This document shows positions 1-64,000 of a stretch of 64,000 nucleotides of DNA, piece after piece. Under the pieces are notes generated by a model, which saw nothing but the letters and a program-made list of their open reading frames with translations, did no database searches and had not been told where the DNA came from. Every line of letters starts with the position of its first letter. Positions within the stretch are counted from its first letter, which is position 1. The stretch is from Nannocystis bainbridge (GTDB lineage Bacteria > Myxococcota_A > Polyangia > Nannocystales > Nannocystaceae): assembly GCF_028368995.1 (NCBI RefSeq), contig NZ_JAQNDL010000004.1:544001-608000 (forward strand). The letters run 5' to 3'. The position numbers and the translations under genes were made by a program.

Positions 1-375
1 GGCGCTGCGTCAGCACCTGCAGTCGTCGCCAGCTCCGCGCAGTTGCGAACGTAACGGGCGCGCGTGAAGGCGTTTCATGCTCCAGGTTCTCGCCGCGCAG
101 ATCGGGGCCGACCGGGTTCGTGGCATCAGCAAGAATCTCCGAGCGACGCGGCCTGGCCAGCAGACACGCGGCGGCGAGGTCGCCGGCGAGCGGTCCTCTG
201 TACGAGCTTGCCGCGCCGTGCAGGCTCTCGATCGCGGGCCGTCCGCGGCGCGCCGACTGTTCAGATGGGCTGTAAGCAAAGGTCCCGGGCGCGCGCGGGC
301 GGAACTGCAAAGGCCTTGCGACACCGTCGGCAACGACGTTCGGCTGTACGCTGGCGCGAGGTAGCAGGACGACGA

Positions 376-1518
376 ATGGCGATGCTCGAGCGACTCGATG
401 CGGTGCGTGCGATCTTCAACAACCTCGAGGTCATCGTCTGGGCCGTCGACACCGAGGGCACCATCGTCGTCTCGGAGGGCGGCGGGTTGAAGTACCTCGG
501 CCTGCCGCCCGGCGCGATAGTCGGCCAGAGCTTCTACGAGCTGTACGGGCAGAGCAGCGACGGCGTGAACAACCTGCAGCGCTCGCTCGCCGGCGAGACG
601 CTGATCGTCCAGCACAACGATCACGGCCGGGCCCTCGAGTCGCGCTTCGTGCCGGTCCGCAGCGAGAGTGACGAGGCGGTGGTGGGCGTCATCGGCGTCA
701 CCCAGGACATCACCGAGCGCCTGCGCAGCCAGGCCGAGCTGCGCGAGCAGGCGGAGCTGCTGGACCTGGCCCACGACGCGATCGTGGTCCGCCGGCTCGA
801 CGGCACTGTCACGTACTGGAACCACGGGGCGGCGCAGATCTACGGCCACAGCCGCGAGGAGGCGCTCGGTCGCGACGTGCACGCGCTGCTGCGCACGAGC
901 GGCGATCTGCAGGAGCCGCGGCGCCGGCTGCTGGCAGAGGGCTTCTGGGACGGCGAACAGACGCACACGCGACGCGACGGCCAGGAGGTGCTGGTGGCCT
1001 CGCGCTGGGTGCTGAAGCGCGACGCGAACGGTCAGTCGGCGACGATCCTGCAGATCGACACCGACATCACGGCGCGCAAGCAGGCGGAGCAGGCGGAGGC
1101 CCGCCGGCGCGAGGATCTCATCCGCGCCCAGGCGCTCGCCATCGAGGAGCTCTCGACGCCGCTGATCCCGATCACCGACGACATCTTCGTGATGCCGCTG
1201 ATCGGGATGATGGACTCGATGCGCGCGCAGCAGGTGCTGCAGACCCTGCTCGACGGGCTGGCCAACGGGCGCGGCAGGTTCGTGATCCTCGACATCACGG
1301 GGGTGCCGGTGGTGGATACGGCCGTTGCCCACGCGCTGCTGCGCTCGGCCCAGGCGGCCCGCCTGCTCGGGGCCGAGGTGATCCTGACGGGCATCCGCCC
1401 GGAGGTCGCGCAGACGCTGGTGAGCATCGAGGCCAACTTCACCAACGTGATCACGCGCGGCACGCTGCAGAGCGGCATCGCCTACGCGCTCGGGCGGCGC
1501 GGGCAGAGGACGCTGTGA
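376..1518 (+). CDS. PAS-PAS-STAS protein (RsbR-like sensor / anti-anti-sigma)
   Basis: Two PAS segments (IVWAVDTEG; AIVVRRLDGTVTYWNHGAAQIYG) and an RsbR-type STAS domain (ELSTPLIPI...MPLIG...ILDITGV...LLGAEVILTGIRPEVAQTLV). ATG at 376. Confidence 0.9.
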   Translation: MAMLERLDAVRAIFNNLEVIVWAVDTEGTIVVSEGGGLKYLGLPPGAIVGQSFYELYGQSSDGVNNLQRSLAGETLIVQHNDHGRALESRFVPVRSESDEAVVGVIGVTQDITERLRSQAELREQAELLDLAHDAIVVRRLDGTVTYWNHGAAQIYGHSREEALGRDVHALLRTSGDLQEPRRRLLAEGFWDGEQTHTRRDGQEVLVASRWVLKRDANGQSATILQIDTDITARKQAEQAEARRREDLIRAQALAIEELSTPLIPITDDIFVMPLIGMMDSMRAQQVLQTLLDGLANGRGRFVILDITGVPVVDTAVAHALLRSAQAARLLGAEVILTGIRPEVAQTLVSIEANFTNVITRGTLQSGIAYALGRRGQRTL

Positions 1519-1544
1519 CGCGGGGAGCGGTCGCGTGAGTGGCA

Positions 1545-1668
1545 GGGTCTTCGGGACATGCTTGAAAGGGCATGTCCTCGAGGACGGCGTGGTGAGCGAT
1601 CGCGCCGTGGAAACGTGAAAACAGTCTGGCCCTCAGGACATGCTCCTTCGGGCATGTCCTGAGGAGCA
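1545..1668. repeat. Two triplets of 14-bp TGTC-N6-GACA-like units; includes a perfect hairpin at 1631-1664
   Basis: Units at 1545/1559/1573 and 1627/1641/1655. CCTCAGGACATGC-8nt-GCATGTCCTGAGG is a perfect inverted repeat between convergent genes. Confidence 0.85.
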
Positions 1669-1675
1669 GGCGCGA

Positions 1676-2299
1676 TCAGGCGGTCGTGATCAGCGACGGC
1701 GGCAGGTGGCCGGTGTCGTTGTAGGTGATCAGCGCCTCGAAGTCTTCCTGGTAGACCCGGAGCTCGGTGATCCCGCAGTGCGAGCAGTCGAACCGGCTCC
1801 ACGCCTCGTAGGGCAGGCGCAGGGTGTGGGCGACGAGGTAGCGGATCAGGTTGCCGTGGGTGAAGATGACCGCGAAATTGGTCTGCTTCGGGGTGCGGAA
1901 GAAGCGGTCGCGGACCTTGTCGACCTGCTTGACGGTCATGGCCCGGTCCTCGGGGCTGGTGAACGGCAGGCCGGGGTGGACGCCGAACTCGGCCACGCGG
2001 TTGGCGTCGACCACCGGCAGGACCTCGTGCAGGTACGGCTTGACCTTGATCCGGTCGATGTGGAGCTCGTGGGCGGCGATCTCGGCGGTCTGCAGGGCGC
2101 GCGGCCAGGGGCTCGAGAACAGGCCCTCGAACTTGCCTTGCGCGGCGTCGAGGATCTGCGCCAGGCGCCGACCGGTGCGCACGGCCTGGCGCCGGCCCAG
2201 CGGGGTGAGGCCCCAGACGGTGTCGCCCTCGTCGCCGATCCGCTCGTAGTGGCCGTGCCGGACGAGGATGACCCGGCTGTGGACGACTTCGAGGCTCAT
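1676..2299 (-). CDS. Histidine phosphatase family protein (PGAM5-like)
   Basis: LVRHG motif, LTPLGRRQA, SSPWPRALQTA, FTHGNLIRY, NDTGHLPP. Confidence 0.88.
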   Translation of the reverse strand: MSLEVVHSRVILVRHGHYERIGDEGDTVWGLTPLGRRQAVRTGRRLAQILDAAQGKFEGLFSSPWPRALQTAEIAAHELHIDRIKVKPYLHEVLPVVDANRVAEFGVHPGLPFTSPEDRAMTVKQVDKVRDRFFRTPKQTNFAVIFTHGNLIRYLVAHTLRLPYEAWSRFDCSHCGITELRVYQEDFEALITYNDTGHLPPSLITTA

Positions 2300-2333
2300 G
2301 CGCGGCGGCGCTTGTAACACGGCGTCGCCGCGC

Positions 2334-2633
2334 TCACAAAGGAGTCACGGCGAGCCGCCGCAGCCGGCGCCACAGGGCCAGGTCGCCGGCGACGAGCCGC
2401 TCCTTGTCGGCCCGCCGGAGGGCCTTGAGCGCGTATTCCAGCTGCCGGGCGTGGCGCGGCAGCTGCTGGCCGCGCTTCCAGGCGACCGCCACCGGCAGCC
2501 GCCCGCGCGTGTACTTGGCGCCCTTGCCGGCGTTGTGCGCGGCGAGGCGGCGGTCCAGGTCGTCGGTGATGCCGGCGTAGAGCGAGCCGTCGGCGCAGCG
2601 GAGGAGGTAGACGATGTAGCGCCGCTCGGCCAC
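2334..2633 (-). CDS. GIY-YIG nuclease family protein (YhbQ/YazA-like)
   Basis: [43 protein letters not shown]; GTG start at 2633. Confidence 0.9.
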
Positions 2634-2689
2634 GGGAGGGCTCCGACGATACACGCGATCGGGCCGGGGCGCGGAAGCGTCACGGGCGC

Positions 2690-4714
2690 TCAGCCGGCGG
2701 CCGCGATCACCTCGAGCAGGCCGGCGCCGTACTTGTCGGCCTTGGCCGGGCCGATCCCGTGGGCGAGCAGCAGCTGGTCGCGGGTGCGCGGGCGCAGCAG
2801 CGCGAGGTCGCGCAGGCTGCGGTCGCTGGCGACCACGTAGGGCGGGACCCCGTCGCGGCTGGCGACCTGCATGCGGTGGGCGCGGAGGCGCTCGAACAGC
2901 GCCAGGGCGGCGGCGTCGAGCACGGCCTCGGGCTCGTGCGTCTTTCTGTCCTTCGGGACATGTCCCAAGGGACCTGCCCCGGGGAGCATGTCCTTTGCGG
3001 CAGGTCGATGGCGCGGCGGCAGCAGCAGGCGGGCCGGCACGGCGCCGCGCATGACCTGGCGGCCGATGTCGGTGAGGACGACGACGGGGCGGTCGTCGCC
3101 GGTGAAGTCGACCCAGCCGGCGACGACGCAGCGGCGCAGCAGGCGGAGCAGCCAGGGGCCGTCGTGATCGCGCAGGGCGCCGAAGGTCGGGGTGTTGACG
3201 AGGCCAGTGCGCTCGAGCCGCTCGTCGGCGGCGCCGCGCAGCAGGCTGACGGCCGCCTGTAGGCCGAAGCGGCGGTGGATCCGGGCGACCGCGCTGAGCG
3301 CCTTGCGCACGATCAGGGTCGTGGCCTCCGGGTCGTCGTCGGCCTCGGCCGAGAGCTGGCGGCACACGTCGCAGCGGGCGCAGCCGCCGAGCGCCTCGCC
3401 CTCGTCGCCGAAGTGGCGGAGGATCGCGTCGTGGCGGCACGAGCCGCCCTCGGCCCAGCGCATCAGCTCGAGGAAGGTGTTCCACTTGTGCTCGACCACC
3501 GCCGGCGCGGGCGGGCTGTCGTCGCCGCCGCCGCGCTCGATCAGCCGGCGCCGCAGCGGCAGGTCGCCCGGGGCGATCAGCAGCAGACCGAGCGCGTCGC
3601 GGCCGTCGCGGCCGGCGCGACCGACCTCCTGGTAGTAGGCCTCGATCGAGCCCGGCGGGGCCAGGTGGATCACCGCCCGCACGTCGCCGCGGTCGATGCC
3701 CATGCCGAAGGCGTTGGTGGCGACGACGATGTCGAGCTCGCCGCGCGAGAAGCGGGCCTGGACCCGATCGCGCTGCGGACCCTCGAGGCCGGCGTGGTAG
3801 GCCTCGGCCCGCCAGCCGCGGGTGACCAGGCGCACCGACTCCTGCTCGGTGACCTTGCGGGTGGGGGCGTAGATGATGGCTGTCCCGTAGGACATGTCCT
3901 CGGCGTCATGTCCCGAAGGACGGGCGCCGGGGGCCCGGCCGAGCGCCGCCTCGAGCGTGTGGTCGATGAGGCGCTCGCGCGACCGGCGGTCCTCCTCCTC
4001 GGCGACGTGCAGGGCCAGGTTGGGGCGGGCGAAGCCGCGGACGATCTGCGGGGTGTCGGCCGGCAGGCCCAGGCGCGACAGGATCTCGTCGCGCACCACC
4101 GGGGTGGCGGTGGCGGTGCAGGCGAGCACGCGCGCGCGCGGCAGGTCGGCCAGGAGCTCGCCGATCTGCAGGTACTCCGGGCGAAAGTCGTGGCCCCACT
4201 CGCTGATGCAGTGGGCCTCGTCGATGGCGATCAGCGGGACGGCGATCCGGCGGCAGATGTCGCGGAAGGCCGGGGCGCCGAGCCGCTCGGGGGCGACGTA
4301 GACGAGCTTGTAGTGGCCACGCGCCATGGCCCCGAGGCGGGCGCTGATCTCGGGCCCGGGCAAGGTGCTGGCGAGGAAGGTGGCCGTGACGCCGCGCGCC
4401 TCGAGGGCCCGCACCTGGTCGGCCATGAGGGCGATCAGCGGCGAGAGGACGATGGTGGTGCCCGGCAAGGCGCTGCCCGGGAGCTGGAAGGTGAGGCTCT
4501 TGCCGCCGCCGGTGGGCGCGACGAGCAGCAGCCGCCGCCGCTGCATGAGGACCTCGATGGCCTCGGCTTGACCTGGCCGAAAGGACTGGTAGCCGAGCCG
4601 CTGCAGGGCGCCCAGGAAATCGGGCCCGTCGCCCGCGCCAGGCTCCTGACGGGGGCCTCCGGGGCCGGCAGGCCGAACCGTCGCGTCGGGCTCGTGGGCG
4701 CCAGGAGAGGTCAC
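2690..4714 (-). CDS. recQ: ATP-dependent DNA helicase RecQ
   Basis: Walker [48 protein letters not shown], Zn site CRH...[10 protein letters not shown] and HRDC domains. Confidence 0.95.
2947..3002. repeat. Four 14-bp units inside recQ (RQC-HRDC linker)
   Basis: TGTCCTTCGGGACA/TGTCCCAAGGGACC/TGCCCCGGGGAGCA/TGTCCTTTGCGGCA. Confidence 0.85.
3881..3922. repeat. Three 14-bp units (42 bp) inside the recQ helicase region
   Basis: TGTCCCGTAGGACA/TGTCCTCGGCGTCA/TGTCCCGAAGGACG; encodes [14 protein letters not shown]. Confidence 0.85.
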
Positions 4715-4764
4715 GGGCCGACAGGGTGGGCGCTCGCGCGCGCACGCGCAAGCAGGATCGCGCG

Positions 4765-4842
4765 GGCGCGAGCGCGGCGGGGGCCTGGCGCGAGCGCGGC
4801 GGGGACCTGGCGCGAGCGCGGCGGGAGCCTGGCGCGAGCGCG
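4765..4842. repeat. 22-bp tandem repeat, about 3.5 copies, upstream of recQ
   Basis: GGCGCGAGCGCGGCGGGRRCCT at 4765, 4787, 4809 and a partial copy at 4831. Confidence 0.85.
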
Positions 4843-4964
4843 TGGACCGGAGGGGCGAGGCCCTGGGTGACCGGCGATGGTGGACGAGAGGGAAACGAGC
4901 TCCCCGCGGGCGGGCGGAGGGAGGCGAATGCGGTTCGTTCGAGAGGCCGGGAGCGCGGCGGGCC

Positions 4965-5804
4965 TCAGGGGGCGGGCTCGGCGGCAGCCTCGGCAGCGGC
5001 TTCGGCGGCGGGGTCGACGGGTTCGGTCGGGCCGCCGCCGAGGCGGAAGATGCGGGCGATGAGGCCGTTGGGGACCACGAAGGCGGCGATGCGCTGGCGG
5101 TCGACGGTCAGCTGCGGGCACTCGGGCGTGCGCCGGTCGGGCCAGATGTCGACGCCGGAGGCGAACACGCTGAAGCCCGGCTCGCCGGTGGCGCACTGGC
5201 CCGAGAGCCAGGCGTCGCGCGCCTCGTGATCCGCGAGCGCGGCCATGACGACGAGGCGCGGGCTGAGGGCGGGCAGCAAGATGTCGGCCCAGGTCAGCGC
5301 GACGACGTGAGCGCCGTCGACGGCGAAGGTGCGCGCGACGATCTCGGGGCCGGACGGCGGGTCGGCGTCGGCGGCCTTGGGATCGACGGTGGTGTCGATG
5401 CGCTCGCACACGAGGCTGACGATCTGGGTGGTGGCGAGCGGGGTGACGCAGGTGATGGCGACGCTGCCGACCTTGCCCTCGAGCTTCTCGTCGGTCCACA
5501 CGTCGAGCATGGCGGCCTCGCGGATCTGCGCGGCCAGCTCGCGCTCGCGGTCGTCGTCGGCGAGGTCGACCTCGGGGTAACTGATAGCGAGGGTGACCTG
5601 GCCGGGCCGGCGGGCGATCGATTTCTCCACCACGGGCACGTAGGCGAGGCCGTCGCTCAGCGGGGCGGTGGTGTAGAGCCGATCGGAGGTGGCGACGAAC
5701 AGCGGCGGAGCCCCGCGCGGCTGGCTCGACTCGGCCGGCGGCGGCCGACAGGTGGGCAGCGCGAGCAGGAGGAGGGCGAGGCCTGTATTTCGGGACAGGT
5801 GCAT
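4965..5804 (-). CDS. Hypothetical secreted protein / lipoprotein
   Basis: Signal-like N-terminus LALLLLALPTC; coding-like GC3 bias; no family recognised. Confidence 0.7.
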   Translation of the reverse strand: MHLSRNTGLALLLLALPTCRPPPAESSQPRGAPPLFVATSDRLYTTAPLSDGLAYVPVVEKSIARRPGQVTLAISYPEVDLADDDRERELAAQIREAAMLDVWTDEKLEGKVGSVAITCVTPLATTQIVSLVCERIDTTVDPKAADADPPSGPEIVARTFAVDGAHVVALTWADILLPALSPRLVVMAALADHEARDAWLSGQCATGEPGFSVFASGVDIWPDRRTPECPQLTVDRQRIAAFVVPNGLIARIFRLGGGPTEPVDPAAEAAAEAAAEPAP

Positions 5805-5976
5805 CGAGACAGGTCGGCGGACGGACCGGACGCTCGAGAGTGCGACGAACCGCCGGTCGCCGCAAGCGGGCCGGCGACCTCAGGCGGAGGGTGCTGCGGA
5901 GGCGGGGGCCGGTGTGAGGGCCGGCGGCGATGGCGCTGGATGCGGGGCAGGGGAGCCGAGCGGGTGGGGTTCATGC

Positions 5977-6018
5977 TGTCTATTGCGACATGTCTAAAAG
6001 GGCATGGTCATAAGGACA
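5977..6018. repeat. Three 14-bp units, intergenic
   Basis: TGTCTATTGCGACA/TGTCTAAAAGGGCA/TGGTCATAAGGACA. Confidence 0.85.
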
Positions 6019-6147
6019 TGTTGAAAGTCAAGAGGCGAGGGCGACGCCCCTGCAAGACGAAGAGGATGGCGACCTCGCCGCGGGTCGTCCAGCGCATCGG
6101 GGCGTAGAGGCGAAGGGCGCCGACGCGGACCTCGTGGAAGGGATCTG

Positions 6148-7683
6148 TCACTTGCGGCGGCGGCGACGAAGCAGCGGCAGAAGCCAGGCCAGGGCCGGGC
6201 TGCCGGTGCGGCAGCCGCCGCAGGCGTCGTCGCCGGGCGGGTCGGACTCGCCGGCGGTGTCGGACTCGCCCGGATCGTCGCCGGTGCTCGAATCATCACC
6301 GGTGCTGTCGCCGCTGCTCTCGTCGCCGGTGGTCTCGGGCGCGGGCAGTGGTTCGACGCAGGCGAGCCCGTCGCGGGTGTCCGCGGCGCACAGGTGGGCG
6401 CGGATCGACATGTCCGAGAGGACAGGGTTGACGACGGCCAGCCAGTAGCCGCCGGCGGGCAGCTCGGCGAGGATCCGCGGCTCGGGTTCGGCGCCGTCCC
6501 AGGCGAGCGCCTCCGGCTCGACGGGGCCGTCGGCCGCGCCGCCGGCGACCGCCTGAAGCGTGAACTCGAGGCCGGGCGCGGGCGCGGCGAGGCCGAACCA
6601 CAGCGGGCCGCCGGGGTGGTCGAGGCGGTAGTAGCGGGCGGTCAGCGAGAAGAAGCGGTCGTCGTCGGCGAGCGGGAACACCTCCTGTTCGGCGGCCACG
6701 CCCGCGAGCTCGGCGGCGTACGGGTGGCTGTCGCGGGCGCCGGCGTGCTCGCCGGTGGCGAGGTTCCAGGCGGCGAACTCGAGCCAGGCCGGGCGCAGGT
6801 CGTCGGCGTGCGCCTGCAGCAGCCCGGCGATCGCGGCCGGCAGCTCGGCGGCGCCGCCGATCTGCAGCAGGGCGTCGACGAACTCGGGGCCGCGGCGGGC
6901 GATCAGGAAATCCCACCACAGCCCGGTGCCGTAAGCGAAGCTCGGCACCGGACCGGCGGGGGGCTTGAAGAGGGAGCGGCCGGTGTCGGCGAGGTAAGCA
7001 TCGCAGAAGCGCAGGAAATCGCGCGAGTCGGCGCGATAGGACCGCTCGGCCCACACGGCGGTGCCCTCGGAGAACCACACCGGGAGGTCGACGGCGTACG
7101 CGGCCTGGACGGCGTGGAACAGCTCGTGACTGACGACGGTGTCGACGGCCTCCGCGAGGTCGGCGTAGCCGTAGCCGGCGAAATCGTTCTCGAGCACGAG
7201 GTGGCCGGCGCAGGCGTCGGGGTCGCAAGCGTCGTGGCCGAAGTGGCCGTCGGCGGAGCCGCCGAAATCGACGAGGTAGATGTCGAGTGCCTCGCTGCCG
7301 CCGAGCAGGCCGAGGTCGTGCTCGGCCTCGCTGCGCGGGGGCCGGAGGTCAAAGGCGTCGCGGTAGAGCGCGAGCACGGCGGCGGCGGTGTCGGCGACGC
7401 GGACGACGTAGTCGGGCACGCCGTCGCCGTCGAGGTCGGCGAGCGGGACGACGCTGGGGCCGTCGGCGCTGTAGTGGACGCGCAGGCCGCCGCCCGGGTG
7501 ATCGAAAAAGACGAGGCTGTCCTTTGGGTCATACGGCCACAGGCCGCCCTCGGTCGGCCGCTCGGCGCGCGCGAGGCCCGGGACGAGCAGGGCGGCGAGC
7601 AGGGCGGCGAAGCACGCGGGGACCGGCGAGCGAGTGGGACGCGCGCGGCGCTTCGGCTCGACGGCGGAGTGATTTCCACGCAC
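6148..7683 (-). CDS. MXAN_6640-type secreted zinc metalloprotease with MYXO-CTERM-like tail (start uncertain)
   Basis: Signal peptide ...LARA; DLDGDGVPD; VSHELFHAVQ (HExxH) followed by WFSEGTAVW; acidic Ser/Thr linker, GGC, hydrophobic stretch and RRRRRK. Confidence 0.8.
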   Translation of the reverse strand: MRGNHSAVEPKRRARPTRSPVPACFAALLAALLVPGLARAERPTEGGLWPYDPKDSLVFFDHPGGGLRVHYSADGPSVVPLADLDGDGVPDYVVRVADTAAAVLALYRDAFDLRPPRSEAEHDLGLLGGSEALDIYLVDFGGSADGHFGHDACDPDACAGHLVLENDFAGYGYADLAEAVDTVVSHELFHAVQAAYAVDLPVWFSEGTAVWAERSYRADSRDFLRFCDAYLADTGRSLFKPPAGPVPSFAYGTGLWWDFLIARRGPEFVDALLQIGGAAELPAAIAGLLQAHADDLRPAWLEFAAWNLATGEHAGARDSHPYAAELAGVAAEQEVFPLADDDRFFSLTARYYRLDHPGGPLWFGLAAPAPGLEFTLQAVAGGAADGPVEPEALAWDGAEPEPRILAELPAGGYWLAVVNPVLSDMSIRAHLCAADTRDGLACVEPLPAPETTGDESSGDSTGDDSSTGDDPGESDTAGESDPPGDDACGGCRTGSPALAWLLPLLRRRRRK

Positions 7684-7880
7684 CCCGAGCGAGTGGCACG
7701 CGACGAGCGCGGGATGCTCGCGCGTCGACGCGAAGGCGAAGTGATTCCTGCGGCTCGTCGAATCGGCGCATGAGTGCTGCGCGGGCATCGTCGCTTCGAC
7801 GGGCGAGCGATGCCCGCGCATCGTCGCTGCTTCGGCCGATGGATCCGCCGTCGCCTCGCGCTCCGCGGCGTCGCGGCGCT

Positions 7881-8792
7881 TCACGGGAGGAAGCTCCAGC
7901 GCCAGGTCATGATCGCCGAGCCCGTGCCCATGGTGCCGTTCTCGTTGCAGTCGGCCTGGCCCTGTTCGTAGTAGGCCTCGATCACCAGCTTGACGGCGCG
8001 ACCGTCGGCGAGGCGGAGGGCGAACGGGAAGCCGGTGGTGGTGACGCAGCCGGTGTAGCCCCACCAGCTGGCCATGCGGTACGCGGGGCTGCCGGGCAGG
8101 CCGGAGCCGTCCTCTTGCAGGGTGCAGGCGTCGTCGTAGTAGCTCTCGGGCGCGAACTCGGCGTCGGGCGGGGCGGCGTCGAGGTCGGCGTACTGGCCGG
8201 CGGGCGCGGCGACGGTGACGCACGACGGGCCCGAGCTGCCGCTGTTGGCGCGGATGCCGAAGCGCTTGGCGGCGATGTCCCAGGCGCCGCTCTCGAGCGC
8301 CGCGACGTCGTCGAGGTCGACCCGCGCGAGGCCGTCGTCGGTGAAGCGGAGGTAGACCCACGGATTCATCGCCGCGGCCATGGTCCCGCCGGCGGAGGCG
8401 TCGAGGGTCGAGACCCAGTCGTCGCCGTCGCGCACGCTGGCGACCTCGGCGTCGCTGACCTTGTCGTCTTGCAGCGACAGGTCCTGGATCGAGGCGTCGA
8501 TGCAGGGGACGGGGGCCAGCGGGCAGGCGTTCGGGTCGACCGGCTCGTCGGTGGTGCCGGGGTCGGTGGTGGTCGGTGGCTCGGCGGTGGTGCCGGTCTC
8601 GGTCGTGGTGCCGGGTTCGGTGGCGGCCGAGCTCTCGTTGCCGGTCTCGGCAGTGCCGCCGGTCCCGGCATCGTTGCCGGTCGCGGCCTCGGTGCCGGTG
8701 CCGGTGTCGGCCGGATCGCCCTGGTCGCCGCAGGCGCCGACGAGCATGGCGAAGAGGATGAGGTGTAACTTGGGACAGGTCGTGAGGGACAT
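7881..8792 (-). CDS. HmuY-family heme-binding lipoprotein
   Basis: Lipobox LVGAC, Thr-rich stalk, WDIAAKRFGIRANSGSSGP, LRLADGRAVKLVIEAYY; last gene of the heme ABC operon. The frame is open upstream to GTG 8942. Confidence 0.8.
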   Translation of the reverse strand: MSLTTCPKLHLILFAMLVGACGDQGDPADTGTGTEAATGNDAGTGGTAETGNESSAATEPGTTTETGTTAEPPTTTDPGTTDEPVDPNACPLAPVPCIDASIQDLSLQDDKVSDAEVASVRDGDDWVSTLDASAGGTMAAAMNPWVYLRFTDDGLARVDLDDVAALESGAWDIAAKRFGIRANSGSSGPSCVTVAAPAGQYADLDAAPPDAEFAPESYYDDACTLQEDGSGLPGSPAYRMASWWGYTGCVTTTGFPFALRLADGRAVKLVIEAYYEQGQADCNENGTMGTGSAIMTWRWSFLP

Positions 8793-8938
8793 GGGATGCG
8801 CGATCCTGGTGCGAGGTGATCTGAACTTTTGGACAGGTCCCCGGGCCCGACGAGCGGGCGGGCGAGATGAACCTTTGGACAGGTCCCCGGGGACAGGCGC
8901 GTGGGGCGCGTGCCGCGGCAGGACGGCCGCGGCCACGG

Positions 8939-9748
8939 TCACGCGTGGAGGTCGTCGGGCGGGCGCGGGAGGACGGCGAAGCCGCGGCCCGCGGGCGCGG
9001 GTACGAGGTCGAAGCGGGCGCCGAAGCACGCCTCGAGGCGCTCGGGGGTGAGGACGTCGGCCGGTTCACCGTGGGCGACGCAGCGGCCGGCGTGGAGCAG
9101 GGCGAGGTCGTCGGCGCACTGGCTGGCGGCGCCGAGGTCGTGGAGGACGAGCACGAGGGCGGTGTCGGTGGCGCGCACGAACTGGCGCAGGCGCGCGAGG
9201 ATCCGGACGGCGTGGCCGGGGTCGAGGTTGGCGGTCGGCTCGTCGAGCAGGAGGTAGCGGCGCGGGTGCTCGGGGCTGGGCTCCCAGATCTGGGCGAGCA
9301 CCCGGGCCAGCTGGACGCGCTGCTGCTCGCCGCCGGACAGGGTCGGGGCGAGGCGCTCGGCGAGGTGGGCGACCTCGGCCAGCTCGAGCGCGGCCCAGGC
9401 GATGTCGCGGTCGCGCCGGGTCTCGCCGCGGCCGGGGTGCGGGAGGCGCCCCAGGGTAGCGACCTCGAGCGCGGTCAGCGGGAAGCGCAGGGCGCTGGCC
9501 TGCGGCAGGACGGCCCGCATGCGCGCGAGGGAGGTGGGGTGGACCTGGGCGAGCGGGCGACCGTCGAAGCGCAGCTCGCCGGCGCTGGGGGCCTGCTCGC
9601 CGGCCCAGACGCGCAGCAGGGTCGATTTTCCGGCTCCGCTGGGGCCGACGACGGCGAGCACGCGGGCGCACTCGGCCACGAGCGAGAGGTCGCGCAGGAG
9701 CTCGGCGCGCCCGACGGTGACGCCGATGCGCGAGGCGACCAGGCTCAC
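8939..9748 (-). CDS. hmuV: Heme ABC transporter ATP-binding protein
   Basis: GPSGAGKST, LSGGEQQRVQLARVLAQIW, LLLDEPTANLD. Confidence 0.9.
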   Translation of the reverse strand: MSLVASRIGVTVGRAELLRDLSLVAECARVLAVVGPSGAGKSTLLRVWAGEQAPSAGELRFDGRPLAQVHPTSLARMRAVLPQASALRFPLTALEVATLGRLPHPGRGETRRDRDIAWAALELAEVAHLAERLAPTLSGGEQQRVQLARVLAQIWEPSPEHPRRYLLLDEPTANLDPGHAVRILARLRQFVRATDTALVLVLHDLGAASQCADDLALLHAGRCVAHGEPADVLTPERLEACFGARFDLVPAPAGRGFAVLPRPPDDLHA

Positions 9749-10005
9749 GCGACCTCCGATTGGGGGGCGGCGAAGCGAGGGGGATCGACCTCGGCCCCGG
9801 CGCGCCCGGGCGCATGGTCTTCGGGACAGGTCGAGCCGGGCCGCGCGTCGTGCGAGCCCGGGACCGGGGCCGGGCGGGGCGTGCGCATCAGGATGGCCTT
9901 CGGGACAGGTGGGGGCGCGACCGGGGGCGATCGCCTGGGTTCGACCCTTGGTTGCGATCGTTCTTCATAAGTATTCAGAACCAAAGATCTTACGGCGCTG
10001 CTCAT
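9745..10005 (-). CDS. Putative 86-aa bridging ORF between hmuU and hmuV
   Basis: ATG overlaps the hmuU stop (ATGA) and its TGA overlaps the hmuV GTG (GTGA). Low complexity; two motif units. Confidence 0.35.
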   Translation of the reverse strand: MSSAVRSLVLNTYEERSQPRVEPRRSPPVAPPPVPKAILMRTPRPAPVPGSHDARPGSTCPEDHAPGRAGAEVDPPRFAAPQSEVA

Positions 10006-11054
10006 GCGAACTCCGAGGCGCGCACGCGGGCGAGCAGGGCGAGGAACACCGGGGCGCCGAGCAGCGAGGTCAGGATGCCGACGGGCAGCTCGGCGGGGGC
10101 GAGCATGGTGCGGGCGGCGGCGTCGGCGAACAGCAGCAGGGCGGCGCCGCCGAGCGCGGCCGCGGGGATGAGGACGCGATGGCGCGGACCGACGAGCCCG
10201 CGCAGCAGGTGCGGGACGACCAGACCGACGAAGCCGATGATGCCGGTGAAGGCGACGCACACGCCGACGGCCAGGGCGACCTCGGTGATCACGCGCCGGC
10301 GTAGGCGCTCGACGTCGACGCCGAGGTGGAACGCCTCGGCCTCGCCGAGCAAGAGGGCGTCGAGCTCACGCGCGCGGCGCCACAAGAGGACGCCGGACAG
10401 GCCGACGAGGGGCACGAGGATGAGGCCGACGCTGTGGGTGATGCCGCCGAGCCCGCCGAGCAGCCACAGGCTGAGGTCGCGCAGCTGGCGGTCGTCGGCG
10501 AGGTAGCCGAGCAGGCCGATCGCGGCGCTGGCCAGGGCGCTGACGGCGATGCCGGCGAGCAGCAGGCCGACCACCGAGGTCTGGCCGCGGACCCGGGCGA
10601 GGGCGTGCACGATCCACGTGGCAACGAGCCCGCCGAAAAAGGCGAAGACCGGCTGGGTGAGGCCGCCGGGGAGCACGGGCAAGGCGCGGCCGAGCACGAT
10701 GGCGAGGCCGGCCCCGAGCGCGGCGCCGCTGCTGACGCCGACGAGGCTCGGGTCGGCCAGCGGGTTGCGGAACAGGCCCTGCATGGCGCAGCCGGACACC
10801 GCCAGGCCGGCGCCGACGACCATGGCGCCGAGGGTCCGCGGCAGGCGCAGGGCGGTGAGGATGTAGCGCTCGCTCGGCTCGCAGGTCGGGTCGGGCGAGA
10901 CGAGGCAGCCGACCGCGTGCGCGAGGTCGAGCGGGGCGGCGCCGACGGCCAGCTGCAGCAGCGCGCCGAGGACGACGAGGACGGCGAGGCCCACGAGGAC
11001 CGGGCGCACGCGCCGGGCTGTCCCGGCGGACAGGCTCGCCCGGGCGGCGGTCAC
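10002..11054 (-). CDS. hmuU: Heme ABC transporter permease (FecCD family)
   Basis: LRLPRTLG, MQGLFRNPLADPSLVGVSSGA, GEAEAFHLG, IGFVGLVVPH, ELPVGILTSLLGAP. Confidence 0.92.
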   Translation of the reverse strand: MTAARASLSAGTARRVRPVLVGLAVLVVLGALLQLAVGAAPLDLAHAVGCLVSPDPTCEPSERYILTALRLPRTLGAMVVGAGLAVSGCAMQGLFRNPLADPSLVGVSSGAALGAGLAIVLGRALPVLPGGLTQPVFAFFGGLVATWIVHALARVRGQTSVVGLLLAGIAVSALASAAIGLLGYLADDRQLRDLSLWLLGGLGGITHSVGLILVPLVGLSGVLLWRRARELDALLLGEAEAFHLGVDVERLRRRVITEVALAVGVCVAFTGIIGFVGLVVPHLLRGLVGPRHRVLIPAAALGGAALLLFADAAARTMLAPAELPVGILTSLLGAPVFLALLARVRASEFA

Positions 11055-11230
11055 ACGGCCGCTCCTGCGCCTGCGGACATGTGCGAACAGACAGGGACCG
11101 CCGAGGACCTGCGCGAAGAGACAGGTGACCGGGACCTGCGCGAAGCGACAGGTGCTCGGCTGAGGCCGGGCCGGGCGCCGGAGCTGCGCGGAGCGACAGG
11201 CGCGCCGTCGCGGAGGCGGCACCGCGTCAC
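11051..11230 (-). CDS. Putative 59-aa bridging ORF between hmuT and hmuU
   Basis: GTGA overlap at both ends; motif units at 11066, 11080, 11110 and 11137. Confidence 0.35.
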   Translation of the reverse strand: MTRCRLRDGAPVAPRSSGARPGLSRAPVASRRSRSPVSSRRSSAVPVCSHMSAGAGAAV

Positions 11231-12129
11231 GGCGCCGCTCCTTCGCCGAGCTCGGGGTGGAGGGCGACCAGCAGCTCGCGCACGCCCTGGCCGATCCGCG
11301 GGCCGAAGCCGAGCAGCTTGAGGTCGTCGATGGCGACGATCCGCTGGTCGCGGCCGGCGGGCGTCTCGGCCAGGCCGGGGAGGGCGAGCAGGCCCGGGAC
11401 GCCGCCCATGCTCTCGAGGCCGCGGCTCGGCAGGACGACCACGTCGGGCGCGGCGGCGACCACCGCCTCGGCGCTCCACGGCTTCATGCCGGTGAGGGCG
11501 CCGCCCGCGTTCTCGCCAGCGGCGAGGCGCACCAGCTCGGCGCCGGCGGTCTCGCGCCCGGCCACCAGCAGGCGGCCCGGCCCGCGCGCGTAGACGAACA
11601 GGACCCGCGGCCGCGAGGTGACGCGAGCGCGCATGCGGTCGGCCTCGGCCAGGTCGGCCTCGAGCGTGGCGAGCACCGTGGCCGCCGCTTCGGGCCGGCC
11701 GAGCGCGGCGGCGATGGCCGTGATGTTGCCGCGCGCGGCGTCGAGGTTCTCGCCCGACGGCAGCAGCTCGAGGCGGATGCCGGCGCTGCGCAGCTGCTCG
11801 ACCGCGGTGGCCGGACCGGACGCGTCGCTGGCGAGCACCAGGTCCGGCCGGAGCCCGAGCACGCCCTCGGCGGAGAACTGCCGGTAGTAGCCGACCCGCG
11901 GGAGGGCAGCGGCGGTCTCGGGATAGAGGCTCGAGAGGTCGACGCCGACGACGCGATCCCCGGCCCCAAGCGCAAATACCGCTTCGGTGACCGAGCTGCC
12001 GAGGGTGACGATGCGCTGGGGAGCCGTGACCTCGGCCGTCGCGGGGGCTGGACCGTCGCCCGGGGCGGCGCAGGCCGGGAGCAGCACCGCAGCGAGGACG
12101 AGCGAGCGAAGGACGGTCGAGGCGAGCAT
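11227..12129 (-). CDS. hmuT: Heme ABC transporter substrate-binding lipoprotein
   Basis: Lipobox LPAC; RIVTLGSSVTEAVFALG; VGYYRQFSAEG (heme-ligand Tyr motif); LLGFGPR. Confidence 0.9.
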   Translation of the reverse strand: MLASTVLRSLVLAAVLLPACAAPGDGPAPATAEVTAPQRIVTLGSSVTEAVFALGAGDRVVGVDLSSLYPETAAALPRVGYYRQFSAEGVLGLRPDLVLASDASGPATAVEQLRSAGIRLELLPSGENLDAARGNITAIAAALGRPEAAATVLATLEADLAEADRMRARVTSRPRVLFVYARGPGRLLVAGRETAGAELVRLAAGENAGGALTGMKPWSAEAVVAAAPDVVVLPSRGLESMGGVPGLLALPGLAETPAGRDQRIVAIDDLKLLGFGPRIGQGVRELLVALHPELGEGAAP

Positions 12130-12187
12130 GCAGATCCAGACCGATGACACCGCGAGGCGCGCGGGCCAGAGTGGTGGCTACCACATT

Positions 12188-12204
12188 TTGAAAATGCAAA
12201 TCAA
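12188..12204. promoter_or_regulatory. Fur-like box (hmu-proximal)
   Basis: TTGAAAATGCAAATCAA, 13/17 match to the deltaproteobacterial Fur consensus WTGAAAATNATTTTCAW, in an AT-rich island. Confidence 0.6.
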
Positions 12205-12259
12205 AGCTAATTTCGTGAGCGAACCGCGCAACTGGGGTGTCACGGCCCTGGAGTTTGGC

Positions 12260-12290
12260 TTGACACGAGATTTTGAAAACTGTTATCAAT
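12260..12290 (+). promoter_or_regulatory. Sigma70-like promoter of the rpsD paralog, overlapped by a Fur-like box at 12273-12289
   Basis: TTGACA at 12260; TG-n-TATCAA at 12281-12289; box TTGAAAACTGTTATCAA (14/17 match). Confidence 0.65.
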
Positions 12291-12315
12291 CCACCCCCTC
12301 GCTCGGAAGCGCACC

Positions 12316-12933
12316 ATGAGTCGTTACACCGGACCCCGTCTCCGCATCCTCCGCCGCCTCGACGTCGACCTCCCGGGTCTGACCGCCAAGTCGCGCGAGA
12401 AGCGGCCCTATCCACCCGGACAGCACGGGCAGGCGCGGCGCAAGCGGCCGTCCGCCTACGGCATGCAGCTCGCCGAGAAGCAGAAGCTCTGCTTCAACTA
12501 CGGCGTCAGCGAGCGGCAGATGCGGCGCCTGTTCGCCGAGGCGATCGCGGCCAAGGGCGTCACCGGTGAAGTGCTGCTCGAGCTGCTCGAGCGCCGCCTC
12601 GACAACGTCGTGTTCCGCTCCGGCCTCGCGCCGACGATCCCCGCGGCGCGGCAGCTCGTGACCCACGGGCACGTCCGCGTCGACGGCCATCGCGTCGACA
12701 TCGCCTCGTTCCGCGTGCGCACCGGCGCCGAGATCACGCTGCGCCCGCGCAGCGTCGACCTCGACATCGTCCAAAAGGCCGTGGGCACGCCGGTCCGCAT
12801 CCCGCTGCCGACGTGGCTCGAGACCGATCTGCCGCAGCGTCGGGTGAAGATGGTCGGCAAGCCGAGCGGCAACTCGGCTCCGTTCGAGCTCGATGTCCAG
12901 CTGGTGGTCGAGTACTACGCCCGCTTCTTCTAG
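12316..12933 (+). CDS. rpsD: 30S ribosomal protein S4, paralog lacking the N-terminal Cys motif
   Basis: MSRYTGPR...PPGQHG...YGMQLAEKQK...LERRLDNVVFR...ARQLVTHGH...VVEYY; stand-alone, not in the alpha operon. Confidence 0.96.
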   Translation: MSRYTGPRLRILRRLDVDLPGLTAKSREKRPYPPGQHGQARRKRPSAYGMQLAEKQKLCFNYGVSERQMRRLFAEAIAAKGVTGEVLLELLERRLDNVVFRSGLAPTIPAARQLVTHGHVRVDGHRVDIASFRVRTGAEITLRPRSVDLDIVQKAVGTPVRIPLPTWLETDLPQRRVKMVGKPSGNSAPFELDVQLVVEYYARFF

Positions 12934-12940
12934 GAGTGCC

Positions 12941-13345
12941 ATGCCGCGCCCCTCGACCCCCGACAATTCGTTGATGGCGCTGATCGTGCGCCGCTGCGGT
13001 CTCGACGCGGTGGCAGCCGAGCTGCTGCAGCGAATCGAGGCCGCCGCGTGGGACCTCGTCGCCGACGGCGTGACGCCGGACGTGCTGCGCGCGGTGCTCG
13101 CGGTGGTCGCCGACGTGGCACCGGCTCCGGCGGGCCTGCCGTTCCGCGCGCGCCGGCTGCTGCGGAAGTTCGCCCGCGCCCGCGACGCCGGCGTGCCGCC
13201 CGACGTGGTCTCCAGCTTCACCGAGGACGCGCTGCGCATGGCGCTGCTGATCGACGACGCGTTCCACCGCGGCCACGCGCTCGGCCGCGCCGAGGCGACG
13301 ACGCCGATCGAAGACGCGCCGCCGCCCGGGACCTGGCCGCACTGA
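12941..13345 (+). CDS. Hypothetical protein
   Basis: AGGAG RBS overlapping the rpsD stop; GC3-biased ORF. Confidence 0.65.
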   Translation: MPRPSTPDNSLMALIVRRCGLDAVAAELLQRIEAAAWDLVADGVTPDVLRAVLAVVADVAPAPAGLPFRARRLLRKFARARDAGVPPDVVSSFTEDALRMALLIDDAFHRGHALGRAEATTPIEDAPPPGTWPH

Positions 13346-13359
13346 GGCGCAAGCGCACC

Positions 13360-13524
13360 GGATGTCTGAAGGGACATGGCCGCGAGGTCATGTCCCTTTT
13401 GCGTGCATGGTTCACCGAGCCCGAGTCGGATGTCTGAAGGGACATGGCCGCGAGGTCATGTCCCTTCGTGCATGTGCTTCGCATTGGATGTCCGAAGAGA
13501 CATGGCCGCGAGGTCATGTCCCTT
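13360..13524. repeat. Three copies of a 39-bp palindromic element built from 14-bp units
   Basis: GGATGTCYGAAGRGACATGGCCGCGAGGTCATGTCCCTT at 13360, 13428 and 13486; spacers of 29 and 19 bp. Confidence 0.9.
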
Positions 13525-13541
13525 CGTGCGCCCGGCTCGGG

Positions 13542-15113
13542 TCAGAGCGCCTGCGCGGCGATCCAGCGGAACACGCCGGGCCCGGTGCCGCGCATCAGCT
13601 CGGGGTCGGGCTCGAGCGCGTCGATGCGCGCCAGCTCGCCGGTCACCGAGAGCACGTACAGGTTGCGCGGGGCCGACGGCGGCAGCAGCAGCTCGACGCT
13701 GAAGCCCTGGTCGTCGCGGCTGTGGAGCAGCAGGTCGCCGTCGTCGTCGATCGCCAGCGCCCACATCGGCACGCCCTGGAACCGCTCCATGCCCGCCGAC
13801 GACACGCGGACGATCTCCCCCGCCGTCACCCCGCCGACGTCCTGCGTGTCGCTGGCGCACGTCCAGGCGACGAAGCGGGCGTTCGGCGAGGCCACCGGCG
13901 GCTGGCCGCCGACGCATGGGCTCTGCTCCGCGCTCAGCAGCTCGAGCCGGTCGGCGTCGACGCGCAGCGCGGCCCCGCGGACCGTCACGAACAGCAGCGC
14001 GCGGCCGTCGGCGCTGACGCGGGTGAACAGCTCGCCGGTGTCGCCGATCAGCGGCCGGCCGTCGTGCTCGCCGGTCGTGTGGTCGTAGCGGCGGATCGCC
14101 AGGCCGTCACGGAACACGTAGTGGCGGGGCGAGACGGCGGCGACCAGGCGCGAAGGGTCGGCCCACGCGGGGGCGTCGCCCGGGACCGCGCAGGCGACCC
14201 CGGGCTCGTCGACGGCCCAGCGCCACACGCGGCAGAGGCCGTCGGCGCCGCCCAGGCTCAGCGCGCCGCCGTCGGGGTCGACCACGCCGAGGCCGCAGCT
14301 CGGGCCCGGGCCGGCGCAGCGGGCCCGCTGCAGCCGCGCGAGCGGGGCGTCGGGCAGGCGGGCCGCGCCCAGCTCGGTCAACGCGGGCGCGGCGTCGTAG
14401 CCCTCGGCTGGCCTCGGGTACCTGATTGCAAGGACATGTCCTTTGGGACCTGGCCGTAAGAACCCGTCCTCGGGGACACCTTGCACGGCGAACAGCACCG
14501 GGGCGTCGGCGGCGCCCACGACCCCCCAGACCTCGGCGCAGCCGGCCGGCAGCGGCCACGCGAGCGGCACGATCGCGGCCGGATCGCCGGCGCTGGTGGT
14601 GGCGACCCGGGGCGACAGCGGCACCAGCTGCAGCGCGGCCGGGCAGCCGGCGGTCCACCACAGCGCGCCGCCGGCGGGGGCGAAGCCGGTGGCGTCAGGG
14701 GCCAGGCGGGCGGGCAGGGCGAGCGGCAGGGTGCGCGCGCCGACGAGGTCGACGAAGCCGGCGCGCAGCGTGCCGAAGCTGTCCCCGAGTTCATGTTGCC
14801 AGCCGCCGTCGCCGGCGCGGATAAGGGCGCCCTGACCGCGCGGATCGAGCTCGACCACGAGGGGCTGCGCGTCGGCCTCGGGGCCCGGTTCGGCGGGCAA
14901 GAGCTCGCGGAAGGCGAGGTCGCCGGCGTCGTAGATCGTCAGGGTCCGGGCCCCCTCCTTGCCGCGCTGCGACGCGATCCACACCGCGCGCGCGTCGACC
15001 GTGGGCGGGCCGCACGCGACGAGGCCAACGACGGTCAGGACGGTCAGGATCGCCGCGCCCGCGCGAGCGCGAAGGCCCGCGGGCGGGCGCGGGGGCGTCG
15101 CTTGTGACTTCAC
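13542..15113 (-). CDS. Hypothetical lipoprotein (possibly beta-propeller-like)
   Basis: Lipobox GLVAC; 3' part of the long ORF has coding-like bias; start uncertain. Confidence 0.7.
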   Translation of the reverse strand: MKSQATPPRPPAGLRARAGAAILTVLTVVGLVACGPPTVDARAVWIASQRGKEGARTLTIYDAGDLAFRELLPAEPGPEADAQPLVVELDPRGQGALIRAGDGGWQHELGDSFGTLRAGFVDLVGARTLPLALPARLAPDATGFAPAGGALWWTAGCPAALQLVPLSPRVATTSAGDPAAIVPLAWPLPAGCAEVWGVVGAADAPVLFAVQGVPEDGFLRPGPKGHVLAIRYPRPAEGYDAAPALTELGAARLPDAPLARLQRARCAGPGPSCGLGVVDPDGGALSLGGADGLCRVWRWAVDEPGVACAVPGDAPAWADPSRLVAAVSPRHYVFRDGLAIRRYDHTTGEHDGRPLIGDTGELFTRVSADGRALLFVTVRGAALRVDADRLELLSAEQSPCVGGQPPVASPNARFVAWTCASDTQDVGGVTAGEIVRVSSAGMERFQGVPMWALAIDDDGDLLLHSRDDQGFSVELLLPPSAPRNLYVLSVTGELARIDALEPDPELMRGTGPGVFRWIAAQAL

Positions 15114-15197
15114 TCCCCCGCCTGGTGTCGCCGCGGCCACCACCCCCAGGGTACCAGCCTTGCGCGCCCGATGCGGGTTTGGCAGGCTTCGCGCCTC

Positions 15198-17213
15198 ATG
15201 TCCGGCGACCCCAAAGACCCTGATTACGACGACACCGAAGCCGCCCTCGAGCCCGGCGAGCTGATGTTCGACGACGGCGACGAGGACGAGGTCGCGGCCT
15301 CCGAAGAGGAGATCCAGGAGGCGGCCCAGGCGATCGAGCTCGTCACGCTGCCGGTCTCGTGCACCAACGAGGGCAAGGGCGCGCCGCTCGGCATGGGCAT
15401 CCAGCGCTTCTGGGCCCAGGAGCTGGCCGAAGCCGGGGTCCGGGCCGCCGCGCCGGTATTCACCGCGATCCAGGAGCAGGAGGGCCGCCGCGCGCCGGCG
15501 CTGATGATCTTCCGCGAGCCGTGGACCGACGAGCGCGCGCTCGAGGGCATCAACCGGTTCGCCAACGCCAAGTTCGGCCTGGCGACCGACATGTTCGCGC
15601 AGGAAGAGAAGGTCACGCTGACGGCCCGCCTGGTCGCCATCAGGCCGGGGCCCGCGCTCGAGACCGTCGACACCTTCGTCGCCGAGACCACCGCCGAGCA
15701 GCTGCCCGGCGAGGTGTTCGTGCTGACGCAGAAGATCGCCGCCGCGCTCGGCAAGCAGGTCGAGAAGAAGACCTGGCAGGAGGCGTTCGGCACCGAAAAC
15801 GTGCAGGCGATCATCTCGTTCCTGGTCGGCCTCGGCAACCTCAGCGCGCTCCAGGGCCGCTGCGTGCCGACGACCTCGGACCAGCTGCTGTCGCCGCTGA
15901 TGGACGCCCTCGGCCGCGCGCCGGAGATGGACGTGACCATGCAGGCGCTGCACGCGATGACCGACATCCTCATCGCCGGCCAGCCCGACCAGGCCGCCAT
16001 CCCGCTGTCGGTGCAGGCGCTGTCGATCGCGGCGCAGAAGCGCAAGAACGATCAAGGCGCGTGGCACCACCTCGCGCTGGTCCTGCGCCGCGTCGGCGAC
16101 CTCGGCTCGGCGGTCCAGGCGTTCCAGCAGGCGATCAACCTCGGGCCGCAGAACGCCGCGGTCGCGGCCGGCTTCGTCGACACCCTGCGGGCCGCCGGCG
16201 ACCTCGAGAACGCGCTCAAGGTGGCCCAGTTCGCGGTCGAGAACGGCAACGAGGGCGTCCTGTTGATGGCCCAGCTCGGCAGCCTCCTGATCGAGAACGA
16301 TCAGTTCGACGAGGCCGAGCCGTTCCTCCGCCGCGCGGTCGAGGAGGGCAAGGTCCCCAGCGCCTACGGCGACCTCGCCAACGTGCTGTGGGAGACCACC
16401 GAGGACGACCCGAAGAAGGTCCAGGAGGACCGCGACGAGGCGCTCGCGCTGCTGGCCCAGGCCATCGAGCAGCCCACGCTGCACAAGAGCGCGCTCGACA
16501 TCCTGCTCGACCTCCACGAGGAGGAGAAGCTCGAGAAGGCGACGCTGCTGATGCTGCGCGCCGCCGAGAAGCACGCCGAGAACGCGACCGTGCTGCGCTA
16601 CGTCGCCAGCATGTACCTCGAGGGCGACGAGCCGGCCCGCGCGCGCCCGTACCTCGATTCGATCCTCAAGCTGCAGCGCCGCAGCCTCGACGACGACGCG
16701 TTCGCGCGCCGGGCGATCCTCACCCTCGACGTCGAGGGCTTCGAGGACCGCTACGACCAGGCCATCGACTACGTGCGCAGCGGCGACCCGCAGAAGCACC
16801 TCGCCGCGGCCAAGTTCCTGCGCGAGATGATCGGCCGTGACCCGCGCTACTGGCAGCCGCACCTGATGCTGGCCCTGGCGGTGCGCGACAGCGAGGGCGA
16901 CGCCTCGGCGCTGTCGCACCTCAACGACGCCGTCCGCCTGCGCCCGAACGACGCCGAGATCCGCAACCTCATGTCGGCGATCCTGCGCAAGCAGGGCCGC
17001 GCGCGCGAGGCCGTGGAGCACCTGCGCGCGGTCGTGGCGATCAACCCGCGCGAGATCGAGCCGGTCGTCAACCTCGCCTCGGCGATGCGCGACGCCAACA
17101 TGTTCGACGAGGCGCGCCAGGTCTGCACCGCGGCGCTGCAGATGATCCCGGACCACCCGGAGTTCAAGCGCATCCTCGACAGCCTGCCGCCGCCGCGCCA
17201 GCGCCAGAACTGA
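15198..17213 (+). CDS. Tetratricopeptide repeat protein
   Basis: TPR-like helices (AWHHLALVLRRVGDLGSAVQAFQQAINLGP; AVRLRPNDAEIRN); acidic N-terminus; strong codon bias. Confidence 0.85.
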   Translation: MSGDPKDPDYDDTEAALEPGELMFDDGDEDEVAASEEEIQEAAQAIELVTLPVSCTNEGKGAPLGMGIQRFWAQELAEAGVRAAAPVFTAIQEQEGRRAPALMIFREPWTDERALEGINRFANAKFGLATDMFAQEEKVTLTARLVAIRPGPALETVDTFVAETTAEQLPGEVFVLTQKIAAALGKQVEKKTWQEAFGTENVQAIISFLVGLGNLSALQGRCVPTTSDQLLSPLMDALGRAPEMDVTMQALHAMTDILIAGQPDQAAIPLSVQALSIAAQKRKNDQGAWHHLALVLRRVGDLGSAVQAFQQAINLGPQNAAVAAGFVDTLRAAGDLENALKVAQFAVENGNEGVLLMAQLGSLLIENDQFDEAEPFLRRAVEEGKVPSAYGDLANVLWETTEDDPKKVQEDRDEALALLAQAIEQPTLHKSALDILLDLHEEEKLEKATLLMLRAAEKHAENATVLRYVASMYLEGDEPARARPYLDSILKLQRRSLDDDAFARRAILTLDVEGFEDRYDQAIDYVRSGDPQKHLAAAKFLREMIGRDPRYWQPHLMLALAVRDSEGDASALSHLNDAVRLRPNDAEIRNLMSAILRKQGRAREAVEHLRAVVAINPREIEPVVNLASAMRDANMFDEARQVCTAALQMIPDHPEFKRILDSLPPPRQRQN

Positions 17214-17456
17214 GCCGCCCCCGACGGCTCCGACCTGGAGCCGAGACACGACGCGCATGCCGGCGAGCCGGGGTGCGCGTCGTCGGTCTTCGTGGGCACG
17301 AGCGAGAGCGAGTGAACATCGTTCGCCACGGATGTCGTGAGCGAGCGGCCGACGCCTGGCGATGGTGCTGCGCCGCGAACTCGTTCAGCCTGTCACGACG
17401 GCGTGGGGCGCTCTCCGAGGGGCTTCTCCGCGATCGTCCCACCGGGAGTCAACGTG

Positions 17457-19292
17457 ATGCGAGCGCTTAAATTGAAGTGTGCGTGGAGTCGGGCCCTGAC
17501 CCTTGGCATCGGGCTCGGCGCGGGCTGGACCCTGGCGATGCCGCAGACGGCCGAGGCCTGCGGCGGCGTGTTCTGCGACGGCGGGCTGCCGAACTCGATG
17601 CCCGTCAACCAGGACGGCGAGAACGTGCTGTTCGTGCTCGACCAGAACGAGGTCGAGGTCCACATCCAGATCAGCATCGATCCCAACACCAACGCGCAGA
17701 AGTTCGCGTGGCTGATCCCGATCGCCCAGATCCCCGAGTTCGAGGTCGGCTCGCAGCCCCTGTTCGACGCGCTGCTGAACTCGTCGGTGCCGACCTACCA
17801 GGTCCAGCAGACCTTCGAGGTCTGCGGCGAGAGCGGCCTCTCCGGCGGGTTCACGACCGGCGGCAGCGGCGACCCGGGCCTCAGCAGCGACAGCAACGGG
17901 ACCGGCACCGACGGCAACGAGAGCGCCGGCGAGGACCCGGTGCTGTTCAAGACCACCGCCGGCGCGTTCGAGATCGTGGTCCTGCAGGACAAGCAGATCG
18001 GGCCGATCAAGGACTGGCTGATCGACAACGACTACCAGTGGATCGACGGCTCGGAGACGGTGCTGCAGCAGTACCTCGACGAGGGCCAGGTGATCGTCGC
18101 GCTCAAGCTGGCGGCCGGGTCCGACGGCGGTGACGTGCACCCGATCGTGCTGCGCTACCCGTCGAACGAGAACTGCTTCCCGCTGCGGCTGACGCGGTTC
18201 GCGTCGATCGAGAACATGGACATCCGTGTGTTCGTGCTCGGCGACAAGCGGGCGGCGCCGACCAACTACCGCCACGTCCTCGTCAACCCGCTGAAGATCG
18301 ACTGGCTGTCGTTCGCGACCAACTACAAGGAGGTCATCACCAAGGCGGTCGACGACCTCGAGGCCGACGGGCTGGCGTTCGTGACCGAGTTCGCCGGGGC
18401 GTCGAGCGTGGTCCAGCCGTTCGCGTTCAACTTCTACAGCACGTCGTGGAACGAGGCGGCGTTCATCGGCATCCCGCCCGAGCAGGTGGTCCAGGTGCTG
18501 AACGAGCAGGGGCTGACGCAGTGCTTCGACCCCGAGTTCTGCTTCTACAACCACCCGCTGGTCGAGAGCCTGCTGAACGATTTCCTGCCGGTGCCCGACG
18601 GCCTGACGGCGGAGGAGTTCTACTGGAACCTGCCCGCCTACGTCGACCAGATCGACGCGATGGCGTGGGGCGACGGCAGCGCGTTCGCGCAGGCGCTCGA
18701 CAGCCGGATCATCGCGCCGGGCGAGCACGCGCAGGAGCTGATCGACACGTATCCGTACCTGACGCGCATGTACACGGTGATCTCGCCCAACGAGATGATC
18801 GCGGACCCGATCTTCCACATCAACCCGGACTTGCCCGACGTGGCGAGCTTCCGCTCGGCGACCGAGTACAACCTGTGCGACGGCAACAGCGTGGTGACGC
18901 TGCCCGACGAGCGCGAGATCTTCGTGCCGAACGGCGGGCCGTGGCCGGAGTTCATCGGCGAGATGTGGTGGGCCGAGGAGGTCCAGCAGGTCGCCCTCAA
19001 GGGCAAGCCGATGCACCTCGTCAACAACACCGCGGCGATCAACAAGAAGATCGAGGAGTGGAACCTGGCCCACGGCTGGCCGCGCTTCCCCGACGCTCCG
19101 ACGACCAGCGCCAGCGACACGGACACCGACAGCTCGGGCTCGGGCTCGAGCGGCGGGCCCGACTCTGCCACCGGCGGGGGACAGAACGACAGCAGCGGCT
19201 GCGGCTGCCGCAGCGACGGGACCCCGGGCGCCGGGATGCTGGCGCTCGTGGGGCTGGGGCTGCTGGCGCAGCGGCGCCGGCGGCGGGCGTGA
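17457..19292 (+). CDS. DUF2330 domain protein with MYXO-CTERM
   Basis: AEACGGVFC, PVNQDGENVLF, FAWLIPI, FPLRLT, YPYLTRMYT; tail GCGC, hydrophobic stretch, RRRRRA. Confidence 0.88.
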   Translation: MRALKLKCAWSRALTLGIGLGAGWTLAMPQTAEACGGVFCDGGLPNSMPVNQDGENVLFVLDQNEVEVHIQISIDPNTNAQKFAWLIPIAQIPEFEVGSQPLFDALLNSSVPTYQVQQTFEVCGESGLSGGFTTGGSGDPGLSSDSNGTGTDGNESAGEDPVLFKTTAGAFEIVVLQDKQIGPIKDWLIDNDYQWIDGSETVLQQYLDEGQVIVALKLAAGSDGGDVHPIVLRYPSNENCFPLRLTRFASIENMDIRVFVLGDKRAAPTNYRHVLVNPLKIDWLSFATNYKEVITKAVDDLEADGLAFVTEFAGASSVVQPFAFNFYSTSWNEAAFIGIPPEQVVQVLNEQGLTQCFDPEFCFYNHPLVESLLNDFLPVPDGLTAEEFYWNLPAYVDQIDAMAWGDGSAFAQALDSRIIAPGEHAQELIDTYPYLTRMYTVISPNEMIADPIFHINPDLPDVASFRSATEYNLCDGNSVVTLPDEREIFVPNGGPWPEFIGEMWWAEEVQQVALKGKPMHLVNNTAAINKKIEEWNLAHGWPRFPDAPTTSASDTDTDSSGSGSSGGPDSATGGGQNDSSGCGCRSDGTPGAGMLALVGLGLLAQRRRRRA

Positions 19293-19309
19293 GGCTGTTT
19301 TCTCGCGCC

Positions 19310-19393
19310 TGACCTCGAGGGCATGTCCGTAAGGGCATGCTCTCGAGGCGCTGTTCGTAAGGACATGTCCTCGGCGACATGTCCGTGCGGTCA
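19310..19393. repeat. Six 14-bp units between convergent genes
   Basis: TG starts at 19310, 19324, 19338, 19352, 19366 and 19380. Confidence 0.9.
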
Positions 19394-19396
19394 GCC

Positions 19397-19816
19397 TCAG
19401 AAATCGATGACGACGGAGCGGGCCGAGACCTTGGCCGGGCCGTGGAACACCGCCTCGACGTTGTTGCCGGCGGGGTCGAGCAGGAACGCGGCGTAGTAGC
19501 CGGGGTGATACGGGCGCTCGCCGGGGGCCCCGTTGTCGCGGCCGCCCGCGGCCAGGCCGGCGGTGTGGAAGCGTTCGACGGCGCCACGATCGGGGGCCTG
19601 GAAGGCCAGGTGGACCCGCCCGGTGGTCTGACCCTGGGCCGCCTTGCTCTCGGCGGTGGAGATGAAGAGCTCGTCGTACCACACGTGGTCGTCGGCCTCG
19701 CCCCCGCGCGGGACGCCGAGAGCGCCGAGCACCGCGGCGTAGAAGCGCTTGGCCGCGGGGAGGTCGGTGACGACGAGCTGGATGTGATCGATGAGGCGAC
19801 CGCGGTGGAGCTGCAT
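19397..19816 (-). CDS. VOC/glyoxalase family protein
   Basis: IDHIQLVV, RVHLAFQA, GGRDNGAPGERPYHPGYYAAFLLDPAGNNVEAV. Confidence 0.92.
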   Translation of the reverse strand: MQLHRGRLIDHIQLVVTDLPAAKRFYAAVLGALGVPRGGEADDHVWYDELFISTAESKAAQGQTTGRVHLAFQAPDRGAVERFHTAGLAAGGRDNGAPGERPYHPGYYAAFLLDPAGNNVEAVFHGPAKVSARSVVIDF

Positions 19817-19856
19817 GCCCCACCGTAGCCGATCGTTCGGCGCGCGCAACGCCGAG

Positions 19857-21332
19857 TCAGGCGACGGCCTGGTAGTCGCGCAGGTCGAGCTGACGGGTGC
19901 GGAGCCAGTAGCTGACCGTAAAGCCAGGCCACAGCGCGGCGGCCCGACCATCGGCGGTCTGATACCAGCTCTTGCAGCCCGAAGACCACACCGTGCGGCC
20001 GAGCTGCTCGTAGAGCTCGCTGGCGAAGGCACTCTGGACCTCGGGGCGGACGTCGAGGGTCCGCAGGCCGCGGTCGCGGAGCGCCAGGATGCACTGCAGC
20101 GCGTAGCGGACCTGGGCCTCGATCATGAAGATCATCGAGTTGTGGCCGAGACCGGTGCCGGGGCCCATGAGCAGGTAGAGGTTGGGGAAGCCCGCGACGG
20201 TGATCCCGAGGTAGGTCTCGGGCTTGCCGCGCCAGTGGGCGTTGAGCTCGTGGCCGTCGGCGCCGACGATTGTGATGGCCGAGAGATAATCGGTGGCACG
20301 GAAGCCAGTGCCGAGGACGATGGCGTCGACCTCGCGCAGCACGCCGTCGCTGGTGCGCACGCCGGTCGGCTCGATGCGCTCGATCGCATCGGTCACCAGC
20401 TCGACGTTGGGCCGCGTCAGCGCCGGGTAGAAATCGTCGGAGATCAGGACGCGCTTGCAGCCCATGCGGTAGTCGGGCCGCAGGCGGGCGCGCAGGGCCG
20501 GATCGGCGATCTGGCGCGCGAGGTGCCGGCGCGCCAGCGGCTCGACCAGGCGCATGATCGCGGGCCGCATGAAGGCCAGCGCGCGCGCCTCGTGCTGCCA
20601 GTAGAGGCCGCTCCGCACCAGCCGCTGCAGGGCCGGCGCGCGGGCGTAGACGCGGCGCGCCAGCGGGCCGATCGGGTGGTCGGGCTTGGGCACGATCCAC
20701 GCGGGGGTGCGCTGGAACAGGTGCAGCCGCTGCACCTTCGGGGCGATCTGCGGCACGAACTGGATCGCGCTGGCGCCGGTGCCGATGACGGCGACTGTCT
20801 TTTGAGACATGTCGTAGCCGTGGTCCCAGCGGGCCGAGTGGAAGGTCTTGCCGGCGAAGCTGTCGAGCCCCGGCAGCTCGGGGTAAGCGGGCAGGTGGAG
20901 GGCTCCGTTGCCGAGCACGAGGGCGCGGGCGCTGTACTGCTCGCCTGCTTTGGTGCGCACGCGCCAGCGGCCGGCGGCGCGGTCGAACGCGGCGTGCTCG
21001 ACCTCGGCGCCGAAGCGGATGTGGCGGCGGACGTCGTACTTGTCGGCGCAGCGCTCGAGGTAGGCCTGGATCTCCGCCTGCAGCGGGAAGGCGCGGGTCC
21101 ACGCCGGGTTCTGCTCGAACGAGAACGAGTAGAGGTGCGAGGGGATGTCGCAGGCGGCCCCGGGATAGGTGTTGTCGCGCCAGGTGCCGCCGACGCTCGT
21201 GGCCTTCTCGAGCACGACGAAATCGGTGACGCCGACGCGGCGCAGCTGGATAGCCATGCACAGGCCGGAGAAGCCGGCGCCGACGATCACCACGTCGACG
21301 TCGCGGGAGGTGCTCGCAGCGAGTTCGGTCAT
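19857..21332 (-). CDS. Flavin-containing (Baeyer-Villiger-type) monooxygenase
   Basis: GAGFSG, GGTWRDNTYPGAACD, FHSARWD fingerprint, GTGASA. Confidence 0.93.
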   Translation of the reverse strand: MTELAASTSRDVDVVIVGAGFSGLCMAIQLRRVGVTDFVVLEKATSVGGTWRDNTYPGAACDIPSHLYSFSFEQNPAWTRAFPLQAEIQAYLERCADKYDVRRHIRFGAEVEHAAFDRAAGRWRVRTKAGEQYSARALVLGNGALHLPAYPELPGLDSFAGKTFHSARWDHGYDMSQKTVAVIGTGASAIQFVPQIAPKVQRLHLFQRTPAWIVPKPDHPIGPLARRVYARAPALQRLVRSGLYWQHEARALAFMRPAIMRLVEPLARRHLARQIADPALRARLRPDYRMGCKRVLISDDFYPALTRPNVELVTDAIERIEPTGVRTSDGVLREVDAIVLGTGFRATDYLSAITIVGADGHELNAHWRGKPETYLGITVAGFPNLYLLMGPGTGLGHNSMIFMIEAQVRYALQCILALRDRGLRTLDVRPEVQSAFASELYEQLGRTVWSSGCKSWYQTADGRAAALWPGFTVSYWLRTRQLDLRDYQAVA

Positions 21333-21362
21333 CGGCCGCAGTGTAGCGTGGGGCGACGCGGG

Positions 21363-22265
21363 TCACGGCGCTCTCGCGCTGCGCACGTCGAGGGCGACGA
21401 GCCGCTCGCGCAGGCGCGAGGCCGCGGGCGGCAAGCTGGCGCCGCGCCGCCACATCAGGCGGTACGTCACGTGGCCGAGCTCGGGCACCGGGCGCGCGAC
21501 GGCGCCGCGAGGCAGGCTGCAGCTGCCGTTGACGATGGCGACGCCGAGGCCGAGGCCGGCGAGGTGCAGCATCAGCGGCCAGCCGTCGGCCTCGATCGGC
21601 GGCGCGCCGACGTCTGCCAGGCCGGCCAGCGCGCGGCCGACGAACGCGCGGTGCGACTGGCCCGCGGGGGCGAGGATCAGCCGCTCCCCCGCGAGGTCGG
21701 CCAGGCGCACGCGACGACGCCGGGCCAGGCGGTGACTGGCGGCCATCGCCACGCACAGCGGGGTGCGCAGGAGATCGCGGGCGACCAACTCCTCGGGCAC
21801 GAGGTCGACGACACCCACTGCCAGGTGAGCCGCGCCCTCACGCACGGCCTCGGCGGCGTCGGGCCCGCCGCGGGTGATCGGGCACAGCGTGGCGTCGGGC
21901 TCGTCGCGCGCGAAGGCCCGCAGGCTCGGGCCGAGCAGGTAGAGGTACGCGCCCTCGCCGGCGGCCAGGACGACGCGCTCGCGCCGGGCCTCGCCGCGCA
22001 GCTCGGCGAGGAAGCTCCGGGTACGCGCCAGCTCCTCGCGGGCGAACGCGGCCACCCGCACGCCGGCGTCGGTGAGCCGCAACTGACGGCCCTCGCGCTC
22101 GTACAGCGCCGCGCCGACCTCCTGCGCGAGGCGGGCGATCCGCTCGAACAGGGCCGGCTGCGACAGGCCGACCACCTTGGCCGCGCGGGTGAGGTTGAGG
22201 GCGTCGGCGAAGGCCACGAACGCGCGCAGCAGCTCACCGTCGAGTATCGGCACGACCGATGACAT
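21363..22265 (-). CDS. LysR-family transcriptional regulator
   Basis: HTH NLTRAAKVVGLSQPAL...LYEREGRQLRLTDAG; start may be GTG 22253. Confidence 0.9.
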   Translation of the reverse strand: MSSVVPILDGELLRAFVAFADALNLTRAAKVVGLSQPALFERIARLAQEVGAALYEREGRQLRLTDAGVRVAAFAREELARTRSFLAELRGEARRERVVLAAGEGAYLYLLGPSLRAFARDEPDATLCPITRGGPDAAEAVREGAAHLAVGVVDLVPEELVARDLLRTPLCVAMAASHRLARRRRVRLADLAGERLILAPAGQSHRAFVGRALAGLADVGAPPIEADGWPLMLHLAGLGLGVAIVNGSCSLPRGAVARPVPELGHVTYRLMWRRGASLPPAASRLRERLVALDVRSARAP

Positions 22266-22315
22266 ATCGAAGCATTCTAGACGACGCCGATAGCTCGCGG
22301 GGCCACCCTTCCAGC

Positions 22316-22867
22316 ATGCACGACGCCACCGCCGCTCCTCGCAGCTCGGCCGCCTGGTGGGCCGAGACCAAGGCCGACCCCGCGCGCCTGCTCGCCTGGC
22401 TGTTCGCGCAGTACCGCGGCGAGGTCACCGCCGCGCAGCGGATCGCCCGTCTGCGCGACGCCCACGCGACCCCGGGCAGCCGGGCTTACCGGCTGCTGAC
22501 GGCGATCGCCGGGCAGGAGCGCGACCACGCCGAGTGGGTCGGGGCGCTGCTGCAGGCCCGCGGCCACGCGCCCGCGGTGGTCGGCCCGGCCGAGGCGCGC
22601 TACTGGCGAGCGACGCTGCCCGGCATCGACGACCTCGAGACCGGCTGCGCCGTGGGGGCCCACGCCGAGGCGATGCGGCTGGCGCGGATCGAGGCGATCG
22701 CGGGCGATACGACGGCGCCGGCCGACATCCGCGCGGTGTTCGCCCGCATCCTGCCGCAGGAGCGCTTCCACGAGCGGGCGTTTCGCTCGCTGGCGACGCC
22801 GGCGAGCCTGGCCGCGACGCGCGGGGCCCACGAGCTCGGCCGCGCGGTGCTCGGGCTCGAGGCGTGA
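22316..22867 (+). CDS. Ferritin-like domain protein
   Basis: QYRGE, QERDH, HAEAMR and QERFH form a di-iron-type E...ExxH pattern twice. Confidence 0.75.
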   Translation: MHDATAAPRSSAAWWAETKADPARLLAWLFAQYRGEVTAAQRIARLRDAHATPGSRAYRLLTAIAGQERDHAEWVGALLQARGHAPAVVGPAEARYWRATLPGIDDLETGCAVGAHAEAMRLARIEAIAGDTTAPADIRAVFARILPQERFHERAFRSLATPASLAATRGAHELGRAVLGLEA

Positions 22868-22881
22868 GGCGGCAGATCGGC

Positions 22882-22951
22882 TGTCTGCGAGAGCATGTCT
22901 CCGAGGGCATGTCTCGAAGAGCATGTCGTGAAGGACATGGCCTCGAGGTCT
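22882..22951. repeat. Five 14-bp units between convergent genes
   Basis: TG starts at 22882, 22896, 22910, 22924 and 22938. Confidence 0.9.
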
Positions 22952-22985
22952 TGTGGTGTGCGGTGCGTCCCGACCGGCTCCGGCC

Positions 22986-24893
22986 TCATGCGCCCGGCGA
23001 GTACCAGATCGGGCTGGTCCAGGCGCGCTCCTGGATGGTGCGCGGGACGGTCGGGTCGCTGCACGCGGGCGGGCGGGCGTCCTCGGCGAGGCCGAGGCAG
23101 TCGCGCCAGCTCCAGCGGCACACCGGGTCCTCGATCACGCGCACGTAATAAAAGGCGGGGCGCGCCGGGTCGAATTCGGGGTCGCGCCAGACCCCGCACA
23201 GGAGGGCCGCGCCGCGCTGCTCGGCGGCGCAGGTGGCCTCGTCGACGCTCGAGCCGTCGGGTCCGCCGGCGACGTCGATCACCGCGATCTGGCCGACGCC
23301 GTCCTCGTCTTGCCAGCCCTTGATCACCTGGATCCGCTCGAGCCGCGACCCGGGCGCGCCGGCGCTGCCGGGGTCCATCTGCGCGCTGACGGCGATGACC
23401 GGGCCCGACGTACCTGTCCTTTCAGGCAGGATCGCCCCCATCGGCACGCCGCGAGCGTCGGCGGCCGCGACGAAGTCGCCGGCGCCGCACAGATCTTCGG
23501 GCAGGCCCCAGCCGCCGAACACCCGCACGGCCATGCGCGGGCCGCTGGTGCCGTAGACCTCGCGGCGGCGGAGCGCGTCCCAGATCGACTCGCGGCTGTT
23601 CTCCTCGGCCCACACCGCGACCAGGCCGCCGGGGCTGTTGCGCGCGCCCGCGGGCACGTTGCCGGTGAGGCGGGTGACGGGGTCGCTCTCGCGGGCGCCG
23701 AAGTGGCCGGGGTAGGTCGCCTCCTCGACGTTGCCGGGCGTGCCGTTGTGGGTGTCGGTGCTGGCGATGACGCCGAGGCGGAACGGGTTGACGCCGAGGC
23801 GCTGCTCGGCGCCGAGGCCGGCGAGCAGGATCCCGCGCAGGAAATCGAGGCGCGACACGCAGCCGCGGCCGACCATGCCCTGGCTGCCGGTGCCGTCGCC
23901 GCAGTCGTCGAACGGCAGCACGCGCAGCTTCTCGAAGTCGCACAGCTCGTCGGGCGGGCCGAGGCCGACGACCCCGCGCGAGCACTCCGAGTCGCCCTTG
24001 TGCTGGTAGATCTCGAGCAGCGGCTCGAGGTCGGCGCGGACCTCGGCGAGCTCGGTCTCGTCGGCGCCGGCGGGCAACTCGGGCGTGAACAGGTTGCCGT
24101 TCGACCAGTTGCTGTTGTGCGGGATCGCCAGCACGTCGCAGCCCTCGCGGCCCTCGCGGCACTCGCCCTGCAGCCGCTGCCACAGCTCGCCGGCGGTCGG
24201 CGCCTCGAAGTGCGTGACCGGCAGCGCGGGTACGCGGCTCGAGCGGAAGATGACGTTGCGGTGGAGGTTCGACAGCATGCGCGAGCCCGACCACTCGTAG
24301 GCGACGAAGCTGGTGAAGCGGCAGGCGGCGGAGCGGTCGTAGGCGGCCTCGGCGGCCTCCTGCACGCGCTTCCACACCGCCCCGGCCCGCGCCTCGCAGT
24401 CGAGCCCGCCCTTGCCGCACAGGTCGTCCCAGCGGGTCGCGTCGTCGCCGTCGAGGCCGAGGCCGAAGTTGACGAGCGCCGCGGTGGTGCCGGCGCGGAA
24501 GTCCTGGCAGCGGTCGCTGTCGTAGACGGCCGAGCCCGGGGTGGTGCAGCCCTCGACCTCGGCCAGGTATTCGGCGTGATCGGTGACGGCGGCGAAGTCG
24601 AGCGGGCGCGCGAGCTTCATGCCGGCGACCTGCTCGCCGCGGGCGAACCGGTAGGCGCCGGCCGGATCGGTGCGCACGTCGTTGATCCAGGCGTCGAACG
24701 AGTAGGCGGTGTGGACGTGGAGATCGCCGAAGTAGAGGTTGCGCTGCGGGTTGCGGTCGCTGCACGCCTCGCGGCGGTCGACGAACGGCTCCGGCTCGGG
24801 GCGACAGGCGAGCTGACCCATCAGGCATGTCGTCAGAGACATGGCCGAAACGACAGGGCGAAGAGAACAGGTTCGATGGGACAGGCCGGTCAT
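22986..24893 (-). CDS. DUF3604 domain protein (PHP-like metallohydrolase)
   Basis: YFGDLHVHTAYSFDA, LDFAAVTDHAEYL, NLHRNVIFR, IPHNSNWSNG, STDTHNG, IQERAWTSPIWY. Confidence 0.92.
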   Translation of the reverse strand: MTGLSHRTCSLRPVVSAMSLTTCLMGQLACRPEPEPFVDRREACSDRNPQRNLYFGDLHVHTAYSFDAWINDVRTDPAGAYRFARGEQVAGMKLARPLDFAAVTDHAEYLAEVEGCTTPGSAVYDSDRCQDFRAGTTAALVNFGLGLDGDDATRWDDLCGKGGLDCEARAGAVWKRVQEAAEAAYDRSAACRFTSFVAYEWSGSRMLSNLHRNVIFRSSRVPALPVTHFEAPTAGELWQRLQGECREGREGCDVLAIPHNSNWSNGNLFTPELPAGADETELAEVRADLEPLLEIYQHKGDSECSRGVVGLGPPDELCDFEKLRVLPFDDCGDGTGSQGMVGRGCVSRLDFLRGILLAGLGAEQRLGVNPFRLGVIASTDTHNGTPGNVEEATYPGHFGARESDPVTRLTGNVPAGARNSPGGLVAVWAEENSRESIWDALRRREVYGTSGPRMAVRVFGGWGLPEDLCGAGDFVAAADARGVPMGAILPERTGTSGPVIAVSAQMDPGSAGAPGSRLERIQVIKGWQDEDGVGQIAVIDVAGGPDGSSVDEATCAAEQRGAALLCGVWRDPEFDPARPAFYYVRVIEDPVCRWSWRDCLGLAEDARPPACSDPTVPRTIQERAWTSPIWYSPGA

Positions 24894-26074
24894 GCGGGGC
24901 TCCAGAAGGCGAGGACGCGCTCGATGGTCCAGGCGACGGCGACGGCGCCGAGGGCGAGGGCCGGGAGGGCGCGCAGCGGGGCGCGCGCGCGGGTCGGCAG
25001 GCGAGCGAGGCCGGCGCGGGCGAGGGCGGCGAGGGCGAGCACGACGGCGGCGACCAGCAACTGGCCGAGCTCGACGCCGGCGTTGAAGGCCAGCAGCGCC
25101 GGCACGGCGGCCCCCTGCGGCAGGCCGATCTCGGCCAGCGCGCCGGCGAAGCCGAGGCCGTGGAGCAGCCCGCAGGCGCCGGCGAGGCGCCAGGCGGCGC
25201 CGGTCGAGGGCTTCTCGCCGAGGGCGAGGGCGCGGGCCAACAGCACCAGCGAGACGGCGATGCAGGCCTCGACGGGCGCCTGCGGCAGCGCGAGCAGGCC
25301 GAGCGCCGCGAGCGCGAGGGTGAGGCTGTGGGCCGCCGTGAAGGCCGTGAGGGCGCCAGCGAGCCGCAGCGCCGGGCGCACGAGCAGCGTGAGGCCGGCG
25401 ACGAACAGCAGGTGATCGGCGCCGCCGAGGATGTGCTCGACGCCGAGGGCGAGGTAGCCGGGCGGCGGGCCGGGGCTCGGGTCGAGCGGGGCGGTGGTTT
25501 GACCTGGCCGGAGGACCATGGTCTGAAGGCCAGCCTCGGGGCGGCGCAGGTGGACGATCAGCTCGCCGCGCGCGAGGCCGGTGACGCCGAGCTCGCCGCG
25601 CAGGCCGTCGGGACCGCAGTTGGCGCGCAGGCGGCCGGGCGGGGCGGGCGAGGGCCGACAGTGCGGCGGGAGCTCGACGCGCAGGGCCTGGAGGTCGGGC
25701 TCGGGCGGGAGCTCGAGGCGGCCCTGGACGCGGCCGTCGGCGGCCTGCTCGAGCACGAGCACGGCCGGGCGGAACTCGTGGGCGCGGGCAACCGAGGCGT
25801 GGAGCAGCAGCGGCGCGGCGATGATCGCGGCGAGTGCTTTTGAGCCCGCCGCGGGCGGCGTCGGACGCGAGATCGAGGTGGCCGAAAGGACAGGTAATTC
25901 AGAAAGTTTCGCAGGGATCGCGGGCTGCGGCGCCGCGCACCGGGTCCGAGCGGAGGTTGAGATGGCCGAAGGGACAGGTAGGCCTCCGGGAGCGGTGCCT
26001 GCGAGCCGCGACGGGCGGGCGAGCGCCATGTCCGAAGGGACATGTGATGCGCCCGGTATGACTTCGGCGGTCAC
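24890..26074 (-). CDS. HupE/UreJ family protein with a long motif-bearing N-terminal extension
   Basis: ARAHEFRP, LGVEHILGGADHLLFV, FTAAHSLTL, GLLHGLGFAG, FNAGVELGQ; GTG overlaps the upstream stop; true start uncertain. Confidence 0.85.
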   Translation of the reverse strand: MTAEVIPGASHVPSDMALARPSRLAGTAPGGLPVPSAISTSARTRCAAPQPAIPAKLSELPVLSATSISRPTPPAAGSKALAAIIAAPLLLHASVARAHEFRPAVLVLEQAADGRVQGRLELPPEPDLQALRVELPPHCRPSPAPPGRLRANCGPDGLRGELGVTGLARGELIVHLRRPEAGLQTMVLRPGQTTAPLDPSPGPPPGYLALGVEHILGGADHLLFVAGLTLLVRPALRLAGALTAFTAAHSLTLALAALGLLALPQAPVEACIAVSLVLLARALALGEKPSTGAAWRLAGACGLLHGLGFAGALAEIGLPQGAAVPALLAFNAGVELGQLLVAAVVLALAALARAGLARLPTRARAPLRALPALALGAVAVAWTIERVLAFWSPA

Positions 26075-26925
26075 AGGTCGTGCTCCGCGAGCATCGCGGC
26101 GAGGTCGGCCGGCAGGTCGGTCAGGTCGGCGGGGTCGCTGCGGCGCAGCTCGGCGAGCGCGGCCTCGACGGCCTCGGCGCGGCGGCGCTCGGCCAGGTCG
26201 GCGGCCAGCCGCGGGCGCGCGGCGGCGAGCGGCAGCAGCTCGGCGGGCGCGCGGGCGTCGACGCGGACGGCGTGGGCGCCGAGCGGAGACTGTACGATCG
26301 ACCATGTCCCTGCGGGCATGTCCGTGAGGGCAGCCGCGAACTCGGGCCCGAACAGGCCGGCGTAGTCGCTGGCGGGGCGCAGGCCGAAGCGGCGGGCGTG
26401 CGGGCCCGGATCGCCGAGCGCGGCCGGATCGGCGCCGGCTTCGAGGAGGCGGACCAGCTCGCCCGCGGCGGCCGCGGGATCGGGGTGACGCCCGCGCGCG
26501 GCGAGCACCTGCGTCAGCGCGAGCCGGGCAGGCGCGGAGTAGCGGGCCGGTTCGGCGTCGCGCAGGGCCAGCAGGGCGGCGTCGGCGAAGGAGTCGACGT
26601 CGGCGGTCGATTCGTGGGCGAGGCGCAGCTTCTGGATCAGGCGCCGGCGCACGATCGGGTCGTCACGATCGAGGCCGAGGCGCACGGCCTCGCGGGCCAT
26701 GCGCTCGTCGTCGAGCGCGTCGCGCAGGGCCGCGGCCAGCTCGCGGTCGTCGGGGGCTCGCGCGAGCCGCTCGGTCAGCCCGGCCCGGGTCGACTCGACG
26801 CGGTCGCGGTCGACCCGCATGCCCGCGTCCGGATCGGGGCGCACTTGCGCGTGCAGGGCGAACAGGGCCAGCCCCGCGACGAGGAATTGGACGAGCGGTT
26901 CGCGGACGAGGGCGCGCCAGGTCAA
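26071..26925 (-). CDS. Parvulin-like peptidylprolyl isomerase domain protein
   Basis: REPLVQFL, REAVRLGLDRDDPIVRRRLIQK, FGPEFA, SPLGAHAVRV; the usual partner of DUF3604/HupE. Confidence 0.82.
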   Translation of the reverse strand: MTWRALVREPLVQFLVAGLALFALHAQVRPDPDAGMRVDRDRVESTRAGLTERLARAPDDRELAAALRDALDDERMAREAVRLGLDRDDPIVRRRLIQKLRLAHESTADVDSFADAALLALRDAEPARYSAPARLALTQVLAARGRHPDPAAAAGELVRLLEAGADPAALGDPGPHARRFGLRPASDYAGLFGPEFAAALTDMPAGTWSIVQSPLGAHAVRVDARAPAELLPLAAARPRLAADLAERRRAEAVEAALAELRRSDPADLTDLPADLAAMLAEHDL

Positions 26926-27042
26926 GGCGCGGAACTATCCCTCGCGGGCGCCCGCGCGGGCAAGGGGCGGCCGCGCGGTGTCCGGCAATTCGACCGCAAT
27001 CGCGTGCTGGCGGCGGCGACGGGGTGGCGTACGATCGGCGGC

Positions 27043-27861
27043 ATGTCACTCGCAGGGCTGGCCAAGGACACGGTGGCGATCGTCGAGCGCGGCAGTTACA
27101 CCGGTCCTTCGGGACAGGTGGTGTCGATCGCCGCGGCGGTCGCGGCGGCGCAGGCAGGGACGGTGCTGTATCGGCCGCAAGACTTCGACGATCTGCCGAT
27201 CCCCGCCGGCGCCGGGCAGGGGCCGAAGATCGAGGTGTGGGCCGACACCACCGGCGGGGCGGCGCGCCGGCTGGTCGAGAAGGAGGGCGTGGCCGAGGTC
27301 GCGGCGCTCAACTTCGCCTCGGCCCGCAACCCCGGGGGCGGGTTCCTCGGCGGCGCCAAGGCGCAGGAGGAGGAGCTCGCCCGCTGCTCGGCGCTCTACC
27401 ACTGCTTGCTCGAGGCCCGCGAGTACTACGACGTCAACCGCGCCAACGAGTCGGTGCTCTACACCGACCACGTGATCTGGTCGCCGGGGGTCCCGTTCTT
27501 CCGCGACGAGCGGCTCGACCTGCTGGAGCGGCCGTTCCATGTCGGCGTCGTCACGGCGCCGGCTCCCAACGCGGGCGAGCACCTGCGCCGGGCGCCGAAC
27601 GGGCGCAAGGATGTCTCGACGGCGCTGCAGCGTCGGGCCGAGCGGGTGCTGCGGGTGCTGGCGCGTCACGGGCAGCACACGCTGGTCCTGGGGGCGTGGG
27701 GTTGCGGGGTGTTCCGCAACGATCCGAAGGAGGTCGCCCAGGTGTTCGCCGATCTGCTGCGCACGACCTACGCGAAGTCGTTCGCCCGGGTGGTGTTCGC
27801 GATCTACGACCGGACCCGCGACAGGGCCACGCTGGGGGCGTTCGAGCGCGTGTTCGGCTGA
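27043..27861 (+). CDS. TIGR02452 family protein (microbial-type PARG macrodomain)
   Basis: LNFASARNPGGGFLGGAKAQEEELARCS; LVLGAWGCGVFRNDP. Confidence 0.92.
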   Translation: MSLAGLAKDTVAIVERGSYTGPSGQVVSIAAAVAAAQAGTVLYRPQDFDDLPIPAGAGQGPKIEVWADTTGGAARRLVEKEGVAEVAALNFASARNPGGGFLGGAKAQEEELARCSALYHCLLEAREYYDVNRANESVLYTDHVIWSPGVPFFRDERLDLLERPFHVGVVTAPAPNAGEHLRRAPNGRKDVSTALQRRAERVLRVLARHGQHTLVLGAWGCGVFRNDPKEVAQVFADLLRTTYAKSFARVVFAIYDRTRDRATLGAFERVFG

Positions 27862-27953
27862 GCCGCGGCGCCGGGTGGTTCGGGGCATCGGGGGCACGGA
27901 GCAGATCCGTGCAGTGCTGCGCGCGGGTACCCGTTCTGGTATCGCTGGCGGCG

Positions 27954-30548
27954 ATGAAGAAGCCTCCCCCCAGGTCGACCATCCCCAACTTCAACGACCT
28001 CACCGAAAAGAAGCTGCGCTCGCTCGGGCAGAAGCTGGACAAGCTCGTCGACGCCAACGCGTTCAAGCACAACAGCCTGCTGCGCAAGAGCGACAGCGAC
28101 TCGACCGCGCTGCTGTGGCACCTGGCCCGCCACGGGCTCGTGCTGCATTCGGTGATCTCGGTCGGCATGTTCCGGACGCTCAGCGAGAACACCCGCGGGA
28201 TCCCGGCGGACGACATCCTCACCGTGCTGCGCCGCGTGCCCGACGACATGGGCGCGCTCGACAAGGGCCAGGGGCGCTCCTGGCCGTCGTACACGCCCGG
28301 AATCTCGACGGAGGTCGATACGCTGATCACCGCGGCGTACGTGGCCGACCCGGCGGCCGTGACGGCGCTGCGCGACGAGCTGCCGGAGAACATGCAGCTG
28401 GCGATCGACTTCGTCCGCGGCCGCGCCGGCGAGACGATCCCGCCGGCGTCGAGCGTGAAGATCCTGCGTCACCTCGTGACGACCCACCTGGTGCGCGGTC
28501 TGGCGACCGGCTGGGACTGCCCGTGGATCGTCGAGGGGCGACTGGTCGAGTTCCGTCTGAATTCGACGGCGCAGGTGGAGCTGCTGGCCGCCCGGTTCGG
28601 CTCGTCGTGGGCCGAGGAGGCGCACGCGTGGATCCTGCCGCGCGTCAACGAGTTCCGCGCGCGCGCCGGCGACATCGGCCGCAACGGCGTGGCCGGGCTG
28701 CGGCTGGCGACGCTGGCGGACGTGATCTATCTGTTCGGCGACGGCTGGTGGGACCCGCGCTCGCTGCTGGAAGTGCTCGACGCCCGCGACGATGCGCCGG
28801 CGGCCCTGTTCGCGGCGGCGCTCAAGCTGCGCGCCGAGGGCACTTCGGCGTTCAAGATCACGGTGCCGCAGGTGCGGCCGGAGCCGCCGCAGAAGCCGTC
28901 CGCCGGCGATGAGGACGCGGACGACGGCGACGACGGCGACGACGATTACGCCGGTGACGGCGACGAGTACGACGAGTACGGCGGCGGCGGCGGCGGCGGC
29001 GAGGTCGATGCGGACGCGGAGCCGGAGATCGAGGAGGCGAGCGGCGACGAGGAGCGGGTAGTGTTGCTGGCGACGCTGCTGACGGCGGTGGGCATCGAGC
29101 GCGCGCACGCGAGTGGGCAGGCGATCCCGCTCGAGGTGGACGCGGTGATCGACCTCGACAAGGTCTACGACAGCGAGCCGCAGCTGATCGCGCGGCTGCG
29201 CGGGGTGATGGCGATCCTCGGGCCGGCGCGCACGCACGCGATCCTGCGCAGGCAGCTGGCCAAGGAGTTCTGGTTCGGCAAGGTCAGCGCGTTCCTCGAC
29301 GTCCACTTCGACCGCGCGCTGGTCGAGGAGGCGTTCGCCCGCCTCGCCGCTGGCAAGTACGCGGCCGACGCCGGGCTGCTCGGGTTCTGCACGCCGGCGC
29401 TGGTGCCGTTCGTGGTCCAGGCGCAGGCGCAGGCGAGGACGCCCGAGATCAAGGCGATGTTCGGCGAGGCGATCCTTTACATCCTGGCCCGCGCGGCGGC
29501 AGGCGGCGAGACGTGGGACCCGGCGCTCGAGCAGCACCTGCAGCTCGACCAGATCCGGTTCGACTACGGCGGCCCCAAGGTCGACCCGGTGCTGGCGCTG
29601 CTCGACAAGCTGCCGCTGGCGCGGTGGGTCAAGGTCATCGAGGCCAACCGCGAGCGCTGCGCCGAGGAGCCGGTGCGGCTGCTCAAGCTGCTGCGGACCG
29701 ACATGCCGCCTGCACTCCTGGCCGAGATCTTGAAGGACGCGGTGGCCAGGCAACAGAAGCTCGGTTCCGGCGGGTTGGGCGACCGCCTGCGCAAGTTCGG
29801 GCCCGAGATCGTGACGCCGTTGCTGCAGGCGATCGGCGACGCGCCGGCCACCAACACGCTGATGAAGGATCTCGATCGCTCGCTCGACTACCTGGTGTTC
29901 ACGGCGGTAAAGGAGGGGCTCGGCAAGGCGATCGAGACGCCGGAGCAGGAGCTGCGGCGGCTGGCGGCCAGCGTGCCGGGAGAGACGATCCGGATCTATC
30001 GCCTGCGTCGCGGCCAGGGCGAGCCTTCGGCGGACGCGGTGGCGCGGATCGGCGGGGCGCCGCGCGGGGTGGTGACGCCGCCGGTCGATCGCAAGGAGCC
30101 GATGACGCACGTCATCACGCTCGACCTGGCGCAGCTGCCCGAGCTGGCGGCGCGTCGCCCGGGCGCGCGTTCGCTGTCGCTCTACTTGCCCGACCCCGAC
30201 ACCGGTGAGCGGCACCGCCACGGCGCGCTGGTGTGGACGAGCGAGGCGGAGCTGGGCGGCGCGCCGGGTTCGACCGCGGACGCGCGGCCGCTGGTGGTCG
30301 AGGCGTTCGACGTGCCGGCGCAGATCTTCGGCGGCGAGGAGCTCACGGGTCCGGCCAAGCGGGTACGCGGGATCGTCTACGGCTCGCCGGGATACGTCGG
30401 CGGCGGCCCGCTGTGGCTGCAGGACGGCGAGCCAGGGGTCGATCCGCGCTTCGTGTTCCAATTTGACGAGAGCCTGTGCGGCATCAACCTCGGCGACTCG
30501 GGGGTGATGTACGTGTTCGAGGGAGACATCGACTGGCAGTGCCATTGA
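27954..30548 (+). CDS. Large hypothetical protein with a C-terminal DUF1963/YwqG-like domain
   Basis: RIGGAP...MTHVITLDLAQLP...YVGGGPLWLQ...FVFQFDE...NLGDSGVMYVF...WQCH. Confidence 0.78.
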   Translation: MKKPPPRSTIPNFNDLTEKKLRSLGQKLDKLVDANAFKHNSLLRKSDSDSTALLWHLARHGLVLHSVISVGMFRTLSENTRGIPADDILTVLRRVPDDMGALDKGQGRSWPSYTPGISTEVDTLITAAYVADPAAVTALRDELPENMQLAIDFVRGRAGETIPPASSVKILRHLVTTHLVRGLATGWDCPWIVEGRLVEFRLNSTAQVELLAARFGSSWAEEAHAWILPRVNEFRARAGDIGRNGVAGLRLATLADVIYLFGDGWWDPRSLLEVLDARDDAPAALFAAALKLRAEGTSAFKITVPQVRPEPPQKPSAGDEDADDGDDGDDDYAGDGDEYDEYGGGGGGGEVDADAEPEIEEASGDEERVVLLATLLTAVGIERAHASGQAIPLEVDAVIDLDKVYDSEPQLIARLRGVMAILGPARTHAILRRQLAKEFWFGKVSAFLDVHFDRALVEEAFARLAAGKYAADAGLLGFCTPALVPFVVQAQAQARTPEIKAMFGEAILYILARAAAGGETWDPALEQHLQLDQIRFDYGGPKVDPVLALLDKLPLARWVKVIEANRERCAEEPVRLLKLLRTDMPPALLAEILKDAVARQQKLGSGGLGDRLRKFGPEIVTPLLQAIGDAPATNTLMKDLDRSLDYLVFTAVKEGLGKAIETPEQELRRLAASVPGETIRIYRLRRGQGEPSADAVARIGGAPRGVVTPPVDRKEPMTHVITLDLAQLPELAARRPGARSLSLYLPDPDTGERHRHGALVWTSEAELGGAPGSTADARPLVVEAFDVPAQIFGGEELTGPAKRVRGIVYGSPGYVGGGPLWLQDGEPGVDPRFVFQFDESLCGINLGDSGVMYVFEGDIDWQCH

Positions 30549-30604
30549 GGACGTAGCCAAACGCCTCCGTCGCGGAGATGGAGGCGTTTGGAGACACTGG
30601 CTGG

Positions 30605-32140
30605 ATGCACCATGTGAAGCGGTTGGGATGGATGGTCGCGGTCGTGGCCGCGTGTGGAGATTCGAGCGCCAGCACCGATGCTCTGCTGGAGACGACGACA
30701 TCGACATCGACATCGACCACGACGATGACGACGGACCCGGCGACCACGGACGAGCCGGGCACGACCGTCGCGCCGACGACGACGGACCCGACAACGACCT
30801 CGACTTCGACTTCGACCTCGACGACAGAGCCGGGTACGACGACGTCATCGACGACGGAGCCGGATACGACGACGACCTCCTCGACGACGGAGTCGGACAC
30901 GACGACGACGACGACGGACACGACGACGGACACGACGACCGGGACCGACACGAGCACTTCGACGACGACCGGGACCGACGATGACGCCGACGACGACGGC
31001 GTGGCGGACGCGGACGACAACTGCGTCGACGTCGCCAACGCGGGCCAGGAGGACGGCGACGAGGACGGGGCCGGCGACGCGTGTGACAACTGTGCCGGCG
31101 ATCCGAACCCCGATCAGGGCGACGGGGACGGGGACGGAGTCGGCGACCTTTGCGACGAGGAGGCGATCAACAACGGCGACGTGCTCTACGTGCCCGAGGG
31201 GACATCGATCGATCTCGGCGGGTCGCACTGCTACGGGCTGTGGGTGAAGATCGACGGCACGGTCACGGTGCCGGCGTACGCGAACAACCCGAACACCGGC
31301 ACGTTGACGCTCAAGTCGCAGACGATCCGGATCGGCGCGACCGGCAAGATCGTGGCCGACAACGCGGGCATGGCCGGCGGCACGCCGTCGCAGCAGAACA
31401 CGGTCGGCGGGTTCGCCGGGCAGGGCGTGGGTGCGGGCTGCGGCGGCGGTCCGGGCAGCTCGGTCGGGCAAGGCGGCTCGGGCGCGGGCTACGGCGGCGT
31501 CGGCGGCGCGCCCGGGAACACCTACGCGATGAACAACGCCTGCAACAGCTGCAGCGAGCCGACCATCTCGCACTGCGGCGGCGCGGTCGGCACGGTCGTC
31601 GGCACCGACATGGGCGAGGACGTGGCGCTCGGCGTCGGCGGCGGCGCGGGCGGCAACTCGAGCGGCTGCAGCAACGCCGGCGGTCGCGGCGGTCGCGGCG
31701 GCGGCTCGGTGCTGCTGCTGGCCAACGACTGGGTGCAGGTCGACGGCTCGGTGAGCGCGCGCGGCGAGGAGCCCCCGCCCGACAATTCGGCGTGCGGTTA
31801 TCGACCCGGGGGCGGCGGCGGCTCGGGCGGCGGCATCGTCGTCGCCGCGGACGAGGTGCTCGGCGCGGGCACGCTCGACGCCCGCGGCGGCAACGGCGGA
31901 CCGGCGCTCGGCGAGACGCAGAGCCAGACGTGGGCGTGGGGCGGCGGCGGCGGCGGCGGCGGCCGGATCAAGGTGTTCTCGCCGGCCGACGCGTTCAGCG
32001 GCATGCGCCGCGTCGACGCCGGGGCCGGCGGGACCGCGCCGGCCACCGGGTCGAGCGTCGCCGGCCTCGCGGGCGCGAGCGGCAAGACGGCGGCGGTCGC
32101 CACCATCCCGGCGAACTACGACGACCTGACCTGCCAGTGA
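30605..32140 (+). CDS. Lipoprotein with Thr stalk, thrombospondin type-3 repeats and a Gly-rich domain
   Basis: VVAAC lipobox; DADDDGVADADDNCVDVANAGQEDGDEDGAGDACD repeats; GGGGSGG segments. Confidence 0.85.
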   Translation: MHHVKRLGWMVAVVAACGDSSASTDALLETTTSTSTSTTTMTTDPATTDEPGTTVAPTTTDPTTTSTSTSTSTTEPGTTTSSTTEPDTTTTSSTTESDTTTTTTDTTTDTTTGTDTSTSTTTGTDDDADDDGVADADDNCVDVANAGQEDGDEDGAGDACDNCAGDPNPDQGDGDGDGVGDLCDEEAINNGDVLYVPEGTSIDLGGSHCYGLWVKIDGTVTVPAYANNPNTGTLTLKSQTIRIGATGKIVADNAGMAGGTPSQQNTVGGFAGQGVGAGCGGGPGSSVGQGGSGAGYGGVGGAPGNTYAMNNACNSCSEPTISHCGGAVGTVVGTDMGEDVALGVGGGAGGNSSGCSNAGGRGGRGGGSVLLLANDWVQVDGSVSARGEEPPPDNSACGYRPGGGGGSGGGIVVAADEVLGAGTLDARGGNGGPALGETQSQTWAWGGGGGGGGRIKVFSPADAFSGMRRVDAGAGGTAPATGSSVAGLAGASGKTAAVATIPANYDDLTCQ

Positions 32141-32144
32141 CGGA

Positions 32145-32228
32145 TGGCTGAACGGACATGTCGTGAAGGACATGTCCGTTCGGGAATGGCAAAAAGGGCA
32201 TGTCCTCGCGGACATGCCCTTTCATACA
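32145..32228. repeat. Six 14-bp units between convergent genes
   Basis: TG starts at 32145, 32159, 32173, 32187, 32201 and 32215. Confidence 0.9.
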
Positions 32229-32253
32229 TGGCGACCGGGCGCCGGCGCGCGGC

Positions 32254-33753
32254 TCACATCGGAAGGATGCTGAGCAGCTGGCCGCCCGTCATGTCCGAGT
32301 AGACGTAGTGGCTGCCGGGGATCTGGACCTGCTGCATGCCGGGGACGTTGTCGGGGTCGATCTTCCAGGCCCAGCCCTCCTGATCGACCAGCCACACGAA
32401 CTTCTCGGCGTCGACGCTGAGGCCGATCGCGGTCGAGCAGGGGTTGGTGTTGTGGCTGGCGACCAGCGTCTTGGTCTGGCGGTCGATCTGCAGCAGCGCG
32501 CACGGGCCGTTGGAGGCGACCCACACGTGGTCGGCGTCGGCCGTGATGCCGCGGAAGCAGGCGTTGGTGCCGGGCACCGAGGTGTACTGCTCGGTGTCGG
32601 CGTCGAAGGTGCTGACCGGGCCGGAGCAGCCGGCGAACCACGGGTTGCCGTCGCCGTCGACGGTGAAGCCGTACGACTGGATGTTCGCCGGCGGGGTCCA
32701 GCGCGACACGGTGATCGGGTTCTGGTCGGTGTTGATGCGCAGGAACTCGCCGCGCAGGCCGCCGAACCACGGGCGGAACTCGGGGTCGAGCGCGCCGCCG
32801 TAGGGGGCGTAGCCCTGGCCGTTCCAGCCGGGCACCTGGACCGTCTCCTCGACGGTGCCGGTCTCGCCGTCGACGCGCACGAAGTGAGCGGCGCCGCCGG
32901 GCGCGTTGTAGCCGAGCCACACCTTGGGCTGGACGTACTTGCAGAGATCGTAGTCCCAGGTGCCGGGCGTCCAGGTGACGCCGCGCGGGCCGTTGGAGAA
33001 GCCGCCGGCGAACGGCCACTGGTGCGTCCAGAGCAGACACTCGTCGGCCAGCCACGGGCGGACGTCGTTCTTGTTCTGCGAGGTGTCGATCATGCCGTTG
33101 CCGTTCTTGTCGACGCAGTCGGCGATGTCGGCGGCGAACATGGAGGAGCTGCCGGTCTGGCGGTTGTTGACGACGACGAAGCGGCCGTCGGCGCTGACGG
33201 CGGTGCGCGAGGGGCTGTCGCCGCCGGGGCCGGTCTTGTAGCGGGCGACCTCGACGAGCGTCTGCGTGTTGATCTTGGCGACGTCGCTGAGGTCCTGGCT
33301 GGGGACCCAGATGAAGCTCTTCTCGACCGGGCCCATGCCGACGCCGTCGCCGGGCTCGCACACCGGGTTGTTGCCGGTGGTGCCGGTGGTGGTGGTGCCC
33401 TCGGTGGTGGTGGTGCCCTCGGTGGTGGTCGTCGAGGTGGTGCTCGTCGTCGTCGCGGTCGTGGTCGTGGTGGTGTCAGGACCGGTCGAGGTCGGCGAGA
33501 TGGTGGTCGTCGGCGAGGTGGTCGAAGTCGTCGTCGTCATGCCGTCGGACTCCGAGCCCGAGGCCATGGTGGGGCTGGTCGAGTCGGTGCCGGTCGGCAC
33601 CGTCGCCGTGGTCCCGGTCGGCGGGTCCACCGTCGAACCCTGGGTCATGCCGGCCGACTCGGTGCCGGTTGCCGTCCCCGAGTCTCCGCACGCCGTGAGC
33701 CCCACCGCCAGGGGCGCCGCCAACCACCACTTGCCAACGCTTGTCTTCTGCAT
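32254..33753 (-). CDS. Thr-stalk lipoprotein with a Vgb/beta-propeller-like domain
   Basis: GLTAC lipobox; SPSRTAVS, CVDKNGNGMIDTS, YVYSDMTG (myxobacterial family signature). Confidence 0.85.
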   Translation of the reverse strand: MQKTSVGKWWLAAPLAVGLTACGDSGTATGTESAGMTQGSTVDPPTGTTATVPTGTDSTSPTMASGSESDGMTTTTSTTSPTTTISPTSTGPDTTTTTTATTTSTTSTTTTEGTTTTEGTTTTGTTGNNPVCEPGDGVGMGPVEKSFIWVPSQDLSDVAKINTQTLVEVARYKTGPGGDSPSRTAVSADGRFVVVNNRQTGSSSMFAADIADCVDKNGNGMIDTSQNKNDVRPWLADECLLWTHQWPFAGGFSNGPRGVTWTPGTWDYDLCKYVQPKVWLGYNAPGGAAHFVRVDGETGTVEETVQVPGWNGQGYAPYGGALDPEFRPWFGGLRGEFLRINTDQNPITVSRWTPPANIQSYGFTVDGDGNPWFAGCSGPVSTFDADTEQYTSVPGTNACFRGITADADHVWVASNGPCALLQIDRQTKTLVASHNTNPCSTAIGLSVDAEKFVWLVDQEGWAWKIDPDNVPGMQQVQIPGSHYVYSDMTGGQLLSILPM

Positions 33754-34052
33754 GGTTCCCATCATGCGAGATCGAGGTGAAGTTCGGTGGTTGGTCGAGT
33801 GGATTGTCCCGTTTAAAGATGAGTGGATCCTCTCTGGTCGATTCCGCTCGCTGGCGCGTTCTCGCGCGGGAGGAGGGATCGAAGCTGTCGCACAGGACAT
33901 GTCTCGAGAGACAGGATGGATGCGCCGAGCGGGCGTTACCGCGGGCGTTGCGAGGCTTCAGGGGCCCGTGGGAGCGATTGCAAGCGAGGCCGGGGTCGTT
34001 CGCACGCCCCGAAACGAGGACCGGGAGGCCGGGTCGGCGGTATCCTGGAGCG

Positions 34053-34610
34053 GTGCGCGACTTTGCGGATGCGTGGCGGGCTCATTTCGGCGACGTGCCG
34101 CCGGTCGGCTGGCGCCTGCGCGAGCAGGCCAGCGAGCGGTGGCTGCGGATCCACGGCCTGCCCGGGTCGAAGCGTTACCCCGAGACCGCGGCGGAGCGGG
34201 CGGAGATCCACCACCGCCACGAGACGCTCGCGGCGGAGCTGTTCGCGGCGAGCGAGGGCGCGTGCTGGGTCGTCGTTCCGGCCTGGGGAGCGGCGAACGA
34301 GGCGGGTCCGCAACTGCCGGGGCTGGCCGATCTGCGGTTCGCGATCGGCTGGCGCCCGGGTCACGCGAGCGAGGACGAGCCGACGTTCGCCCACGTCGCG
34401 CCCGCTCGCTGGTCCGCGCCCGCGACGCGAGCGGCACGAGAGCTCGTGATCGAGGACAGCCTCCGCGTGCTGTGGGTGGCCCGCGAGACGCTCGAGGTGT
34501 TCGCGCCGTACGACGGCGGGGTCGACGTCATCGCCGCGGACGTGGTCCGCCGCGACGCGCTGGCGCAGCGCTTCGGATCGTGGCGATCGCCGCGGCCCGA
34601 CGGGCTCTGA
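34053..34610 (+). CDS. DUF3885-like protein
   Basis: RWLRIHGLPGSKRYPE, FAPYDGGVDVI; GGAG RBS before the GTG. Confidence 0.72.
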   Translation: MRDFADAWRAHFGDVPPVGWRLREQASERWLRIHGLPGSKRYPETAAERAEIHHRHETLAAELFAASEGACWVVVPAWGAANEAGPQLPGLADLRFAIGWRPGHASEDEPTFAHVAPARWSAPATRAARELVIEDSLRVLWVARETLEVFAPYDGGVDVIAADVVRRDALAQRFGSWRSPRPDGL

Positions 34611-34793
34611 AGATAGGAGCGCTCTCGCGGCGCCGAGCCGCGATCCGGCGCTCGATCGGTGATGAGGAGTTCGCGGTCGGCCCGCGCGGGGATGTCGCGC
34701 TGCGTGTGCCTCGGTTGCGCGGGAGGGCGCCGGCCTGCGGGCCGGTGGCCCGAGGGCGACACCGGGGGCCGGGCCGGCAGGTATGGTGCCGCC

Positions 34794-35933
34794 ATGCGAA
34801 CGACTTACCTCTTGTTGGCCGCCGCGCTGCTCCCTGCCTGCAACGGCGGCGCGAGCGACTCCACCGCCGATGCGTCGGCCGGGACGGGCATCACCGGCGT
34901 GACGGGGCAGGGGCTCACGAGCACCAGCGACGCCACGAGCGACGGCGGCACGGCGGGGCCGACCAGCGAGGGCAGCGGCTCGGCGAGCGAGAGCGACAGC
35001 GAGACGCCGACGACCGGGACGCCGGGCACCAGCTCGAGCACCACCGACGAGGCGACCACGGCGACGACGACGACGACGACCGACGCGACGAGCACGACGT
35101 CGACCACGACCGCCGCGACCACCGAGCAGACGAGCACGACCGGCGTGATCGAGGAGAAGTGCCCGTGCCCCGACCTCGAGGTGCCGCTCGACGACGGGAT
35201 CTTCGTGCTCTCGAAGACGGCGCAGCTGTGGAAGTACTTCCCGCAGACGCACGATTTCGAGCTGCTGGGCCCGGCGACCTGCGGGCTGGCGCCTTCGACG
35301 TTCTCGATGGGGGTCGACCGCGAGGGCTTCGCGTGGGTGCAGTACAGCGACATGAAGCTGCGCAAGATCGACGTGACCGACACCACGCAGTGCAGCGACC
35401 CGGGCTTCGTGCCGATGCAGAACGGGATCGAGAATTTCGGGATGGCGTTCGTGTCGAACAGCGCCGACGACAAGTGCGACCGGATCTACGGCAACCACTA
35501 CAACGGGGTCGCCAACGGCGACATGGTCAGCGAGTTCTTCAGCGTCGACCCGGATACGCTCGCGGTGGCGCCGCACGGGCTCAGCGACTACGGGCTGGCC
35601 GAAGTGACAGGCACGGGCGACGGCCGGGCGTTCCTGTTCGCCGGGCCCGATCCGTCGGTGCTCGTGGAGGTCGACAAGGCGACCGGCGCGACCCTGGACG
35701 TGACGCCGCTGCCGGGGGTCAAGACCGGCGGCGGCTTCGCGTTCGCGTTCTTCGCCGGCGACTTCTACTTCTTCACCGACAAGGAGTCCGACAGCACCAG
35801 CGAGGTGACCCACCTCGACTACGACGACAGCGACAACAACGGCCAGCAAGACCTCAAGGTCGTGGTCGAGGACGCGCCGCTGCGGATCGTCGGCGCCGGG
35901 GTGTCGACCTGCGCGCCGCTCATCCCGCAGTGA
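34794..35933 (+). CDS. Thr/Ser-stalk lipoprotein (myxobacterial family)
   Basis: LLPAC lipobox; FSMGVDREG, TGTGDGR, FAFAFFAGDFYFF, IVGAGVSTCAP. Confidence 0.85.
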   Translation: MRTTYLLLAAALLPACNGGASDSTADASAGTGITGVTGQGLTSTSDATSDGGTAGPTSEGSGSASESDSETPTTGTPGTSSSTTDEATTATTTTTTDATSTTSTTTAATTEQTSTTGVIEEKCPCPDLEVPLDDGIFVLSKTAQLWKYFPQTHDFELLGPATCGLAPSTFSMGVDREGFAWVQYSDMKLRKIDVTDTTQCSDPGFVPMQNGIENFGMAFVSNSADDKCDRIYGNHYNGVANGDMVSEFFSVDPDTLAVAPHGLSDYGLAEVTGTGDGRAFLFAGPDPSVLVEVDKATGATLDVTPLPGVKTGGGFAFAFFAGDFYFFTDKESDSTSEVTHLDYDDSDNNGQQDLKVVVEDAPLRIVGAGVSTCAPLIPQ

Positions 35934-35945
35934 CGCAGCGGCGCC

Positions 35946-36030
35946 TGTCTCTCGGGTCATATCCTCGGGGTCATGCAGGCTGATCCTTGAGGGTGTCTTA
36001 AAGGGCATGTCCGAAGGGACATGCCCGAAC
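35946..36030. repeat. Cluster of 14-bp units
   Basis: Units at 35946, 35960, 35994 and 36008, plus a partial unit at 36022. Confidence 0.8.
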
Positions 36031-36499
36031 TCACGCGCTCGGTCCGGGTCAGCGAGCTGGCGAGCGTGCGGCGCCGACCGCCGGCGCCGGCCTCGGCGAG
36101 CCAGCGGGCGCGACCGTCCGCCTCGCGCGGGGCATCACCGCGTCGGCGGCCGCTCGCGCGGCGTCGCTGCGATGGCGCCGGACCGTGCCGGCCGATCGCC
36201 GGCAGGCCGGCGCGGGGCTTGGAGGAGGCGCTACCTCTTTGCAGTGTCGACCTGCAGGGGTCGCTGCTCGACGGCGGGCGGGTCGGCGATCCCTCGAGCA
36301 GAGTTCGGTCACGGGGTCTCGAAGCCGCGCGTGTGTGCAGCGGCCTGCGCGCGGCCCAGCGGCGGAGACGGACGCCGCAGGCCTGGTCGCCAGAACTCCA
36401 GCTTCGCCGCCGGCCGCACGGTTGAGTTTTCTTACCCCCACCCACTCCCCCGGAGTAGGCTTGGCGACGCATAACAGTCGCCGAGCGCACGAGGTACCG

Positions 36500-38290
36500 A
36501 TGAGCGAGACCAAGACGAAACACCAAGAGCTGCAACGCTTTGTCGACGAGTGGGCGGCGCGGTGCAAGCCGGACCGCGTCGAGTGGTGCGACGGCTCGGA
36601 CGCCGAGTACGATCGGATGCTGGGGCTGCTGATCGAGAGCGGCGCCGCCATCCGCCTCAACCCCGAGAAGCGACCCAACAGCGTCCTGGTGCGCTCGGAC
36701 CCGCGCGACGTGGCGCGTGTCGAGAGCCGGACGTTCATCTGCAGCGCGTCGCGGGAGGGCGCGGGCCCGACCAATAATTGGGAAGACCCGCTGGTGATGC
36801 GCAAGAAGCTGAACGGGCTCTACGACGGCTGCATGCGCGGGCGCACCATGTACGTGGTGCCGTTCTGCATGGGCCCGCTGGGCTCGCCGATCGCCCAGAT
36901 CGGCGTGCAGCTGAGCGACTCGCCGTACGTGGTCGCCAACATGAAGATCATGACCCGCATGGGCAAGGCGGTGCTCGACGTGCTCGGCGAGGACGGCCGC
37001 TTCGTCAAGGCGGTCCACTCGGTCGGTCAGCCGCTCGAGCCCGGCGACGCCGGCCCCGCGTGGCCGTGCAACCCCGAGAACACGTACATCACGCACTTCC
37101 CCGAGAAGCGCACGATCCTGTCTTTCGGCAGCGGCTACGGCGGCAATGCGCTGCTCGGCAAGAAGTGCTTCGCGCTCCGCATCGCCTCGGCGATGGCCCG
37201 CGACGAGGGCTGGCTGGCCGAGCACATGCTCATCCTCGGCGTCGAGGGCCCCGACGGCAAGAAGACCTACGTGACCGCGGCGTTCCCCAGCGCGTGCGGC
37301 AAGACCAACTTCGCCATGCTCATCCCGCCCAAGGAGATGACCGGCTGGAAGGTCACCTGCGTAGGCGACGACATCGCCTGGCTCAAGCCGGACGCCGAGG
37401 GCAACCTGCGCGCGATCAACCCGGAGGCCGGGTTCTTCGGCGTGGCCCCGGGCACGTCGATGGAGACCAACCCCAACGCGATGATCTCGTGCGCGCGCGA
37501 CTCGATCTTCACCAACGTCGCGCTGACCGACGACGGCGACGTGTGGTGGGAGGGCATGACGAAGGAGACGCCGAAGCACCTGGTCGATTGGACAGGCAAG
37601 GACTGGACCCCGGACTGCGGCCGCAACGCGGCCCACCCGAACGCCCGCTTCACCGCGCCGGCCCGCAACTGCCCGGTCATCGACCCCGAGTGGGAGAACC
37701 CCGCCGGCGTGCCGATCCGCGCCATCATCTTCGGCGGCCGGCGCATGAACGACGTGCCGCTGGTCTACCAGGCGTTCAACTGGTCGCACGGCGTGTACAT
37801 CGGCGCGACCATGGGCTCGGAGCAGACGGCCGCGGCCGAGGGCCAGGTCGGGGCGCTGCGCCGCGATCCGATGGCGATGCTGCCGTTCTGCGGCTACAAC
37901 ATGGGCGACTACTTCCGCCACTGGCTGTCGATGGCCAAGCGCGTGAAGGAGCCGCCGCGGATCTTCCACGTCAACTGGTTCCGCAAGCAGGACGGCAAGT
38001 TCATGTGGCCGGGCTTCGGCCAGAACATGCGCGTGCTGCGGTGGGTGGTCGAGCGCTCGCGCGGCCAGGCCATCGGCGTCGAGTCGCCGCTCGGGTGGAT
38101 CCCGCACTACCACGACATCGACTGGCGCGGCCTCGACTTCTCCGAGAAGCAGTGGGACGAGCTGATGGGCTACGCCCGCGACCGCGTCAAGAAGCAGACG
38201 CTGTCGCACGAGGAGCTGTTCCTCGAGCTGTCCGAGGCGCTGCCGAAGACGATGATCTTCGAGCGCGAGCTGCTGATCAGCCGCCTGTGA
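36500..38290 (+). CDS. pckG: Phosphoenolpyruvate carboxykinase (GTP)
   Basis: [58 protein letters not shown]. Confidence 0.97.
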
Positions 38291-38315
38291 GCGCGGATGC
38301 GTGAAGGAGGGGCCG

Positions 38316-38385
38316 TGGCCTTCGGGCCATGGCCCTTCGTATATGTCCGAAAGGACATGTCTTCCGGGTCATGGCACTTCGGACA
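38316..38385. repeat. Five 14-bp units between convergent genes
   Basis: TG starts at 38316, 38330, 38344, 38358 and 38372; the last unit lies in the 3' end of the S10 peptidase gene. Confidence 0.88.
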
Positions 38386-40192
38386 GCCAGGCGGCGACGT
38401 CGGCGCGCAGCTCGACCGGGCGGTCGTAGGTGACGGCGTGGGAGGCGTCGTAGGGGGCGAGGCGGATGGTGCGCAGGCCGGGGTCGGGCTCGCCGGGGAA
38501 GGCGTCCTGGCGGAACTGGACGTGCAGCTCGCCGGGGCGCTCGCTGCCGCGGGGCAGGTCGTCGACGCGCTCGACTTCGACGACGAGGGACTTGAAGACC
38601 TCGAGGGTGGGGGCGATCGAGGGGCCCCACACGGCGAGGTCGCGGGCGGCGTCGGTGATGAAGACGCGGGCGTAAGCGAGGTCGTGGAGGAACAGGGCGC
38701 CGTAGTGCGGGTCCATCGAGTGGACGCCGGCCATGATCGCGGCCGGGCCGCGAAAGCCGTCGAGCGCCTCGACCGAGAACGGCAGGTAGTAGCGGTCCCA
38801 GGCCGGGAGGGCGCCGAGGTGGTCGGCGAGATCGGGGGCGTCGGCGGGGTAGTCGCCGGGGTTGCGCACGCGGAAGGCGTTGGGGCGATCGGCAGCGGCG
38901 AGGCCGTCGATGGCCTCGGGCGCGACCTGCAAGACGGCGGCGAGGGTGTCGCGGCGCGACAGGCCGGCGCGGGTGCTGGCGAACAGGTCACCGAGCCAGG
39001 AGGTAGGGCCGGCGATGTCGTAGCGGCTGCGGCCGGCGCCCTCGACGAAGTTGATGACGTTGGACCACGGGTCGCACGGGACCGGCTTGGCGGCGCAGGC
39101 GACGAACTCGAGGCCGAGGCTGTCCGCGAGGACATGTACCGGGGAACCTGGCGCTTCGAGCAGGTCGCCGGCGCGGGCCTGCTGGACCGAGCCGGCCAGG
39201 CTGGGCTGGACGAGCACGAGGTTGCCGAGAGCGGCGCCGACGAGGTCGGGGCCCGGCGGGTCGGCGTCGGGGAAGCGGGCGGCGAGGTGCCCGGCGATCG
39301 CGGCGGCGAGGGCAGGGTCGCGGTAGCGGCCAGGGCCGGCCTCGTAGCGGGCCGGGAACAGCAGCATGTGGAGGAGGATCGAGGCGCGGATGCCCCCGTA
39401 GCTCTCGCCGACGAGGACGAGGCGGCGACCGGCGAGCTCGGGGTGGTGGTCCCAGAAGCGCAGGAGGGCGCGGGCGAAGTCGGCGGCGTCGAGGTAGCTG
39501 TTGAAGTTGCGGCTGTTGAGCTCGGCCGAGCGCGCTGACATCGGCGAAGGGTCGGCGATCGATTGCTGCGAGAAGCCGGTGTTGCGGGCGTCGAGGTAGA
39601 GGAGGTGGCCGAGGGCGGTCCAGGGCGCGGGGCTGGGCACGGGCTCGAGGTCGGCGCCGAAGGTCTGCGGGGCGGTGTTGCCGGCGAGGATGAGGCCCGT
39701 GGACACGCCGGGGCCGCCGTTGAAGAGGAGCAGGAGCGGGGCGTCGCCAGGATCGTGGTCGGCGGGCTGAAAGCTGTAGAAGAGCCGCGCCGGCGAACTG
39801 GTCATGGCGATGACGGTGTCGCCCTCGCCGATCTGGTAGTCGACGCCCTCGACGTCGAGATAACCTGCCTCGGGGGACAGGTCGGGACAGTGACAGAGGA
39901 AGACGTCGTCCTCGCAGGTGCAGGTGGCGCACGGCGGAGGGGCATCGCAGCCGGTCGGGATGCTGGTGGTGGGAGCGGCGGTGGTCGAGGTCGAGGTGGT
40001 GCTCGTCGAGGTCGAGGTCGTCGTCGTCGGCGAGGTCGAGATCGAGGTCGAGGTCGAGGTCGTGGGCGGATCGAGCGAGGTGGTGGAGGTGGTGGTCGCG
40101 GCGCTCGAGGTGCTGTCGCTGTCGCCGGCCGGCGGCTCGGGACAGGCCTCCAGGAGCAGCGGCAGGGCAGCCAGGCGCAGGCGCGGCGACAT
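38369..40192 (-). CDS. S10-family serine carboxypeptidase lipoprotein with Thr stalk
   Basis: LLEAC lipobox; FNGGPG, TGFS, GESYGG nucleophile motif, C-terminal ASH. Confidence 0.85.
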   Translation of the reverse strand: MSPRLRLAALPLLLEACPEPPAGDSDSTSSAATTTSTTSLDPPTTSTSTSISTSPTTTTSTSTSTTSTSTTAAPTTSIPTGCDAPPPCATCTCEDDVFLCHCPDLSPEAGYLDVEGVDYQIGEGDTVIAMTSSPARLFYSFQPADHDPGDAPLLLLFNGGPGVSTGLILAGNTAPQTFGADLEPVPSPAPWTALGHLLYLDARNTGFSQQSIADPSPMSARSAELNSRNFNSYLDAADFARALLRFWDHHPELAGRRLVLVGESYGGIRASILLHMLLFPARYEAGPGRYRDPALAAAIAGHLAARFPDADPPGPDLVGAALGNLVLVQPSLAGSVQQARAGDLLEAPGSPVHVLADSLGLEFVACAAKPVPCDPWSNVINFVEGAGRSRYDIAGPTSWLGDLFASTRAGLSRRDTLAAVLQVAPEAIDGLAAADRPNAFRVRNPGDYPADAPDLADHLGALPAWDRYYLPFSVEALDGFRGPAAIMAGVHSMDPHYGALFLHDLAYARVFITDAARDLAVWGPSIAPTLEVFKSLVVEVERVDDLPRGSERPGELHVQFRQDAFPGEPDPGLRTIRLAPYDASHAVTYDRPVELRADVAAWLSEVP

Positions 40193-40273
40193 GGGCCGAG
40201 GGTAACGCGGCGAGCCGCGCAAGTGCGCGCCCAGCCGCGCCGCTGACGGCGAAGGATGATACGGTCGTCGGCG

Positions 40274-41212
40274 ATGACGGGTGCGGACCTCGATCGGGTG
40301 GTGCTGGCGTTCGAACCCGGCAGTCTGGCGGTCCTCAACGTGGTGCTGGCGCTGGTGATGGTCGGGGTGGCGCTCGACCTGCGACCGGCCGACTTCGCAT
40401 CGGTGCTCCGTCACCCGCGCGCGGCGGTGGTCGGGCTCCTGGGACAGGTGGTGGTGCTGCCGGCGTTGACGTTCGCGCTGGTGTCGGTGCTCGACCTGCC
40501 GGCGAGCGTGGCGCTGGGGATGATCCTGGTGGCGGCGTGCCCCGGCGGCAACATGTCGAACTTCATCACCCACCTGGCCCGCGGCAACACGGAGCTGTCG
40601 GTGACGATGACGGCGATCGGGACGGTGCTGGCGGTGGTGACGACGCCGCTCAACCTGGCCTTTTGGTCATCCATGTCGGCGGACACGGCGGCGCTGGTCC
40701 GCGCGGTCGAGCTGTCGTCCCGCGAGCTGGTGACGACGGTGCTGGCGGTGCTGGGGGCCCCGCTGGCGCTGGGGATGCTGATCGCGGCGCGGCGGCCCCG
40801 GCTGGCGAGCCGGCTGCGCGCGCCGTTCAAGCTGCTGTCGCTCGGCTGCCTGGCGCTGTTCATCGTGATCGGGCTGAGCCGCAACGCGGCGACCCTGGCC
40901 GACCACTGGGCGCTGCTGTGCGGAGTGGTGGCGCTGCACAACGCGGCGGCGCTGCTGTCGGGCTGGCTGGTCGCAAGGACAGCCGGGCTGCCGGGCCGCG
41001 ACCGCCGGGCGATCGCGATCGAGGTGGGGATCCAAAACGCCGGGCTGGCGATGGTGCTGGCGTTCGATTTCTTCCCGGGGCTCGGCGGGACGGCGATGAT
41101 CGCGGCCTGGTGGGGCGTGTGGCACCTGATCGCGGGGCTGTCGCTGGCGTTCGTGTGGCGCCGCCGGGCGCTGCGCGAAGAGGACGCTCAGGCCCAGGCG
41201 ACGACGACCTGA
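40274..41212 (+). CDS. Bile acid:sodium symporter family transporter
   Basis: LVAACPGGNMSN, ARGNTELSV, EVGIQNAGL. Confidence 0.92.
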   Translation: MTGADLDRVVLAFEPGSLAVLNVVLALVMVGVALDLRPADFASVLRHPRAAVVGLLGQVVVLPALTFALVSVLDLPASVALGMILVAACPGGNMSNFITHLARGNTELSVTMTAIGTVLAVVTTPLNLAFWSSMSADTAALVRAVELSSRELVTTVLAVLGAPLALGMLIAARRPRLASRLRAPFKLLSLGCLALFIVIGLSRNAATLADHWALLCGVVALHNAAALLSGWLVARTAGLPGRDRRAIAIEVGIQNAGLAMVLAFDFFPGLGGTAMIAAWWGVWHLIAGLSLAFVWRRRALREEDAQAQATTT

Positions 41213-42231
41213 CGCGGGCCGCGGTACGGCAGGCGGCCGTGCGAGACGGAGAAGTTGTCGATGGCGACGACGTCGCCGGCGCGCCACGGGAACACGACCA
41301 TGTGGCGCCAGATGACGTCGCGCAGGTGCTCGAGATCGGCGGGGTCGATCTCGCTGCCGTCGCGGTGGGTGCAGTGCATCGGTAAGGCGTCAGCGGCGGT
41401 GAACCTGCGCCGCGCGCCGATCATGGCCCGGGCGAACTGCGACAGGGCGAGGCTGCGCAGGTCGCCCTGGCGGGCGTGCACGCGGCGCAGCTCGGCGGCG
41501 GCGCTGGCGGCGTGGAACACCTGGACGTGGTTGAACCACACGGGCTCGCCGGACCCGGGGTGGAGCCGCAAGGCGTCGTGCTCGCTGACGAGACGCAGCC
41601 GCTGGCCCGGTAGCCAGGTGACCTGAAAGCCCTGCTCGGCGCACTTGGCCTCGACGACGGCGCGGTCGGTGGTCAGGAACATCTCGTCCCAGCGCTTGAG
41701 CTTCCACAGGTCGAAGCGACCGCCGCCGTCCGGGCCGTTGTAGTTGCGGATGATGCGGATGCCGCCGCGGACGAAGCGGTCGCGCACGCCAGGGTCGAGG
41801 TCGGCGGCGACCCTGCGAAAGTCGCACAGGGGCGTCTCGCCGCCGCCACCCTGCGGAGCCACGAGGCAGGCGAAGAACAGCCGGCGCGGCGGGTCGCGCA
41901 GGAACGACATCTCGCAGTGCTGCGGGATCGGGTAGTAGGGCGGCAGCTCGCTGGCCGAGAACACGTACTCGCTGAGGGCGTCGCGCGGCGAGGTGCCGAG
42001 GTACTCGTTCTTGAGCCCGGGATCGATGCCCCGCGCGACCTGTTCGAGGTCGACGGGGACGCGTACGCCGAAGCCGCGCAGAAGGACGGCGCCGTGGTGT
42101 CGCAGCTGGTCGGAGAGCCAGGTGCGCTCGGCGTCGAGCCAGGCGCGCAAGGCGTCGACGCGGGCGTCACCGTCGGGCTCGACCACCGGGACGGCGCCGC
42201 CGCCGGGACCGCGGATCTCGCTGAGTCGCAT
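41188..42231 (-). CDS. TauD/TfdA-family Fe(II)/2-oxoglutarate dioxygenase (SyrP-like)
   Basis: HGAVLLRGF, IPQHCEMSF, GETPLCD, WFNH, DNFSVSHGRLPY. Confidence 0.9.
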   Translation of the reverse strand: MRLSEIRGPGGGAVPVVEPDGDARVDALRAWLDAERTWLSDQLRHHGAVLLRGFGVRVPVDLEQVARGIDPGLKNEYLGTSPRDALSEYVFSASELPPYYPIPQHCEMSFLRDPPRRLFFACLVAPQGGGGETPLCDFRRVAADLDPGVRDRFVRGGIRIIRNYNGPDGGGRFDLWKLKRWDEMFLTTDRAVVEAKCAEQGFQVTWLPGQRLRLVSEHDALRLHPGSGEPVWFNHVQVFHAASAAAELRRVHARQGDLRSLALSQFARAMIGARRRFTAADALPMHCTHRDGSEIDPADLEHLRDVIWRHMVVFPWRAGDVVAIDNFSVSHGRLPYRGPRQVVVAWA

Positions 42232-42422
42232 GCGCCGAGGTTCGCACAGAACCGCCAGGTTTGGGCGGCGCGGGCGCTCGCGCGACGGGGCGCGGCCGCG
42301 CGAGGCGAGGATGGTCTTCGGGACAGGTGCGGCGCCGGGGGGCGGCGGTTGCGAGCCTCGGGGGCAAGGCGGGCGATGTCGAAAATGTCCTTGGGGACAT
42401 GTCTCGACGGACAGCGCGGGCC

Positions 42423-43304
42423 CTAGTCGGCGGTGAGGACCTCGTCGAGGCGCGTGGCGACCAGGACGCGGGCGGCCCAGGTGTCGAGCACGGCCTCGTC
42501 GCGGCAGTCGAGGACGCGCTGGCGCTGCGCCTCGGTCAGGGCGAAGCCCTTGAGCTGCAACAGCTTGAGCACGATCTCGGCCTTGCCGGCGACCCGGCCC
42601 TTGACCTCGCCCTCGGCGATGCCTTCGAGCCAGGGCTTGCGGAACATGTCGCTGATCGGTTCCCAGCGCTTCTTGGTGGCCATGAGCTGCTCCAGGGCGA
42701 GGCGGGCCGCGCGGCCGAGCAGGCCGACGACGAAGTCAGGGTAGTGGATCCCCCGTTCGTCGTCGAGCTCGCGGCTCGCGTCGAGCGCTGCCAGGGCGAT
42801 CTGCTCGACGCCGGGCTCGTCGGCGTGGGCGGCGACCGACAGCACCGCCAGCTCCGGCAGCTCCCGCGCCCGGTCGGCGTCGGTGATGATGGGGACCGCC
42901 TCCGGACCGAGGACCCACGGGCGCAGGACGTTGCGCTGGCGGCCGAGGTCGATCGGCTCGGCGCACCAGCGGGCCACGTCGCGGTCGAGCGAGACGACGA
43001 CGAGGGTCACGGGGCAGCTCAGGCGGGTGCGCAGGCCGGCGACGTAGAGCGGCCATGTCCAGCGCTTGCGCGGGTCTCGCTCGACCTGGACCTCGACGAC
43101 CAGCGCCTCGTCGGGCTGCTCGGGCGCGCCGCCGAGGCCGAGGACGGCGTCAGCGCGGTGCTCGGCGAAGTGGAGGTCGACGAATTCGGCGGCGCTGATC
43201 CGGACCGGACCCGAGGCGGGCGCTCCGGGCCACAGCAGGTCGGGGATCAGCGCCGGGGCGTGGCGGACGAGCTGGACCAGCGCCTCATGGGACAGCTTGG
43301 GCAT
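42423..43304 (-). CDS. Rpn/PD-(D/E)XK nuclease-like protein (myxobacterial multicopy family)
   Basis: SHEALV, RADAVL, VVEVQ, WPLY; C-terminal EGIAEGEVKGRVAGKAE and LDTWAARVL tail. Confidence 0.75.
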   Translation of the reverse strand: MPKLSHEALVQLVRHAPALIPDLLWPGAPASGPVRISAAEFVDLHFAEHRADAVLGLGGAPEQPDEALVVEVQVERDPRKRWTWPLYVAGLRTRLSCPVTLVVVSLDRDVARWCAEPIDLGRQRNVLRPWVLGPEAVPIITDADRARELPELAVLSVAAHADEPGVEQIALAALDASRELDDERGIHYPDFVVGLLGRAARLALEQLMATKKRWEPISDMFRKPWLEGIAEGEVKGRVAGKAEIVLKLLQLKGFALTEAQRQRVLDCRDEAVLDTWAARVLVATRLDEVLTAD

Positions 43305-43385
43305 CGCCGGCGCGGGCTAGCACGCGCGCACGCGGGAGCCAGAGTTGGCCGCGGGCGCGCCGCTGTGCGCGGCCGCAGGGGCATG

Positions 43386-44717
43386 TCAGCGGGCGGGACG
43401 CTCGCGCCGGCCCGAGGACAGGGCCCAGCGGATCAGGAACTGGATCTTGCCGTCGCGCTGGAAGCCGCGGAAGAACTCGACGAGGTCGTCGTAGATCTTC
43501 GGGTCGCGGACGAGGCGGCCCATCGTGCCCTCGCCGCGCTCGACACCCGCGACGATCTTGTTCACGTTGCCGAGCGTGTCCTGCACGCTCTTCAGCATCT
43601 TGCCCTGCGAGTCGTAGAGCAGGCGGGTCGAGACGTTGACGTTGTAGGGGTCGTGCAGGGCGGTCGAGACCGCGGCCATCTTCTTGCGGCCGTCGTCGAC
43701 CAGCGGCTGCATGCTGTCGTCGAATTTGGACAGCGCCTTTTGACCCTTGGCGAGGAAGTGGTCGAGGTCGGCGGCGCCGTCCTGGACGCCGCGCAGCGAG
43801 CTGCCGAAGCCGCGCAGCAGGTCCTCGTCGTTGAGCATCGCGCCGACCGTGCCCTTGCCGGCGGCGGTGTTGCGCAGGTTCTCGTTGCCGGCGGCGAGCC
43901 GTTTCTGGATGTTGCGCACGGTCTCGCCGTCGCCCATCGCCGCCGCCAGCTCGGCGATGCCGCCGATGGCCTCCTCGACCTTGACGAAGCTGCCGTCGAC
44001 CTTCTCTTTGACGGCGTCGATCGTCTCGGTCATCGACGGGGTGGTCTGGATCCGCCCGCCGGGCTGGATCGGCTCGCCGCGCCCGACCGAGATCTGGATG
44101 ATCTGATCGCCGAGCACCCCGTTCTGCGAGATGACGGCGCGGCTGTCGTCTCGGATGTGAAGCATGCTGTCCTGAAAGACAGACATGGTGACGCGGATCC
44201 GGCTGTGATCGGTGGTGAAGCCGTCGCAGATGCCGGTGCTGCCGGTCCACAGCACGCCGCGGTAGCGCCGGCGCATCTCCTGAGTGACGCACACCTCGCC
44301 CTGGCGGCACTGCGAGTCCTCCTCGCACGGGGCGTGGAGCTCCTTGTTGAAGGAGTAGGACTCGAGCTCGGCGCAGTGACCCTCGGGCGCGCAGAACATG
44401 GTGCGGTCGCAGTCGTCGGTGCGGCCCTGGCCGAAGCGGCCGCGATCCTCGTTCTGGGGGTCGCACGGGTAGTCGACCCACACGAACTCGCGGAGGGTGA
44501 CGGTGCCGATCTCGATGCCCTCGATCTGGACCTTGCTGCCCTCGCGCAAGCCCGAGACCTGGCGGAAGTCGGTCGTGATCGAGACCCGCTCCTTCCACAG
44601 GTTCTGGCCCTGGGTGAACACCAACAGGCCGACGAGCGCGGCCATGCCGGAGAGGATGACGACGAGCCCGACGATCTGGTTGAGGCTCTGCTCGCTCCGG
44701 CCGGCCATTGTGCGCAT
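43386..44717 (-). CDS. MlaD/MCE family protein with a Cys-rich insertion
   Basis: N-terminal TM helix, FRQVSGLREGSKVQIEGIEIGTV, GVLGDQIIQISVG, GEGTMGRLVRDPKIYDDL. Confidence 0.88.
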   Translation of the reverse strand: MRTMAGRSEQSLNQIVGLVVILSGMAALVGLLVFTQGQNLWKERVSITTDFRQVSGLREGSKVQIEGIEIGTVTLREFVWVDYPCDPQNEDRGRFGQGRTDDCDRTMFCAPEGHCAELESYSFNKELHAPCEEDSQCRQGEVCVTQEMRRRYRGVLWTGSTGICDGFTTDHSRIRVTMSVFQDSMLHIRDDSRAVISQNGVLGDQIIQISVGRGEPIQPGGRIQTTPSMTETIDAVKEKVDGSFVKVEEAIGGIAELAAAMGDGETVRNIQKRLAAGNENLRNTAAGKGTVGAMLNDEDLLRGFGSSLRGVQDGAADLDHFLAKGQKALSKFDDSMQPLVDDGRKKMAAVSTALHDPYNVNVSTRLLYDSQGKMLKSVQDTLGNVNKIVAGVERGEGTMGRLVRDPKIYDDLVEFFRGFQRDGKIQFLIRWALSSGRRERPAR

Positions 44718-45172
44718 CGTAGCGGATCCAGCCGCGGGTGAGGAGGCCGCCGCGCGGGTCCGCCCGCGGGGTTCGCACAGGACGACCACATTCGCGCCGG
44801 GCGGGGCCTTCGGGCCACCACCGACCGGACGTTGCGTCCGGTCCCACGAGCAGGTGGTGAGGCATCGGGGAGGCGATGCGGCAGCGAGCTCGACGAGCGT
44901 CGAATGCCGCTTCGCAGCCTCCGGTGGCCCGGATCGTGGGGCGGCGGTTCGAGGCCGTGAATCAGGCCCCAGGCCGCGTCACGCGAGGAATTCACCTGGG
45001 GAGGCGAGCTACGGACCCGCGAGCGCCGGGCTGGACGGTGCGGTCCGGCCGGGTCAGCGCGGCCTGCGTCGTCGCCTGACGGAGCCGGTGCGGTGGCCGG
45101 GGAGTCGCTCGCGGCGGGCCGGATCGAGGGCTACTCGACAGCGGGGGCGCGATGTGGAATGTCCACGGCGCC

Positions 45173-46405
45173 ATGTCCGCTTCGTCTCCCGCCGCTCCGT
45201 TCGACGCGCAGGCGTTCGATGCTCACGTGATGTCGACGTACGCCCGCTACCCGATCGCGCTCGAGCGCGGCGAGGGGTGCAGGGTGTGGGACACGGAGGG
45301 GCGGGCTTACCTCGACTTCGCGGCCGGGATCGCGACCTGTACTTTGGGACATGCCCACAAGAACCTGGTCGAGGCGGTGACGCGGCAGATCGGCAAGCTG
45401 CACCACGTCTCGAACCTGTTCTACATCCCCGAGCAAGGCGCCCTGGCGGCGCTGCTGGCGGCGCTGGGGGCGGGGGAGCGGGCGTTCTTCTGCAACTCGG
45501 GGGCGGAGGCCAACGAGGCGGCGATCAAGCTGGCGCGCAAGTATGGGCGCACGCGCCTCGGCATCGAGAAGCCGGTGGTGATCGCGGCGCAGGCGAGCTT
45601 CCACGGGCGCACGCTGGCGACGCTGACGGCGACCGGGCAGGCCAAGTACCAGCAGAACTTCGACCCGCTGGTGCCGGGCTTCGTGCACGTGCCGTTCAAC
45701 GACGCCACCGCGCTCGGCGAGGCGATCGTCGAGCTCGACCGCGAGCGCAAGCAGGTGGCCGCGGTGCTGATGGAGCCGCTGCAGGGCGAGGGCGGGATCC
45801 GGCCCGGCGATCCGGCGGTGTTCCGCAAGATCCGCGAGCTGTGCGACGCCCGCGGGATCCTGCTCATGTTCGACGAGGTCCAGGTCGGCGTCGGCCGCAG
45901 CGGCAAGTGGTGGGGCCACCAGCACCTCGACGTCGAGCCCGACGTCATGACGCTGGCCAAGGGCCTGGCCGGCGGGGTGCCGATCGGCGCGATGCTCTGC
46001 AAATCGAGCTGCGACGTGTTCCAGCCCGGCGACCACGCGAGCACGTTCGGCGGCAACCCGCTGGCGTGCGCGGCGGCGCTGGCGGTGCTGATGACGATCG
46101 AGAAGGACCGGCTGGTCGACAACGCGCGGCAGCGCGGCGACCAGCTGCGCGCGGGGCTGCAGGCGCTGGCGAAGTCGTCGCCGGGCAAGATCGCCGAGGT
46201 GCGCGGCTGGGGCCTGCTGCTCGGCGCGGAGCTGGGTCCGTCCGAGACGCGCACGGCTCCCGAGATCGCCCGCGCGGCGCTCGACGCCGGGCTCCTGCTG
46301 GTCCCCGCGGGGCCGCGGGTGATCCGCTTCGTGCCGCCGCTGATCGTGTCGTCGGCCGAGATCGACGAGGCGCTGGCGGTGTTCGCCAGGGTGCTGGCGG
46401 GGTGA
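45173..46405 (+). CDS. argD: Acetylornithine aminotransferase
   Basis: FFCNSGAEANEAAIKLARK, SFHGRT, FDEVQVGVGRSG, TLAKGLAGG, HASTFGGNP. Confidence 0.94.
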   Translation: MSASSPAAPFDAQAFDAHVMSTYARYPIALERGEGCRVWDTEGRAYLDFAAGIATCTLGHAHKNLVEAVTRQIGKLHHVSNLFYIPEQGALAALLAALGAGERAFFCNSGAEANEAAIKLARKYGRTRLGIEKPVVIAAQASFHGRTLATLTATGQAKYQQNFDPLVPGFVHVPFNDATALGEAIVELDRERKQVAAVLMEPLQGEGGIRPGDPAVFRKIRELCDARGILLMFDEVQVGVGRSGKWWGHQHLDVEPDVMTLAKGLAGGVPIGAMLCKSSCDVFQPGDHASTFGGNPLACAAALAVLMTIEKDRLVDNARQRGDQLRAGLQALAKSSPGKIAEVRGWGLLLGAELGPSETRTAPEIARAALDAGLLLVPAGPRVIRFVPPLIVSSAEIDEALAVFARVLAG

Positions 46406-46515
46406 GCCTCGTTGACCTGTCTTTTCAGGCAGGTAGGATCTTCTCTCCCGCTGGCTGCGGTGCCGAAACCGCGCCGTGAGGCCGACGGGCGGCGTGCTAT
46501 CGTCGAGCTCGGCTC

Positions 46516-47841
46516 ATGACTGCGACCCTCGAATCGATCCGTGAACAGCTGGCTGCCGGCGACGCCTCCGGCGCGTGGCGGGCCCTCACGCAGGTGTTCG
46601 GTTACCCCGCGGGCGGGTCGCTCGACGAGGAGGGGTTCGCCGCGGCGCTGACGCTGACGGTCTCGATCACGCACGAGCTGGCCGGCGAGGAGGGCGTGGC
46701 CAAGATGGTGCCGGCGGCCCTCACCCCCGACGATCCGCGGGCGCTGTTTTTGGCCGGCTGGTGGCTGGCCGAGGAGCGGCAGTTTGCGATCGCGGCCAGC
46801 GTGCTCGAGCGGGCCAATCAGCTGGCGCCGGGGCAGGCCGAGATCGCCGGCGAGCTGGCCAACGCGCTCGAGCACTTGCTTCACTACGGGCCGGCGGCGC
46901 TGGTGCTCGAGGCGTCGGGGCGTGCCGACGACGATCCGCTGCTGGCGTACCTGTCGGGCTTTTACTGGCTGATGTGCGGCGACCTCGAGCGGCCGCGAGC
47001 GCGGCTGCAGCTGCTCGCCGACGTGACCGAGACCAACCTCGTGTTCATGCGCGAGGCGCTGGCAGGGATGCTGGCGCGGGCCGAAGCGCTGACGGCCGCG
47101 GGCGTGGGGCTGGAGGGCGACGCGCTGACGGCCTGGCACGCGGTGCTCAACGGTTCGCTGCTGCTCCACGAGTCGCCGCACGGCTACCCGGATCCGATGC
47201 ACGGGCGGTTCGCGTTCCTCAACGACTCGGCGACGCTGCAGCGGCTGGGGCTCGCCCGGCTGGAGCGGCTGCTGGACGCGGTCGGGCAGCGGCCGGAGCG
47301 GATCCTCGCCGCCCCCGATCGCGCCAGCCAGATCCTCGCGCACGCGGCCGCGCTGGTGCTGGAGCGGCCGCTCGAGCCGTGGACGGCCGACGCCGGGCGC
47401 CCGGGGCTGGTGGTCGCGTGGAGCCTCGATCATGTCGGCGACGTCGCGTTCCTCCGCGGCATGCGGGACCACGCGCCGGGGCGGCCGCTGTTCGTGCACG
47501 TCACCGACTGGATCGAGCCGTTCGCCTACGCGCCCGACGTGGCGACGCTGCTGGCGCAGACGGTGTTGCATCCGTTCACCGGCGGCGCGCTGACGTACGA
47601 CGCGGCGACGCAGCAGCCCGGCAGGGCCGAGCCGGACCCGCGCGAGGACGCCGAGCTGGGCGCGCTGGTGGCGGCGACGCCGGTCGCCGACGACAGCGCG
47701 GCGCCGCTCGAGCGCGTGATCGAGATCGACCGCGCGCTGGCGGGGCTGGCCGCCGATCGGCGGCCGGGGCTGCACCGCGCGGGCGGTCCGCGGCTGATCC
47801 ACCGGGCCGGCAGCCCGGTGCCGAGCAACTTCTTCCGGTGA
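46516..47841 (+). CDS. Hypothetical protein (TPR-like N-terminal half)
   Basis: Long GC3-biased ORF; LERANQLAPGQAEIAGELA helix pattern. Confidence 0.75.
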   Translation: MTATLESIREQLAAGDASGAWRALTQVFGYPAGGSLDEEGFAAALTLTVSITHELAGEEGVAKMVPAALTPDDPRALFLAGWWLAEERQFAIAASVLERANQLAPGQAEIAGELANALEHLLHYGPAALVLEASGRADDDPLLAYLSGFYWLMCGDLERPRARLQLLADVTETNLVFMREALAGMLARAEALTAAGVGLEGDALTAWHAVLNGSLLLHESPHGYPDPMHGRFAFLNDSATLQRLGLARLERLLDAVGQRPERILAAPDRASQILAHAAALVLERPLEPWTADAGRPGLVVAWSLDHVGDVAFLRGMRDHAPGRPLFVHVTDWIEPFAYAPDVATLLAQTVLHPFTGGALTYDAATQQPGRAEPDPREDAELGALVAATPVADDSAAPLERVIEIDRALAGLAADRRPGLHRAGGPRLIHRAGSPVPSNFFR

Positions 47842-47843
47842 GG

Positions 47844-47927
47844 TTGTCTTTCGGACATGTCCATCGGGGCATGTCTGAAAGAGCCTGAACGTTCGGGCAT
47901 GTGAAAGAGGACATGTCCGAACGGGCA
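47844..47927. repeat. Six 14-bp units between convergent genes
   Basis: Units at 47844, 47858, 47872, 47886, 47900 and 47914. Confidence 0.9.
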
Positions 47928-48089
47928 TGTGATGCGCGCACGCGCACGCGCGGGCGCTTGCGGGAGGCCGGGCTCAGCGGAGCGCGGCGGGCGTGGCAGC
48001 GCCGGCGGTCGCCGGTGTGTGCAATGGGCGGGCTCCGTGGGGCGGTTCGCGGCGAGCGGGGCAGCGCTGGCGGTTGCGGGCGGCCGGGC

Positions 48090-49385
48090 TCAGCGGAGCG
48101 CGGCGAGGCGGGCTTGCAGGCGGTCGAGGCCGAGGTTGCCGGGGCCGCCGAGGCTGACGCGGGCCTGCAGGCTGGCCTCGGGCGACCTGTCCTTCAGGTC
48201 ATGCATCTCGGCCGCGGCCTGGCGGTAGGCGTCGCGAAACGGCACGCCGGCGCGGGCCAGCTCGACGGCGCGGTCGGTGGCGTGCAGCTCGCCGTCGATG
48301 GCGGCGCGCATGCGGGCGCGGTCGAGCTCGAGCGTACCCACGAGCGCGGGCACGAGGGCGAGGCCGGCGAGGCCGCGGGTGAACGCGCGCAGGGTCGGGG
48401 CCTTGGTGGCCTGGAGGTCGCGGTGGTAGCCGCTCGGCAGCGACAGCAGCGACGACAGCTCGGACATCGCGCCCTCGGTGACGGAGGGCACGGCGCGCAG
48501 CAGCTCGACGACGTCCGGGTTGCGCTTGTTGGGCATGATCGACGAGCCGGTGGTGTAGGCGTCGGGCAGGCGCACGAACGCGAACTCGGCGGTCGAGAAC
48601 AGCGACAGGTCCCAGGCCAGGCGGCGGACGTCGAGCAGCGCCTGGTGCAGCGCCTGCACCGCCAGCAGCTCGAGCTTGCCGCGGCTGTTCTGGGCGTAGA
48701 TCGGCGAGACCTGCACGCGCGAGAAGCCGAGCTCGTGGGCGACGCCGTCGCGGTCGAGCGGGAGGTTGACGCCGTAGCCGGCGGCGGTGCCGAGCGGGCT
48801 CGAGTCGAGGGTGTGGGCGGTGGCGCGCGCGGTCTCGGCGTCGTCGAGGAAGGCCTCGGCGTGGCCGGCGAGCAGGGCGGCGAGCGACGACGGCACGGCC
48901 CGCTGCAAGTGGGTGTAGCCGGGCAGGGCGACGTCCTGGGTGGCCTCGGCGCGCTGCAGGCAGGCGTCGGCGCAGTCGAGGCAGCGCGCGCGCAGGGCCC
49001 CGAGGGCGTCCTTGAGCCACAGGCGCATGGCGACGAGGATCTGGTCGTTGCGGCTGCGGCCGGTGTGGACCTTGCGGCCGACGTCGCCGAGGCGCTCGCC
49101 GAGGTACCACTCGATGGCGGAGTGGCCGTCCTCGAAGCGGTCGTCGAGCACGAACTCGCCGCTGCGCACGGCCTCGGCGAACGCTTCGAGGCCCGCCACG
49201 AGGGCCTCGGCCTCGCTCGTGGCGAGCACGGCGATGCGCTGCAGGCCGTGGACGTGGGCGATCGAGGCGCGGACGTCGTGGAGGATCAGCTGGCGATCGA
49301 GGACGACGTCATCGCCGGCGCAGAACGCCTGGGCGGCGGCGTCGAGGGCGGCCTGGCCCTTGTCCCATAGCGGTCGGGTGCTCAT
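48090..49385 (-). CDS. argH: Argininosuccinate lyase
   Basis: HTGRSRNDQ, PGYTHLQRA, GSSIMPNKRNPD. Confidence 0.96.
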   Translation of the reverse strand: MSTRPLWDKGQAALDAAAQAFCAGDDVVLDRQLILHDVRASIAHVHGLQRIAVLATSEAEALVAGLEAFAEAVRSGEFVLDDRFEDGHSAIEWYLGERLGDVGRKVHTGRSRNDQILVAMRLWLKDALGALRARCLDCADACLQRAEATQDVALPGYTHLQRAVPSSLAALLAGHAEAFLDDAETARATAHTLDSSPLGTAAGYGVNLPLDRDGVAHELGFSRVQVSPIYAQNSRGKLELLAVQALHQALLDVRRLAWDLSLFSTAEFAFVRLPDAYTTGSSIMPNKRNPDVVELLRAVPSVTEGAMSELSSLLSLPSGYHRDLQATKAPTLRAFTRGLAGLALVPALVGTLELDRARMRAAIDGELHATDRAVELARAGVPFRDAYRQAAAEMHDLKDRSPEASLQARVSLGGPGNLGLDRLQARLAALR

Positions 49386-49442
49386 GCGGTGCTCCTGGCG
49401 GCGAGGCGGTGGTCTGGTCTTCGGGACAGGTGCGGCGCGCGC

Positions 49443-50396
49443 TCACGGGCCGGCGGGCTCGGGGTCGCGCGGCACCCCCTGGCGCTCGGGCAGGCCGAGG
49501 GCGAGGTTCAGGTTCTGCAGGGCCTGCGAGGCGGCGCCCTTGAGCAGGTTGTCGAGGGTGACGACGACGACGGCGTGGCGGTCGTCGACGTGGAGGCCGC
49601 CGATGGTGACGTCGTGGCGGCCGGCGACGTCGCGGACCTCGGGGATGTCGCTCGTGACGCGCACGAGCGGCTCGTCGGCGTAGACGCTGCGGTAGCGCTC
49701 GAGCAGCTCGGCGCGCTCGAGCGAACGCGCGAGCGGGAGGGTGATCGTCAGGGTGATGCCGCGGAAGAACGGGGCGACGTGAGGGACGAAGCGGACCGCG
49801 TGGCCGAGGTGATGGCTGGCCTCGCGCTCGTGCAGGTGGCCGGTGAGGGCGTAGGGCATGAGGTTGTCGCGCAGGCGCTCGGGGTCGTTGCGCGGCGAGG
49901 GGGTGGTGCCGGCGCCGCTGTAGCCGGACACGCCGAAGGCCTGCGGCGGGCCGGCGAGCAGCTCCAGCAGCGGAGCGACGCCGAGCTGGATGCCGGTGGC
50001 GTAGCAGCCGGGGTTGGCGATCCGGCGGGCGCCGCGGATCTGGGCCCGGTGGCGCTCGGGCAGGCCGTAGGCCCAGGCGGGGTCGAAGCGGTAGTCGGCC
50101 GAGAGGTCGACGAGCACGGGGCCGCGCGCGTCCAGGGCGTCGGCGTAGGCGGCGGCGAGGCCGTTCGGCAGGGCGAGCACGACGGCGTCGACGGGCCAGG
50201 AGGCGACTGTCTCGGGGGACATGTCCTCGAGGACAATGTCGGCGGGGGCGTCGGTGAGGTGGGCCCGCAGCGGGTCGCCGACGCCCTGGCGCGAGGCGGC
50301 GCGGGTCAGGCGGAGGTCGTCGTGGCCGGCGAGCAGGCGCGCGAGCTCGCCGCCGACGTGGCCGCGCGCGCCGACGAGGCCGAGGGTGAAGCTCAT
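49443..50396 (-). CDS. argC: N-acetyl-gamma-glutamyl-phosphate reductase
   Basis: GARGHVG, DLSADYR, IANPGCYAT, DNLLKGAA. Confidence 0.95.
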   Translation of the reverse strand: MSFTLGLVGARGHVGGELARLLAGHDDLRLTRAASRQGVGDPLRAHLTDAPADIVLEDMSPETVASWPVDAVVLALPNGLAAAYADALDARGPVLVDLSADYRFDPAWAYGLPERHRAQIRGARRIANPGCYATGIQLGVAPLLELLAGPPQAFGVSGYSGAGTTPSPRNDPERLRDNLMPYALTGHLHEREASHHLGHAVRFVPHVAPFFRGITLTITLPLARSLERAELLERYRSVYADEPLVRVTSDIPEVRDVAGRHDVTIGGLHVDDRHAVVVVTLDNLLKGAASQALQNLNLALGLPERQGVPRDPEPAGP

Positions 50397-50503
50397 GGCC
50401 GGCCTCCGTGAACAGGGTCGAAAGGACATGTCCACAGGAGCATGTCGTCATGGACATGCCCGCTGGGGCATGTCTGAAGGGGCATGGCGACGGGCGGGGT
50501 CAC
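50393..50503 (-). CDS. Putative 36-aa bridging ORF between argB and argC, largely made of five 14-bp units (50415-50484)
   Basis: GTG overlaps the argB stop and its TGA overlaps the argC ATG. Confidence 0.35.
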   Translation of the reverse strand: MTPPVAMPLQTCPSGHVHDDMLLWTCPFDPVHGGRP

Positions 50504-51828
50504 GCGGCGCCTCCGATGGTGTGCGCGGCCTCCAGGGTCGGCGGGGCGGCGAGGGCCCGCTCGACGCACTCCTGGATGGTCGGGAAGTCGGTGACGCCGG
50601 TCCAGAACACGGTCCAGGTGCCGCCGCTGTAGCTGCCGTCGGCGCGCTGGAAGTACCAGGGGTTGATCGGGTTGTCGACGCGGGCGCGCCAGAACAGCTG
50701 CGGGGTGTCCCGGGTCATGCGCTGCCACAAGGAGCCGCCGATGCCCTCGCCCTGGGCCTCGCCGGTGACGGCGAACTTGTCGAGGTAGGGGATCGGGCCC
50801 TCGTCGGTGAGGATGGCGGCGGCGCGGTAGCTGTCGGCCAGGTAGATCCGGCGGAACGGCTTGCGGGTGAAGTAGTCGGCGACCGGGGGCCGGCCGAAGG
50901 CGGCGGCGAGCAGGTCGGCGAGGCGCGGCAGGTCGACGCTGGCGAGCGACGGGTGGAGGATGATGCGCTCGCCGCGGCGGACCAGGGTGCCCGAGCCCTT
51001 GTGGGTGAAGAGCTCCATGGCCAAAAGGTCAGGTGAGGTGATCGAGACCGAGGAGGCGCGCGGGAGCCTGCCGAGGAGGTCGTGGATCAGCGCGAGCTTG
51101 TGGCGGGTGCTGTCGGTCAGCCACGGCTCGGCGAGCAGCGGCTCGTAGTCTTCGGCGAGGTTGACGGCCGAGATGAGGTCGCCGTACTCGTCGCGCAGGC
51201 CGCCCCGGGCCCGCAAGAAGATGATCTTGTAGGGCTGCAGGCGGACCGCGAGGGCGTGCGCGGCGAGGTCGGGGCCGAGGTCGAGGATCTGGCCGCCGGC
51301 GGTCTCGCCGATGCTGGCGAGCACGGGCATCGAGCCGGCCTTGAGGCTCGACTCGATGGCGTCGGTGTCGACGCGCACGATCCGCGCCCGCTGCTCGGCG
51401 TCGCGGTCGGCGTCGTCGAGCTCGGCCGCGAACACGCCGCCGACGACGGGCCGGCCGCGCGCGCCCATCTCCTCGAGCATGTCGACGAGCCGCAGGTTCT
51501 CGGCGCGGAACACCCGGCGCACCTGCTCGAGCGCGCGCGGCGAGGTGCGCTGGGACCAGTCGGTCGGGTCGATGCCGGCGGCGGTGAAGGCGGCCTGCAG
51601 CTGCGGCCCGACGCCGTGCACGACGACCGGGTGGAGGCCGACCTGGTGGAGGAAGTTGAGCGAGGAGGCGAGGCTCTCGAGGTCGTCGGCGAGCAGGCCG
51701 CCGCCGACCTTGATGACGGCGAAGCGCTTGTGCTCGACGCTCGAGAATTGCTTGAGGTACTGCTCGACCTCTTTGCGGCCGCCGAGGTTGCGCAGCAGCT
51801 TGACGATCAGCTCGCGGGGGTTGGGCAT
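50500..51828 (-). CDS. argB: Acetylglutamate kinase with C-terminal NAT (DUF619) domain; bifunctional NAGS/K type
   Basis: FAVIKVGG, VVVHGVGPQ, ELFTHKGSGTLVRRG, YLDKFAV...QGEGIG...LFWRAR. Confidence 0.92.
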   Translation of the reverse strand: MPNPRELIVKLLRNLGGRKEVEQYLKQFSSVEHKRFAVIKVGGGLLADDLESLASSLNFLHQVGLHPVVVHGVGPQLQAAFTAAGIDPTDWSQRTSPRALEQVRRVFRAENLRLVDMLEEMGARGRPVVGGVFAAELDDADRDAEQRARIVRVDTDAIESSLKAGSMPVLASIGETAGGQILDLGPDLAAHALAVRLQPYKIIFLRARGGLRDEYGDLISAVNLAEDYEPLLAEPWLTDSTRHKLALIHDLLGRLPRASSVSITSPDLLAMELFTHKGSGTLVRRGERIILHPSLASVDLPRLADLLAAAFGRPPVADYFTRKPFRRIYLADSYRAAAILTDEGPIPYLDKFAVTGEAQGEGIGGSLWQRMTRDTPQLFWRARVDNPINPWYFQRADGSYSGGTWTVFWTGVTDFPTIQECVERALAAPPTLEAAHTIGGAA

Positions 51829-51841
51829 GGTCGTGAGAACT

Positions 51842-52996
51842 TCAGGACAGGATCGCGCGGTAGCGGGTGGCCGCCTCGACGAGGTCGGCCAGGGGGACGT
51901 ACTCGCCCGCGGTGTGGGCCTGCTCGATCGAACCTGGCCCATAGACCAGGACGTCGCAGCCGGCGGCCGAGAACAGGGCGGCCTCGGTCCAGAAATCGAC
52001 GGGGTCGCCGGGCGGGAGGCCGAGGCGGGCGGCCAGGGCGGACGCGGCCTGGCGGGCCGCCGTCAAGCGCGCGGGGCCGCCGGCGGGCAGCGGCGGGGCG
52101 AGGAAGCCGGGCGTGAAGCGGACGCGCGCGGGGTCGGGCGCGAGCGCGAACAGCTCGGCGAGGGCGAGCTCGGGCGGGAGCTCGGGCGGCGGCCGCACGC
52201 CGAAGCGCACGGTGGCGGCGCTGGCGATCATGTTGGCCTTGAGGCCGCCCTCGACGGCGCCGAGGTTGAGCCGCAGACCCCGGAGCGAGCCGGCCGCGCC
52301 GGCGGTCTCGCTGGCGCCCGCGCGGGCGAGGGCGAGGCTGGCCCAACGGACGGCCTCGTGGACGGCGCTGTCGCGCAGGGCCCGGGCGGCGGAGGCGTGG
52401 CCGCCGATGCCGGAGAACACGGCGGTGGCGGTGCCGATCCCGCGGTGCTCGAGCACCGCGCGGCAACGGGTGGGCTCGGCGACGACGACGCTGCGGAAGG
52501 TCGGGTGCGAAGCTGTCCCGGAGGACATGTCGGATGTCCGCGGGGACAGGTCGGAGCGGGTCAGGAATTCGCGGATGCAGCGGCTGCTGCCGGCCTCCTC
52601 GTCGGACGAGAACAGCACGGCGGCGGGGCCGGTGGTGGCCTCGAGCACGCTCAGGAGGCAGGCAGCGGCGCCCTTGATGTCGCAGGCGCCGAGGCCGACG
52701 GCGAGGTCGCCCTCGATGCGCAGGCGGTGGGGGTCGGCGGTCCAGCCGGGGTCGGCGGGCACGGTGTCGACGTGGACGTTGAACAGCACCTGCGGGGCGC
52801 CGCGCACGGCCAGCAGGTAGACGCAGCCGTCGCCGAGGTCGACGGTGTCGCAGGTGAGACCTGACCCCTGGAGCATGTCCCGCAGGTACGCGAACAGCCC
52901 GGCGTCGCCGGCGATCGCCCGCGGCGGGTTGCGGGTGTCGAAGGCGACCAGGCGCGTCAGGTGTTCGAGGGTGCGCCGGAGCGTGGCTTCGGTCAT
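51842..52996 (-). CDS. argE: Acetylornithine/acetylcitrulline deacetylase (M20)
   Basis: FDTRNPPR, NVHVDTVP, GACDIKG, DEEAG, AEPT, FWTEA, QAHTAGE; ATGA overlap with argG. Confidence 0.93.
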   Translation of the reverse strand: MTEATLRRTLEHLTRLVAFDTRNPPRAIAGDAGLFAYLRDMLQGSGLTCDTVDLGDGCVYLLAVRGAPQVLFNVHVDTVPADPGWTADPHRLRIEGDLAVGLGACDIKGAAACLLSVLEATTGPAAVLFSSDEEAGSSRCIREFLTRSDLSPRTSDMSSGTASHPTFRSVVVAEPTRCRAVLEHRGIGTATAVFSGIGGHASAARALRDSAVHEAVRWASLALARAGASETAGAAGSLRGLRLNLGAVEGGLKANMIASAATVRFGVRPPPELPPELALAELFALAPDPARVRFTPGFLAPPLPAGGPARLTAARQAASALAARLGLPPGDPVDFWTEAALFSAAGCDVLVYGPGSIEQAHTAGEYVPLADLVEAATRYRAILS

Positions 52997-54222
52997 CGCT
53001 GCCCGGGGCGCCGGCGCGGGTTGACGCGCGCGGACAGGGTCGAGCTCATGCCGAGCAGCTTGATGAAGCCCTCGGCCTCGCGGGCGTCCCAGTCGGCCGA
53101 CTGAGCGTAGACGGCGCCCTTGTTGCGCAGGATGTGCTCGGAGCGCACGGCGATCGGGGTGACGACGCCGCCGGCGGTCTCGAGGGTGACGGTGCCGTTG
53201 ACGACGGCCTGCGACGAGCGCAGGAACGCCTCGAGGTCGTCCTTGAGCGGCTCGAAGAAGAAGCCGCGGTAGACCAGCTCGACCCACTTCTTGGCGACCA
53301 GCGGCTTGAAGCTGTTCTGGTTGGCGGTGAGGATGGCCTCCTCGAGCGCGCGGTGGGCCGTCATCAGGCCGGCGATGCCGGGGCACTCGAACACGATCCG
53401 GCCCTTGAGGCCGATGGTGGTGTCGCCGGTGTAGATGTTGCGGCCGACGCCGTAGGCGCCGAGGCGCTCGTTGAGGCGGCGCAGGATGTCGGGGCCGGCC
53501 ATCGCCTCGCCGTCGAGCTTGACGGCGACGCCGCGCTCGAAGGTGATGTCGAAGCGCGCGGGCTGCCGCGGCCAGTCCTCGGGGCGCGCGCACATCTGCC
53601 AGGTCTCGGGCCCGGGGGTCTGAAACTCGTCGATCTCCGAGCCCGAGGCGGTGACGCCGAGCAGGTTGACGTTGATGCTGTACTTGGCGGTCTTGGGCCG
53701 CACGTGGTGGCCGAGCTTCTGCAGGTACTCGGCCTCGTAGGCGCGCACGGCGTGGTGCTCGTGCTGGATGTCGCGGATCGGCGCGACGATGTCGTAGTCG
53801 CCGAGCGAGCGCACGGTCTGGTCGAAGCGGACCTGATCGTTGCCCATGCCGGTGCAGCCGTGGGCGAACACGCGGGTGCCGCGAGCGTCGCACAGGGCCA
53901 GCGCGCGCTCGACGATGATGTAACGATCGCTGACGAGCAGCGGGTAGACGTCCTGGTAGAGCTGGCCGCCGATGACGAGGGGGACGACGACGTCGTCCCA
54001 GATCGGCTGGGCGCCGCTCTCGGTCACGTGCTCGACGGCCCCGAGGTCGCGCGCGCGCTGCTCGATGTAGGCCCGCTCGGCGTCGTCGACGCCGCCGGTG
54101 TCGACGAACAGGGTGACGACTTCGTAGCCGCGCTCGCGCAGGTAAGGCACGCAGAAGCTGGTGTCGAGGCCGCCGGAGAAGGCGAGCACGACCTTCTTGT
54201 TCGAAGCTGTACTTTGGGACAT
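52993..54222 (-). CDS. argG: Argininosuccinate synthase
   Basis: LAFSGGLDTS, HGCTGMGNDQVRF, GLKGRIVFE. Confidence 0.96.
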   Translation of the reverse strand: MSQSTASNKKVVLAFSGGLDTSFCVPYLRERGYEVVTLFVDTGGVDDAERAYIEQRARDLGAVEHVTESGAQPIWDDVVVPLVIGGQLYQDVYPLLVSDRYIIVERALALCDARGTRVFAHGCTGMGNDQVRFDQTVRSLGDYDIVAPIRDIQHEHHAVRAYEAEYLQKLGHHVRPKTAKYSINVNLLGVTASGSEIDEFQTPGPETWQMCARPEDWPRQPARFDITFERGVAVKLDGEAMAGPDILRRLNERLGAYGVGRNIYTGDTTIGLKGRIVFECPGIAGLMTAHRALEEAILTANQNSFKPLVAKKWVELVYRGFFFEPLKDDLEAFLRSSQAVVNGTVTLETAGGVVTPIAVRSEHILRNKGAVYAQSADWDAREAEGFIKLLGMSSTLSARVNPRRRPGQR

Positions 54223-54270
54223 GTGGGGGATCCTGGGAGCGAGGCGAGCGGGGGCGAAGCGAGGGCGAGG

Positions 54271-55275
54271 TCAGAGGGCGCCGCGCAGGAGGGCGTCCAT
54301 CAGGGCCTTCTGGACGTGGAGGCGGTTCTCGGCCTCGTCGATGTGGATCGCGCGCGGCGAGTCGAGGACCTCGTCGGTGACCTTGACGTTGCGGCGGACC
54401 GGGAGGCAGTGGCTGAACAGGGCGTTCGGGGTCATCGCCATCTTGGCGGCGTCGACCATGAAGCGCTTGCTGGCCTCGCGGATCGGCTTCTCCTCGTCCC
54501 AGCGGCCGAAGTACGGCAGGGCGCCCCAGCTCTTGGCGTAGACGATGTCGGCGCCGCGGTAGCCCTGCTCGATGTCGTGGGTGACGGTGAGGCTGCGCCC
54601 GGCGGCCCGGGTGTACTCGGCGGCGGCGCTCATGTAGCGCTCGTCGAGCACGTACTCGGGGCTGGGGCACAGGAGGGTGACGTCCATGCCGAGCTTGGCG
54701 GCGATGATCAGCGCCGAGTTGGCGACCGCGGTGTTGAGCGGCTTGGGGTGGTACGTCCAGGTCAGGCACATCTTCTTGCCGGCGAGGTCGCCGAGCTTCT
54801 CCTGCAGGGTCAGCGCGAGCGCCAGCTCCTGGCAGGGGTGCGTGATCGTCTCCATGTTGATCACGGGCACGGTGGCGTGGCGCGCGAACGACTGGATGAC
54901 GCGGTCCTCGCGGTCGACGTCCCAGCGCTGAAACTTGGGGAAGGCGCGCACGGCGATGGCGTCGACGTAGCGCGAGAGGACCCGCGCGACCTCGCGGACG
55001 TGCTCCTCGGGCTCGCCGTCCATGATGACGCCGTCGTCGAACTCGATCGGCCAGGCGCCCTTGCCAGGCTCGAGCACGATGGCCTTGCCGCCGAGCTGGT
55101 GCATGCCGAGCTCGAAGCTGGTGCGAGTGCGCAGCGAGGGGTTGAAGAAGACCAGGGCGATCGACTTGCCAGCCAAGGTCTGCGCGTGCGGCCCGGCCTT
55201 GATGGCGCGCGCGGCGGCGAGCAAGGCTTCGATCTCGGCGCGGCTGTAGTCGAGGGTCGAGAGGAAGTGGCGCAC
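54271..55275 (-). CDS. argF: N-acetylornithine carbamoyltransferase (ArgF')
   Basis: SLRTRTSF, EEHVREVARVL, HPCQEL, TYHPKPLNTAVANS, HCLPVRRNVK (Xanthomonas-type AOTCase signatures). Confidence 0.92.
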   Translation of the reverse strand: MRHFLSTLDYSRAEIEALLAAARAIKAGPHAQTLAGKSIALVFFNPSLRTRTSFELGMHQLGGKAIVLEPGKGAWPIEFDDGVIMDGEPEEHVREVARVLSRYVDAIAVRAFPKFQRWDVDREDRVIQSFARHATVPVINMETITHPCQELALALTLQEKLGDLAGKKMCLTWTYHPKPLNTAVANSALIIAAKLGMDVTLLCPSPEYVLDERYMSAAAEYTRAAGRSLTVTHDIEQGYRGADIVYAKSWGALPYFGRWDEEKPIREASKRFMVDAAKMAMTPNALFSHCLPVRRNVKVTDEVLDSPRAIHIDEAENRLHVQKALMDALLRGAL

Positions 55276-55509
55276 GCGCGCTCCTCTAGCACAGGGGGGC
55301 GGTGCGCCAAATAGGCGCGGGGGCCGTCGCGCAGCGCAGGCCGGCGTGCGATTGTGAACTTCCTCTCGCGTTCGCGGCGAGGGGATGGCGTCGCGCTCGC
55401 CGGGCCGGGGCGCCGGGGCGGACGCCGGTGGTGGTTCGGGAAAGGCGCCCCGCCGCTCGGGGGGATCCGTCGACTCTTGCGGTGTTGGTTTGAGGCGGTC
55501 GCCCGCGAT

Positions 55510-56667
55510 TCAGCGGCGGTCCTTGGCCATGGCCTTGAGGTTGGCGCGCCGCGCCTCGTGGGCGCAATCGGGGCACCAGGTGTGTTGATAGCGGATCGCG
55601 CTCGGGCGGGCCCACCAGCGGTGGCCCTTGTCGCACTCCCATTGCAGGTGGGTGTTGCGGTCGACGTATTTTTTCGAGATGCACTTGCCGCCGTTGCTGG
55701 CGGCCATGCGCTGCATCTCGGGGATGCCGAGGCGGGTGTCGGCGCATTGCGGGCACCAGCGCTCGTTGAGGATGTTGCCGCTGGTGCTGAGCCACTCGTG
55801 GCCGCTGGCGCAGCGCCAGCGCAGCTTGCGGCCCGAATGGAGGTTGTGCTCGGTGAGGAGGGCGCCGCCGCGGCGAGCGGCGATCCGGCGAACCTCGGCG
55901 ATCCAGCCGTCCTCGCGGCGACACTGCTGGCACCAATGGCCGAGGCGAATGTTGCGAGCCCGCGAGGTGAAGCGGTGGCCGCGGGCGCACTCCCAGCGCA
56001 AGGGGCCGGCGATATCGACGGTTTTGGCGGAGACGCAGCGGCCGCCCCACCGGGCGACGAGGTCGTCCATGTCGGCGAGGCTGCGGCGGCAGCGACCGCA
56101 CCAGTTGCCCTCGCGGATCTTGCGAGCCTCGGCGTCCCATTCGTGGCCGCGTTCGCAGCGGAACCGCAGCTTGTGGCCGAGCGGCGGGTATTCGCGGGAG
56201 AGGCAGCGGCCGCCCCGTTCGCGGGCGATGGCCTTGATCTTGTCGAGTTTGTCGGGGGTGCGATAGCGGCAGGTGGGGCACCAGGAGCCGCCGAGGATGA
56301 TGGCGCTGGTGGTGGACCAGCGATGGCCGCGCTTGCATTGGTAGTCAGCGCGGCCCTGGTAGCCAGGATAGGCGTCGGCGAGGCACTTGCCGCCGTGCTG
56401 GCGGGCGATGGCGCGGAGGGCGGCGAGGCGCGCGGCGGGATCGTTGCGAGGCGGGCGCGGCACGGCAGGTGCGGGCGAGGTCGGCGGGGCTGCGGCGGGG
56501 GCCGGCGAGGTCGGCGGGGCGGCGGGCTTGCGGGCGCTCGGCTCGAGCTTTGGCTTGGGGATCGGAGCGTCGGCGGGCGATTTGCGGGCGGCGGGCCTGG
56601 GCTTCGGGGCGTCGGCGCCTTGGACCGGTGTGTGCGAGCGCGGAGGCTTGGACCGGTTCGCGGGCAC
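55510..56667 (-). CDS. Protein with five tandem zinc-ribbon repeats
   Basis: Five copies of GGxC/L...CxxGHxW/F...I...WCxxC after a Pro/Ala/Lys-rich N-terminus. Confidence 0.85.
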   Translation of the reverse strand: MPANRSKPPRSHTPVQGADAPKPRPAARKSPADAPIPKPKLEPSARKPAAPPTSPAPAAAPPTSPAPAVPRPPRNDPAARLAALRAIARQHGGKCLADAYPGYQGRADYQCKRGHRWSTTSAIILGGSWCPTCRYRTPDKLDKIKAIARERGGRCLSREYPPLGHKLRFRCERGHEWDAEARKIREGNWCGRCRRSLADMDDLVARWGGRCVSAKTVDIAGPLRWECARGHRFTSRARNIRLGHWCQQCRREDGWIAEVRRIAARRGGALLTEHNLHSGRKLRWRCASGHEWLSTSGNILNERWCPQCADTRLGIPEMQRMAASNGGKCISKKYVDRNTHLQWECDKGHRWWARPSAIRYQHTWCPDCAHEARRANLKAMAKDRR

Positions 56668-56742
56668 GATGGCGGACGCTACCTCCGCTCAGGAATGCGC
56701 GCAAGCGCGCGCGCCGGCGAGCAGGTGCACGGGCGTGAGCGA

Positions 56743-56806
56743 GACGGCGACTCGGGCGTGAGCGGGGGCGCGGGCGGGAGCGTGACGGCGACTCGGGCGT
56801 GAGCGG
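56743..56806. repeat. 23-bp direct repeat, two copies, in the divergent intergenic region
   Basis: GACGGCGACTCGGGCGTGAGCGG at 56743 and 56784. Confidence 0.8.
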
Positions 56807-57062
56807 AGTCTGGCGCGGGTCCGGGCGGCGGTGGTTCTCCCGCGTGCCCGAGGAGGCGTCGCCTGGGGTCGACGCGCGGCAGGTCGAGCGGGCCGGGCGG
56901 TGGGTGACCTGCTGGCGGCGGCGCGACCCTGGGGGCGCGAGGCGGTAGCTGTCTCTTGGGCCAGGTCGGCGGAGCGGCCGCCTCGGCGAGTCGTCGGCGC
57001 GGGGTTCGCGGGCGCTTCCCCTCCGGGCGGGAACGCGCTAGGGAGCGTGCCCGCGGAGGCCC

Positions 57063-58289
57063 ATGGCAGCAGCTTTGTCGAGGATCGACCCACCGAGCAC
57101 GCCGGGCCTGTTGGCGCTGGCCGACGGGACCCTGTTTCGCGGCCGCGCGCTCGGAGCCCACGGGCGCACGTGCGGCGAAGTCGTGTTCAACACGGCGATG
57201 ACCGGATACCAGGAGGTCGTCTCCGACCCGAGCTATCACCAGCAGATCGTGACGCTGACGGCGGCGCACGTCGGGGTGGTCGGGGTCAACGCGGACGACG
57301 AGGAAGGCCGCGGGCCGCAGGTCGCCGGGCTGGTGGTCCGCGACGCGCCGCGCATGTTCGCGTCGTGGCGCGGGCGCGAGAGCCTGGGGGCGTATCTGCA
57401 GCGCGCGGGGGTGGTGGCGGTGGCGGACATCGACACGCGCCGGCTGACGCACCTGCTGCGCGAGCGCGGGGCGATGGCGGGCTGCGTGGCGGCCGGCGAG
57501 GCGGCCCGCGACGAGGCGGGCTGCGTGGCGGCGGCGCGGGCGTTCCCGGGGCTGCAAGGCGCGGCGCTGGCGGAGGCGGTCAGCGTGCCGGAGCCGGCCG
57601 GGTGGACGGCGGGCTCGGTCCGCTGGCTCGAAGGACATGTTCGTGAGGGCATGTCCGATGCGGCAGGTCCGGAGGGGCATGTTCGTGAGGGCATGTCCCC
57701 GGGGGCAGCCGGGCACGTGGTGGCGTTCGACTTCGGGATCAAGCGCAACATCCTGCGGCTGCTGGTCGACCGCGGGCTGCGGGTGACGGTGGTGCCGGCG
57801 GCGACGACGGCGAGCCAGGCGCTGGCGCTGCGGCCGGACGGGATCTTCCTGTCGAACGGGCCGGGCGATCCGGAGCCGCTGCAGGCCCAGCAGGCGGCGA
57901 TCCGCGAGCTGGTGGCGGCGGGGCTGCCGGTGTTCGGGATCTGCCTCGGGCACCAGCTGCTGTGCCTGGCGCTGGGGGCCCGCACGTTCAAGATGAAGTT
58001 CGGCCACCACGGGGCCAACCACCCGGTGCGCGAGCTGGCGAGCGGGCGGGTGCTGATCACGAGCCAGAACCACGGGTTCGCGGCCGACCCGGCGACGCTG
58101 CCGGCGGCGCTGCGGGCGACGCATGTGTCGCTGTTCGACGGGTCGCTGCAAGGGGTGGAGCTGGCGGATCGGCCAGTGTTCTCGTTCCAGGGCCACCCGG
58201 AGGCGTCGCCGGGGCCGCGCGAGCTGGCGGGGCTGTTCGACAGGTTCGCCCGCGAGGTGAGCGCGGGCCGGACCACGAAGGGGGTGTGA
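57063..58289 (+). CDS. carA: Carbamoyl-phosphate synthase small subunit
   Basis: [40 protein letters not shown]. Confidence 0.96.
57624..57707. repeat. Six 14-bp units (84 bp, 28 codons) inside carA
   Basis: Units at 57624, 57638, 57652, 57666, 57680 and 57694; peptide EGHVREGMS repeated at a 42-bp period. Confidence 0.92.
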
Positions 58290-58290
58290 C

Positions 58291-61440
<3,150 letters not shown>

Positions 61441-61480
61441 GCCCGGCGCGCCGCGGTCGTCAGGCCGCGGCGCGAAGGGC

Positions 61481-61632
61481 TGGTCGAGCGGGCAGGTGAC
61501 TGACCGATCGGGCAGGTTCGGCTGTCCGAAGGGGCAGGTGATCCCGCTGGCCGAGCGGGCAGGTGATGCTGGCCGATCGGGCGGGTGAATCGGTGTCCGG
61601 CGTGACGGGTTGTGAGGCTGTCCGAATGGACA
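61481..61632. repeat. Seven spaced 14-bp units (20-25 bp apart) downstream of carB
   Basis: Units at 61481, 61501, 61523, 61548, 61570, 61594 and 61619; six are followed by GGT. Confidence 0.85.
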
Positions 61633-61790
61633 TGTTGTGACTGGCTGACGATCGACGGATGTCGCCGCTCCGCGGCGTCGACGGCGAGCGTTGATGGCTG
61701 GGTGGGCCTGGCTGAAGGGGTTCTGGGCGGGGTGGCGCCGGTTTTGGCGGCAATGTGTATTTTCGCGCGGGGCTCTGGTACGTCCGGGCC

Positions 61791-62600
61791 ATGCAGGAGA
61801 GCCGAGGGTCCCAGAGCGTCGATCCCGAGGAGTTGCGCGCGGCGCTGGGCGAGCCGGGGCGGCTGGGGCTGTACCTGTCGCGCGGGGTCGGGCTCGAGTC
61901 GGAGCGCGGCGAGGGGCAGCCGGAGTTCGTGCGGGTGGCGGTGTTGACGAGCGTGTCACCGCCGGCGCTGGAGGCGAAGCGCATGGCGTGGCGAGCGGCG
62001 GTGGCGGGGCTCGGGGTCGAGTCGCTGCCGGCGATCGCGGGGGTCGAGCTGGTGGCGGCGCGGGCGGGCTCGGCGTGGAGCTGGGTGGGGCCGGAGACGC
62101 GGGCGGCGGTGCTGCGGCTCGCGGTGAGGTCGCTGCTGGCGGCGGAGCCGGAGGTGGCGGTGTTTCACGTCACCGACGAGTTCGGCGGGGGGATGCTGCC
62201 GCGGCTGCAGTCGGGGCGGACGGCCGGAGAGCCGCGCCTGGACGCGCGGCTGCTCGAGCACGTGGTGTTCGCGGCAGTGACATACCGGCTGATGGTCGCG
62301 TCGGGCGAGGCGGTGGTGGTGACGCCGGGCGACGACGAGACATGGTCTTCGAGACAGGTGTTTCCGGAGCACGCGGCGGTGTGGCGGCGAGGGTTGATGG
62401 CGGCGCCGCACGAGGCGCTGGCAGGGCTCGACCTGGCAGCGCTGGCGGAGGCGTTGGTGTGGGCGACGACGACGCGCCGCGGTCGGGCGACGGTGGCGGC
62501 GGGGCCCGTGGCGATCGCTACGGCGGTGGCCGAGGCGGAGGGGCAGCTGCGAGCCCGCTGGACCGACCTGCTGCGCGAGCGCGCGGGCGGGGGCAACTGA
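61791..62600 (+). CDS. Hypothetical protein
   Basis: GC3-biased ORF; no family recognised. Confidence 0.65.
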   Translation: MQESRGSQSVDPEELRAALGEPGRLGLYLSRGVGLESERGEGQPEFVRVAVLTSVSPPALEAKRMAWRAAVAGLGVESLPAIAGVELVAARAGSAWSWVGPETRAAVLRLAVRSLLAAEPEVAVFHVTDEFGGGMLPRLQSGRTAGEPRLDARLLEHVVFAAVTYRLMVASGEAVVVTPGDDETWSSRQVFPEHAAVWRRGLMAAPHEALAGLDLAALAEALVWATTTRRGRATVAAGPVAIATAVAEAEGQLRARWTDLLRERAGGGN

Positions 62601-62740
62601 GGCGCGCGGCGAGAGGGTGCGGGAGAGATCGATGGCGGCGCGGCGGCGGCGATGCGGTGTGACAGCGGTGCTCGCAAGCTCCGGCAAATTCGCGCTGTGA
62701 CCGCCGCTGGACGGGGCCGGATCCCGCGAGTAGCCTGAAG

Positions 62741-63499
62741 ATGATGGATGCGCGACTCGGGCAGGGCTTCGGATGGGCGGTGGCGTGTCCGGCGACGGCC
62801 GAGGAGGCCGCTGCGCGCCATGTGGAGGGGCTCTGGGCGTCGTTCTTCCCGCCGGCCGCGGGCTACGCGGTGACACGATCGGAGGTGGTGTCGGTGCCCG
62901 AGCCGGCGCCGTCGCGCGCGCGCGCGCAGCAGCCGGGGATGCGGCTGCTGGTGCGACGCGGTGATTTCTGCGGCGAGGTGGAGGTGGCGGCGACGACGGG
63001 GCCGCGTCGCTCGCGGCTGTGGCTGCGTGGGTACGCGGGCTCGCAGCGGCTGGCGGCGGTCGAGCTGCGAGCGGCCCGCGCGACCGACCGCCTGCGCCTG
63101 GCGGGCTCGCTGGCGGGGGCGTCGGCCCTGCTGGTGCTGTGCGTGGAGCTGATGACGCACCCGCCCGGGTTCACGGTCGACATGATGTTCTTCCTCGGCG
63201 GGCTGCTGGTGGCGGTGATCATGGTGGTGGGGCTGGCGATCGGAGCGAACGTCGGCTCGTGGTTCGGCGAGCGCCAGGCGGTGACGGGCTGGGTCCGGGC
63301 GCTGGCGCTGGTCGAACGCGACGCGGCCCTGCGCGAGGACCTGCGCCGCTGGCGTTCGCTGGTGAAGAACCTGGCCCACTACCGCGACGCGCTGGCGGGT
63401 TCGAGCCGCCGCCAGCCGTTCCGCGCGCTCAGCCCGGGGGCGGAAGAGGACGAGGCGGAGCTGGCCGAAGAGACAGGGGCGGCGCGGGCGGCCGGTTGA
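62741..63499 (+). CDS. Hypothetical membrane protein (two TM helices)
   Basis: Hydrophobic segments LAGASALLVLCV and MFFLGGLLVAVIMVVGLAIG. Confidence 0.7.
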   Translation: MMDARLGQGFGWAVACPATAEEAAARHVEGLWASFFPPAAGYAVTRSEVVSVPEPAPSRARAQQPGMRLLVRRGDFCGEVEVAATTGPRRSRLWLRGYAGSQRLAAVELRAARATDRLRLAGSLAGASALLVLCVELMTHPPGFTVDMMFFLGGLLVAVIMVVGLAIGANVGSWFGERQAVTGWVRALALVERDAALREDLRRWRSLVKNLAHYRDALAGSSRRQPFRALSPGAEEDEAELAEETGAARAAG

Positions 63500-63727
63500 G
63501 GCTGCGTCGGTTCGTTGCTGAAGTCGCGCCGACCGAGCGTGCGCCATGAGCCGGTGGGCGAAGGTCGAGGTGAGCGCGGTGTGAGGCCATCGAGCTGGCG
63601 GAGGCTGCGTCAGTGGGGGCCGGGCGAGGCGCCATGGGCGGATGGGGTGACAGACGACGGAAGCACGCGGGAGTGCTCGGCGGCTGGCGAAAGCTTCAGG
63701 CAGATGCGGAAGCTCGTCGGCCCGAGA

Positions 63728-63825
63728 TGGCTGCAAAAGAATGTCTATAGGGACATGTCGTCAGAGACATGTCTCTAAAATAATGTCGTTATGGACATGT
63801 CAATATGGACATGTCCTTCGGGGAC
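63728..63825. repeat. Seven 14-bp units, the longest array in the window
   Basis: TG starts at 63728, 63742, 63756, 63770, 63784, 63798 and 63812. Confidence 0.92.
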
Positions 63826-63831
63826 GCTGTG

Positions 63832-63999
63832 TCAGGGTCCGTCGGGCTGGGGGGTGACCTTGAGCTGGACGTGGACGATCGGGAGGGGGCCGGTCGACTG
63901 CCAGCGCTGGCCGTCGTGGCTGGTGTCGGGGCCGGGGACGATGTCGACGAGCTCGACGAGGTAGTCGTCGAGGGTAAAGGCCGCGGGGCTGTCCGGGCG
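63832..63999 (-). CDS. 3' end of a CDS running off the window
   Basis: RPDSPAAFTLDDYLVELVDIVPG...LKVTPQPDGP* with near-complete GC3. Confidence 0.65.
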   Translation of the reverse strand, partial: RPDSPAAFTLDDYLVELVDIVPGPDTSHDGQRWQSTGPLPIVHVQLKVTPQPDGP

Positions 64000-64000
64000 C

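What the first reader, a model, noticed from the sequence alone, without database searches (positions are those of the whole stretch)
19310..63825. Head-to-tail arrays with an exact 14-bp period but non-identical units
Seen: arrays of 5-7 abutting units at 19310-19393, 22882-22951, 32145-32228, 38316-38385, 47844-47927, 50415-50484 and 63728-63825. Phase is kept even across degenerate units, while the N6 cores nearly all differ, so recent slippage alone does not explain them. Junctions create a second dyad, GACATGTC. Most arrays fill gaps between convergent genes. Inference: selection on spacing suggests cooperative polymerisation of a protein along DNA (14 bp is about 1.33 turns; three units, 42 bp, are about 4 turns), or stepwise unit addition by an enzyme. 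A roadblock terminator or supercoiling barrier role is possible.
Basis: partly seen in the sequence, partly recalled or inferred. Interest (0 to 1): 0.85.

Follow-up and report, generated by a model that had tools for sequence, protein, structure and literature searches.

The report
Phase-locked palindromic hairpin repeats after genes
The 14-base arrays are real and belong to a genus-specific family of about 1,600 short palindromic repeat arrays that sit just after stop codons and fold into hairpins, much like the REP elements of other bacteria but without their usual transposase.

Summary
Observation confirmed. The unit is a 10-bp palindrome (GGACATGTCC, consensus GRRCATGYYC) plus 4 variable bases. 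Genome-wide, motif hits 14 bp apart number 1759, against 8 and 13 at 13 and 15 bp. I count 1639 arrays and 6343 units (0.74% of an 11-Mb, 71.5% GC genome).

Arrays lie in 37% of convergent gaps, 11% of co-directional gaps and 6% of divergent gaps. They start a median 26 nt after the stop codon. Some lie in frame inside real genes (carA, recQ linkers).

They are not copies of a master MITE: flanks are not conserved and spacer combinations collide at chance level.

Neighbouring units pair as 10-16-bp stems closed by the 4-nt spacer. Orthologous arrays in five sister species keep these stems through compensatory changes, while spacers evolve about three times faster than the 10-mers. Stem mismatches favour G.U on the sense strand.

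The motif arrays occur in all 11 genomes of the genus and in 0 of 300 other genomes of the phylum. No Y1 (RAYT) transposase was found in any of the 11.

Best reading: a REP/BIME-like family of 3'-end hairpins whose palindromic arms make slippage steps exactly 14 bp. The agent that keeps the sequence uniform is unknown.

The parts
19305..19384 (.). Array of 6 units between convergent genes (DUF2330 gene ending at 19292 on +, glyoxalase-family gene ending at 19397 on -)
   Evidence: Folds as two hairpins on both strands, z -6.8 and -5.8. In 5 genomes, 11 of 35 predicted pairs changed on both sides and stayed paired.
22891..22956 (.). Array of 5 units between convergent genes (rubrerythrin-like on +, DUF3604 on -)
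   Evidence: This array does not fold better than shuffles (z -0.5 and -0.2). No orthologue could be mapped.
32154..32233 (.). Array of 6 units between convergent genes: hairpin (units 1-2), decayed unit 3, hairpin (units 4-5), decayed unit 6
   Evidence: 6 of 42 pairs with a kept double change; z -6.2 and -7.1. The loop of hairpin 2 is TCGC here and GCGA, its reverse complement, in G005 and G007.
38311..38376 (.). Array of 5 units after the PEPCK gene (stop at 38290), overlapping the end of a convergent peptidase S10 gene
   Evidence: 95.2% of cells paired against 91.3% in shuffles (2 of 500). 5 pairs changed on both sides against 1.6 (1 of 500).
47853..47932 (.). Array of 6 units between convergent genes
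   Evidence: z -8.3 and -5.5. The orthologous gap has a shorter array in G001 and G010. G007 has no motif units there.
50410..50489 (.). Array of 6 units between two co-directional (-) genes
   Evidence: sense strand z -4.0. Arrays are present but rearranged in 5 of 5 relatives.
63751..63816 (.).
   Evidence: z -4.9 and -4.6.
24809..24888 (.).
   Evidence: Kept at the same place in 6 of 6 genomes.
57633..57698 (+). Array of 5 units inside carA, translated as the inter-domain linker (residues 191-212, ...EGHVREGMS...EGHVREGMS...)
   Evidence: Pfam domains at residues 17-142 and 221-395; translation. Same length in 6 of 6 genus genomes, with spacers changed and 10-mers kept. The linker is about 13-21 residues shorter in the 7 well-aligned CarA of other genera, out of 10 translated.
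3890..3927 (-). Array of 3 units inside recQ, residues 263-275, between the DEAD and Helicase_C domains
13372..13521 (.). Three tandem copies of a roughly 68-bp repeat, each carrying 2-3 units, downstream of a + gene
   Evidence: The content of this gap differs in every relative.
2956..3007 (.). Further short arrays of the same family in the window (also 5986-6023, 14432-14483, 26024-26047, 36003-36026)

Best explanation
The arrays are one genus-specific family of short palindromic repeats that behaves like REP/BIME elements. The unit is the palindrome GGACATGTCC plus 4 free bases. Because the unit equals its own reverse complement, each neighbour is both an inverted and a direct repeat. In a single strand (the transcript, and transiently DNA), unit i pairs with unit i+1 into a 10-bp stem closed by the 4-nt spacer, and the stem often extends through the outer spacers to 13-16 bp. 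On the duplex, slipped mispairing between neighbouring 10-mers adds or removes exactly 14 bp, so phase is kept even when units decay. The arrays sit in 3' untranslated DNA that starts at or just after the stop codon. A typical convergent gap holds 5-6 units, that is, two hairpins separated by one decayed unit, and reads alike from both strands. Most likely they act in RNA as 3'-end hairpins, either as a pause or termination signal without a U tract or as a barrier to 3' exonucleases. Shown here: the family, its phase, its location, pairing with compensatory change, constraint on the 10-mer, lineage restriction and the absence of a RAYT. Inferred: the RNA-level role, slippage as the source of the phase, and an unknown sequence-specific agent that keeps 6343 units alike.
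For: Family and phase: GACATGTC occurs 2237 times against 74 expected, and GGACATGTCC 956 times against 9.5. The d=14 peak is 1759 against 8 and 13 at d=13 and 15. There are 1639 arrays. Location: arrays occupy 558 of 1499 convergent, 552 of 5145 co-directional and 96 of 1497 divergent gaps. In co-directional gaps they lie a median 26 nt after the upstream stop and 176 nt before the next start. The stop codon TGA falls in two preferred phases of the unit (73 cases at d=-3, 81 at d=+6). Hairpins: adjacent units are more complementary than random unit pairs (at least 9 of 10 positions: 13.7% against 10.1%; lag 2: 7.0%). Spacers two apart are reverse-complement identical in 3.3% of cases against 1.2%. 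In orthologous convergent-gap arrays, 24 of 144 predicted pairs changed on both sides and stayed paired. The PEPCK array exceeds shuffles in 499 of 500. 9 of 12 folded array strands have z between -4 and -8.3. RNA level: within each replication-skew class, G.U/(G.U+A.C) in stems is higher on the sense strand (0.756 against 0.582; 0.428 against 0.282). The unpaired spacers show no such shift (0.513 against 0.532; 0.477 against 0.456). Constraint: pairwise differences between species are 0.10-0.18 in 10-mers, 0.04-0.10 in the CATG core and 0.29-0.37 in spacers. Slippage trace: identical neighbouring spacers number 113 of 3065 (3.7%) against 1.2% expected. REP parallels: passages of PMC3733652 report that REPs supply stop codons, lie in frame inside genes including helicase and repair genes, and are reiterated in tandem, and that CGTC-type REPs lack a dedicated transposase.
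Against: No transcript data: the RNA runs found cover only conserved PEPCK coding parts. No T tract follows the arrays, and none of the 4 terminator-like hits in 20 kb (4.8 expected) is at an array. Only 13.7% of adjacent unit pairs are complementary at 9 or more of 10 positions; most units match the consensus better than they match each other. Units not selected for matching still read G-R-R-C-A-T-G-Y-Y-C (812 skipped units). Pairing alone explains neither this nor the uniform sequence at 1639 loci. Arrays inside carA and recQ are transcribed through, keep their 10-mers, and show little covariation (6 of 155 pairs), so hairpin function is not the only constraint. One of the seven listed arrays (22868-22985) folds no better than shuffles. 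No 14-nt indel was seen among 12 arrays compared between two genomes 95% identical. The sense-strand G.U excess could still be a stem-specific mutation bias. Location counts rest on my own crude gene caller.
Confidence: 0.55

Rival explanations
1. Duplex-DNA protein sites: a dimeric protein recognises each 10-bp palindrome and polymerises along the phased array. It would act as a roadblock, a topological barrier, or a gyrase or nucleoid-protein site between converging transcription units.
For: The 10-mer consensus, above all CATG, is conserved beyond what pairing needs. It is kept inside genes where covariation is weak. All spacers, both loops and linkers, are 4 nt. Array size is capped: convergent gaps peak at 5-6 units, 47 have 7, and 14 of 606 have 8 or more. 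The units are strand-symmetric, for example TTCG 49 against CGAA 46 in oriented arrays. From recall, not from any call: contiguous 7-bp heptads bound by ribbon-helix-helix proteins, and gyrase binding at E. coli BIMEs, are precedents.
Against: Compensatory changes produce units that are no longer palindromic but still complement their neighbour, for example GGGCATGGTC with GACCATGCCC in G007. A dimer site would not be expected to tolerate this. The sense-strand G.U bias is present in stems and absent in spacers. A 10-bp palindrome with half-sites 5 bp apart at 1.33 turns per unit matches no common binding geometry (inference). 1639 loci, some inside genes, are unlike centromere or operator arrays. 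No candidate protein was found.
Confidence: 0.2
2. Selfish or mutational by-product with no host function: small non-autonomous elements, or self-expanding palindromic minisatellites, that spread and persist where insertion is tolerated (3' gaps and protein linkers). Their uniformity would come from their own mobilising or converting machinery.
For: Arrays lie in frame inside conserved genes, and the carA linker is longer only in this genus. Arrays are gained, lost and rearranged between species, for example at 47853 and 13372-13521. They are rare in divergent (promoter) gaps. The family is confined to one genus. There is a trace of unit duplication. Stop codons are supplied by units, as reported for REPs.
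Against: No transposase is linked to them. A Y1 transposase is absent from 11 of 11 genus genomes and TnpB from this genome. The single partial IS91-like match has no motif nearby. The few IS-like repeats have no motif at their ends. Spacer combinations are not shared between arrays beyond chance for pairs, so there has been no recent copy-and-paste of multi-unit pieces. Most arrays that could be mapped are kept at the same place in species about 90% identical. The 10-mers evolve about three times more slowly than the spacers, which requires selection or directed conversion.
Confidence: 0.2
3. DNA uptake signal: the palindrome is a genus-specific uptake sequence enriched by biased uptake and recombination, and paired copies double as hairpins after genes, as in Neisseria (recalled).
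For: A 10-mer is about 100-fold over-represented and genus-specific. It is spread evenly along all contigs. It occurs in non-coding and coding DNA, and copies are not derived from one another.
Against: Uptake-driven enrichment works by point changes and does not explain exact 14-bp phase or six units in a row in a protein linker. Nothing about competence was tested.
Confidence: 0.05

Closest known systems
REP / BIME / REPIN elements of Proteobacteria (RAYT-associated)
   Same: Short hairpin-forming palindromes in hundreds to thousands of copies, lineage-specific, mostly after genes and between convergent genes. They are clustered in regular arrays of alternating orientation, sometimes supply the stop codon, sometimes lie in frame inside genes, and persist at the same loci across species (passages of PMC3733652; abstract of PMC2817692).
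   Different: No GTAG or CGTC tag. No Y1/RAYT gene in 11 of 11 genus genomes. Each arm is itself a palindrome, so orientation is lost and arrays have an exact 14-bp period. Loops and linkers are both 4 nt and are not copied between loci.
CGTC-tagged REPs (Di Nocera et al. 2013, PMC3733652)
   Same: A REP class for which no dedicated transposase is known (abstract and passages). It also occurs inside genes.
   Different: No CGTC tag here. The exact short period and self-complementary arms are not described in the passages I read. The paper's additional files, which list families by species, were not available.
Intrinsic (Rho-independent) terminators, including bidirectional ones
   Same: Stable stem-loops directly after genes, readable on both strands in convergent gaps.
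   Different: No T/U tract. One shared stem sequence genome-wide. Also present inside genes.
Highly iterated palindrome HIP1 of cyanobacteria, and DNA uptake sequences of Neisseria and Pasteurellaceae (recalled, not from a call)
   Same: A short motif tens-fold or more over-represented, lineage-specific, and not spread as copies of a longer element.
   Different: Those motifs are dispersed singly or as loose pairs. Here 4026 of 9496 one-mismatch hits lie in 14-bp-phased groups.
Rickettsia palindromic elements (recalled; rickettsial REPs are mentioned in PMC3733652)
   Same: Palindromic repeats inserted in frame into protein-coding genes and translated.
   Different: Those are about 100-150 bp and occur as single copies, not as arrays of 14-bp units.

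Membership tests
REP/BIME (REPIN-RAYT system) | Short imperfect palindrome able to form a stem-loop | tested here: met
   Stems of 10-16 bp with 4-6-nt loops; 9 of 12 folded strands have z of -4 or lower. Covariation.
REP/BIME (REPIN-RAYT system) | High copy number, extragenic, mainly at 3' ends of genes | tested here: met
   1639 arrays. They occupy 37% of convergent, 11% of co-directional and 6% of divergent gaps. 328 arrays are called genic by my gene caller.
REP/BIME (REPIN-RAYT system) | Clusters of regularly spaced units in alternating orientation | tested here: met
   Exact 14-bp spacing. Odd lags are more complementary than even lags. Orientation itself is undefined because the unit is a palindrome.
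REP/BIME (REPIN-RAYT system) | Conserved GTAG (or CGTC) tetranucleotide at one end | tested here: not met
   Position tables of units and flanks show no such tag.
REP/BIME (REPIN-RAYT system) | Cognate Y1 (RAYT) transposase gene in the genome | tested here: not met
   PF01797: 0 matches in this genome and 0 of 11 genus genomes (completeness 64-91%). The control rings in 6 of 14 known genomes.
MITE | Copies of one conserved element with terminal inverted repeats, target-site duplication and a parent IS | tested here: not met
   No information beyond the units in 2290 flanks. Spacer pairs collide at chance level. IS-like repeats lack the motif.
Intrinsic terminator | Stem-loop followed by a T/U tract | tested here: not met
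   T is at most 0.31 at the first two positions after 605 oriented arrays and about 0.13 beyond them. The scan finds none at arrays.
Intrinsic terminator | Transcript 3' ends at the element | not testable with these tools
   Only contigs of metatranscriptomes were available, and they cover conserved coding parts only.
Centromere-like, iteron or heptad arrays bound by a polymerising protein | Phased short repeats at one or a few loci next to partition or replication genes, with a cognate binding protein | tested here: not met
   Phased repeats are present, but at 1639 loci spread evenly over all contigs. The protein could not be tested.
Known RNA families (Rfam 15) | Match at the gathering score | tested here: not met
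   0 matches in the window.
DNA uptake sequence | Preferential uptake of motif-bearing DNA by the competence machinery | not testable with these tools
   Only the over-representation is shown.

The most novel reading that the evidence does not exclude
The genus carries an undescribed sequence-specific machinery, not a Y1/RAYT transposase, that recognises the GGACATGTCC stem or duplex. It would write, homogenise and maintain phase-locked arrays at about 12% of gene 3' ends. That would make it either a new kind of REP-like replicator with an unknown enzyme, or a sequence-coded 3'-end and termination system with a dedicated factor.
Probability: 0.25. Interest if true: 0.8.

Novelty: new variant of a known kind. 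Interest (0 to 1): 0.55.

Why it matters
About one gene in eight in this 11-Mb genome ends next to one of these arrays (965 gene 3' ends have an array edge within -20 to +30 nt, out of 8146 called genes). The arrays are therefore probably the main 3'-end signal of the genus, in high-GC bacteria whose terminators are poorly known.

The family also poses a clean puzzle. About 6300 units keep one 10-bp sequence while the 4 bases between them evolve freely. This happens without a RAYT, without a parent IS, and without signs of copy-and-paste.

The design is self-symmetric, with arms that are themselves palindromes. This gives a simple explanation for exact phase without invoking DNA helical repeat, and it may apply to other short-period palindrome arrays.

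Practically, the arrays are markers for the genus. They are sites of assembly and annotation error, such as false ORFs and shifted stops. They are also candidate portable 3'-end modules for engineering such organisms.

Tried and rejected
RNA evidence. The look-up of sequencing runs gave only small shares (at most 0.13 of words) in soil and root metatranscriptomes. Laying four runs showed that the two certain RNA runs cover only conserved PEPCK coding stretches. Contigs of the two probably-DNA runs run across the array from relatives. Nothing can be said about transcript ends.

The search for related loci with PEPCK returned 80 distant phyla and no close relative, so it was of no use for naming the organism or for orthologues. 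A guess that it is a myxobacterium led to literature searches that found nothing relevant, and the strong GC skew does not help to place it.

Literature. GACATGTC and GGACATGTCC occur only as p53 sites and primers in the listings. Searches for palindromic intergenic repeats in myxobacteria gave CRISPR and genome papers only (listing).

Earlier notes of this scan: none on this genome or this motif.

RNA tetraloop selection. Oriented co-directional arrays show no strand preference (TTCG 49 against CGAA 46; GAAA 31 against TTTC 33), so the loops are not selected as UUCG or GNRA.

Even number of units. There is no excess of even sizes.

Coding arrays as multiples of three units. Three-unit arrays are only modestly enriched and six-unit arrays are not. 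The carA linker is 13-21 residues longer, not a clean 14 or 28. Inconclusive.

Unit gain or loss. No 14-nt indel was found among 12 arrays compared between G005 and G007.

Rho loading site with six units for a hexamer. Considered and rejected, because the arrays are G-rich and strongly paired.

Analogous arrays with another motif in sister genera. None were found in 78,947 bases around carA of other genera, which is a small sample.

The apparent + strand bias of A.C over G.U in convergent arrays is explained by replication skew.

It was redone with a faster method.

Full report
THE OBSERVATION

The seven arrays are in the sequence as described. Read in register, each is a run of units made of a 10-bp palindrome close to GGACATGTCC followed by 4 variable bases. 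An example is GGCATGTCC-GTAA-GGGCATGCTC-TCGA-... at 19310.

In the window, GACATGTC with up to one mismatch occurs 79 times, against 19.5 +/- 4.2 in shuffles (largest 31). Runs of three or more in-phase units number 21 at spacing 14, against 2, 0, 3 and 0 at spacings 12, 13, 15 and 16.

The window lies in an 11.05-Mb assembly of 5 contigs with 71.5% G+C. Genome-wide:
- GACATGTC occurs 2237 times against about 74 expected from base composition.
- GGACATGTCC occurs 956 times against 9.5 expected.
- One-mismatch hits 14 bp apart number 1759, against 8 at 13 bp and 13 at 15 bp.
- Further peaks stand at 28, 42, 56, 70 and 84 bp.

I chained hits and extended them while the next in-phase 10-mer matched at least 6 of 10 positions (background rate 2.7%). 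This gives 1639 arrays and 6343 units, or 0.74% of the genome. Sizes are 2 units: 494; 3: 316; 4: 253; 5: 249; 6: 205; 7: 86; 8 or more: 36. The definition is conservative. The array after PEPCK, whose units have drifted to GGCCATGGCC, was missed by it.

ANATOMY

The position table gives G-G-A-C-A-T-G-T-C-C, with CATG the best-kept part. The 4-nt spacer has only a weak Y...R tendency.

Units that were not selected for matching still read G-R-R-C-A-T-G-Y-Y-C. These are 812 units skipped between two good hits. CCTG or CAGG is the main variant of the core.

Spacers are diverse. Among 4704 spacers the commonest, CTTC, makes up 3.4%.

Nothing is conserved outside the units in 2290 flanks. Pairs of consecutive spacers are shared between arrays no more often than after shuffling (1278 against 1231 +/- 49). 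Triples are shared a little more often (42 against 5.5), which fits a few duplicated loci. The few IS-like repeats of the genome carry no motif at their ends. The arrays are therefore not fragments or copies of one longer MITE.

LOCATION

These counts use my own codon-bias gene caller (8146 genes, 84.5% coding). It is crude, so they are approximate.
- Arrays occupy 558 of 1499 convergent gaps, 552 of 5145 co-directional gaps and 96 of 1497 divergent gaps.
- In co-directional gaps they start a median 26 nt after the upstream stop codon and end a median 176 nt before the next start.
- The stop codon is often part of the array, in two preferred phases. It is TGA in place of GGA at unit positions 1-3 in 73 cases, and TGA at positions 6-8 (CATGA) in 81 + 31 cases. 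Other offsets have roughly 10-45 cases each.
- Convergent gaps have their own size distribution, peaking at 5-6 units (125 and 128 arrays). Co-directional gaps fall off steadily from 2 units.
- Arrays are spread evenly over all contigs.

328 arrays are called genic. The two in the window were checked and are real.
- One lies in carA between the CPSase and GATase domains. It is translated as ...EGHVREGMS...EGHVREGMS....
- One lies in recQ between the DEAD and Helicase_C domains.

The carA array has the same length in all six genus genomes compared. The linker is about 13-21 residues shorter in the 7 CarA sequences of other genera that translated and aligned well, out of 10 tried.

PAIRING

A palindromic unit is complementary to every other unit, so any two neighbours can form a 10-bp stem with a 4-nt loop.

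Predicted folds of the window's arrays show two hairpins of 13-16 bp, with stems running on through the outer spacers, on both strands. For 9 of 12 strands z lies between -4 and -8.3. The array at 22868-22985 is no better than shuffles, and the carA array has z -3.1.

Within the genome:
- Adjacent units are more complementary than random unit pairs. At 9 or more of 10 positions the shares are 13.7% against 10.1%, and for perfect matches 3.6% against 1.5%.
- Units two apart are less complementary (7.0%) and units three apart more so (11.5%).
- Spacers two apart are reverse-complement identical in 3.3% of cases against 1.2% expected.

The effect is modest, and most units resemble the consensus more than their partner.

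The stronger evidence is comparative. The window is collinear with five other species of the genus at about 88-92% identity in BLAST segments. Arrays that could be mapped are mostly kept in place: 19305, 24809, 32154, 38311, 50410 and the genic ones. Others are replaced or rearranged: 47853 and 13372-13521.

In the array after PEPCK, units 1 and 2 read GGCCGTGGCC/GGCCATGGCC in this genome and GGGCATGGTC/GACCATGCCC in G007. The G007 units are no longer palindromes, but they are perfect partners of each other. On that alignment:
- 95.2% of cells are paired, against 91.3% in shuffles (2 of 500 shuffles reach it).
- 5 of 21 pairs changed on both sides, against 1.6 in shuffles (1 of 500).
- Sliding the partner by 1-3 columns leaves 27-50% of cells paired.

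Over all alignable arrays, the share of predicted pairs with a kept double change is:
- 24 of 144 in convergent gaps;
- 2 of 31 in the one co-directional array;
- 6 of 155 in genic arrays.

These sets hold only 4-6 related sequences each and the structures were predicted on the same alignments, so the counts are indicative rather than a formal test.

RNA OR DNA?

In co-directional gaps only one strand is the transcript. Stem mismatches are G.U rather than A.C more often on the sense strand. Within regions of positive GC skew, the + strand share of G.U is 0.756 behind + genes and 0.582 behind - genes. Within regions of negative skew it is 0.428 and 0.282. The unpaired spacers of the same arrays show no such shift in G+T content: 0.513 against 0.532, and 0.477 against 0.456.

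This is what selection on an RNA hairpin predicts. A stem-specific mutation bias is not excluded. Replication skew is strong in this genome and by itself explains the + strand asymmetry first seen in convergent arrays.

There is no loop-level strand preference: TTCG 49 against CGAA 46. No T tract follows the arrays. Rfam has no match in the window. Public RNA data were uninformative.

CONSTRAINT AND TURNOVER

Between species, spacers differ at 0.29-0.37 of positions, 10-mers at 0.10-0.18 and the CATG core at 0.04-0.10.

For the closest pair, G005 and G007 (95.1% identity):
- spacers differ at 0.258 (66 nt compared);
- 10-mers differ at 0.083;
- the core does not differ;
- the fastest codon phase of coding windows differs at 0.061.

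So spacers evolve at least as fast as third codon positions, while the 10-mer is held. This is most visible in the carA linker. There every spacer differs between species, but the 10-mers still read GRRCAKGYYC.

One loop is the exact reverse complement of its orthologue: TCGC against GCGA at 32154. This suggests flipping between the arms.

Identical neighbouring spacers are three times the expectation: 113 of 3065, or 3.7%, against 1.2%. This is a trace of unit duplication. However, no 14-nt indel was seen in 12 arrays compared between G005 and G007.

DISTRIBUTION AND ENZYMES

A two-unit pattern with up to one mismatch occurs as follows:
- 456 times in this genome;
- in 10 of 10 other genomes of the genus, at 185-294 times in the five large assemblies and 2-71 times in the smaller or fragmented ones (4.5-9.1 Mb);
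- once in one of 14 other genera of the family;
- in 0 of 16 further genomes of the class;
- in 0 of 300 other genomes sampled across the phylum.

The 14-bp phase is the same in the relatives, for example 15 pairs at d=14 against 0 at d=13 and 0 at d=15 in G001.

Searches for a linked enzyme found nothing:
- The Y1 transposase family of RAYTs and IS200 is not found in any of the 11 genus genomes. These are 64-91% complete, and the control rings in 6 of 14 known genomes.
- The TnpB zinc-ribbon family is not found in this genome.
- A single partial IS91-type match has no motif within 3.2 kb.

WHAT IT IS

The features are those of REP/BIME-type repeats:
- short hairpin-forming palindromes;
- lineage-specific, in thousands of copies;
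- located after genes and between convergent genes;
- arranged in regular arrays;
- sometimes supplying the stop codon;
- sometimes in frame inside genes;
- long-lived at their loci.

Passages of Di Nocera et al. 2013 (PMC3733652) report the stop-codon, intragenic and tandem features for REPs, and a REP class without a dedicated transposase.

Two defining features of the classical family were tested and not met: the GTAG or CGTC tag and the RAYT gene. So I file the arrays as working like REP/BIME, not as members of the REP-RAYT system.

The new twist is that each arm is itself a palindrome. That makes neighbours both inverted and direct repeats. It accounts for the exact phase, because slippage steps are 14 bp and every spacer can act as a loop for a transcript arriving from either side. 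It also accounts for the loss of orientation. Repeated homogenisation of a unit against both a direct and an inverted neighbour can only be stable for a palindrome. This last point is inference.

What is not explained is why 1639 loci share one sequence. Pairing, slippage and local correction cannot do that. Either a sequence-specific protein reads the stem or duplex, or a mobilising or converting activity of unknown type exists.

RIVALS

It would not explain the compensatory changes or the sense-strand G.U bias.
- A purely selfish or mutational origin fits the genic insertions and the turnover. It lacks an enzyme and must still explain the held 10-mer.
- An uptake signal fits the over-representation but not the phase.

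I put the REP-like 3'-end hairpin reading at 0.55, the duplex-protein reading at 0.2, the no-function reading at 0.2 and the uptake signal at 0.05. The structural core of the finding is much firmer than any functional claim. That core is one family, 14-bp phase, neighbour pairing and restriction to the genus.

NOVELTY AND LIMITS

I found no description of this motif family. Full-text searches for the 8-mer and 10-mer returned p53 sites and primers only (listings). Searches on palindromic intergenic repeats in myxobacteria returned nothing relevant (listing). A search on REP and RAYT repeats returned the general REP literature.

The limits on that statement are these. I do not know the organism's name, so I cannot exclude a description under a genus name. 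The additional files of PMC3733652, which list REP families by species, were not available. Earlier notes of this scan record similar stop-codon-hugging palindrome arrays in other phyla that were read as REP-like, but none on this DNA.

Verdict: a real, highly non-random, genus-wide feature and a new variant of a known kind. It is of moderate to good interest because the maintaining agent is missing and because the arrays probably mark the 3' ends of about one gene in eight.

Noticed in passing
whole genome (C1-C5); window lies in C4: Very strong GC skew (about +/-0.06 to 0.10 in 250-kb bins), with sign changes near C3:1.5 Mb and C1:4.3-4.5 Mb, probably the origin and terminus. Gene strand is not biased with it. 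Array base composition follows the skew.
   Followed up: partly
whole genome: Tetranucleotide extremes: CTAG at 0.05 of expectation, TCGA at 4.2 times and GATC at 3.0 times expectation. The common spacers (TCGA, GATC, TTCG, CGAA) mirror these genome-wide preferences.
   Followed up: no
window 13372-13521: A roughly 68-bp tandem repeat (three copies), each copy holding 2-3 units. The orthologous gap has different repeat content in each of four relatives, including a 110-120-bp tandem repeat in G007 and G010.
   Followed up: partly
window 32197-32220 and orthologues in G005 and G007: The 4-nt loop of a conserved hairpin is TCGC in this genome and GCGA, the exact reverse complement, in two relatives. 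This suggests inversion by exchange between the hairpin arms.
   Followed up: no
L085 (G007:C2:2031080-2032866): The PEPCK orthologue of G007 is split into two overlapping matches with 2 TGA inside, so it is either a frameshift or an assembly error.
   Followed up: no
window 4765-4842: A 22-bp tandem repeat (3.5 copies, 94% matches) unrelated to the 14-bp family; not examined.
   Followed up: no
window 28920-29002, 30691-30998, 33376-33530, 35045-35110: Long runs of 3-, 9-, 12- and 33-nt periodic repeats (GAC/ACG/GGT types) inside predicted genes, probably acidic or Gly-rich low-complexity protein segments.
   Followed up: no
window 24889-24950 equivalents in G005 and G007: G005 and G007 share a 54-nt duplication (...CATGCGGGGCTCC...) next to the 24809 array that the other four genomes lack.
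   Followed up: no
genome C1:555907-557318, C2:2315117-2316528, C3:876251-877662 and two other families: The genome holds very few multi-copy IS-like elements (three families of 3 copies each, of 1411, 2022 and 801 bp), which is unusual for an 11-Mb genome.
   Followed up: partly

Follow-up and report, generated by a model that had tools for sequence, protein, structure and literature searches.

A 14-base palindrome fills intergenic spaces of a myxobacterial genome and is also spelled inside essential genes by rare codons

A 14-nt palindrome, TGTCC-N4-GGACA, fills intergenic spaces in the genome of a soil myxobacterium (11.05 Mb, GC3 ~94%) and is also spelled inside essential genes by rare codons. 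The copies are held by a force that acts at the nucleotide level, and not by the peptide or by chance. Exact copies of the unit number 1987 genome-wide compared with 3 for the reversed control, and ~37% of them lie within genes, where density is one-eighth of that between genes; these and the other genome-wide counts use our own ORF and codon-score gene calls and not a curated annotation, with the genes discussed here named via NCBIfam. The most constrained positions are the outer TG/CA and the inner G/C, and the 4-nt centre is almost free, with similar loop preferences in coding and noncoding units. Between genes, units occur singly or in head-to-tail arrays with a period of 14, joined via GGACATGTCC and located mostly 3' of stop codons. 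Very long genes hold few units, as do gaps of up to 44 kb. We found no previous description of this repeat.

Chance combined with ordinary rare-codon clusters, from an N-terminal ramp or from remnants of a foreign donor, is an extremely improbable source of these copies. Genes contain ~737 exact units versus ~23 expected from synonymous shuffling, and ORF interiors contain 705, whereas 29 control palindromes made by permuting the arms have a median of 5 and a maximum of 33. Exact units per reading frame were 72/217/416 versus 1.5/1.3/20 in 30 within-gene synonymous shuffles, and over-representation in coding frames was 20–170-fold. In the window (the whole 64,000-nt stretch of DNA analysed), there were 59 matches at ≤1 mismatch versus 1.57 ± 1.2 in 100 dinucleotide shuffles. 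Consistent with ordinary clusters, gene starts show a general ramp of A/T-ending codons (18–20% at codons 2–6), a feature relevant to the starts of carB and argG described below; the nearest relatives of argD outside the genus are cyanobacterial (61–66% identity) and encode its TCTLGH peptide with many A/T-ending codons; and the sites in PEPCK and argB are weak. However, argD elsewhere is fully adapted to the codon usage of its host, scoring 217.7 across 417 codons, and the conditional codon test and conservation figures that follow disagree with a chance origin. As a general explanation, chance is refuted by the permuted-arm controls, both kinds of shuffle and the conditional codon test.

The original prediction held that A/T-ending or rare codons appear in genes exactly where they spell the motif. 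In the conditional codon test, we took sites where 9 of the 10 defined bases already match and counted the completing synonymous base. The rare base that completes the unit was chosen in 65–93% of cases, versus 2–13% from codon usage, so that rare-codon frequency at these sites departs from the background. Given the rest of the unit, ACA was used at 242 of 261 sites (background 2.2%), TGT at 64 of 69 (9.5%), GGA at 64 of 98 (2.5%) and TCC at 242 of 283 (13.4%), and a T-ending codon preceded the unit at 427 of 493 (5.7%). The completing base was favoured in all three frames, and therefore the peptide cannot be the target. The core effect is real, but 'exactly where' overstates it: just 2.4% of A/T-ending codons (3710 of 152956) are inside units, and the share of rare-codon runs (3 to 6+ codons) that overlap one is 8–29%.

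Synonymous-site conservation was compared over 412 kb in three relatives, which are kin and do not provide independent samples: A/T third positions were identical at a proportion of 0.862 in units (n = 99) versus 0.398 outside (n = 3315). The corresponding identities for five relatives in the window were 0.867 (n = 24) and 0.426 (n = 575). Of 231 comparisons with three relatives that contained no gaps, 187 retained the unit with no more than one mismatch. Aligned noncoding units had identities of 0.74–0.99 at arm positions and 0.55–0.67 at loop positions. Together with the completing codons, the retention and identity figures support well a force directed toward the motif, as predicted. A genus member at ~75% protein identity still has the argD and argC units, and two units recur codon for codon in another genus. 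Units are shared across the genus and, more thinly, with two sister genera, with tandem arrays limited to the genus in a search of 330 other genomes.

Several of these sites lie in the arginine gene cluster. Inside argD, the single unit TGTACTTTGGGACA (45338..45351) falls in the conserved peptide TCTLGH, where, as originally quoted, ACC TGT ACT TTG GGA CAT is one mismatch from TGTCC-N4-GGACA. Among the synonymous codons for each amino acid, its five consecutive A/T-ending codons account for fractions of 0.095, 0.019, 0.041, 0.025 and 0.098, and ACT TTG GGA CAT is retained in 5 of 6 unit-carrying same-genus orthologues, with ACG replacing ACT in the sixth. An intergenic array (47858..47927) lies 3' of the ORF at 46516–47841 and of argH, and a single unit with one mismatch (48188..48201) lies close to the argH 3' end; two of five close relatives have it with no more than one mismatch. 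In argC, a pair of adjacent units (50208..50235) encodes IVLEDMSPETV; arm identity is 99/100 across 5 relatives, and the distant genus member G009 uses the same codons, ATT and ACA included. A further array separates argC from argB (50429..50484), and two exact units (52514..52548) are upstream of the argG region. The argG start codon is itself covered by a unit (54208..54221, minus strand ATG TCC CAA AGT ACA), whose 16-mer equals that of argD and occurs 4 times in the genome; this unit is identical in 5/5 close relatives, and the distant member has another N-terminus.

A unit with one mismatch covers the start of carB (58292..58305; ATG CCC AAA AGG ACA GAT, as the original prediction gave it) and is identical in 5/5 close relatives; CarB matches its NCBIfam profile starting at residue 1. 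Within carB, a unit with one mismatch at 59617..59630 (peptide WPKGQ) is kept in 5/5 close relatives, and outgroups differ in residues there without a change in length. The exact unit at 60575..60588 (peptide LSDGT) has the same codons in G013, a member of a different genus, and is missing from G009 without an indel, and the unit at 61280..61293 (one mismatch) is kept in 4/4 aligned close relatives, with no indel in outgroups. Unit-bearing repeats, including a period-22 variant array, follow downstream of carB (61501..61632).

The remaining examples originally proposed also have the sequences quoted for them, and each has two mismatches. The flavin monooxygenase site (20796..20809, peptide MSQKT) stands; four of five close relatives retain CAA AAG ACA (the fifth has CGA); its ATG TCT CAA AAG ACA is an internal Met preceding the second GxGxxA motif and not a start. 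Two others are weak and were not confirmed: the site in PEPCK (GTP) (37581..37594), common to 1 of 5 close relatives, is likely a chance or very young site, and that in argB (51018..51031), kept in only 2 of 5, is probably not a real unit.

It had also been proposed that the coding motifs are point changes and not insertions. This applies to seven of nine single units with a comparable unit-less outgroup, which show no indel: argD (TGC ACC CTC GGC CAC in another genus member), four units in carB, one in a carbamoyltransferase and one in a mevalonate-diphosphate decarboxylase. It does not apply to the other two, in an HflX-like gene (within an 8-codon segment missing from two genus members) and in argH (a one-codon indel in the region in a distant genus member), or to the multi-unit arrays of carA and RecQ, which are in-frame additions. 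The carA array (57624..57707) comprises six units in 84 nt, or 28 codons, in frame in a linker; it has equal length in 6 species, with identities of 0.836 in arms, 0.517 in loops and 0.935 in the rest of the gene, and its region exceeds two outgroups by 15–18 residues. In RecQ, one array (2947..3002) occupies a linker ahead of the C-terminal region and varies from 86 to 95 nt across 6 species, and a three-unit array (3881..3922; arm identity 0.913, loop identity 0.617) lies between the helicase lobes, where the NCBIfam RecQ match splits.

These arrays, with their variable lengths in the RecQ linkers, the residues added to carA, the HflX-like segment and the likeness of coding and noncoding loop preferences, would suit a reading in which every coding copy is an in-frame insert of a tiny mobile or slippage-prone element. 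We regard that as very improbable: a 14-nt insert causes a frameshift, we found no Y1 (RAYT) transposase in the genome, and the seven units without length change include ones within the conserved peptides TCTLGH and MP[KR]RTD, so that insertion alone is contradicted for most single units. Nor is the writing wholly synonymous. Rare synonymous codons are used as predicted, but several of the no-indel changes are nonsynonymous, with MPRRTD becoming MPKRTD in carB (outgroups CGG CGT GAC GAC or CGC CGC ACC GAC; R to K) and ALGAV becoming VLGDI in the decarboxylase.

The motif is the unit of a palindromic repeat that is very abundant and specific to the lineage. Its coding copies arise in place through clustered substitutions, which are synonymous where the peptide permits (via codons otherwise used at 2–13%) and otherwise change amino acids conservatively; the unit also expands in frame within tolerant linkers. 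We tentatively favour, at a little under even confidence, a reading in which purifying selection preserves sequence-specific recognition of the arms by a putative factor, the simplest form of which would be a dimeric DNA-binding protein. Single coding copies would then act as DNA sites and not as RNA hairpins. Arms are conserved over loops and peptide. Sequence, not structure, is kept: in folding, single coding units do not outdo shuffles (z −0.13 and +0.15), single units show no base-pair covariation and arrays show it weakly, and loops have no strand asymmetry (TTCG 84 versus CGAA 82).

The intergenic copies bear on a different possibility, that units and arrays are small transcript hairpins for 3'-end protection, termination or processing, with coding copies serving as internal RNA signals. 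A unit occurs in 55% of spacers between convergent genes, 25% of those between tandem genes and 15% of those between divergent genes, and densities are 5.15 per kb in convergent and 0.65 per kb in divergent spacers. Median distances are 69 nt to the stop upstream and 190 nt to the next start. This strong gene-downstream enrichment suggests that intergenic copies have an RNA 3'-end or terminator-like role, and with the stable folds of arrays (z = −8.0, at −45.4 kcal/mol, for 47858..47927, and −3.6 for another) it counts against the DNA-site reading for those copies. Arrays also show modest covariation (1.3–2.6× expectation), and the sense strand of tandem spacers has a slight wobble-compatible excess at positions 11 and 2 (110 versus 66). 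However, this excess is reversed in coding units (73 versus 102), single coding units are not stable hairpins, loop orientation is symmetric, the arm sequence itself is conserved beyond pairing alone, and an Rfam search gave no family match. As an account of the units as a whole, an RNA-level element is distinctly unlikely.

The original prediction named positive selection or biased conversion as the cause; the directional force is upheld, and the data do not separate the two. A repair, methylation-linked or template-switching process that turns near-cognate sequence into the unit would restore mutated units, so that neither the excess nor the apparent conservation needs a benefit to the cell. 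That such a process would also yield conservation and rare-codon excess counts against selection for recognition, as does the finding that many units are unshared at deeper divergence (2 of 8 arg-cluster sites are present in G009). Clustered multi-base changes without indels, such as carB CGC CGC ACC GAC to AAA AGG ACA GAT and decarboxylase GCC CTC GGC GCC GTG to GTC CTC GGG GAC ATC, the extension of the writing to amino-acid changes in housekeeping enzymes, and the retention of arms in unconstrained linkers would fit a conversion or repair process. So would the absence of a spacing signal at short range, the range tested (gap CV 1.21); a distributed chromosomal function would predict spacing, and its absence counts against such a function. 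The nearest-neighbour distance of coding units equals the local null (1271 versus 1205 nt), and in-gene density is independent of flanking units. An apparent depletion of partial cores, which would have fitted conversion, is accounted for by general codon-context bias. On the other side, one-mismatch variants persist unchanged where a synonymous position is free (of 7 unit-carrying genus members, 3 have T and 4 have C at argD position 2), and no clear recent multi-base gain was seen among 89 coding units in comparison with three close relatives. For the cyanobacterial palindrome HIP1 (GCGATCGC), PMC5861425 argues from similar conservation for selection over biased repair, short of strict exclusion. 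We judge conversion or repair rather unlikely as the force here, and keep recognition of the arms as the tentative reading.

HIP1 is described there as a short palindrome, 15–300-fold over-represented and conserved within and between ORFs, which its authors attribute to selection with its function still unknown (PMC5861425). The unit described here is likewise an over-represented palindrome with conserved orthologous sites. It differs in sequence and phylum, in its 14-nt length with a free 4-nt centre, in its period-14 tandem arrays and in its eightfold greater density between genes. HIP1 has a reported periodicity of 10–90 kb, compared with the lack of short-range spacing here.

Known uptake sequences are oriented 9–12-mers. 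The original comparison with them is an analogy only; the distribution resembles theirs. Like the DUS of Neisseria and USS of Pasteurellaceae, the unit has thousands of copies, a large genic share, a common position 3' of genes and recurring peptides (LSPGT, PVPEDS, CPEGQ). Its spread across the genus and thinly into two sister genera, and its sparseness in very long genes with gaps to 44 kb, would also suit competent cells that favour unit-bearing DNA, with recombination spreading the unit. Unlike DUS/USS, it is palindromic around a free centre instead of being an oriented word, forms tandem arrays denser between genes, uses rare codons and also occupies conserved residues. PMC2817400 describes uptake sequences as having hundreds to thousands of copies, many in genes where they shape encoded peptides, and links them to preferred codons. 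A strict uptake sequence would be an improbable identity for the unit.

The unit also resembles other repeats. REP/BIME of enterobacteria and pseudomonads are extragenic palindromic units, lineage-specific and of high copy number, that cluster 3' of genes, as the unit does. The unit differs in being much shorter, in lacking a detected Y1 (RAYT) transposase in this genome and in having hundreds of conserved coding copies made by substitution. Rickettsia palindromic elements and MITE-like ORF inserts are insertions of 100–150 bp that place repeat DNA in frame within functional genes. The carA and RecQ arrays are likewise in frame inside functional genes, whereas most coding copies here are single 14-nt units without length change.

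The genome that holds the window (11.05 Mb in five contigs, G+C 71–72%; the closest named records to the window's argD come from Nannocystis species, at 91–94% identity) carries a 14-nt palindrome, TGTCC-N4-GGACA, in 1,987 exact copies, compared with 3 for a control in which the unit was read backwards. Within the window, matches with at most one mismatch numbered 59, against 1.57 expected from dinucleotide shuffles. Copies between genes are single or arranged head-to-tail with a period of 14, so that neighbouring units have GGACATGTCC in common. Within the unit, positions 1/12 and 0/13 are near-invariant, 2/11 and 4/9 tolerate change, and the 4-nt centre is nearly free, the only avoided bases being A at its first position and T at its last. 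This free centre provides an internal neutral control for the arms, even within genes.

Genes were surveyed using our own calls (ORFs with a codon log-odds score), a crude set that affects absolute numbers. ORF interiors contained 705 exact units; among 29 permuted-arm palindromes the median count was 5 and the highest 33. By reading frame, exact units numbered 72, 217 and 416, versus 1.5, 1.3 and 20 in 30 within-gene synonymous shuffles that preserved every protein sequence. An improved gene set placed 737 exact units in gene interiors, 1,160 between genes and 90 at gene edges, corresponding to 87 per Mb in genes and 708 per Mb between them. Cores (GTCC-N4-GGAC) lacking the outer T and A were found 344 times against 822 expected; avoidance or sweeping-up of partial cores was nevertheless dropped as a reading, with the half-sites alone at 0.66 and 0.49 of the shuffle expectation and an unrelated palindrome at 0.15. 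Half-site depletion follows from a general codon-context bias, which is strong in coding sequence genome-wide (GTC followed by C at 0.66 of the synonymous-shuffle expectation, G followed by GAC at 0.49).

The original prediction held that, in genes ending almost every codon in G or C (94.4% of third positions in long ORFs), rare codons appear exactly where they spell a motif whose full sequence it did not give. The sequences it quoted were correct, and NCBIfam confirmed the names argD, argB, carB, PEPCK and flavin monooxygenase. Its proposed check, whether rare-codon frequency at motif-compatible sites equals the background, gave the opposite of equality. Where the other nine defined bases matched, the completing rare base was favoured: ACA in 242 of 261 cases (background 2.2%), TGT in 64 of 69 (9.5%), GGA in 64 of 98 (2.5%) and TCC in 242 of 283 (13.4%), and a preceding codon ended in T in 427 of 493 cases (5.7%). 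Because the codon bias of the host is extreme (~94% GC3), each A/T-ending codon that a unit contains represents a visible cost, and the signal is unusually clean, with 65–93% use against a 2–13% background. The converse, that runs of rare codons mark motif sites, fails: units contain 2.4% of A/T-ending codons, and most rare-codon runs overlap no unit.

Rare codons are also frequent at gene starts. Among 2,137 genes with concordant ATG starts, A/T-ending codons made up 18–20% of codons 2–6 versus 5.5% in gene interiors. This N-terminal ramp bears only on the start sites of carB (58292) and argG (54208), and does not explain why these spell the unit or why neither differs in any of the five close relatives. 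Chance or a codon ramp is a practically negligible account. Start codons often lie under units, with the ATG drawn from the CATG junction (window positions 58291, 54222, 33900 and 24827). A unit sat on the start in 12 of the 2,137 genes, and ~127 ATG-anchored units look start-like.

Individual coding sites differed in how well they were kept. At argD (window 45152–46405, unit at 45338), the predicted rare codons ACT TTG GGA CAT were present in four of five close relatives, the fifth having ACG for ACT, and also in a genus member at ~75% protein identity. A member at ~71% identity has TGC ACC CTC GGC CAC, with the peptide unchanged and no indel; the prediction held for this gene. For the carB start, both the unit and its conservation stood, but not purely synonymous writing: two outgroups have MPRRDD and MPRRTD with CGN, GAC and ACC codons, indicating that writing the unit included an arginine-to-lysine change. 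Three further carB units were kept in the clade with no indel against outgroups, and the unit at LSDGT has identical codons in another genus. The double unit in argC (50208–50235), including rare ATT and ACA, was kept in a distant genus member. The monooxygenase site proposed alongside these was kept in relatives with small variation, whereas those in PEPCK and argB were weak, each with two mismatches and common to one and two of the five relatives, respectively. A 16-mer, TGTACTTTGGGACATG, occurs both at 45338–45353 in argD and at 54208–54223 on the argG start codon; the whole genome has only four copies. An ArgR-type operator, prompted by the clustering of examples in arg genes, was dropped because the unit occurs thousands of times genome-wide.

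The best matches to argD outside the genus in our genome collection were cyanobacterial (61–66% identity), compared with 36–51% elsewhere in its own class, which points to an ancient exchange of the gene between this lineage and cyanobacteria. TCTLGH is encoded by 69 of 75 cyanobacterial argD homologues with mixed codons. A relic of a cyanobacterial donor was rejected as the source of the argD codons; it fails on why only these stayed A/T-ending, and it fails on carB.

Coding copies arise mainly in situ, and arrays expand in tolerant linkers. The prediction that sites in genes are point changes rather than insertions was borne out for most single units and not for arrays. Of nine single units compared with an orthologue lacking the unit, seven showed unchanged length: four in carB and one each in argD, a carbamoyltransferase and mevalonate-diphosphate decarboxylase. 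This sample is small and partly hand-picked, in that three of nine randomly drawn exact single units were compared with outgroups, and these were picked for lying in recognisable single-copy enzymes. Some of the changes altered the peptide, with QVLEEA becoming AVLEDI in the carbamoyltransferase and PALGAV becoming PVLGDI in the decarboxylase. The remaining two, in an HflX-like GTPase and argH, lie at indels, and multi-unit arrays within genes are additions. In carA, six units (84 nt; 57624–57707) occupy an interdomain linker that is 15–18 residues longer than in two outgroups, and RecQ carries two arrays (2947–3002 and 3881–3922), both in linkers. These arrays resemble the in-frame palindromic inserts of Rickettsia. 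RPE or MITE-like inserts add residues relative to orthologues lacking them; here the carA array (15–18) and the HflX-like unit add residues, and seven of the nine single units add none. Insertion alone is a very improbable explanation of the coding copies. Register and length of the carA array were kept in all six species; identity was 0.836 in the arms and 0.517 in the loops (0.935 in the rest of the gene), and the excess of arms over loops indicates that the nucleotides of the arms, rather than the peptide, are constrained.

Inside and outside genes alike, the arms of the unit are maintained by a force that acts on nucleotides. We aligned the syntenic region from five same-genus genomes (aligned blocks ~87–89% identical in nucleotides) and, for three of these genomes, ~480 kb apiece as well. 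At A/T third positions, identity in the window was 0.867 in units (n = 24) versus 0.426 outside (n = 575), and across 412 kb it was 0.862 (n = 99) versus 0.398 (n = 3,315); G/C third positions gave 0.919 and 0.876. For 89 coding units, a copy with at most one mismatch was kept in 187 of 231 gap-free comparisons, with an indel in 2 and 34 unaligned; these relatives are kin, so the conservation figures cover a single clade and should not be read as independent trials. Chance is expected to produce ~18% of hits with at most one mismatch, in agreement with the non-retained fraction.

Same-genus genomes held 114–2,090 copies of the unit (reversed control 1–6), and most other genera at most 7. The unit-plus-junction pattern was found in all ten same-genus genomes (1–222 matches, both strands; 311 in the window's own genome) and never more than once per genome in 20 other relatives and 300 further genomes of the phylum. 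Two sister genera were moderately enriched for single units (161 and 87 copies versus controls of 1 and 10). Given that the junction pattern falls within the genus while single units extend to these sister genera, the unit seems to be older than the arrays. Searches of sequencing runs matched only soil or wetland metagenome contigs, in small shares, and turned up no RNA from an isolate.

Outside genes, units lie mostly downstream of genes. A unit was present in 55% of spacers between convergent genes, in 25% of tandem spacers and in 15% of divergent ones, with 5.15, 1.9 and 0.65 units per kb, respectively. Arrays reach 7 units and fold as long, very stable hairpins (z = −8.0), and this folding, together with the 3' location, would suit a role at the RNA level. 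However, the single coding units of argD and carB folded no better than shuffles, and single coding units do not fit such a role, which we regard as rather unlikely. Loop orientation was symmetric relative to transcription. Pair covariation showed no specific excess in single units and a modest one in arrays (1.3–2.6-fold); a pooled hairpin signal of 2–4-fold compensated doubles was a mixing artefact, as splitting single from arrayed units showed. No Rfam family matched the window at the gathering score. A variant array format was seen 3' of carB at 61479–61588, where a period-22 tandem repeat (five copies, consensus GCTGGCCGAGCGGGCAGGTGAT) consists of a degenerate unit plus an 8-nt spacer in each copy. 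A 41-nt tandem repeat upstream of carA (56719–56819; 2.1 copies, 84–89% matches) is unrelated to the unit.

Between genes, the arrays are similar to REP/BIME clusters, in that palindromic units gather in the spacers that follow the 3' ends of genes. They differ in that no RAYT transposase gene (Y1, IS200/IS605-like; PF01797) was matched in the genome that holds the window (0 matches at 90.5% completeness; a control search matched 6 of 14 reference genomes), and we rejected a RAYT/REP system on this ground. DNA uptake sequences (DUS/USS) are oriented, non-palindromic words with ~9–12 defined bases. The unit shares with them a lineage-specific short motif in hundreds to thousands of copies, and differs in being palindromic (5+4+5), its centre nearly free. 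One study describes many coding copies of uptake sequences that shape peptides, follow preferred codons and lie at poorly conserved residues (PMC2817400). The codons that complete our unit are instead rare (ACA 2.2%, GGA 2.5%, TGT 9.5%), and copies sit on conserved peptides such as TCTLGH. That the unit is a true uptake sequence, the class with which the original prediction compared it, is quite improbable. HIP1 of cyanobacteria is over-represented and conserved within and between ORFs (PMC5861425). Our unit is likewise strongly over-represented, in noncoding as well as coding DNA and to a degree that codon usage does not account for, with orthologous sites conserved between genomes. HIP1 differs in sequence (GCGATCGC, overlapping known methyltransferase sites). 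It is spaced periodically at 10–90 kb; for the unit, gap statistics and nearest-neighbour distances showed no regularity. HIP1 and uptake sequences are the nearest analogues, but the element belongs to none of HIP1, DUS or REP/BIME, nor, it seems, to the Rickettsia-type inserts: a diagnostic sequence, orientation, codon preference or transposase is missing. The portions consulted of the literature on Nannocystis and on myxobacterial palindromic or intergenic repeats held no earlier description of it. Motifs over-represented into coding sequence, such as uptake sequences and HIP1, are rare, and selection versus mutational drive has long been debated for them.

A spacing function was unsupported by three measures: the gap CV between units was 1.21, the nearest-other distance of coding units was 1,271 nt against a local null of 1,205 nt, and unit density in genes was the same with or without units in the flanking spacers. 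Genes of 3.6–6 kb held 0.463 units per kb and those <600 nt only 0.087, density climbing with length between the two before falling to 0.153 per kb in genes >6 kb, a trend that the spacing tests did not explain.

We tentatively infer, at somewhat short of an even proposition, that the arms are held by selection because a putative factor that would act on DNA recognises their sequence specifically. Biased conversion or repair drive towards the site is consistent with clustered changes, with the cost in amino acids and with the lack of a spacing signal. It is weakened by the persistence of imperfect bases at free synonymous positions and by the fact that no recent multi-base gains were seen among the 89 coding units compared, and we consider it unlikely. 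A bolder and more doubtful reading is that the genus carries an undescribed sequence-specific system, a putative binding factor or conversion machinery, imposing the unit chromosome-wide. Such a system would override the 94% GC3 codon bias, replace amino acids in CarB, ArgD, ArgC and mevalonate-diphosphate decarboxylase, and grow in-frame arrays inside CarA and RecQ. Far from being by-products, the coding copies would then be sites needed for some function of the whole chromosome, for example self-marking, nucleoid organisation or recombination control. We know of no counterpart in Myxococcota. Several species of the genus are culturable and sequenced and have orthologous sites in common, which brings experiments on recoding and binding within reach. 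A practical consequence for annotation is that the repeat shapes Nannocystis genes at start codons, in linkers and at some conserved motifs.

Other features of the region were noted. Between argD and argH in the arg cluster, an ORF of 441 residues (46516–47841) has a good coding score and no NCBIfam match at 1e-10. A second carB-like gene, ~59% identical to the one at 58291–61440, is present in genus members (loci L046–L049). Long stretches rich in GAC/GGT/ACG-type triplets lie in ORFs at 28900–31000, 33370–33530, 35030–35150 and 39950–40100, where they encode Asp/Thr/Gly-rich low-complexity segments and form mutual direct and inverted repeats.

Follow-up and report, generated by a model that had tools for sequence, protein, structure and literature searches.

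Why does carA, which encodes the small subunit of carbamoyl-phosphate synthase, carry a phased array of 14-nt units within its reading frame, and what are the related arrays in recQ and in an argE-like gene nearby? An earlier note on this DNA, the 64,000-nt stretch referred to here as the window, had described all three as insertions of one motif into the loops of enzymes. The host genes and their arrays are:

57063 to 58289, plus strand: carA, host gene (Pfam CPSase_sm_chain PF00988 and GATase PF00117)
57624 to 57707, plus strand: carA array, 6 × 14 = 84 nt, cores at 57633, 57647, 57675, and 57689
2690 to 4714, minus strand: recQ helicase gene, host (Pfam DEAD, Helicase_C, RecQ_Zn_bind, RQC, HRDC)
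3881 to 3922, minus strand: recQ array 1, between the helicase lobes, cores at 3890 and 3904 flanked by weak units, 11 residues
2947 to 3002, minus strand: recQ array 2, in the variable linker before HRDC, cores at 2956, 2970, and 2984 and a weak unit at 2998
51842 to 52996, minus strand: argE-like M20 peptidase/deacetylase gene, host (Pfam Peptidase_M20 and M20_dimer)
52509 to 52553, minus strand: argE-like array 1, GGACATGTCG at 52523 and GGACAGGTCG at 52544, peptide SDLSPRTSDMSSGTASH
52857 to 52880, minus strand: argE-like array 2, two units, in a region of 44 nt in 5/5 same-genus genomes

The carA product matches E. coli CarA (1cs0_B) with E = 7.9e-136, and the array contributes 28 residues in frame. 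The six units and 84 nt of the earlier note were borne out, as four cores and two degenerate in-register units, at 57661 (CGGCAGGTCC) and 57703. In the AF2 model of CarA, residues 182–217 are coil and residues 189–213 have pLDDT below 50, so that the array is predicted to lie in a disordered interdomain linker, where the note had placed it. The protein is 14 aa longer than E. coli CarA and 15–18 aa longer than its nearest motif-free orthologs. Within the genus, the length of the array is constant (4/4 anchored and 5/5 aligned orthologs; missing from L007 and L008), and the encoded peptides differ among orthologs while the DNA cores are retained. The carA of the genome under study (G000, about 90% complete) holds a 42-nt internal copy, and its array folds in the sense direction with z = −3.78 vs. 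−0.61, a single case.

The other two hosts are less uniform. The region of recQ array 1 measures 44 nt in 5/5 same-genus orthologs, is 3 aa shorter in the sister clade, and is 6–11 aa shorter in more distant orthologs; array 2 is read as 17 residues, and motif-free lineages have a linker of similar length. The cores of argE-like array 1 stand 21 nt apart, not 14, and the register mixes 14 and 21 nt. The motif is in frame in both genes, as had been claimed; some of the unit counts were generous. The two units reported in the argE-like gene exist at this 21-nt distance, and the second array there had been overlooked. The ArgE-like loop is hypervariable between species: the distance between conserved anchors is 90 nt in the outgroup G009, 141 nt in G000, 204 nt in G005, 264 nt in G010, 375 nt in G001, and 359 nt, out of frame, in G007. 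The loop of G000 is 51 nt longer than that of G009, and variation between species spans 63–234 nt.

These arrays belong to a large family with a period of 14 nt, in which each unit consists of the near-palindrome GGRCATGYCC (10 nt) and a spacer of 4 nt that varies. The window contains 99 matches to GGRCATGTCC with at most one mismatch vs. 9.15 expected, a count reached in 0/100 shuffles, and the 11.05-Mb genome contains 7,127 (~0.64 units per kb). The next match lies 14 nt away 1,619 times, 28 nt away 408 times, and 42 nt away 152 times; off-register distances are rare (13 nt, 15 times; 15 nt, twice). A weight matrix identified 2,532 arrays of at least two units in the real genome vs. one in the reversed (not complemented) genome, ranging from 2 to 12 units in strict 14-nt phase. 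Their sequences are nearly all unique (313 distinct among 315 four-unit spans); arrays of equal span differ almost throughout, and no conserved element of ~100–150 nt was found among them. Spacing along the genome is uneven (CV 1.54), and the idea that genic arrays fill gaps between intergenic ones was tested and rejected (p = 0.32), which together reveal no visible need for a set array density.

Among the genomes searched, the repeat is found in the source genus only. The exact two-unit pattern has 184 matches in G000 and is present in 9/10 other same-genus genomes, in 0/30 genomes of relatives from other genera, and, elsewhere in the phylum, in 1/300 genomes, as a single match. Rfam gave no match at gathering score across the whole window. 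Among the papers listed from the open literature, those matching GGACATGTCC concerned p53 or were unrelated, and those on Sorangium, on myxobacterial REP sequences and terminators, and on palindromic or hairpin repeats yielded no description of the repeat.

Position of the Repeat Relative to Genes

Genes were called by our own crude codon log-odds scoring, with no annotation used; an earlier GC3-based filter was dropped because it admitted antisense shadow ORFs. Convergent gaps hold 731 of the 2,532 arrays (29%) vs. 2.2% of random segments, a 13-fold enrichment, tandem gaps hold 801 (32%) vs. 7.8%, and divergent gaps hold 142 (5.6%) vs. 4.8%. Coding sequences contain 613 arrays (24%) vs. 79% of random segments, and the remaining 245 lie at gene edges. 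An array occupies 697 of the 1,496 convergent gaps (47%). In tandem gaps, arrays start at a median of 53 nt past the stop codon and end 192 nt before the next start, and the median distance of arrays from stop codons is 31–53 nt. The chief location of the repeat is the first tens of bases 3′ of stop codons. The window holds the following intergenic arrays (no strand assigned):

32154 to 32219: five units, convergent genes, RNA fold z = −10.08 (plus) and −9.90 (minus)
19319 to 19384: five units, convergent genes, fold z = −8.34
47853 to 47932: six units, convergent genes, fold z = −8.11
13372 to 13521: three arrays, convergent genes, length and unit number varying in every relative
1554 to 1659: two arrays of two units, convergent genes
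22891 to 22942: four units, convergent genes
38325 to 38362: array between convergent genes
50410 to 50489: six units, directly 3′ of the minus-strand gene 50500 to 51828
36003 to 36026: two units, a perfect complementary pair, GGGCATGTCC / GGACATGCCC
63751 to 63816: array adjoining the stop codon of the minus-strand gene starting at 63832

Adjacent intergenic units are kept complementary to one another and fold as 10–17-bp hairpins on both strands. In convergent gaps, the complementarity of adjacent units exceeds the expectation from the motif (permutation test, z = 12.3), and pairing is complete across the six outer positions in 10.8% of cases vs. 3.1% expected. Direct-repeat likeness of the same units shows no excess (z = 0.4), and the self-complementarity of single units falls below expectation (z = −9.9). 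Intergenic arrays fold as RNA with z = −8 to −10 on both strands; that at 32154 to 32219, for instance, forms two hairpins on either strand. The arrays turn over quickly, 90 of 96 convergent-gap comparisons not being anchorable and layouts differing between species. Two minor observations concern the pairing itself: mutual information between units at positions 2 and 7 is weak, and in tandem gaps sense G-U pairs number 1,455 vs. 1,074 A-C pairs, a difference confounded by strand composition bias.

These hairpins resemble intrinsic (bidirectional) terminators in being G+C-rich, in lying tens of bases past stop codons with A/T-richer spacers, and in being able to fold on both strands. They differ in that all arrays share one stem sequence and have short U-tracts. 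A consensus terminator scan of positions 30001–50000, with a U-tract of at least 5 T in 8 nt required after the hairpin, placed none of its 10 hits on any of the four arrays there. Given the short U-tracts, a terminator role of the intergenic arrays is no more than putative.

Arrays Within Genes

The earlier note did not mention the 3′ ends of genes, the main habitat, and the genic copies with which it dealt are a depleted minority. Of the 613 genic arrays, 423 are of high confidence; these comprise 309 arrays of 2 units, 67 of 3, 30 of 4, 8 of 5, 4 of 6, 4 of 7, and 1 of 8. The dominance of two-unit arrays (309/423) runs counter to the supposed rule that units come in multiples of three. Since 14 = 2 mod 3, the reading phase shifts from each unit to the next, which yields G-H-V, D-M-S, and T-C/G-P in turn and a peptide period of 14 residues; genic arrays occur in all three phases (GHV, DMS, T(C/G)P) and on both strands. 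They sit in loops or linkers, and their hosts also include MurE-like, SMC, RlmKL-like, and IucA/C proteins. Three further genic arrays lie in the window:

45347 to 45370, plus strand: two units in a class-III aminotransferase gene (45227 to 46405; PF00202, E = 2.7e-120), conserved in 5/5 same-genus genomes
14432 to 14455, minus strand: two units in ORF 13542 to 15113, which has no Pfam match, conserved in 5/5 genomes
26300 to 26323, plus strand: two units in a microbial PARG-domain gene (26080 to 27861), left flank not anchorable in relatives

Sequence alignments show two routes by which genic arrays arise: substitutions in place, which put a CATG at each 14-nt step and leave the length unaltered, and in-frame slippage. 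The first is illustrated by a MurE-like gene, in which G000, G010, and G001 carry GVMSRGACLKEHDLEAMS, with four units, while G009, G036, G013, and the paralogs carry a GVASRGPALRAEDLAARR-type segment of equal length with no units; by our own count, 24 of 54 bases are changed, within a conserved domain. In gene L154, units number 0 in G013 and G036, 1 in G009, 1–2 in G010 and G001, and 3 in G000, with equal length across genomes except in G013, where the gene is 1 aa shorter. Slippage is seen as in-frame length changes of genic arrays in 21-, 42-, and 63-nt steps, including a 42-nt duplication in the RlmKL-like gene of G000 only, and as IucA/C length differences of 14 and 21 aa, a net gain relative to motif-free lineages. 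The claim that the genic arrays are insertions therefore holds in part: carA, argE-like, and IucA/C genes are longer, whereas the MurE-like gene and L154 have equal lengths, as, largely, do the recQ sites. The outcome that the earlier note had named as refuting occurs in the MurE-like gene, whose motif-free orthologs in G009, G013, and G036 do not differ from it in length over this segment. As a separate observation, synteny with the outgroup G009 is broken, 28 of 415 proteins being matched, with only the three already-studied hosts among them.

The hairpin signature of the intergenic arrays does not extend to genes. Adjacent genic units show no excess complementarity (z = 0.4), and genic arrays have no sense-strand folding advantage (−22.1 vs. 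−22.2 kcal/mol; sense better in 51/114, antisense in 62/114), which together leave a hairpin function unsupported inside genes. The cores are conserved. Among three other species (47 pairwise comparisons), flanking codons show identities of 0.959/0.963/0.901 (codon positions 1/2/3), cores of 0.935/0.947/0.941, and spacers of 0.870/0.958/0.740, and comparisons against G000 give the same core/flank/spacer pattern. These figures come from 24 genic arrays within a single 360-kb syntenic block, in closely related species that are not independent. The core codons are also rare: across the genome, the shares of CAT, GGA, ACA, and TGT in their codon families are 8.6%, 2.2%, 1.9%, and 8.9%, respectively. 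The third-position conservation and the rare codons argue for a force that would act at the nucleic-acid level, in agreement with the earlier suggestion of a DNA signal kept at a cost to coding.

Selection on the protein edits the genic arrays, for example by replacing CATG with CAGG where Cys would result: in the T-C-P phase, CAGG occupies 44% of centres vs. 4% in intergenic units. The recurrence of the encoded peptides in unrelated proteins, which the earlier note had remarked on, was upheld by observed vs. expected counts of 406 vs. 148.5 for DMS (2.73-fold), 654 vs. 459.6 for GHV (1.42-fold), and 233 vs. 136.4 for TCP (1.71-fold).

Explanations and Known Systems

We propose that the genic segments are copies of a genus-specific repeat held by a force at the nucleic-acid level, with the intergenic copies serving as 3′-end hairpins, a reading to which we assign an even chance (about 0.5). 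A force operating in the 14-nt register would keep the cores despite codon preference and the demands of the protein; selection for a hairpin or for a factor-binding signal is a candidate. The same force would create and homogenise units beside existing ones, and the intergenic copies would act as 3′-end hairpins that are either terminator-like or RNA-stabilising. As for the genic copies, the host enzymes most likely tolerate them as passengers of this force and do not use them as devices. More tentatively, the repeat is possibly the recognition signal of a putative system, specific to the genus, that recognises CATG palindromes at a 14-nt phase and rewrites resident DNA in place; it may serve in recombination or the uptake of self-DNA, or be the target of a nucleoid- or RNA-binding factor. 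If so, units are added beside old ones even in the conserved domains of essential enzymes such as MurE, SMC, and CarA, and GHV/DMS/TGP peptides are imposed on hundreds of proteins.

A rather unlikely alternative is a drive of the kind attributed to uptake sequences, in which the motif is preferred by genus-specific uptake and recombination or by biased repair or conversion, so that better-matching alleles spread, intergenic pairs are co-opted as hairpins, and genic copies are pure passengers. Such a drive would suit a genus-specific motif at ~0.64 units per kb, the equal-length substitutions behind the MurE-like and L154 arrays, the 1.4- to 2.7-fold tripeptide enrichment with its reading-phase biases, the scarcity of arrays in non-syntenic, lower-G+C DNA, and genic arrays that are not hairpin-shaped. 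ComEC and DprA homologs are present, which is permissive only, as they also occur in 10/14 control genomes; the genus is not known to be competent. Against it, the uptake sequences known so far occur singly, in a defined orientation, and without palindromic symmetry, whereas the arrays described here are phased at 14 nt and reach 12 units. In addition, 24% of arrays lie in ORFs vs. 34.5–65% for uptake sequences, according to PMC2817400.

DNA uptake sequences are the closest analogue in their sequence features. PMC2817400 describes Haemophilus and Neisseria uptake sequences as doubling tripeptide frequencies, occupying poorly conserved positions, and being absent from genes without homologs. 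According to that article and bioRxiv 10.1101/2025.10.24.684340, DUS of Neisseriaceae and USS of Pasteurellaceae share with the present repeat a clade-specific motif of ~10 nt at about one per 1–2 kb; inverted pairs that form hairpins 3′ of genes; many ORF copies of substitution origin at tolerant positions, with raised tripeptides and a phase bias; and absence from newly acquired DNA, where the present arrays are scarce. The differences are that the unit here is near-palindromic and set in a strict 14-nt register in arrays of 2–12, and that slippage by 21 or 42 nt is a further means of expansion for genic arrays.

An improbable reading is that of a neutral, slippage-prone tandem repeat, a minisatellite-like by-product at a palindrome that has neither function nor drive and persists where harmless. 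The length hypervariability of ArgE-like, IucA/C, and RlmKL-like genes, the rapid turnover of intergenic arrays, and the 42-nt internal copy in the carA of G000 are all consistent with it. It does not readily account for cores conserved above flanking third positions while spacers drift, for the in-register gain of units through many substitutions in a conserved domain (MurE-like), for arrays that are nearly all unique instead of recent tandem copies, or for the 47% occupancy of convergent gaps.

Little probability attaches to in-frame transposition into genes by a miniature mobile element akin to REP/REPIN sequences, MITEs, or Rickettsia palindromic elements. The net length gain at carA, argE-like, and IucA/C genes vs. 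motif-free lineages and the palindromic, high-copy, mostly extragenic units could be read in this way. However, the Y1 (RAYT-type) transposase PF01797 has no match in the ~90% complete G000 (6/14 control genomes match), the arrays contain no conserved element sequence and can originate in place at equal length, only 19 of the 162 genic arrays covered by a paralog alignment lie mostly opposite a gap, and target-site duplications were not seen in the aligned cases (carA, argE-like, MurE-like, and L154/RlmKL-like). REP, BIME, and REPIN sequences of enterobacteria and pseudomonads are short palindromes whose copies number from hundreds to thousands; they lie mostly after genes and between convergent genes, are often clustered, and form RNA hairpins. 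The present repeat resembles them in its palindromic unit, its 2,532 arrays, and the 76% of these outside ORFs, and differs in that no RAYT-type transposase was found, in its fixed phase of 10 nt plus a 4-nt spacer, in that a quarter of arrays lie inside ORFs, and in that arrays are built in place. Rickettsia palindromic elements are defined inserts of ~100–150 nt that enter genes in frame, and the protein survives with an extra peptide on its surface. They, too, place a palindromic repeat in frame within protein-coding genes, but the units here are of 14 nt, form no defined element, and in some cases originated without a length change. The likeness to these elements that the earlier note had drawn is thus weak, all the more so as the arrays are nearly all unique.

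Selection at the protein level for a peptide GHVxxDMSxxTGPx, a 14-residue linear motif or linker of which the DNA repeat would be the shadow, is hardly credible despite the recurrence of the peptide in many proteins and the 2.73-fold enrichment of DMS, given that 76% of arrays lie outside genes, that all three phases and both strands are used, that ortholog peptides vary while the DNA cores stay, that core third positions are conserved and rare codons used, and that the carA segment falls in a stretch of predicted disorder.

Under the preferred reading, that of a repeat held by a nucleic-acid-level force, a noncoding signal would prevail over codon preference and protein sequence across hundreds of genes of one genus, core enzymes included, and arrays would be built within genes without insertion. 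The load that motifs impose on coding regions has so far been studied chiefly in uptake sequences. The present repeat is possibly a second such system, one that adds phased arrays and in-frame slippage leading to hypervariable loops, as in the ArgE-like protein, and some reader of a 10-nt palindrome every 14 nt becomes a search target in these large soil bacteria. In practical terms, the arrays are a pitfall for gene calling, alignment, and the prediction of repeats or terminators, and they can mark resident vs. newly acquired DNA, in line with a build-up of arrays over residence time: bins with synteny to relatives hold 3.06 arrays per 10 kb and bins with no match 0.87, and the largest array deserts have a lower G+C content, of 0.684–0.704.

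A phased, genus-specific repeat at gene ends

The repeat is genome-wide, genus-specific and far above chance. In the window, GGRCATGTCC (at most one mismatch) has 99 matches against 9.15 expected, a count reached in 0 of 100 shuffles, and the whole assembly (11.05 Mb in 5 contigs, 71-72% G+C) holds 7,127. The next match lies 14 nt away in 1,619 cases, 28 nt in 408, 42 nt in 152 and 56 nt in 35, off-register distances being rare (13 nt, 15 cases; 15 nt, 2 cases), and the motif logo reads G-G-R-C-A-T-G-Y-C-C and then shows four A/T-richer positions under weak constraint. A weight matrix finds 2,532 arrays of at least two in-register units, covering 112,070 bases, and 1,215 of at least three; the reversed genome yields 1 and 0, respectively. 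An exact two-unit pattern is found 184 times here and 1-127 times each in 9 of the 10 further genomes of the genus, with a single match in one of 300 other genomes of the phylum and none in 30 relatives' genomes from other genera; its backward-read control gave 0 in every genome searched. The arrays do not replicate a single element: those of equal span are almost never identical in sequence (for instance, the 315 four-unit spans comprise 313 different sequences).

Array positions were assigned with self-called genes from a codon log-odds model (8,071 ORFs, coding fraction 0.79-0.84), a crude set whose starts are often too late.

Positions of the 2,532 arrays, with the share of arrays and of random segments
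Between convergent genes: 731; 29% vs 2.2%
Between tandem genes: 801; 32% vs 7.8%
Between divergent genes: 142; 5.6% vs 4.8%
Overlapping a gene edge: 245
Inside ORFs: 613; 24% vs 79%

Arrays occupy 697 of the 1,496 convergent gaps, compared with 746 among 5,075 between tandem genes and 122 among 1,495 between divergent ones. Tandem-gap arrays start a median 53 nt past the upstream stop and end 192 nt short of the next start, and convergent-gap arrays lie a median 31 and 39 nt from the two stop codons. The convergent and tandem excess, together with this nearness to stop codons, indicates that the main habitat is the 3' ends of genes, as exemplified by these window arrays:

1554-1659
13372-13521
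19319-19384
22891-22942
32154-32219
38325-38362
47853-47932
50410-50489
63751-63816

Arrays are clustered, not evenly spaced (CV 1.54), and the distance from genic to intergenic arrays does not exceed that from random coding positions (p = 0.32). Array density is 0.87 per 10 kb in DNA without a counterpart in three sister species, compared with 3.06 otherwise, and a 20-kb non-syntenic run holds none. Among the longest stretches devoid of arrays is one of 200 kb (G000:C1:1098872-1299353, where G000 is the genome holding the window and C1 a contig), in which 105 short genes were called (median 798 nt) and G+C is 0.689 vs about 0.715 for the genome; it has probably been acquired recently. In five of the eight longest, G+C is 0.684-0.704 against a genome average of 0.711-0.720; among the other array-free stretches, of 44-89 kb, four have such lower values (0.684-0.704).

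The intergenic copies are hairpins at gene ends: two neighboring units can form a 10-bp stem closed by a 4-nt loop. Between convergent genes, neighbors are complementary at 3.80 of six variable positions vs 3.50 predicted from the motif (z = 12.3), and all six pair in 10.8% vs 3.1% predicted; adjacent units are not more alike as direct repeats (z = 0.4), and the self-complementarity of single units is below expectation (z = -9.9). The exact variants GGGCATGTCC and GGACATGCCC form complementary neighbors 62 times vs 34 non-complementary. Folding of intergenic examples from the window gives z-scores of -8.1 to -10.1, for both strands wherever both were tested, their stems extending into the outer spacers and their flanks consisting of short A/U runs; among orthologs of 32154-32177, read by eye, stems are kept by paired changes (GAG..CTC, GGG..CCC, GGA..TCC). 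These arrays are not canonical terminators, as none of 10 consensus-terminator hits in 30001-50000 falls on one, and Rfam has no match anywhere in the window. Within the genus they turn over fast, the same gap carrying a different number and layout of arrays, and 120-nt flanks failed to anchor 90 of the 96 comparisons made in convergent gaps. At 22881-22952 and 19309-19394, the flanks lie 1.8-3.3 kb apart in sister genomes, DNA having been gained or lost at arrays.

Arrays within genes

The earlier note held that arrays had been inserted in-frame into loops of CarA, RecQ and ArgE. These and another host in the window are as follows:

57063..58289, + strand: carA ORF, 408 codons; Pfam CPSase_sm_chain and GATase; PDB match 1cs0_B (E. 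coli CarA), E = 7.9e-136
57624-57707, + strand: carA array, 84 nt, 28 residues read; four clear cores and two degenerate units
2690..4714, - strand: recQ; cores at 3890 and 3904 (first array) and at 2956, 2970 and 2984 (second array)
51842..52996, - strand: argE-like M20 gene; clear cores at 52523 and 52544
45227..46405: class-III aminotransferase gene, array host

The carA product is the small subunit of carbamoyl-phosphate synthase by Pfam and PDB-sequence match, and its six-unit, 84-nt in-frame array is real, with clear cores GGACATGTTC at 57633, GGGCATGTCC at 57647, GGGCATGTTC at 57675 and GGGCATGTCC at 57689 and degenerate units in register at 57661 and 57703. The linker exceeds that of E. 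coli CarA by 14 aa and those of L007 and L008, the nearest orthologs without the motif, by 15-18 aa; a second CarA paralog of the same genome, which lacks the array, has a gap opposite 18 of 22 array residues. Array length is identical in five of five close same-genus orthologs, and the peptide diverges widely across species (a 23-residue form vs DGHVSESRSEKTGLEGQVHKDMS) while the cores keep phase. An AlphaFold2 model (16-sequence alignment; mean pLDDT 83.7, pTM 0.86) predicts a floppy interdomain loop, in line with the linker location first guessed: residues 189-213 have pLDDT < 50, residues 182-217 lack secondary structure, and everything else apart from the first 8 residues is modelled. Units 1-2 of carA (57635-57656) equal units 4-5 (57677-57698), GTGA spacer included, at a distance of 42 nt; such identical pairs are present in no sister species, pointing to recent conversion or slippage within the array.

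Both groups of recQ cores were located where proposed; the first array exceeds its sister-clade counterpart by 3 aa, and lineages without the motif have a linker of similar length at the second. The argE site also exists, its clear cores being 21 nt apart, not 14, and a second array at 52857-52880 had been overlooked. The argE-like loop, made of SDLSPRT-like 7-residue repeats, measures 90 nt from anchor to anchor in the outgroup genome G009, 141 in G000, 204 in G005, 264 in G010 and 375 in G001. In G007, an expanded array of 359 nt between anchors breaks the frame and leaves the gene halves in different frames (L049/L059, on G007:C2); either repeat slippage has turned this gene into a pseudogene or the repeat is misassembled.

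Further hosts are a PARG-domain protein, a histidine kinase, a SIR2-like protein, an IucA/IucC synthetase, a MurE-like ligase (best PDB match 4bub_A, E = 5.7e-58), the SMC protein L157 (G000:C4:397587-401219) and the RlmKL-like rRNA methyltransferase L155 (G000:C3:1608164-1610398). The five-unit array of the SMC protein spans about residues 595-617, within the Pfam hinge domain (531-659), and its length is kept in three sister species. Of ten hosts scanned, covering nine of the largest genic arrays (6-8 units) plus two with four units, four have a Pfam domain at E ≤ 1e-5.

Insertion fits a net gain in length at CarA, the ArgE-like protein and IucA/IucC, the last with about 34 extra residues vs G013 and differences of 14 and 21 residues from G001 and G010. 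It does not fit the MurE-like gene or L154, where units are present essentially without gain. The four units of the MurE-like gene read GVMSRGACLKEHDLEAMS in G000, G010 and G001; G009, G036, G013 and the paralogs have a GVASRGPALRAEDLAARR-type segment of exactly equal length, with shared intervening residues and no unit, so that orthologs without the motif carry the same segment at the same length. Of its 54 bases, 24 differ between G000 and G009 by hand count, concentrated on the four CATG centers. L154 has no in-register units in G013 and G036, one in G009, one or two in G010 and G001 and three in G000, in a segment of equal length throughout except in G013, where it is 1 aa shorter. Paralog alignments have at least half of the segment opposite a gap in 19 of 162 genic arrays vs 22 of 664 control segments, a test that tends to miss large insertions. 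Within one syntenic block of 360 kb, comparing 25 genic arrays across three other species of the genus gave equal length in 52 of 75 comparisons, a multiple-of-three difference in 3, another difference in 1 and no anchoring in 19. Between its two methyltransferase domains, L155 of G000, and of no other genome compared, has a tandem duplication of 42 nt (three units, 14 aa), a clean and recent case of in-frame slippage. Units enter genes by two routes, in-place substitution and slippage in 21- or 42-nt steps.

Conservation of array DNA and editing at the protein level

Identity by codon position (1/2/3) in the 360-kb block
G000 vs each other species (49 comparisons, 24 arrays): flanks 0.952/0.958/0.873; cores 0.931/0.902/0.913; spacers 0.882/0.929/0.701
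The three other species among themselves (n = 47; free of bias from choosing arrays in G000): flanks 0.959/0.963/0.901; cores 0.935/0.947/0.941; spacers 0.870/0.958/0.740

The codon-position pattern is flattened in the cores, whose third positions are above those of the flanks while spacer thirds drift; CATG centers have an identity of 0.96-0.99. These values come from one block and close species, and several two-unit arrays may lie in constrained protein segments. The cores need codons that are rare in their own families genome-wide (CAT 8.6%, GGA 2.2%, ACA 1.9%, TGT 8.9%). What is retained is the DNA rather than the peptide, with cores conserved against codon preference.

Of the 613 genic arrays, 423 form a strict set: coding scores are good and in the same frame to the left and right of the array, and neither end is closer than 90 nt. 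The numbers of units per array, 2 (309), 3 (67), 4 (30), 5 (8), 6 (4), 7 (4) and 8 (1), show no preference for the multiples of three once proposed as preserving frame. Because 14 leaves a remainder of 2 on division by 3, successive units pass through all three reading phases, and unrelated proteins share the resulting 14-residue period of the GHVxxDMSxxTGPx type. The tripeptides predicted to be enriched proteome-wide are all raised: DMS occurs 406 times vs 148.5 expected (2.73x), TCP 1.71x and GHV 1.42x, along with MSP (2.04x) and GMS (1.61x). In the T-C-P phase, 44% of units have CAGG (Gly) at the center, compared with 7-13% of those in the remaining phases and 4% of those between genes, and strong units are fewest in that phase (117 vs 221 and 269). 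Protein-level selection thus edits array DNA.

Within genes, adjacent-unit complementarity is not above motif prediction (z = 0.4), and sense transcripts have no folding advantage (-22.1 vs -22.2 kcal/mol antisense; sense better in 51, antisense in 62, n = 114). The carA array is a single case of far better folding in sense, via G-U pairs (-49.6, z = -3.78, vs -28.7, z = -0.61). GC skew is positive in 16 of 16 4-kb bins of the window (1-64000; 0.006-0.23), and the sign of the overall skew differs among contigs, so that strand-composition bias confounds strand tests on arrays.

Origin of the repeat

We propose that a nucleic-acid-level force acting in the 14-nt register would make and keep units, genes included. 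The units would serve as a functional hairpin or factor-binding signal, in a family that spreads and is homogenized in place and whose genic copies may be passengers; we give this reading a probability of about one half. A drive like that of DNA uptake sequences comes second and is considerably less probable: it accounts for the genic data no less well than the first reading, though not for the phased arrays, and the ComEC and DprA homologs that were found lend it little weight. Uptake sequences (PMC2817400; bioRxiv 10.1101/2025.10.24.684340) are the nearest analogue, followed by REP/REPIN, Rickettsia palindromic elements and intrinsic terminators, and the loading of coding sequence by a DNA motif is already known from uptake sequences. 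Our literature search found no description of the present repeat; new relative to uptake sequences are the phased arrays, the in-register growth inside conserved domains and the slippage-driven hypervariable loops. Neutral slippage as the source of the repeat is unlikely. A mobile element is more doubtful still, a search of G000 having found no RAYT-type transposase, and selection for the peptide itself is very improbable.

The window also encodes at 55510-56667 (- strand) a 385-aa ORF in which a Pro/Ala-rich N terminus precedes about five tandem Cys-pair modules (GG+C.S.EY...L.F.C..GH.W......I..G.WC..C); from this pattern, the product looks like a repeated zinc-ribbon-type protein.
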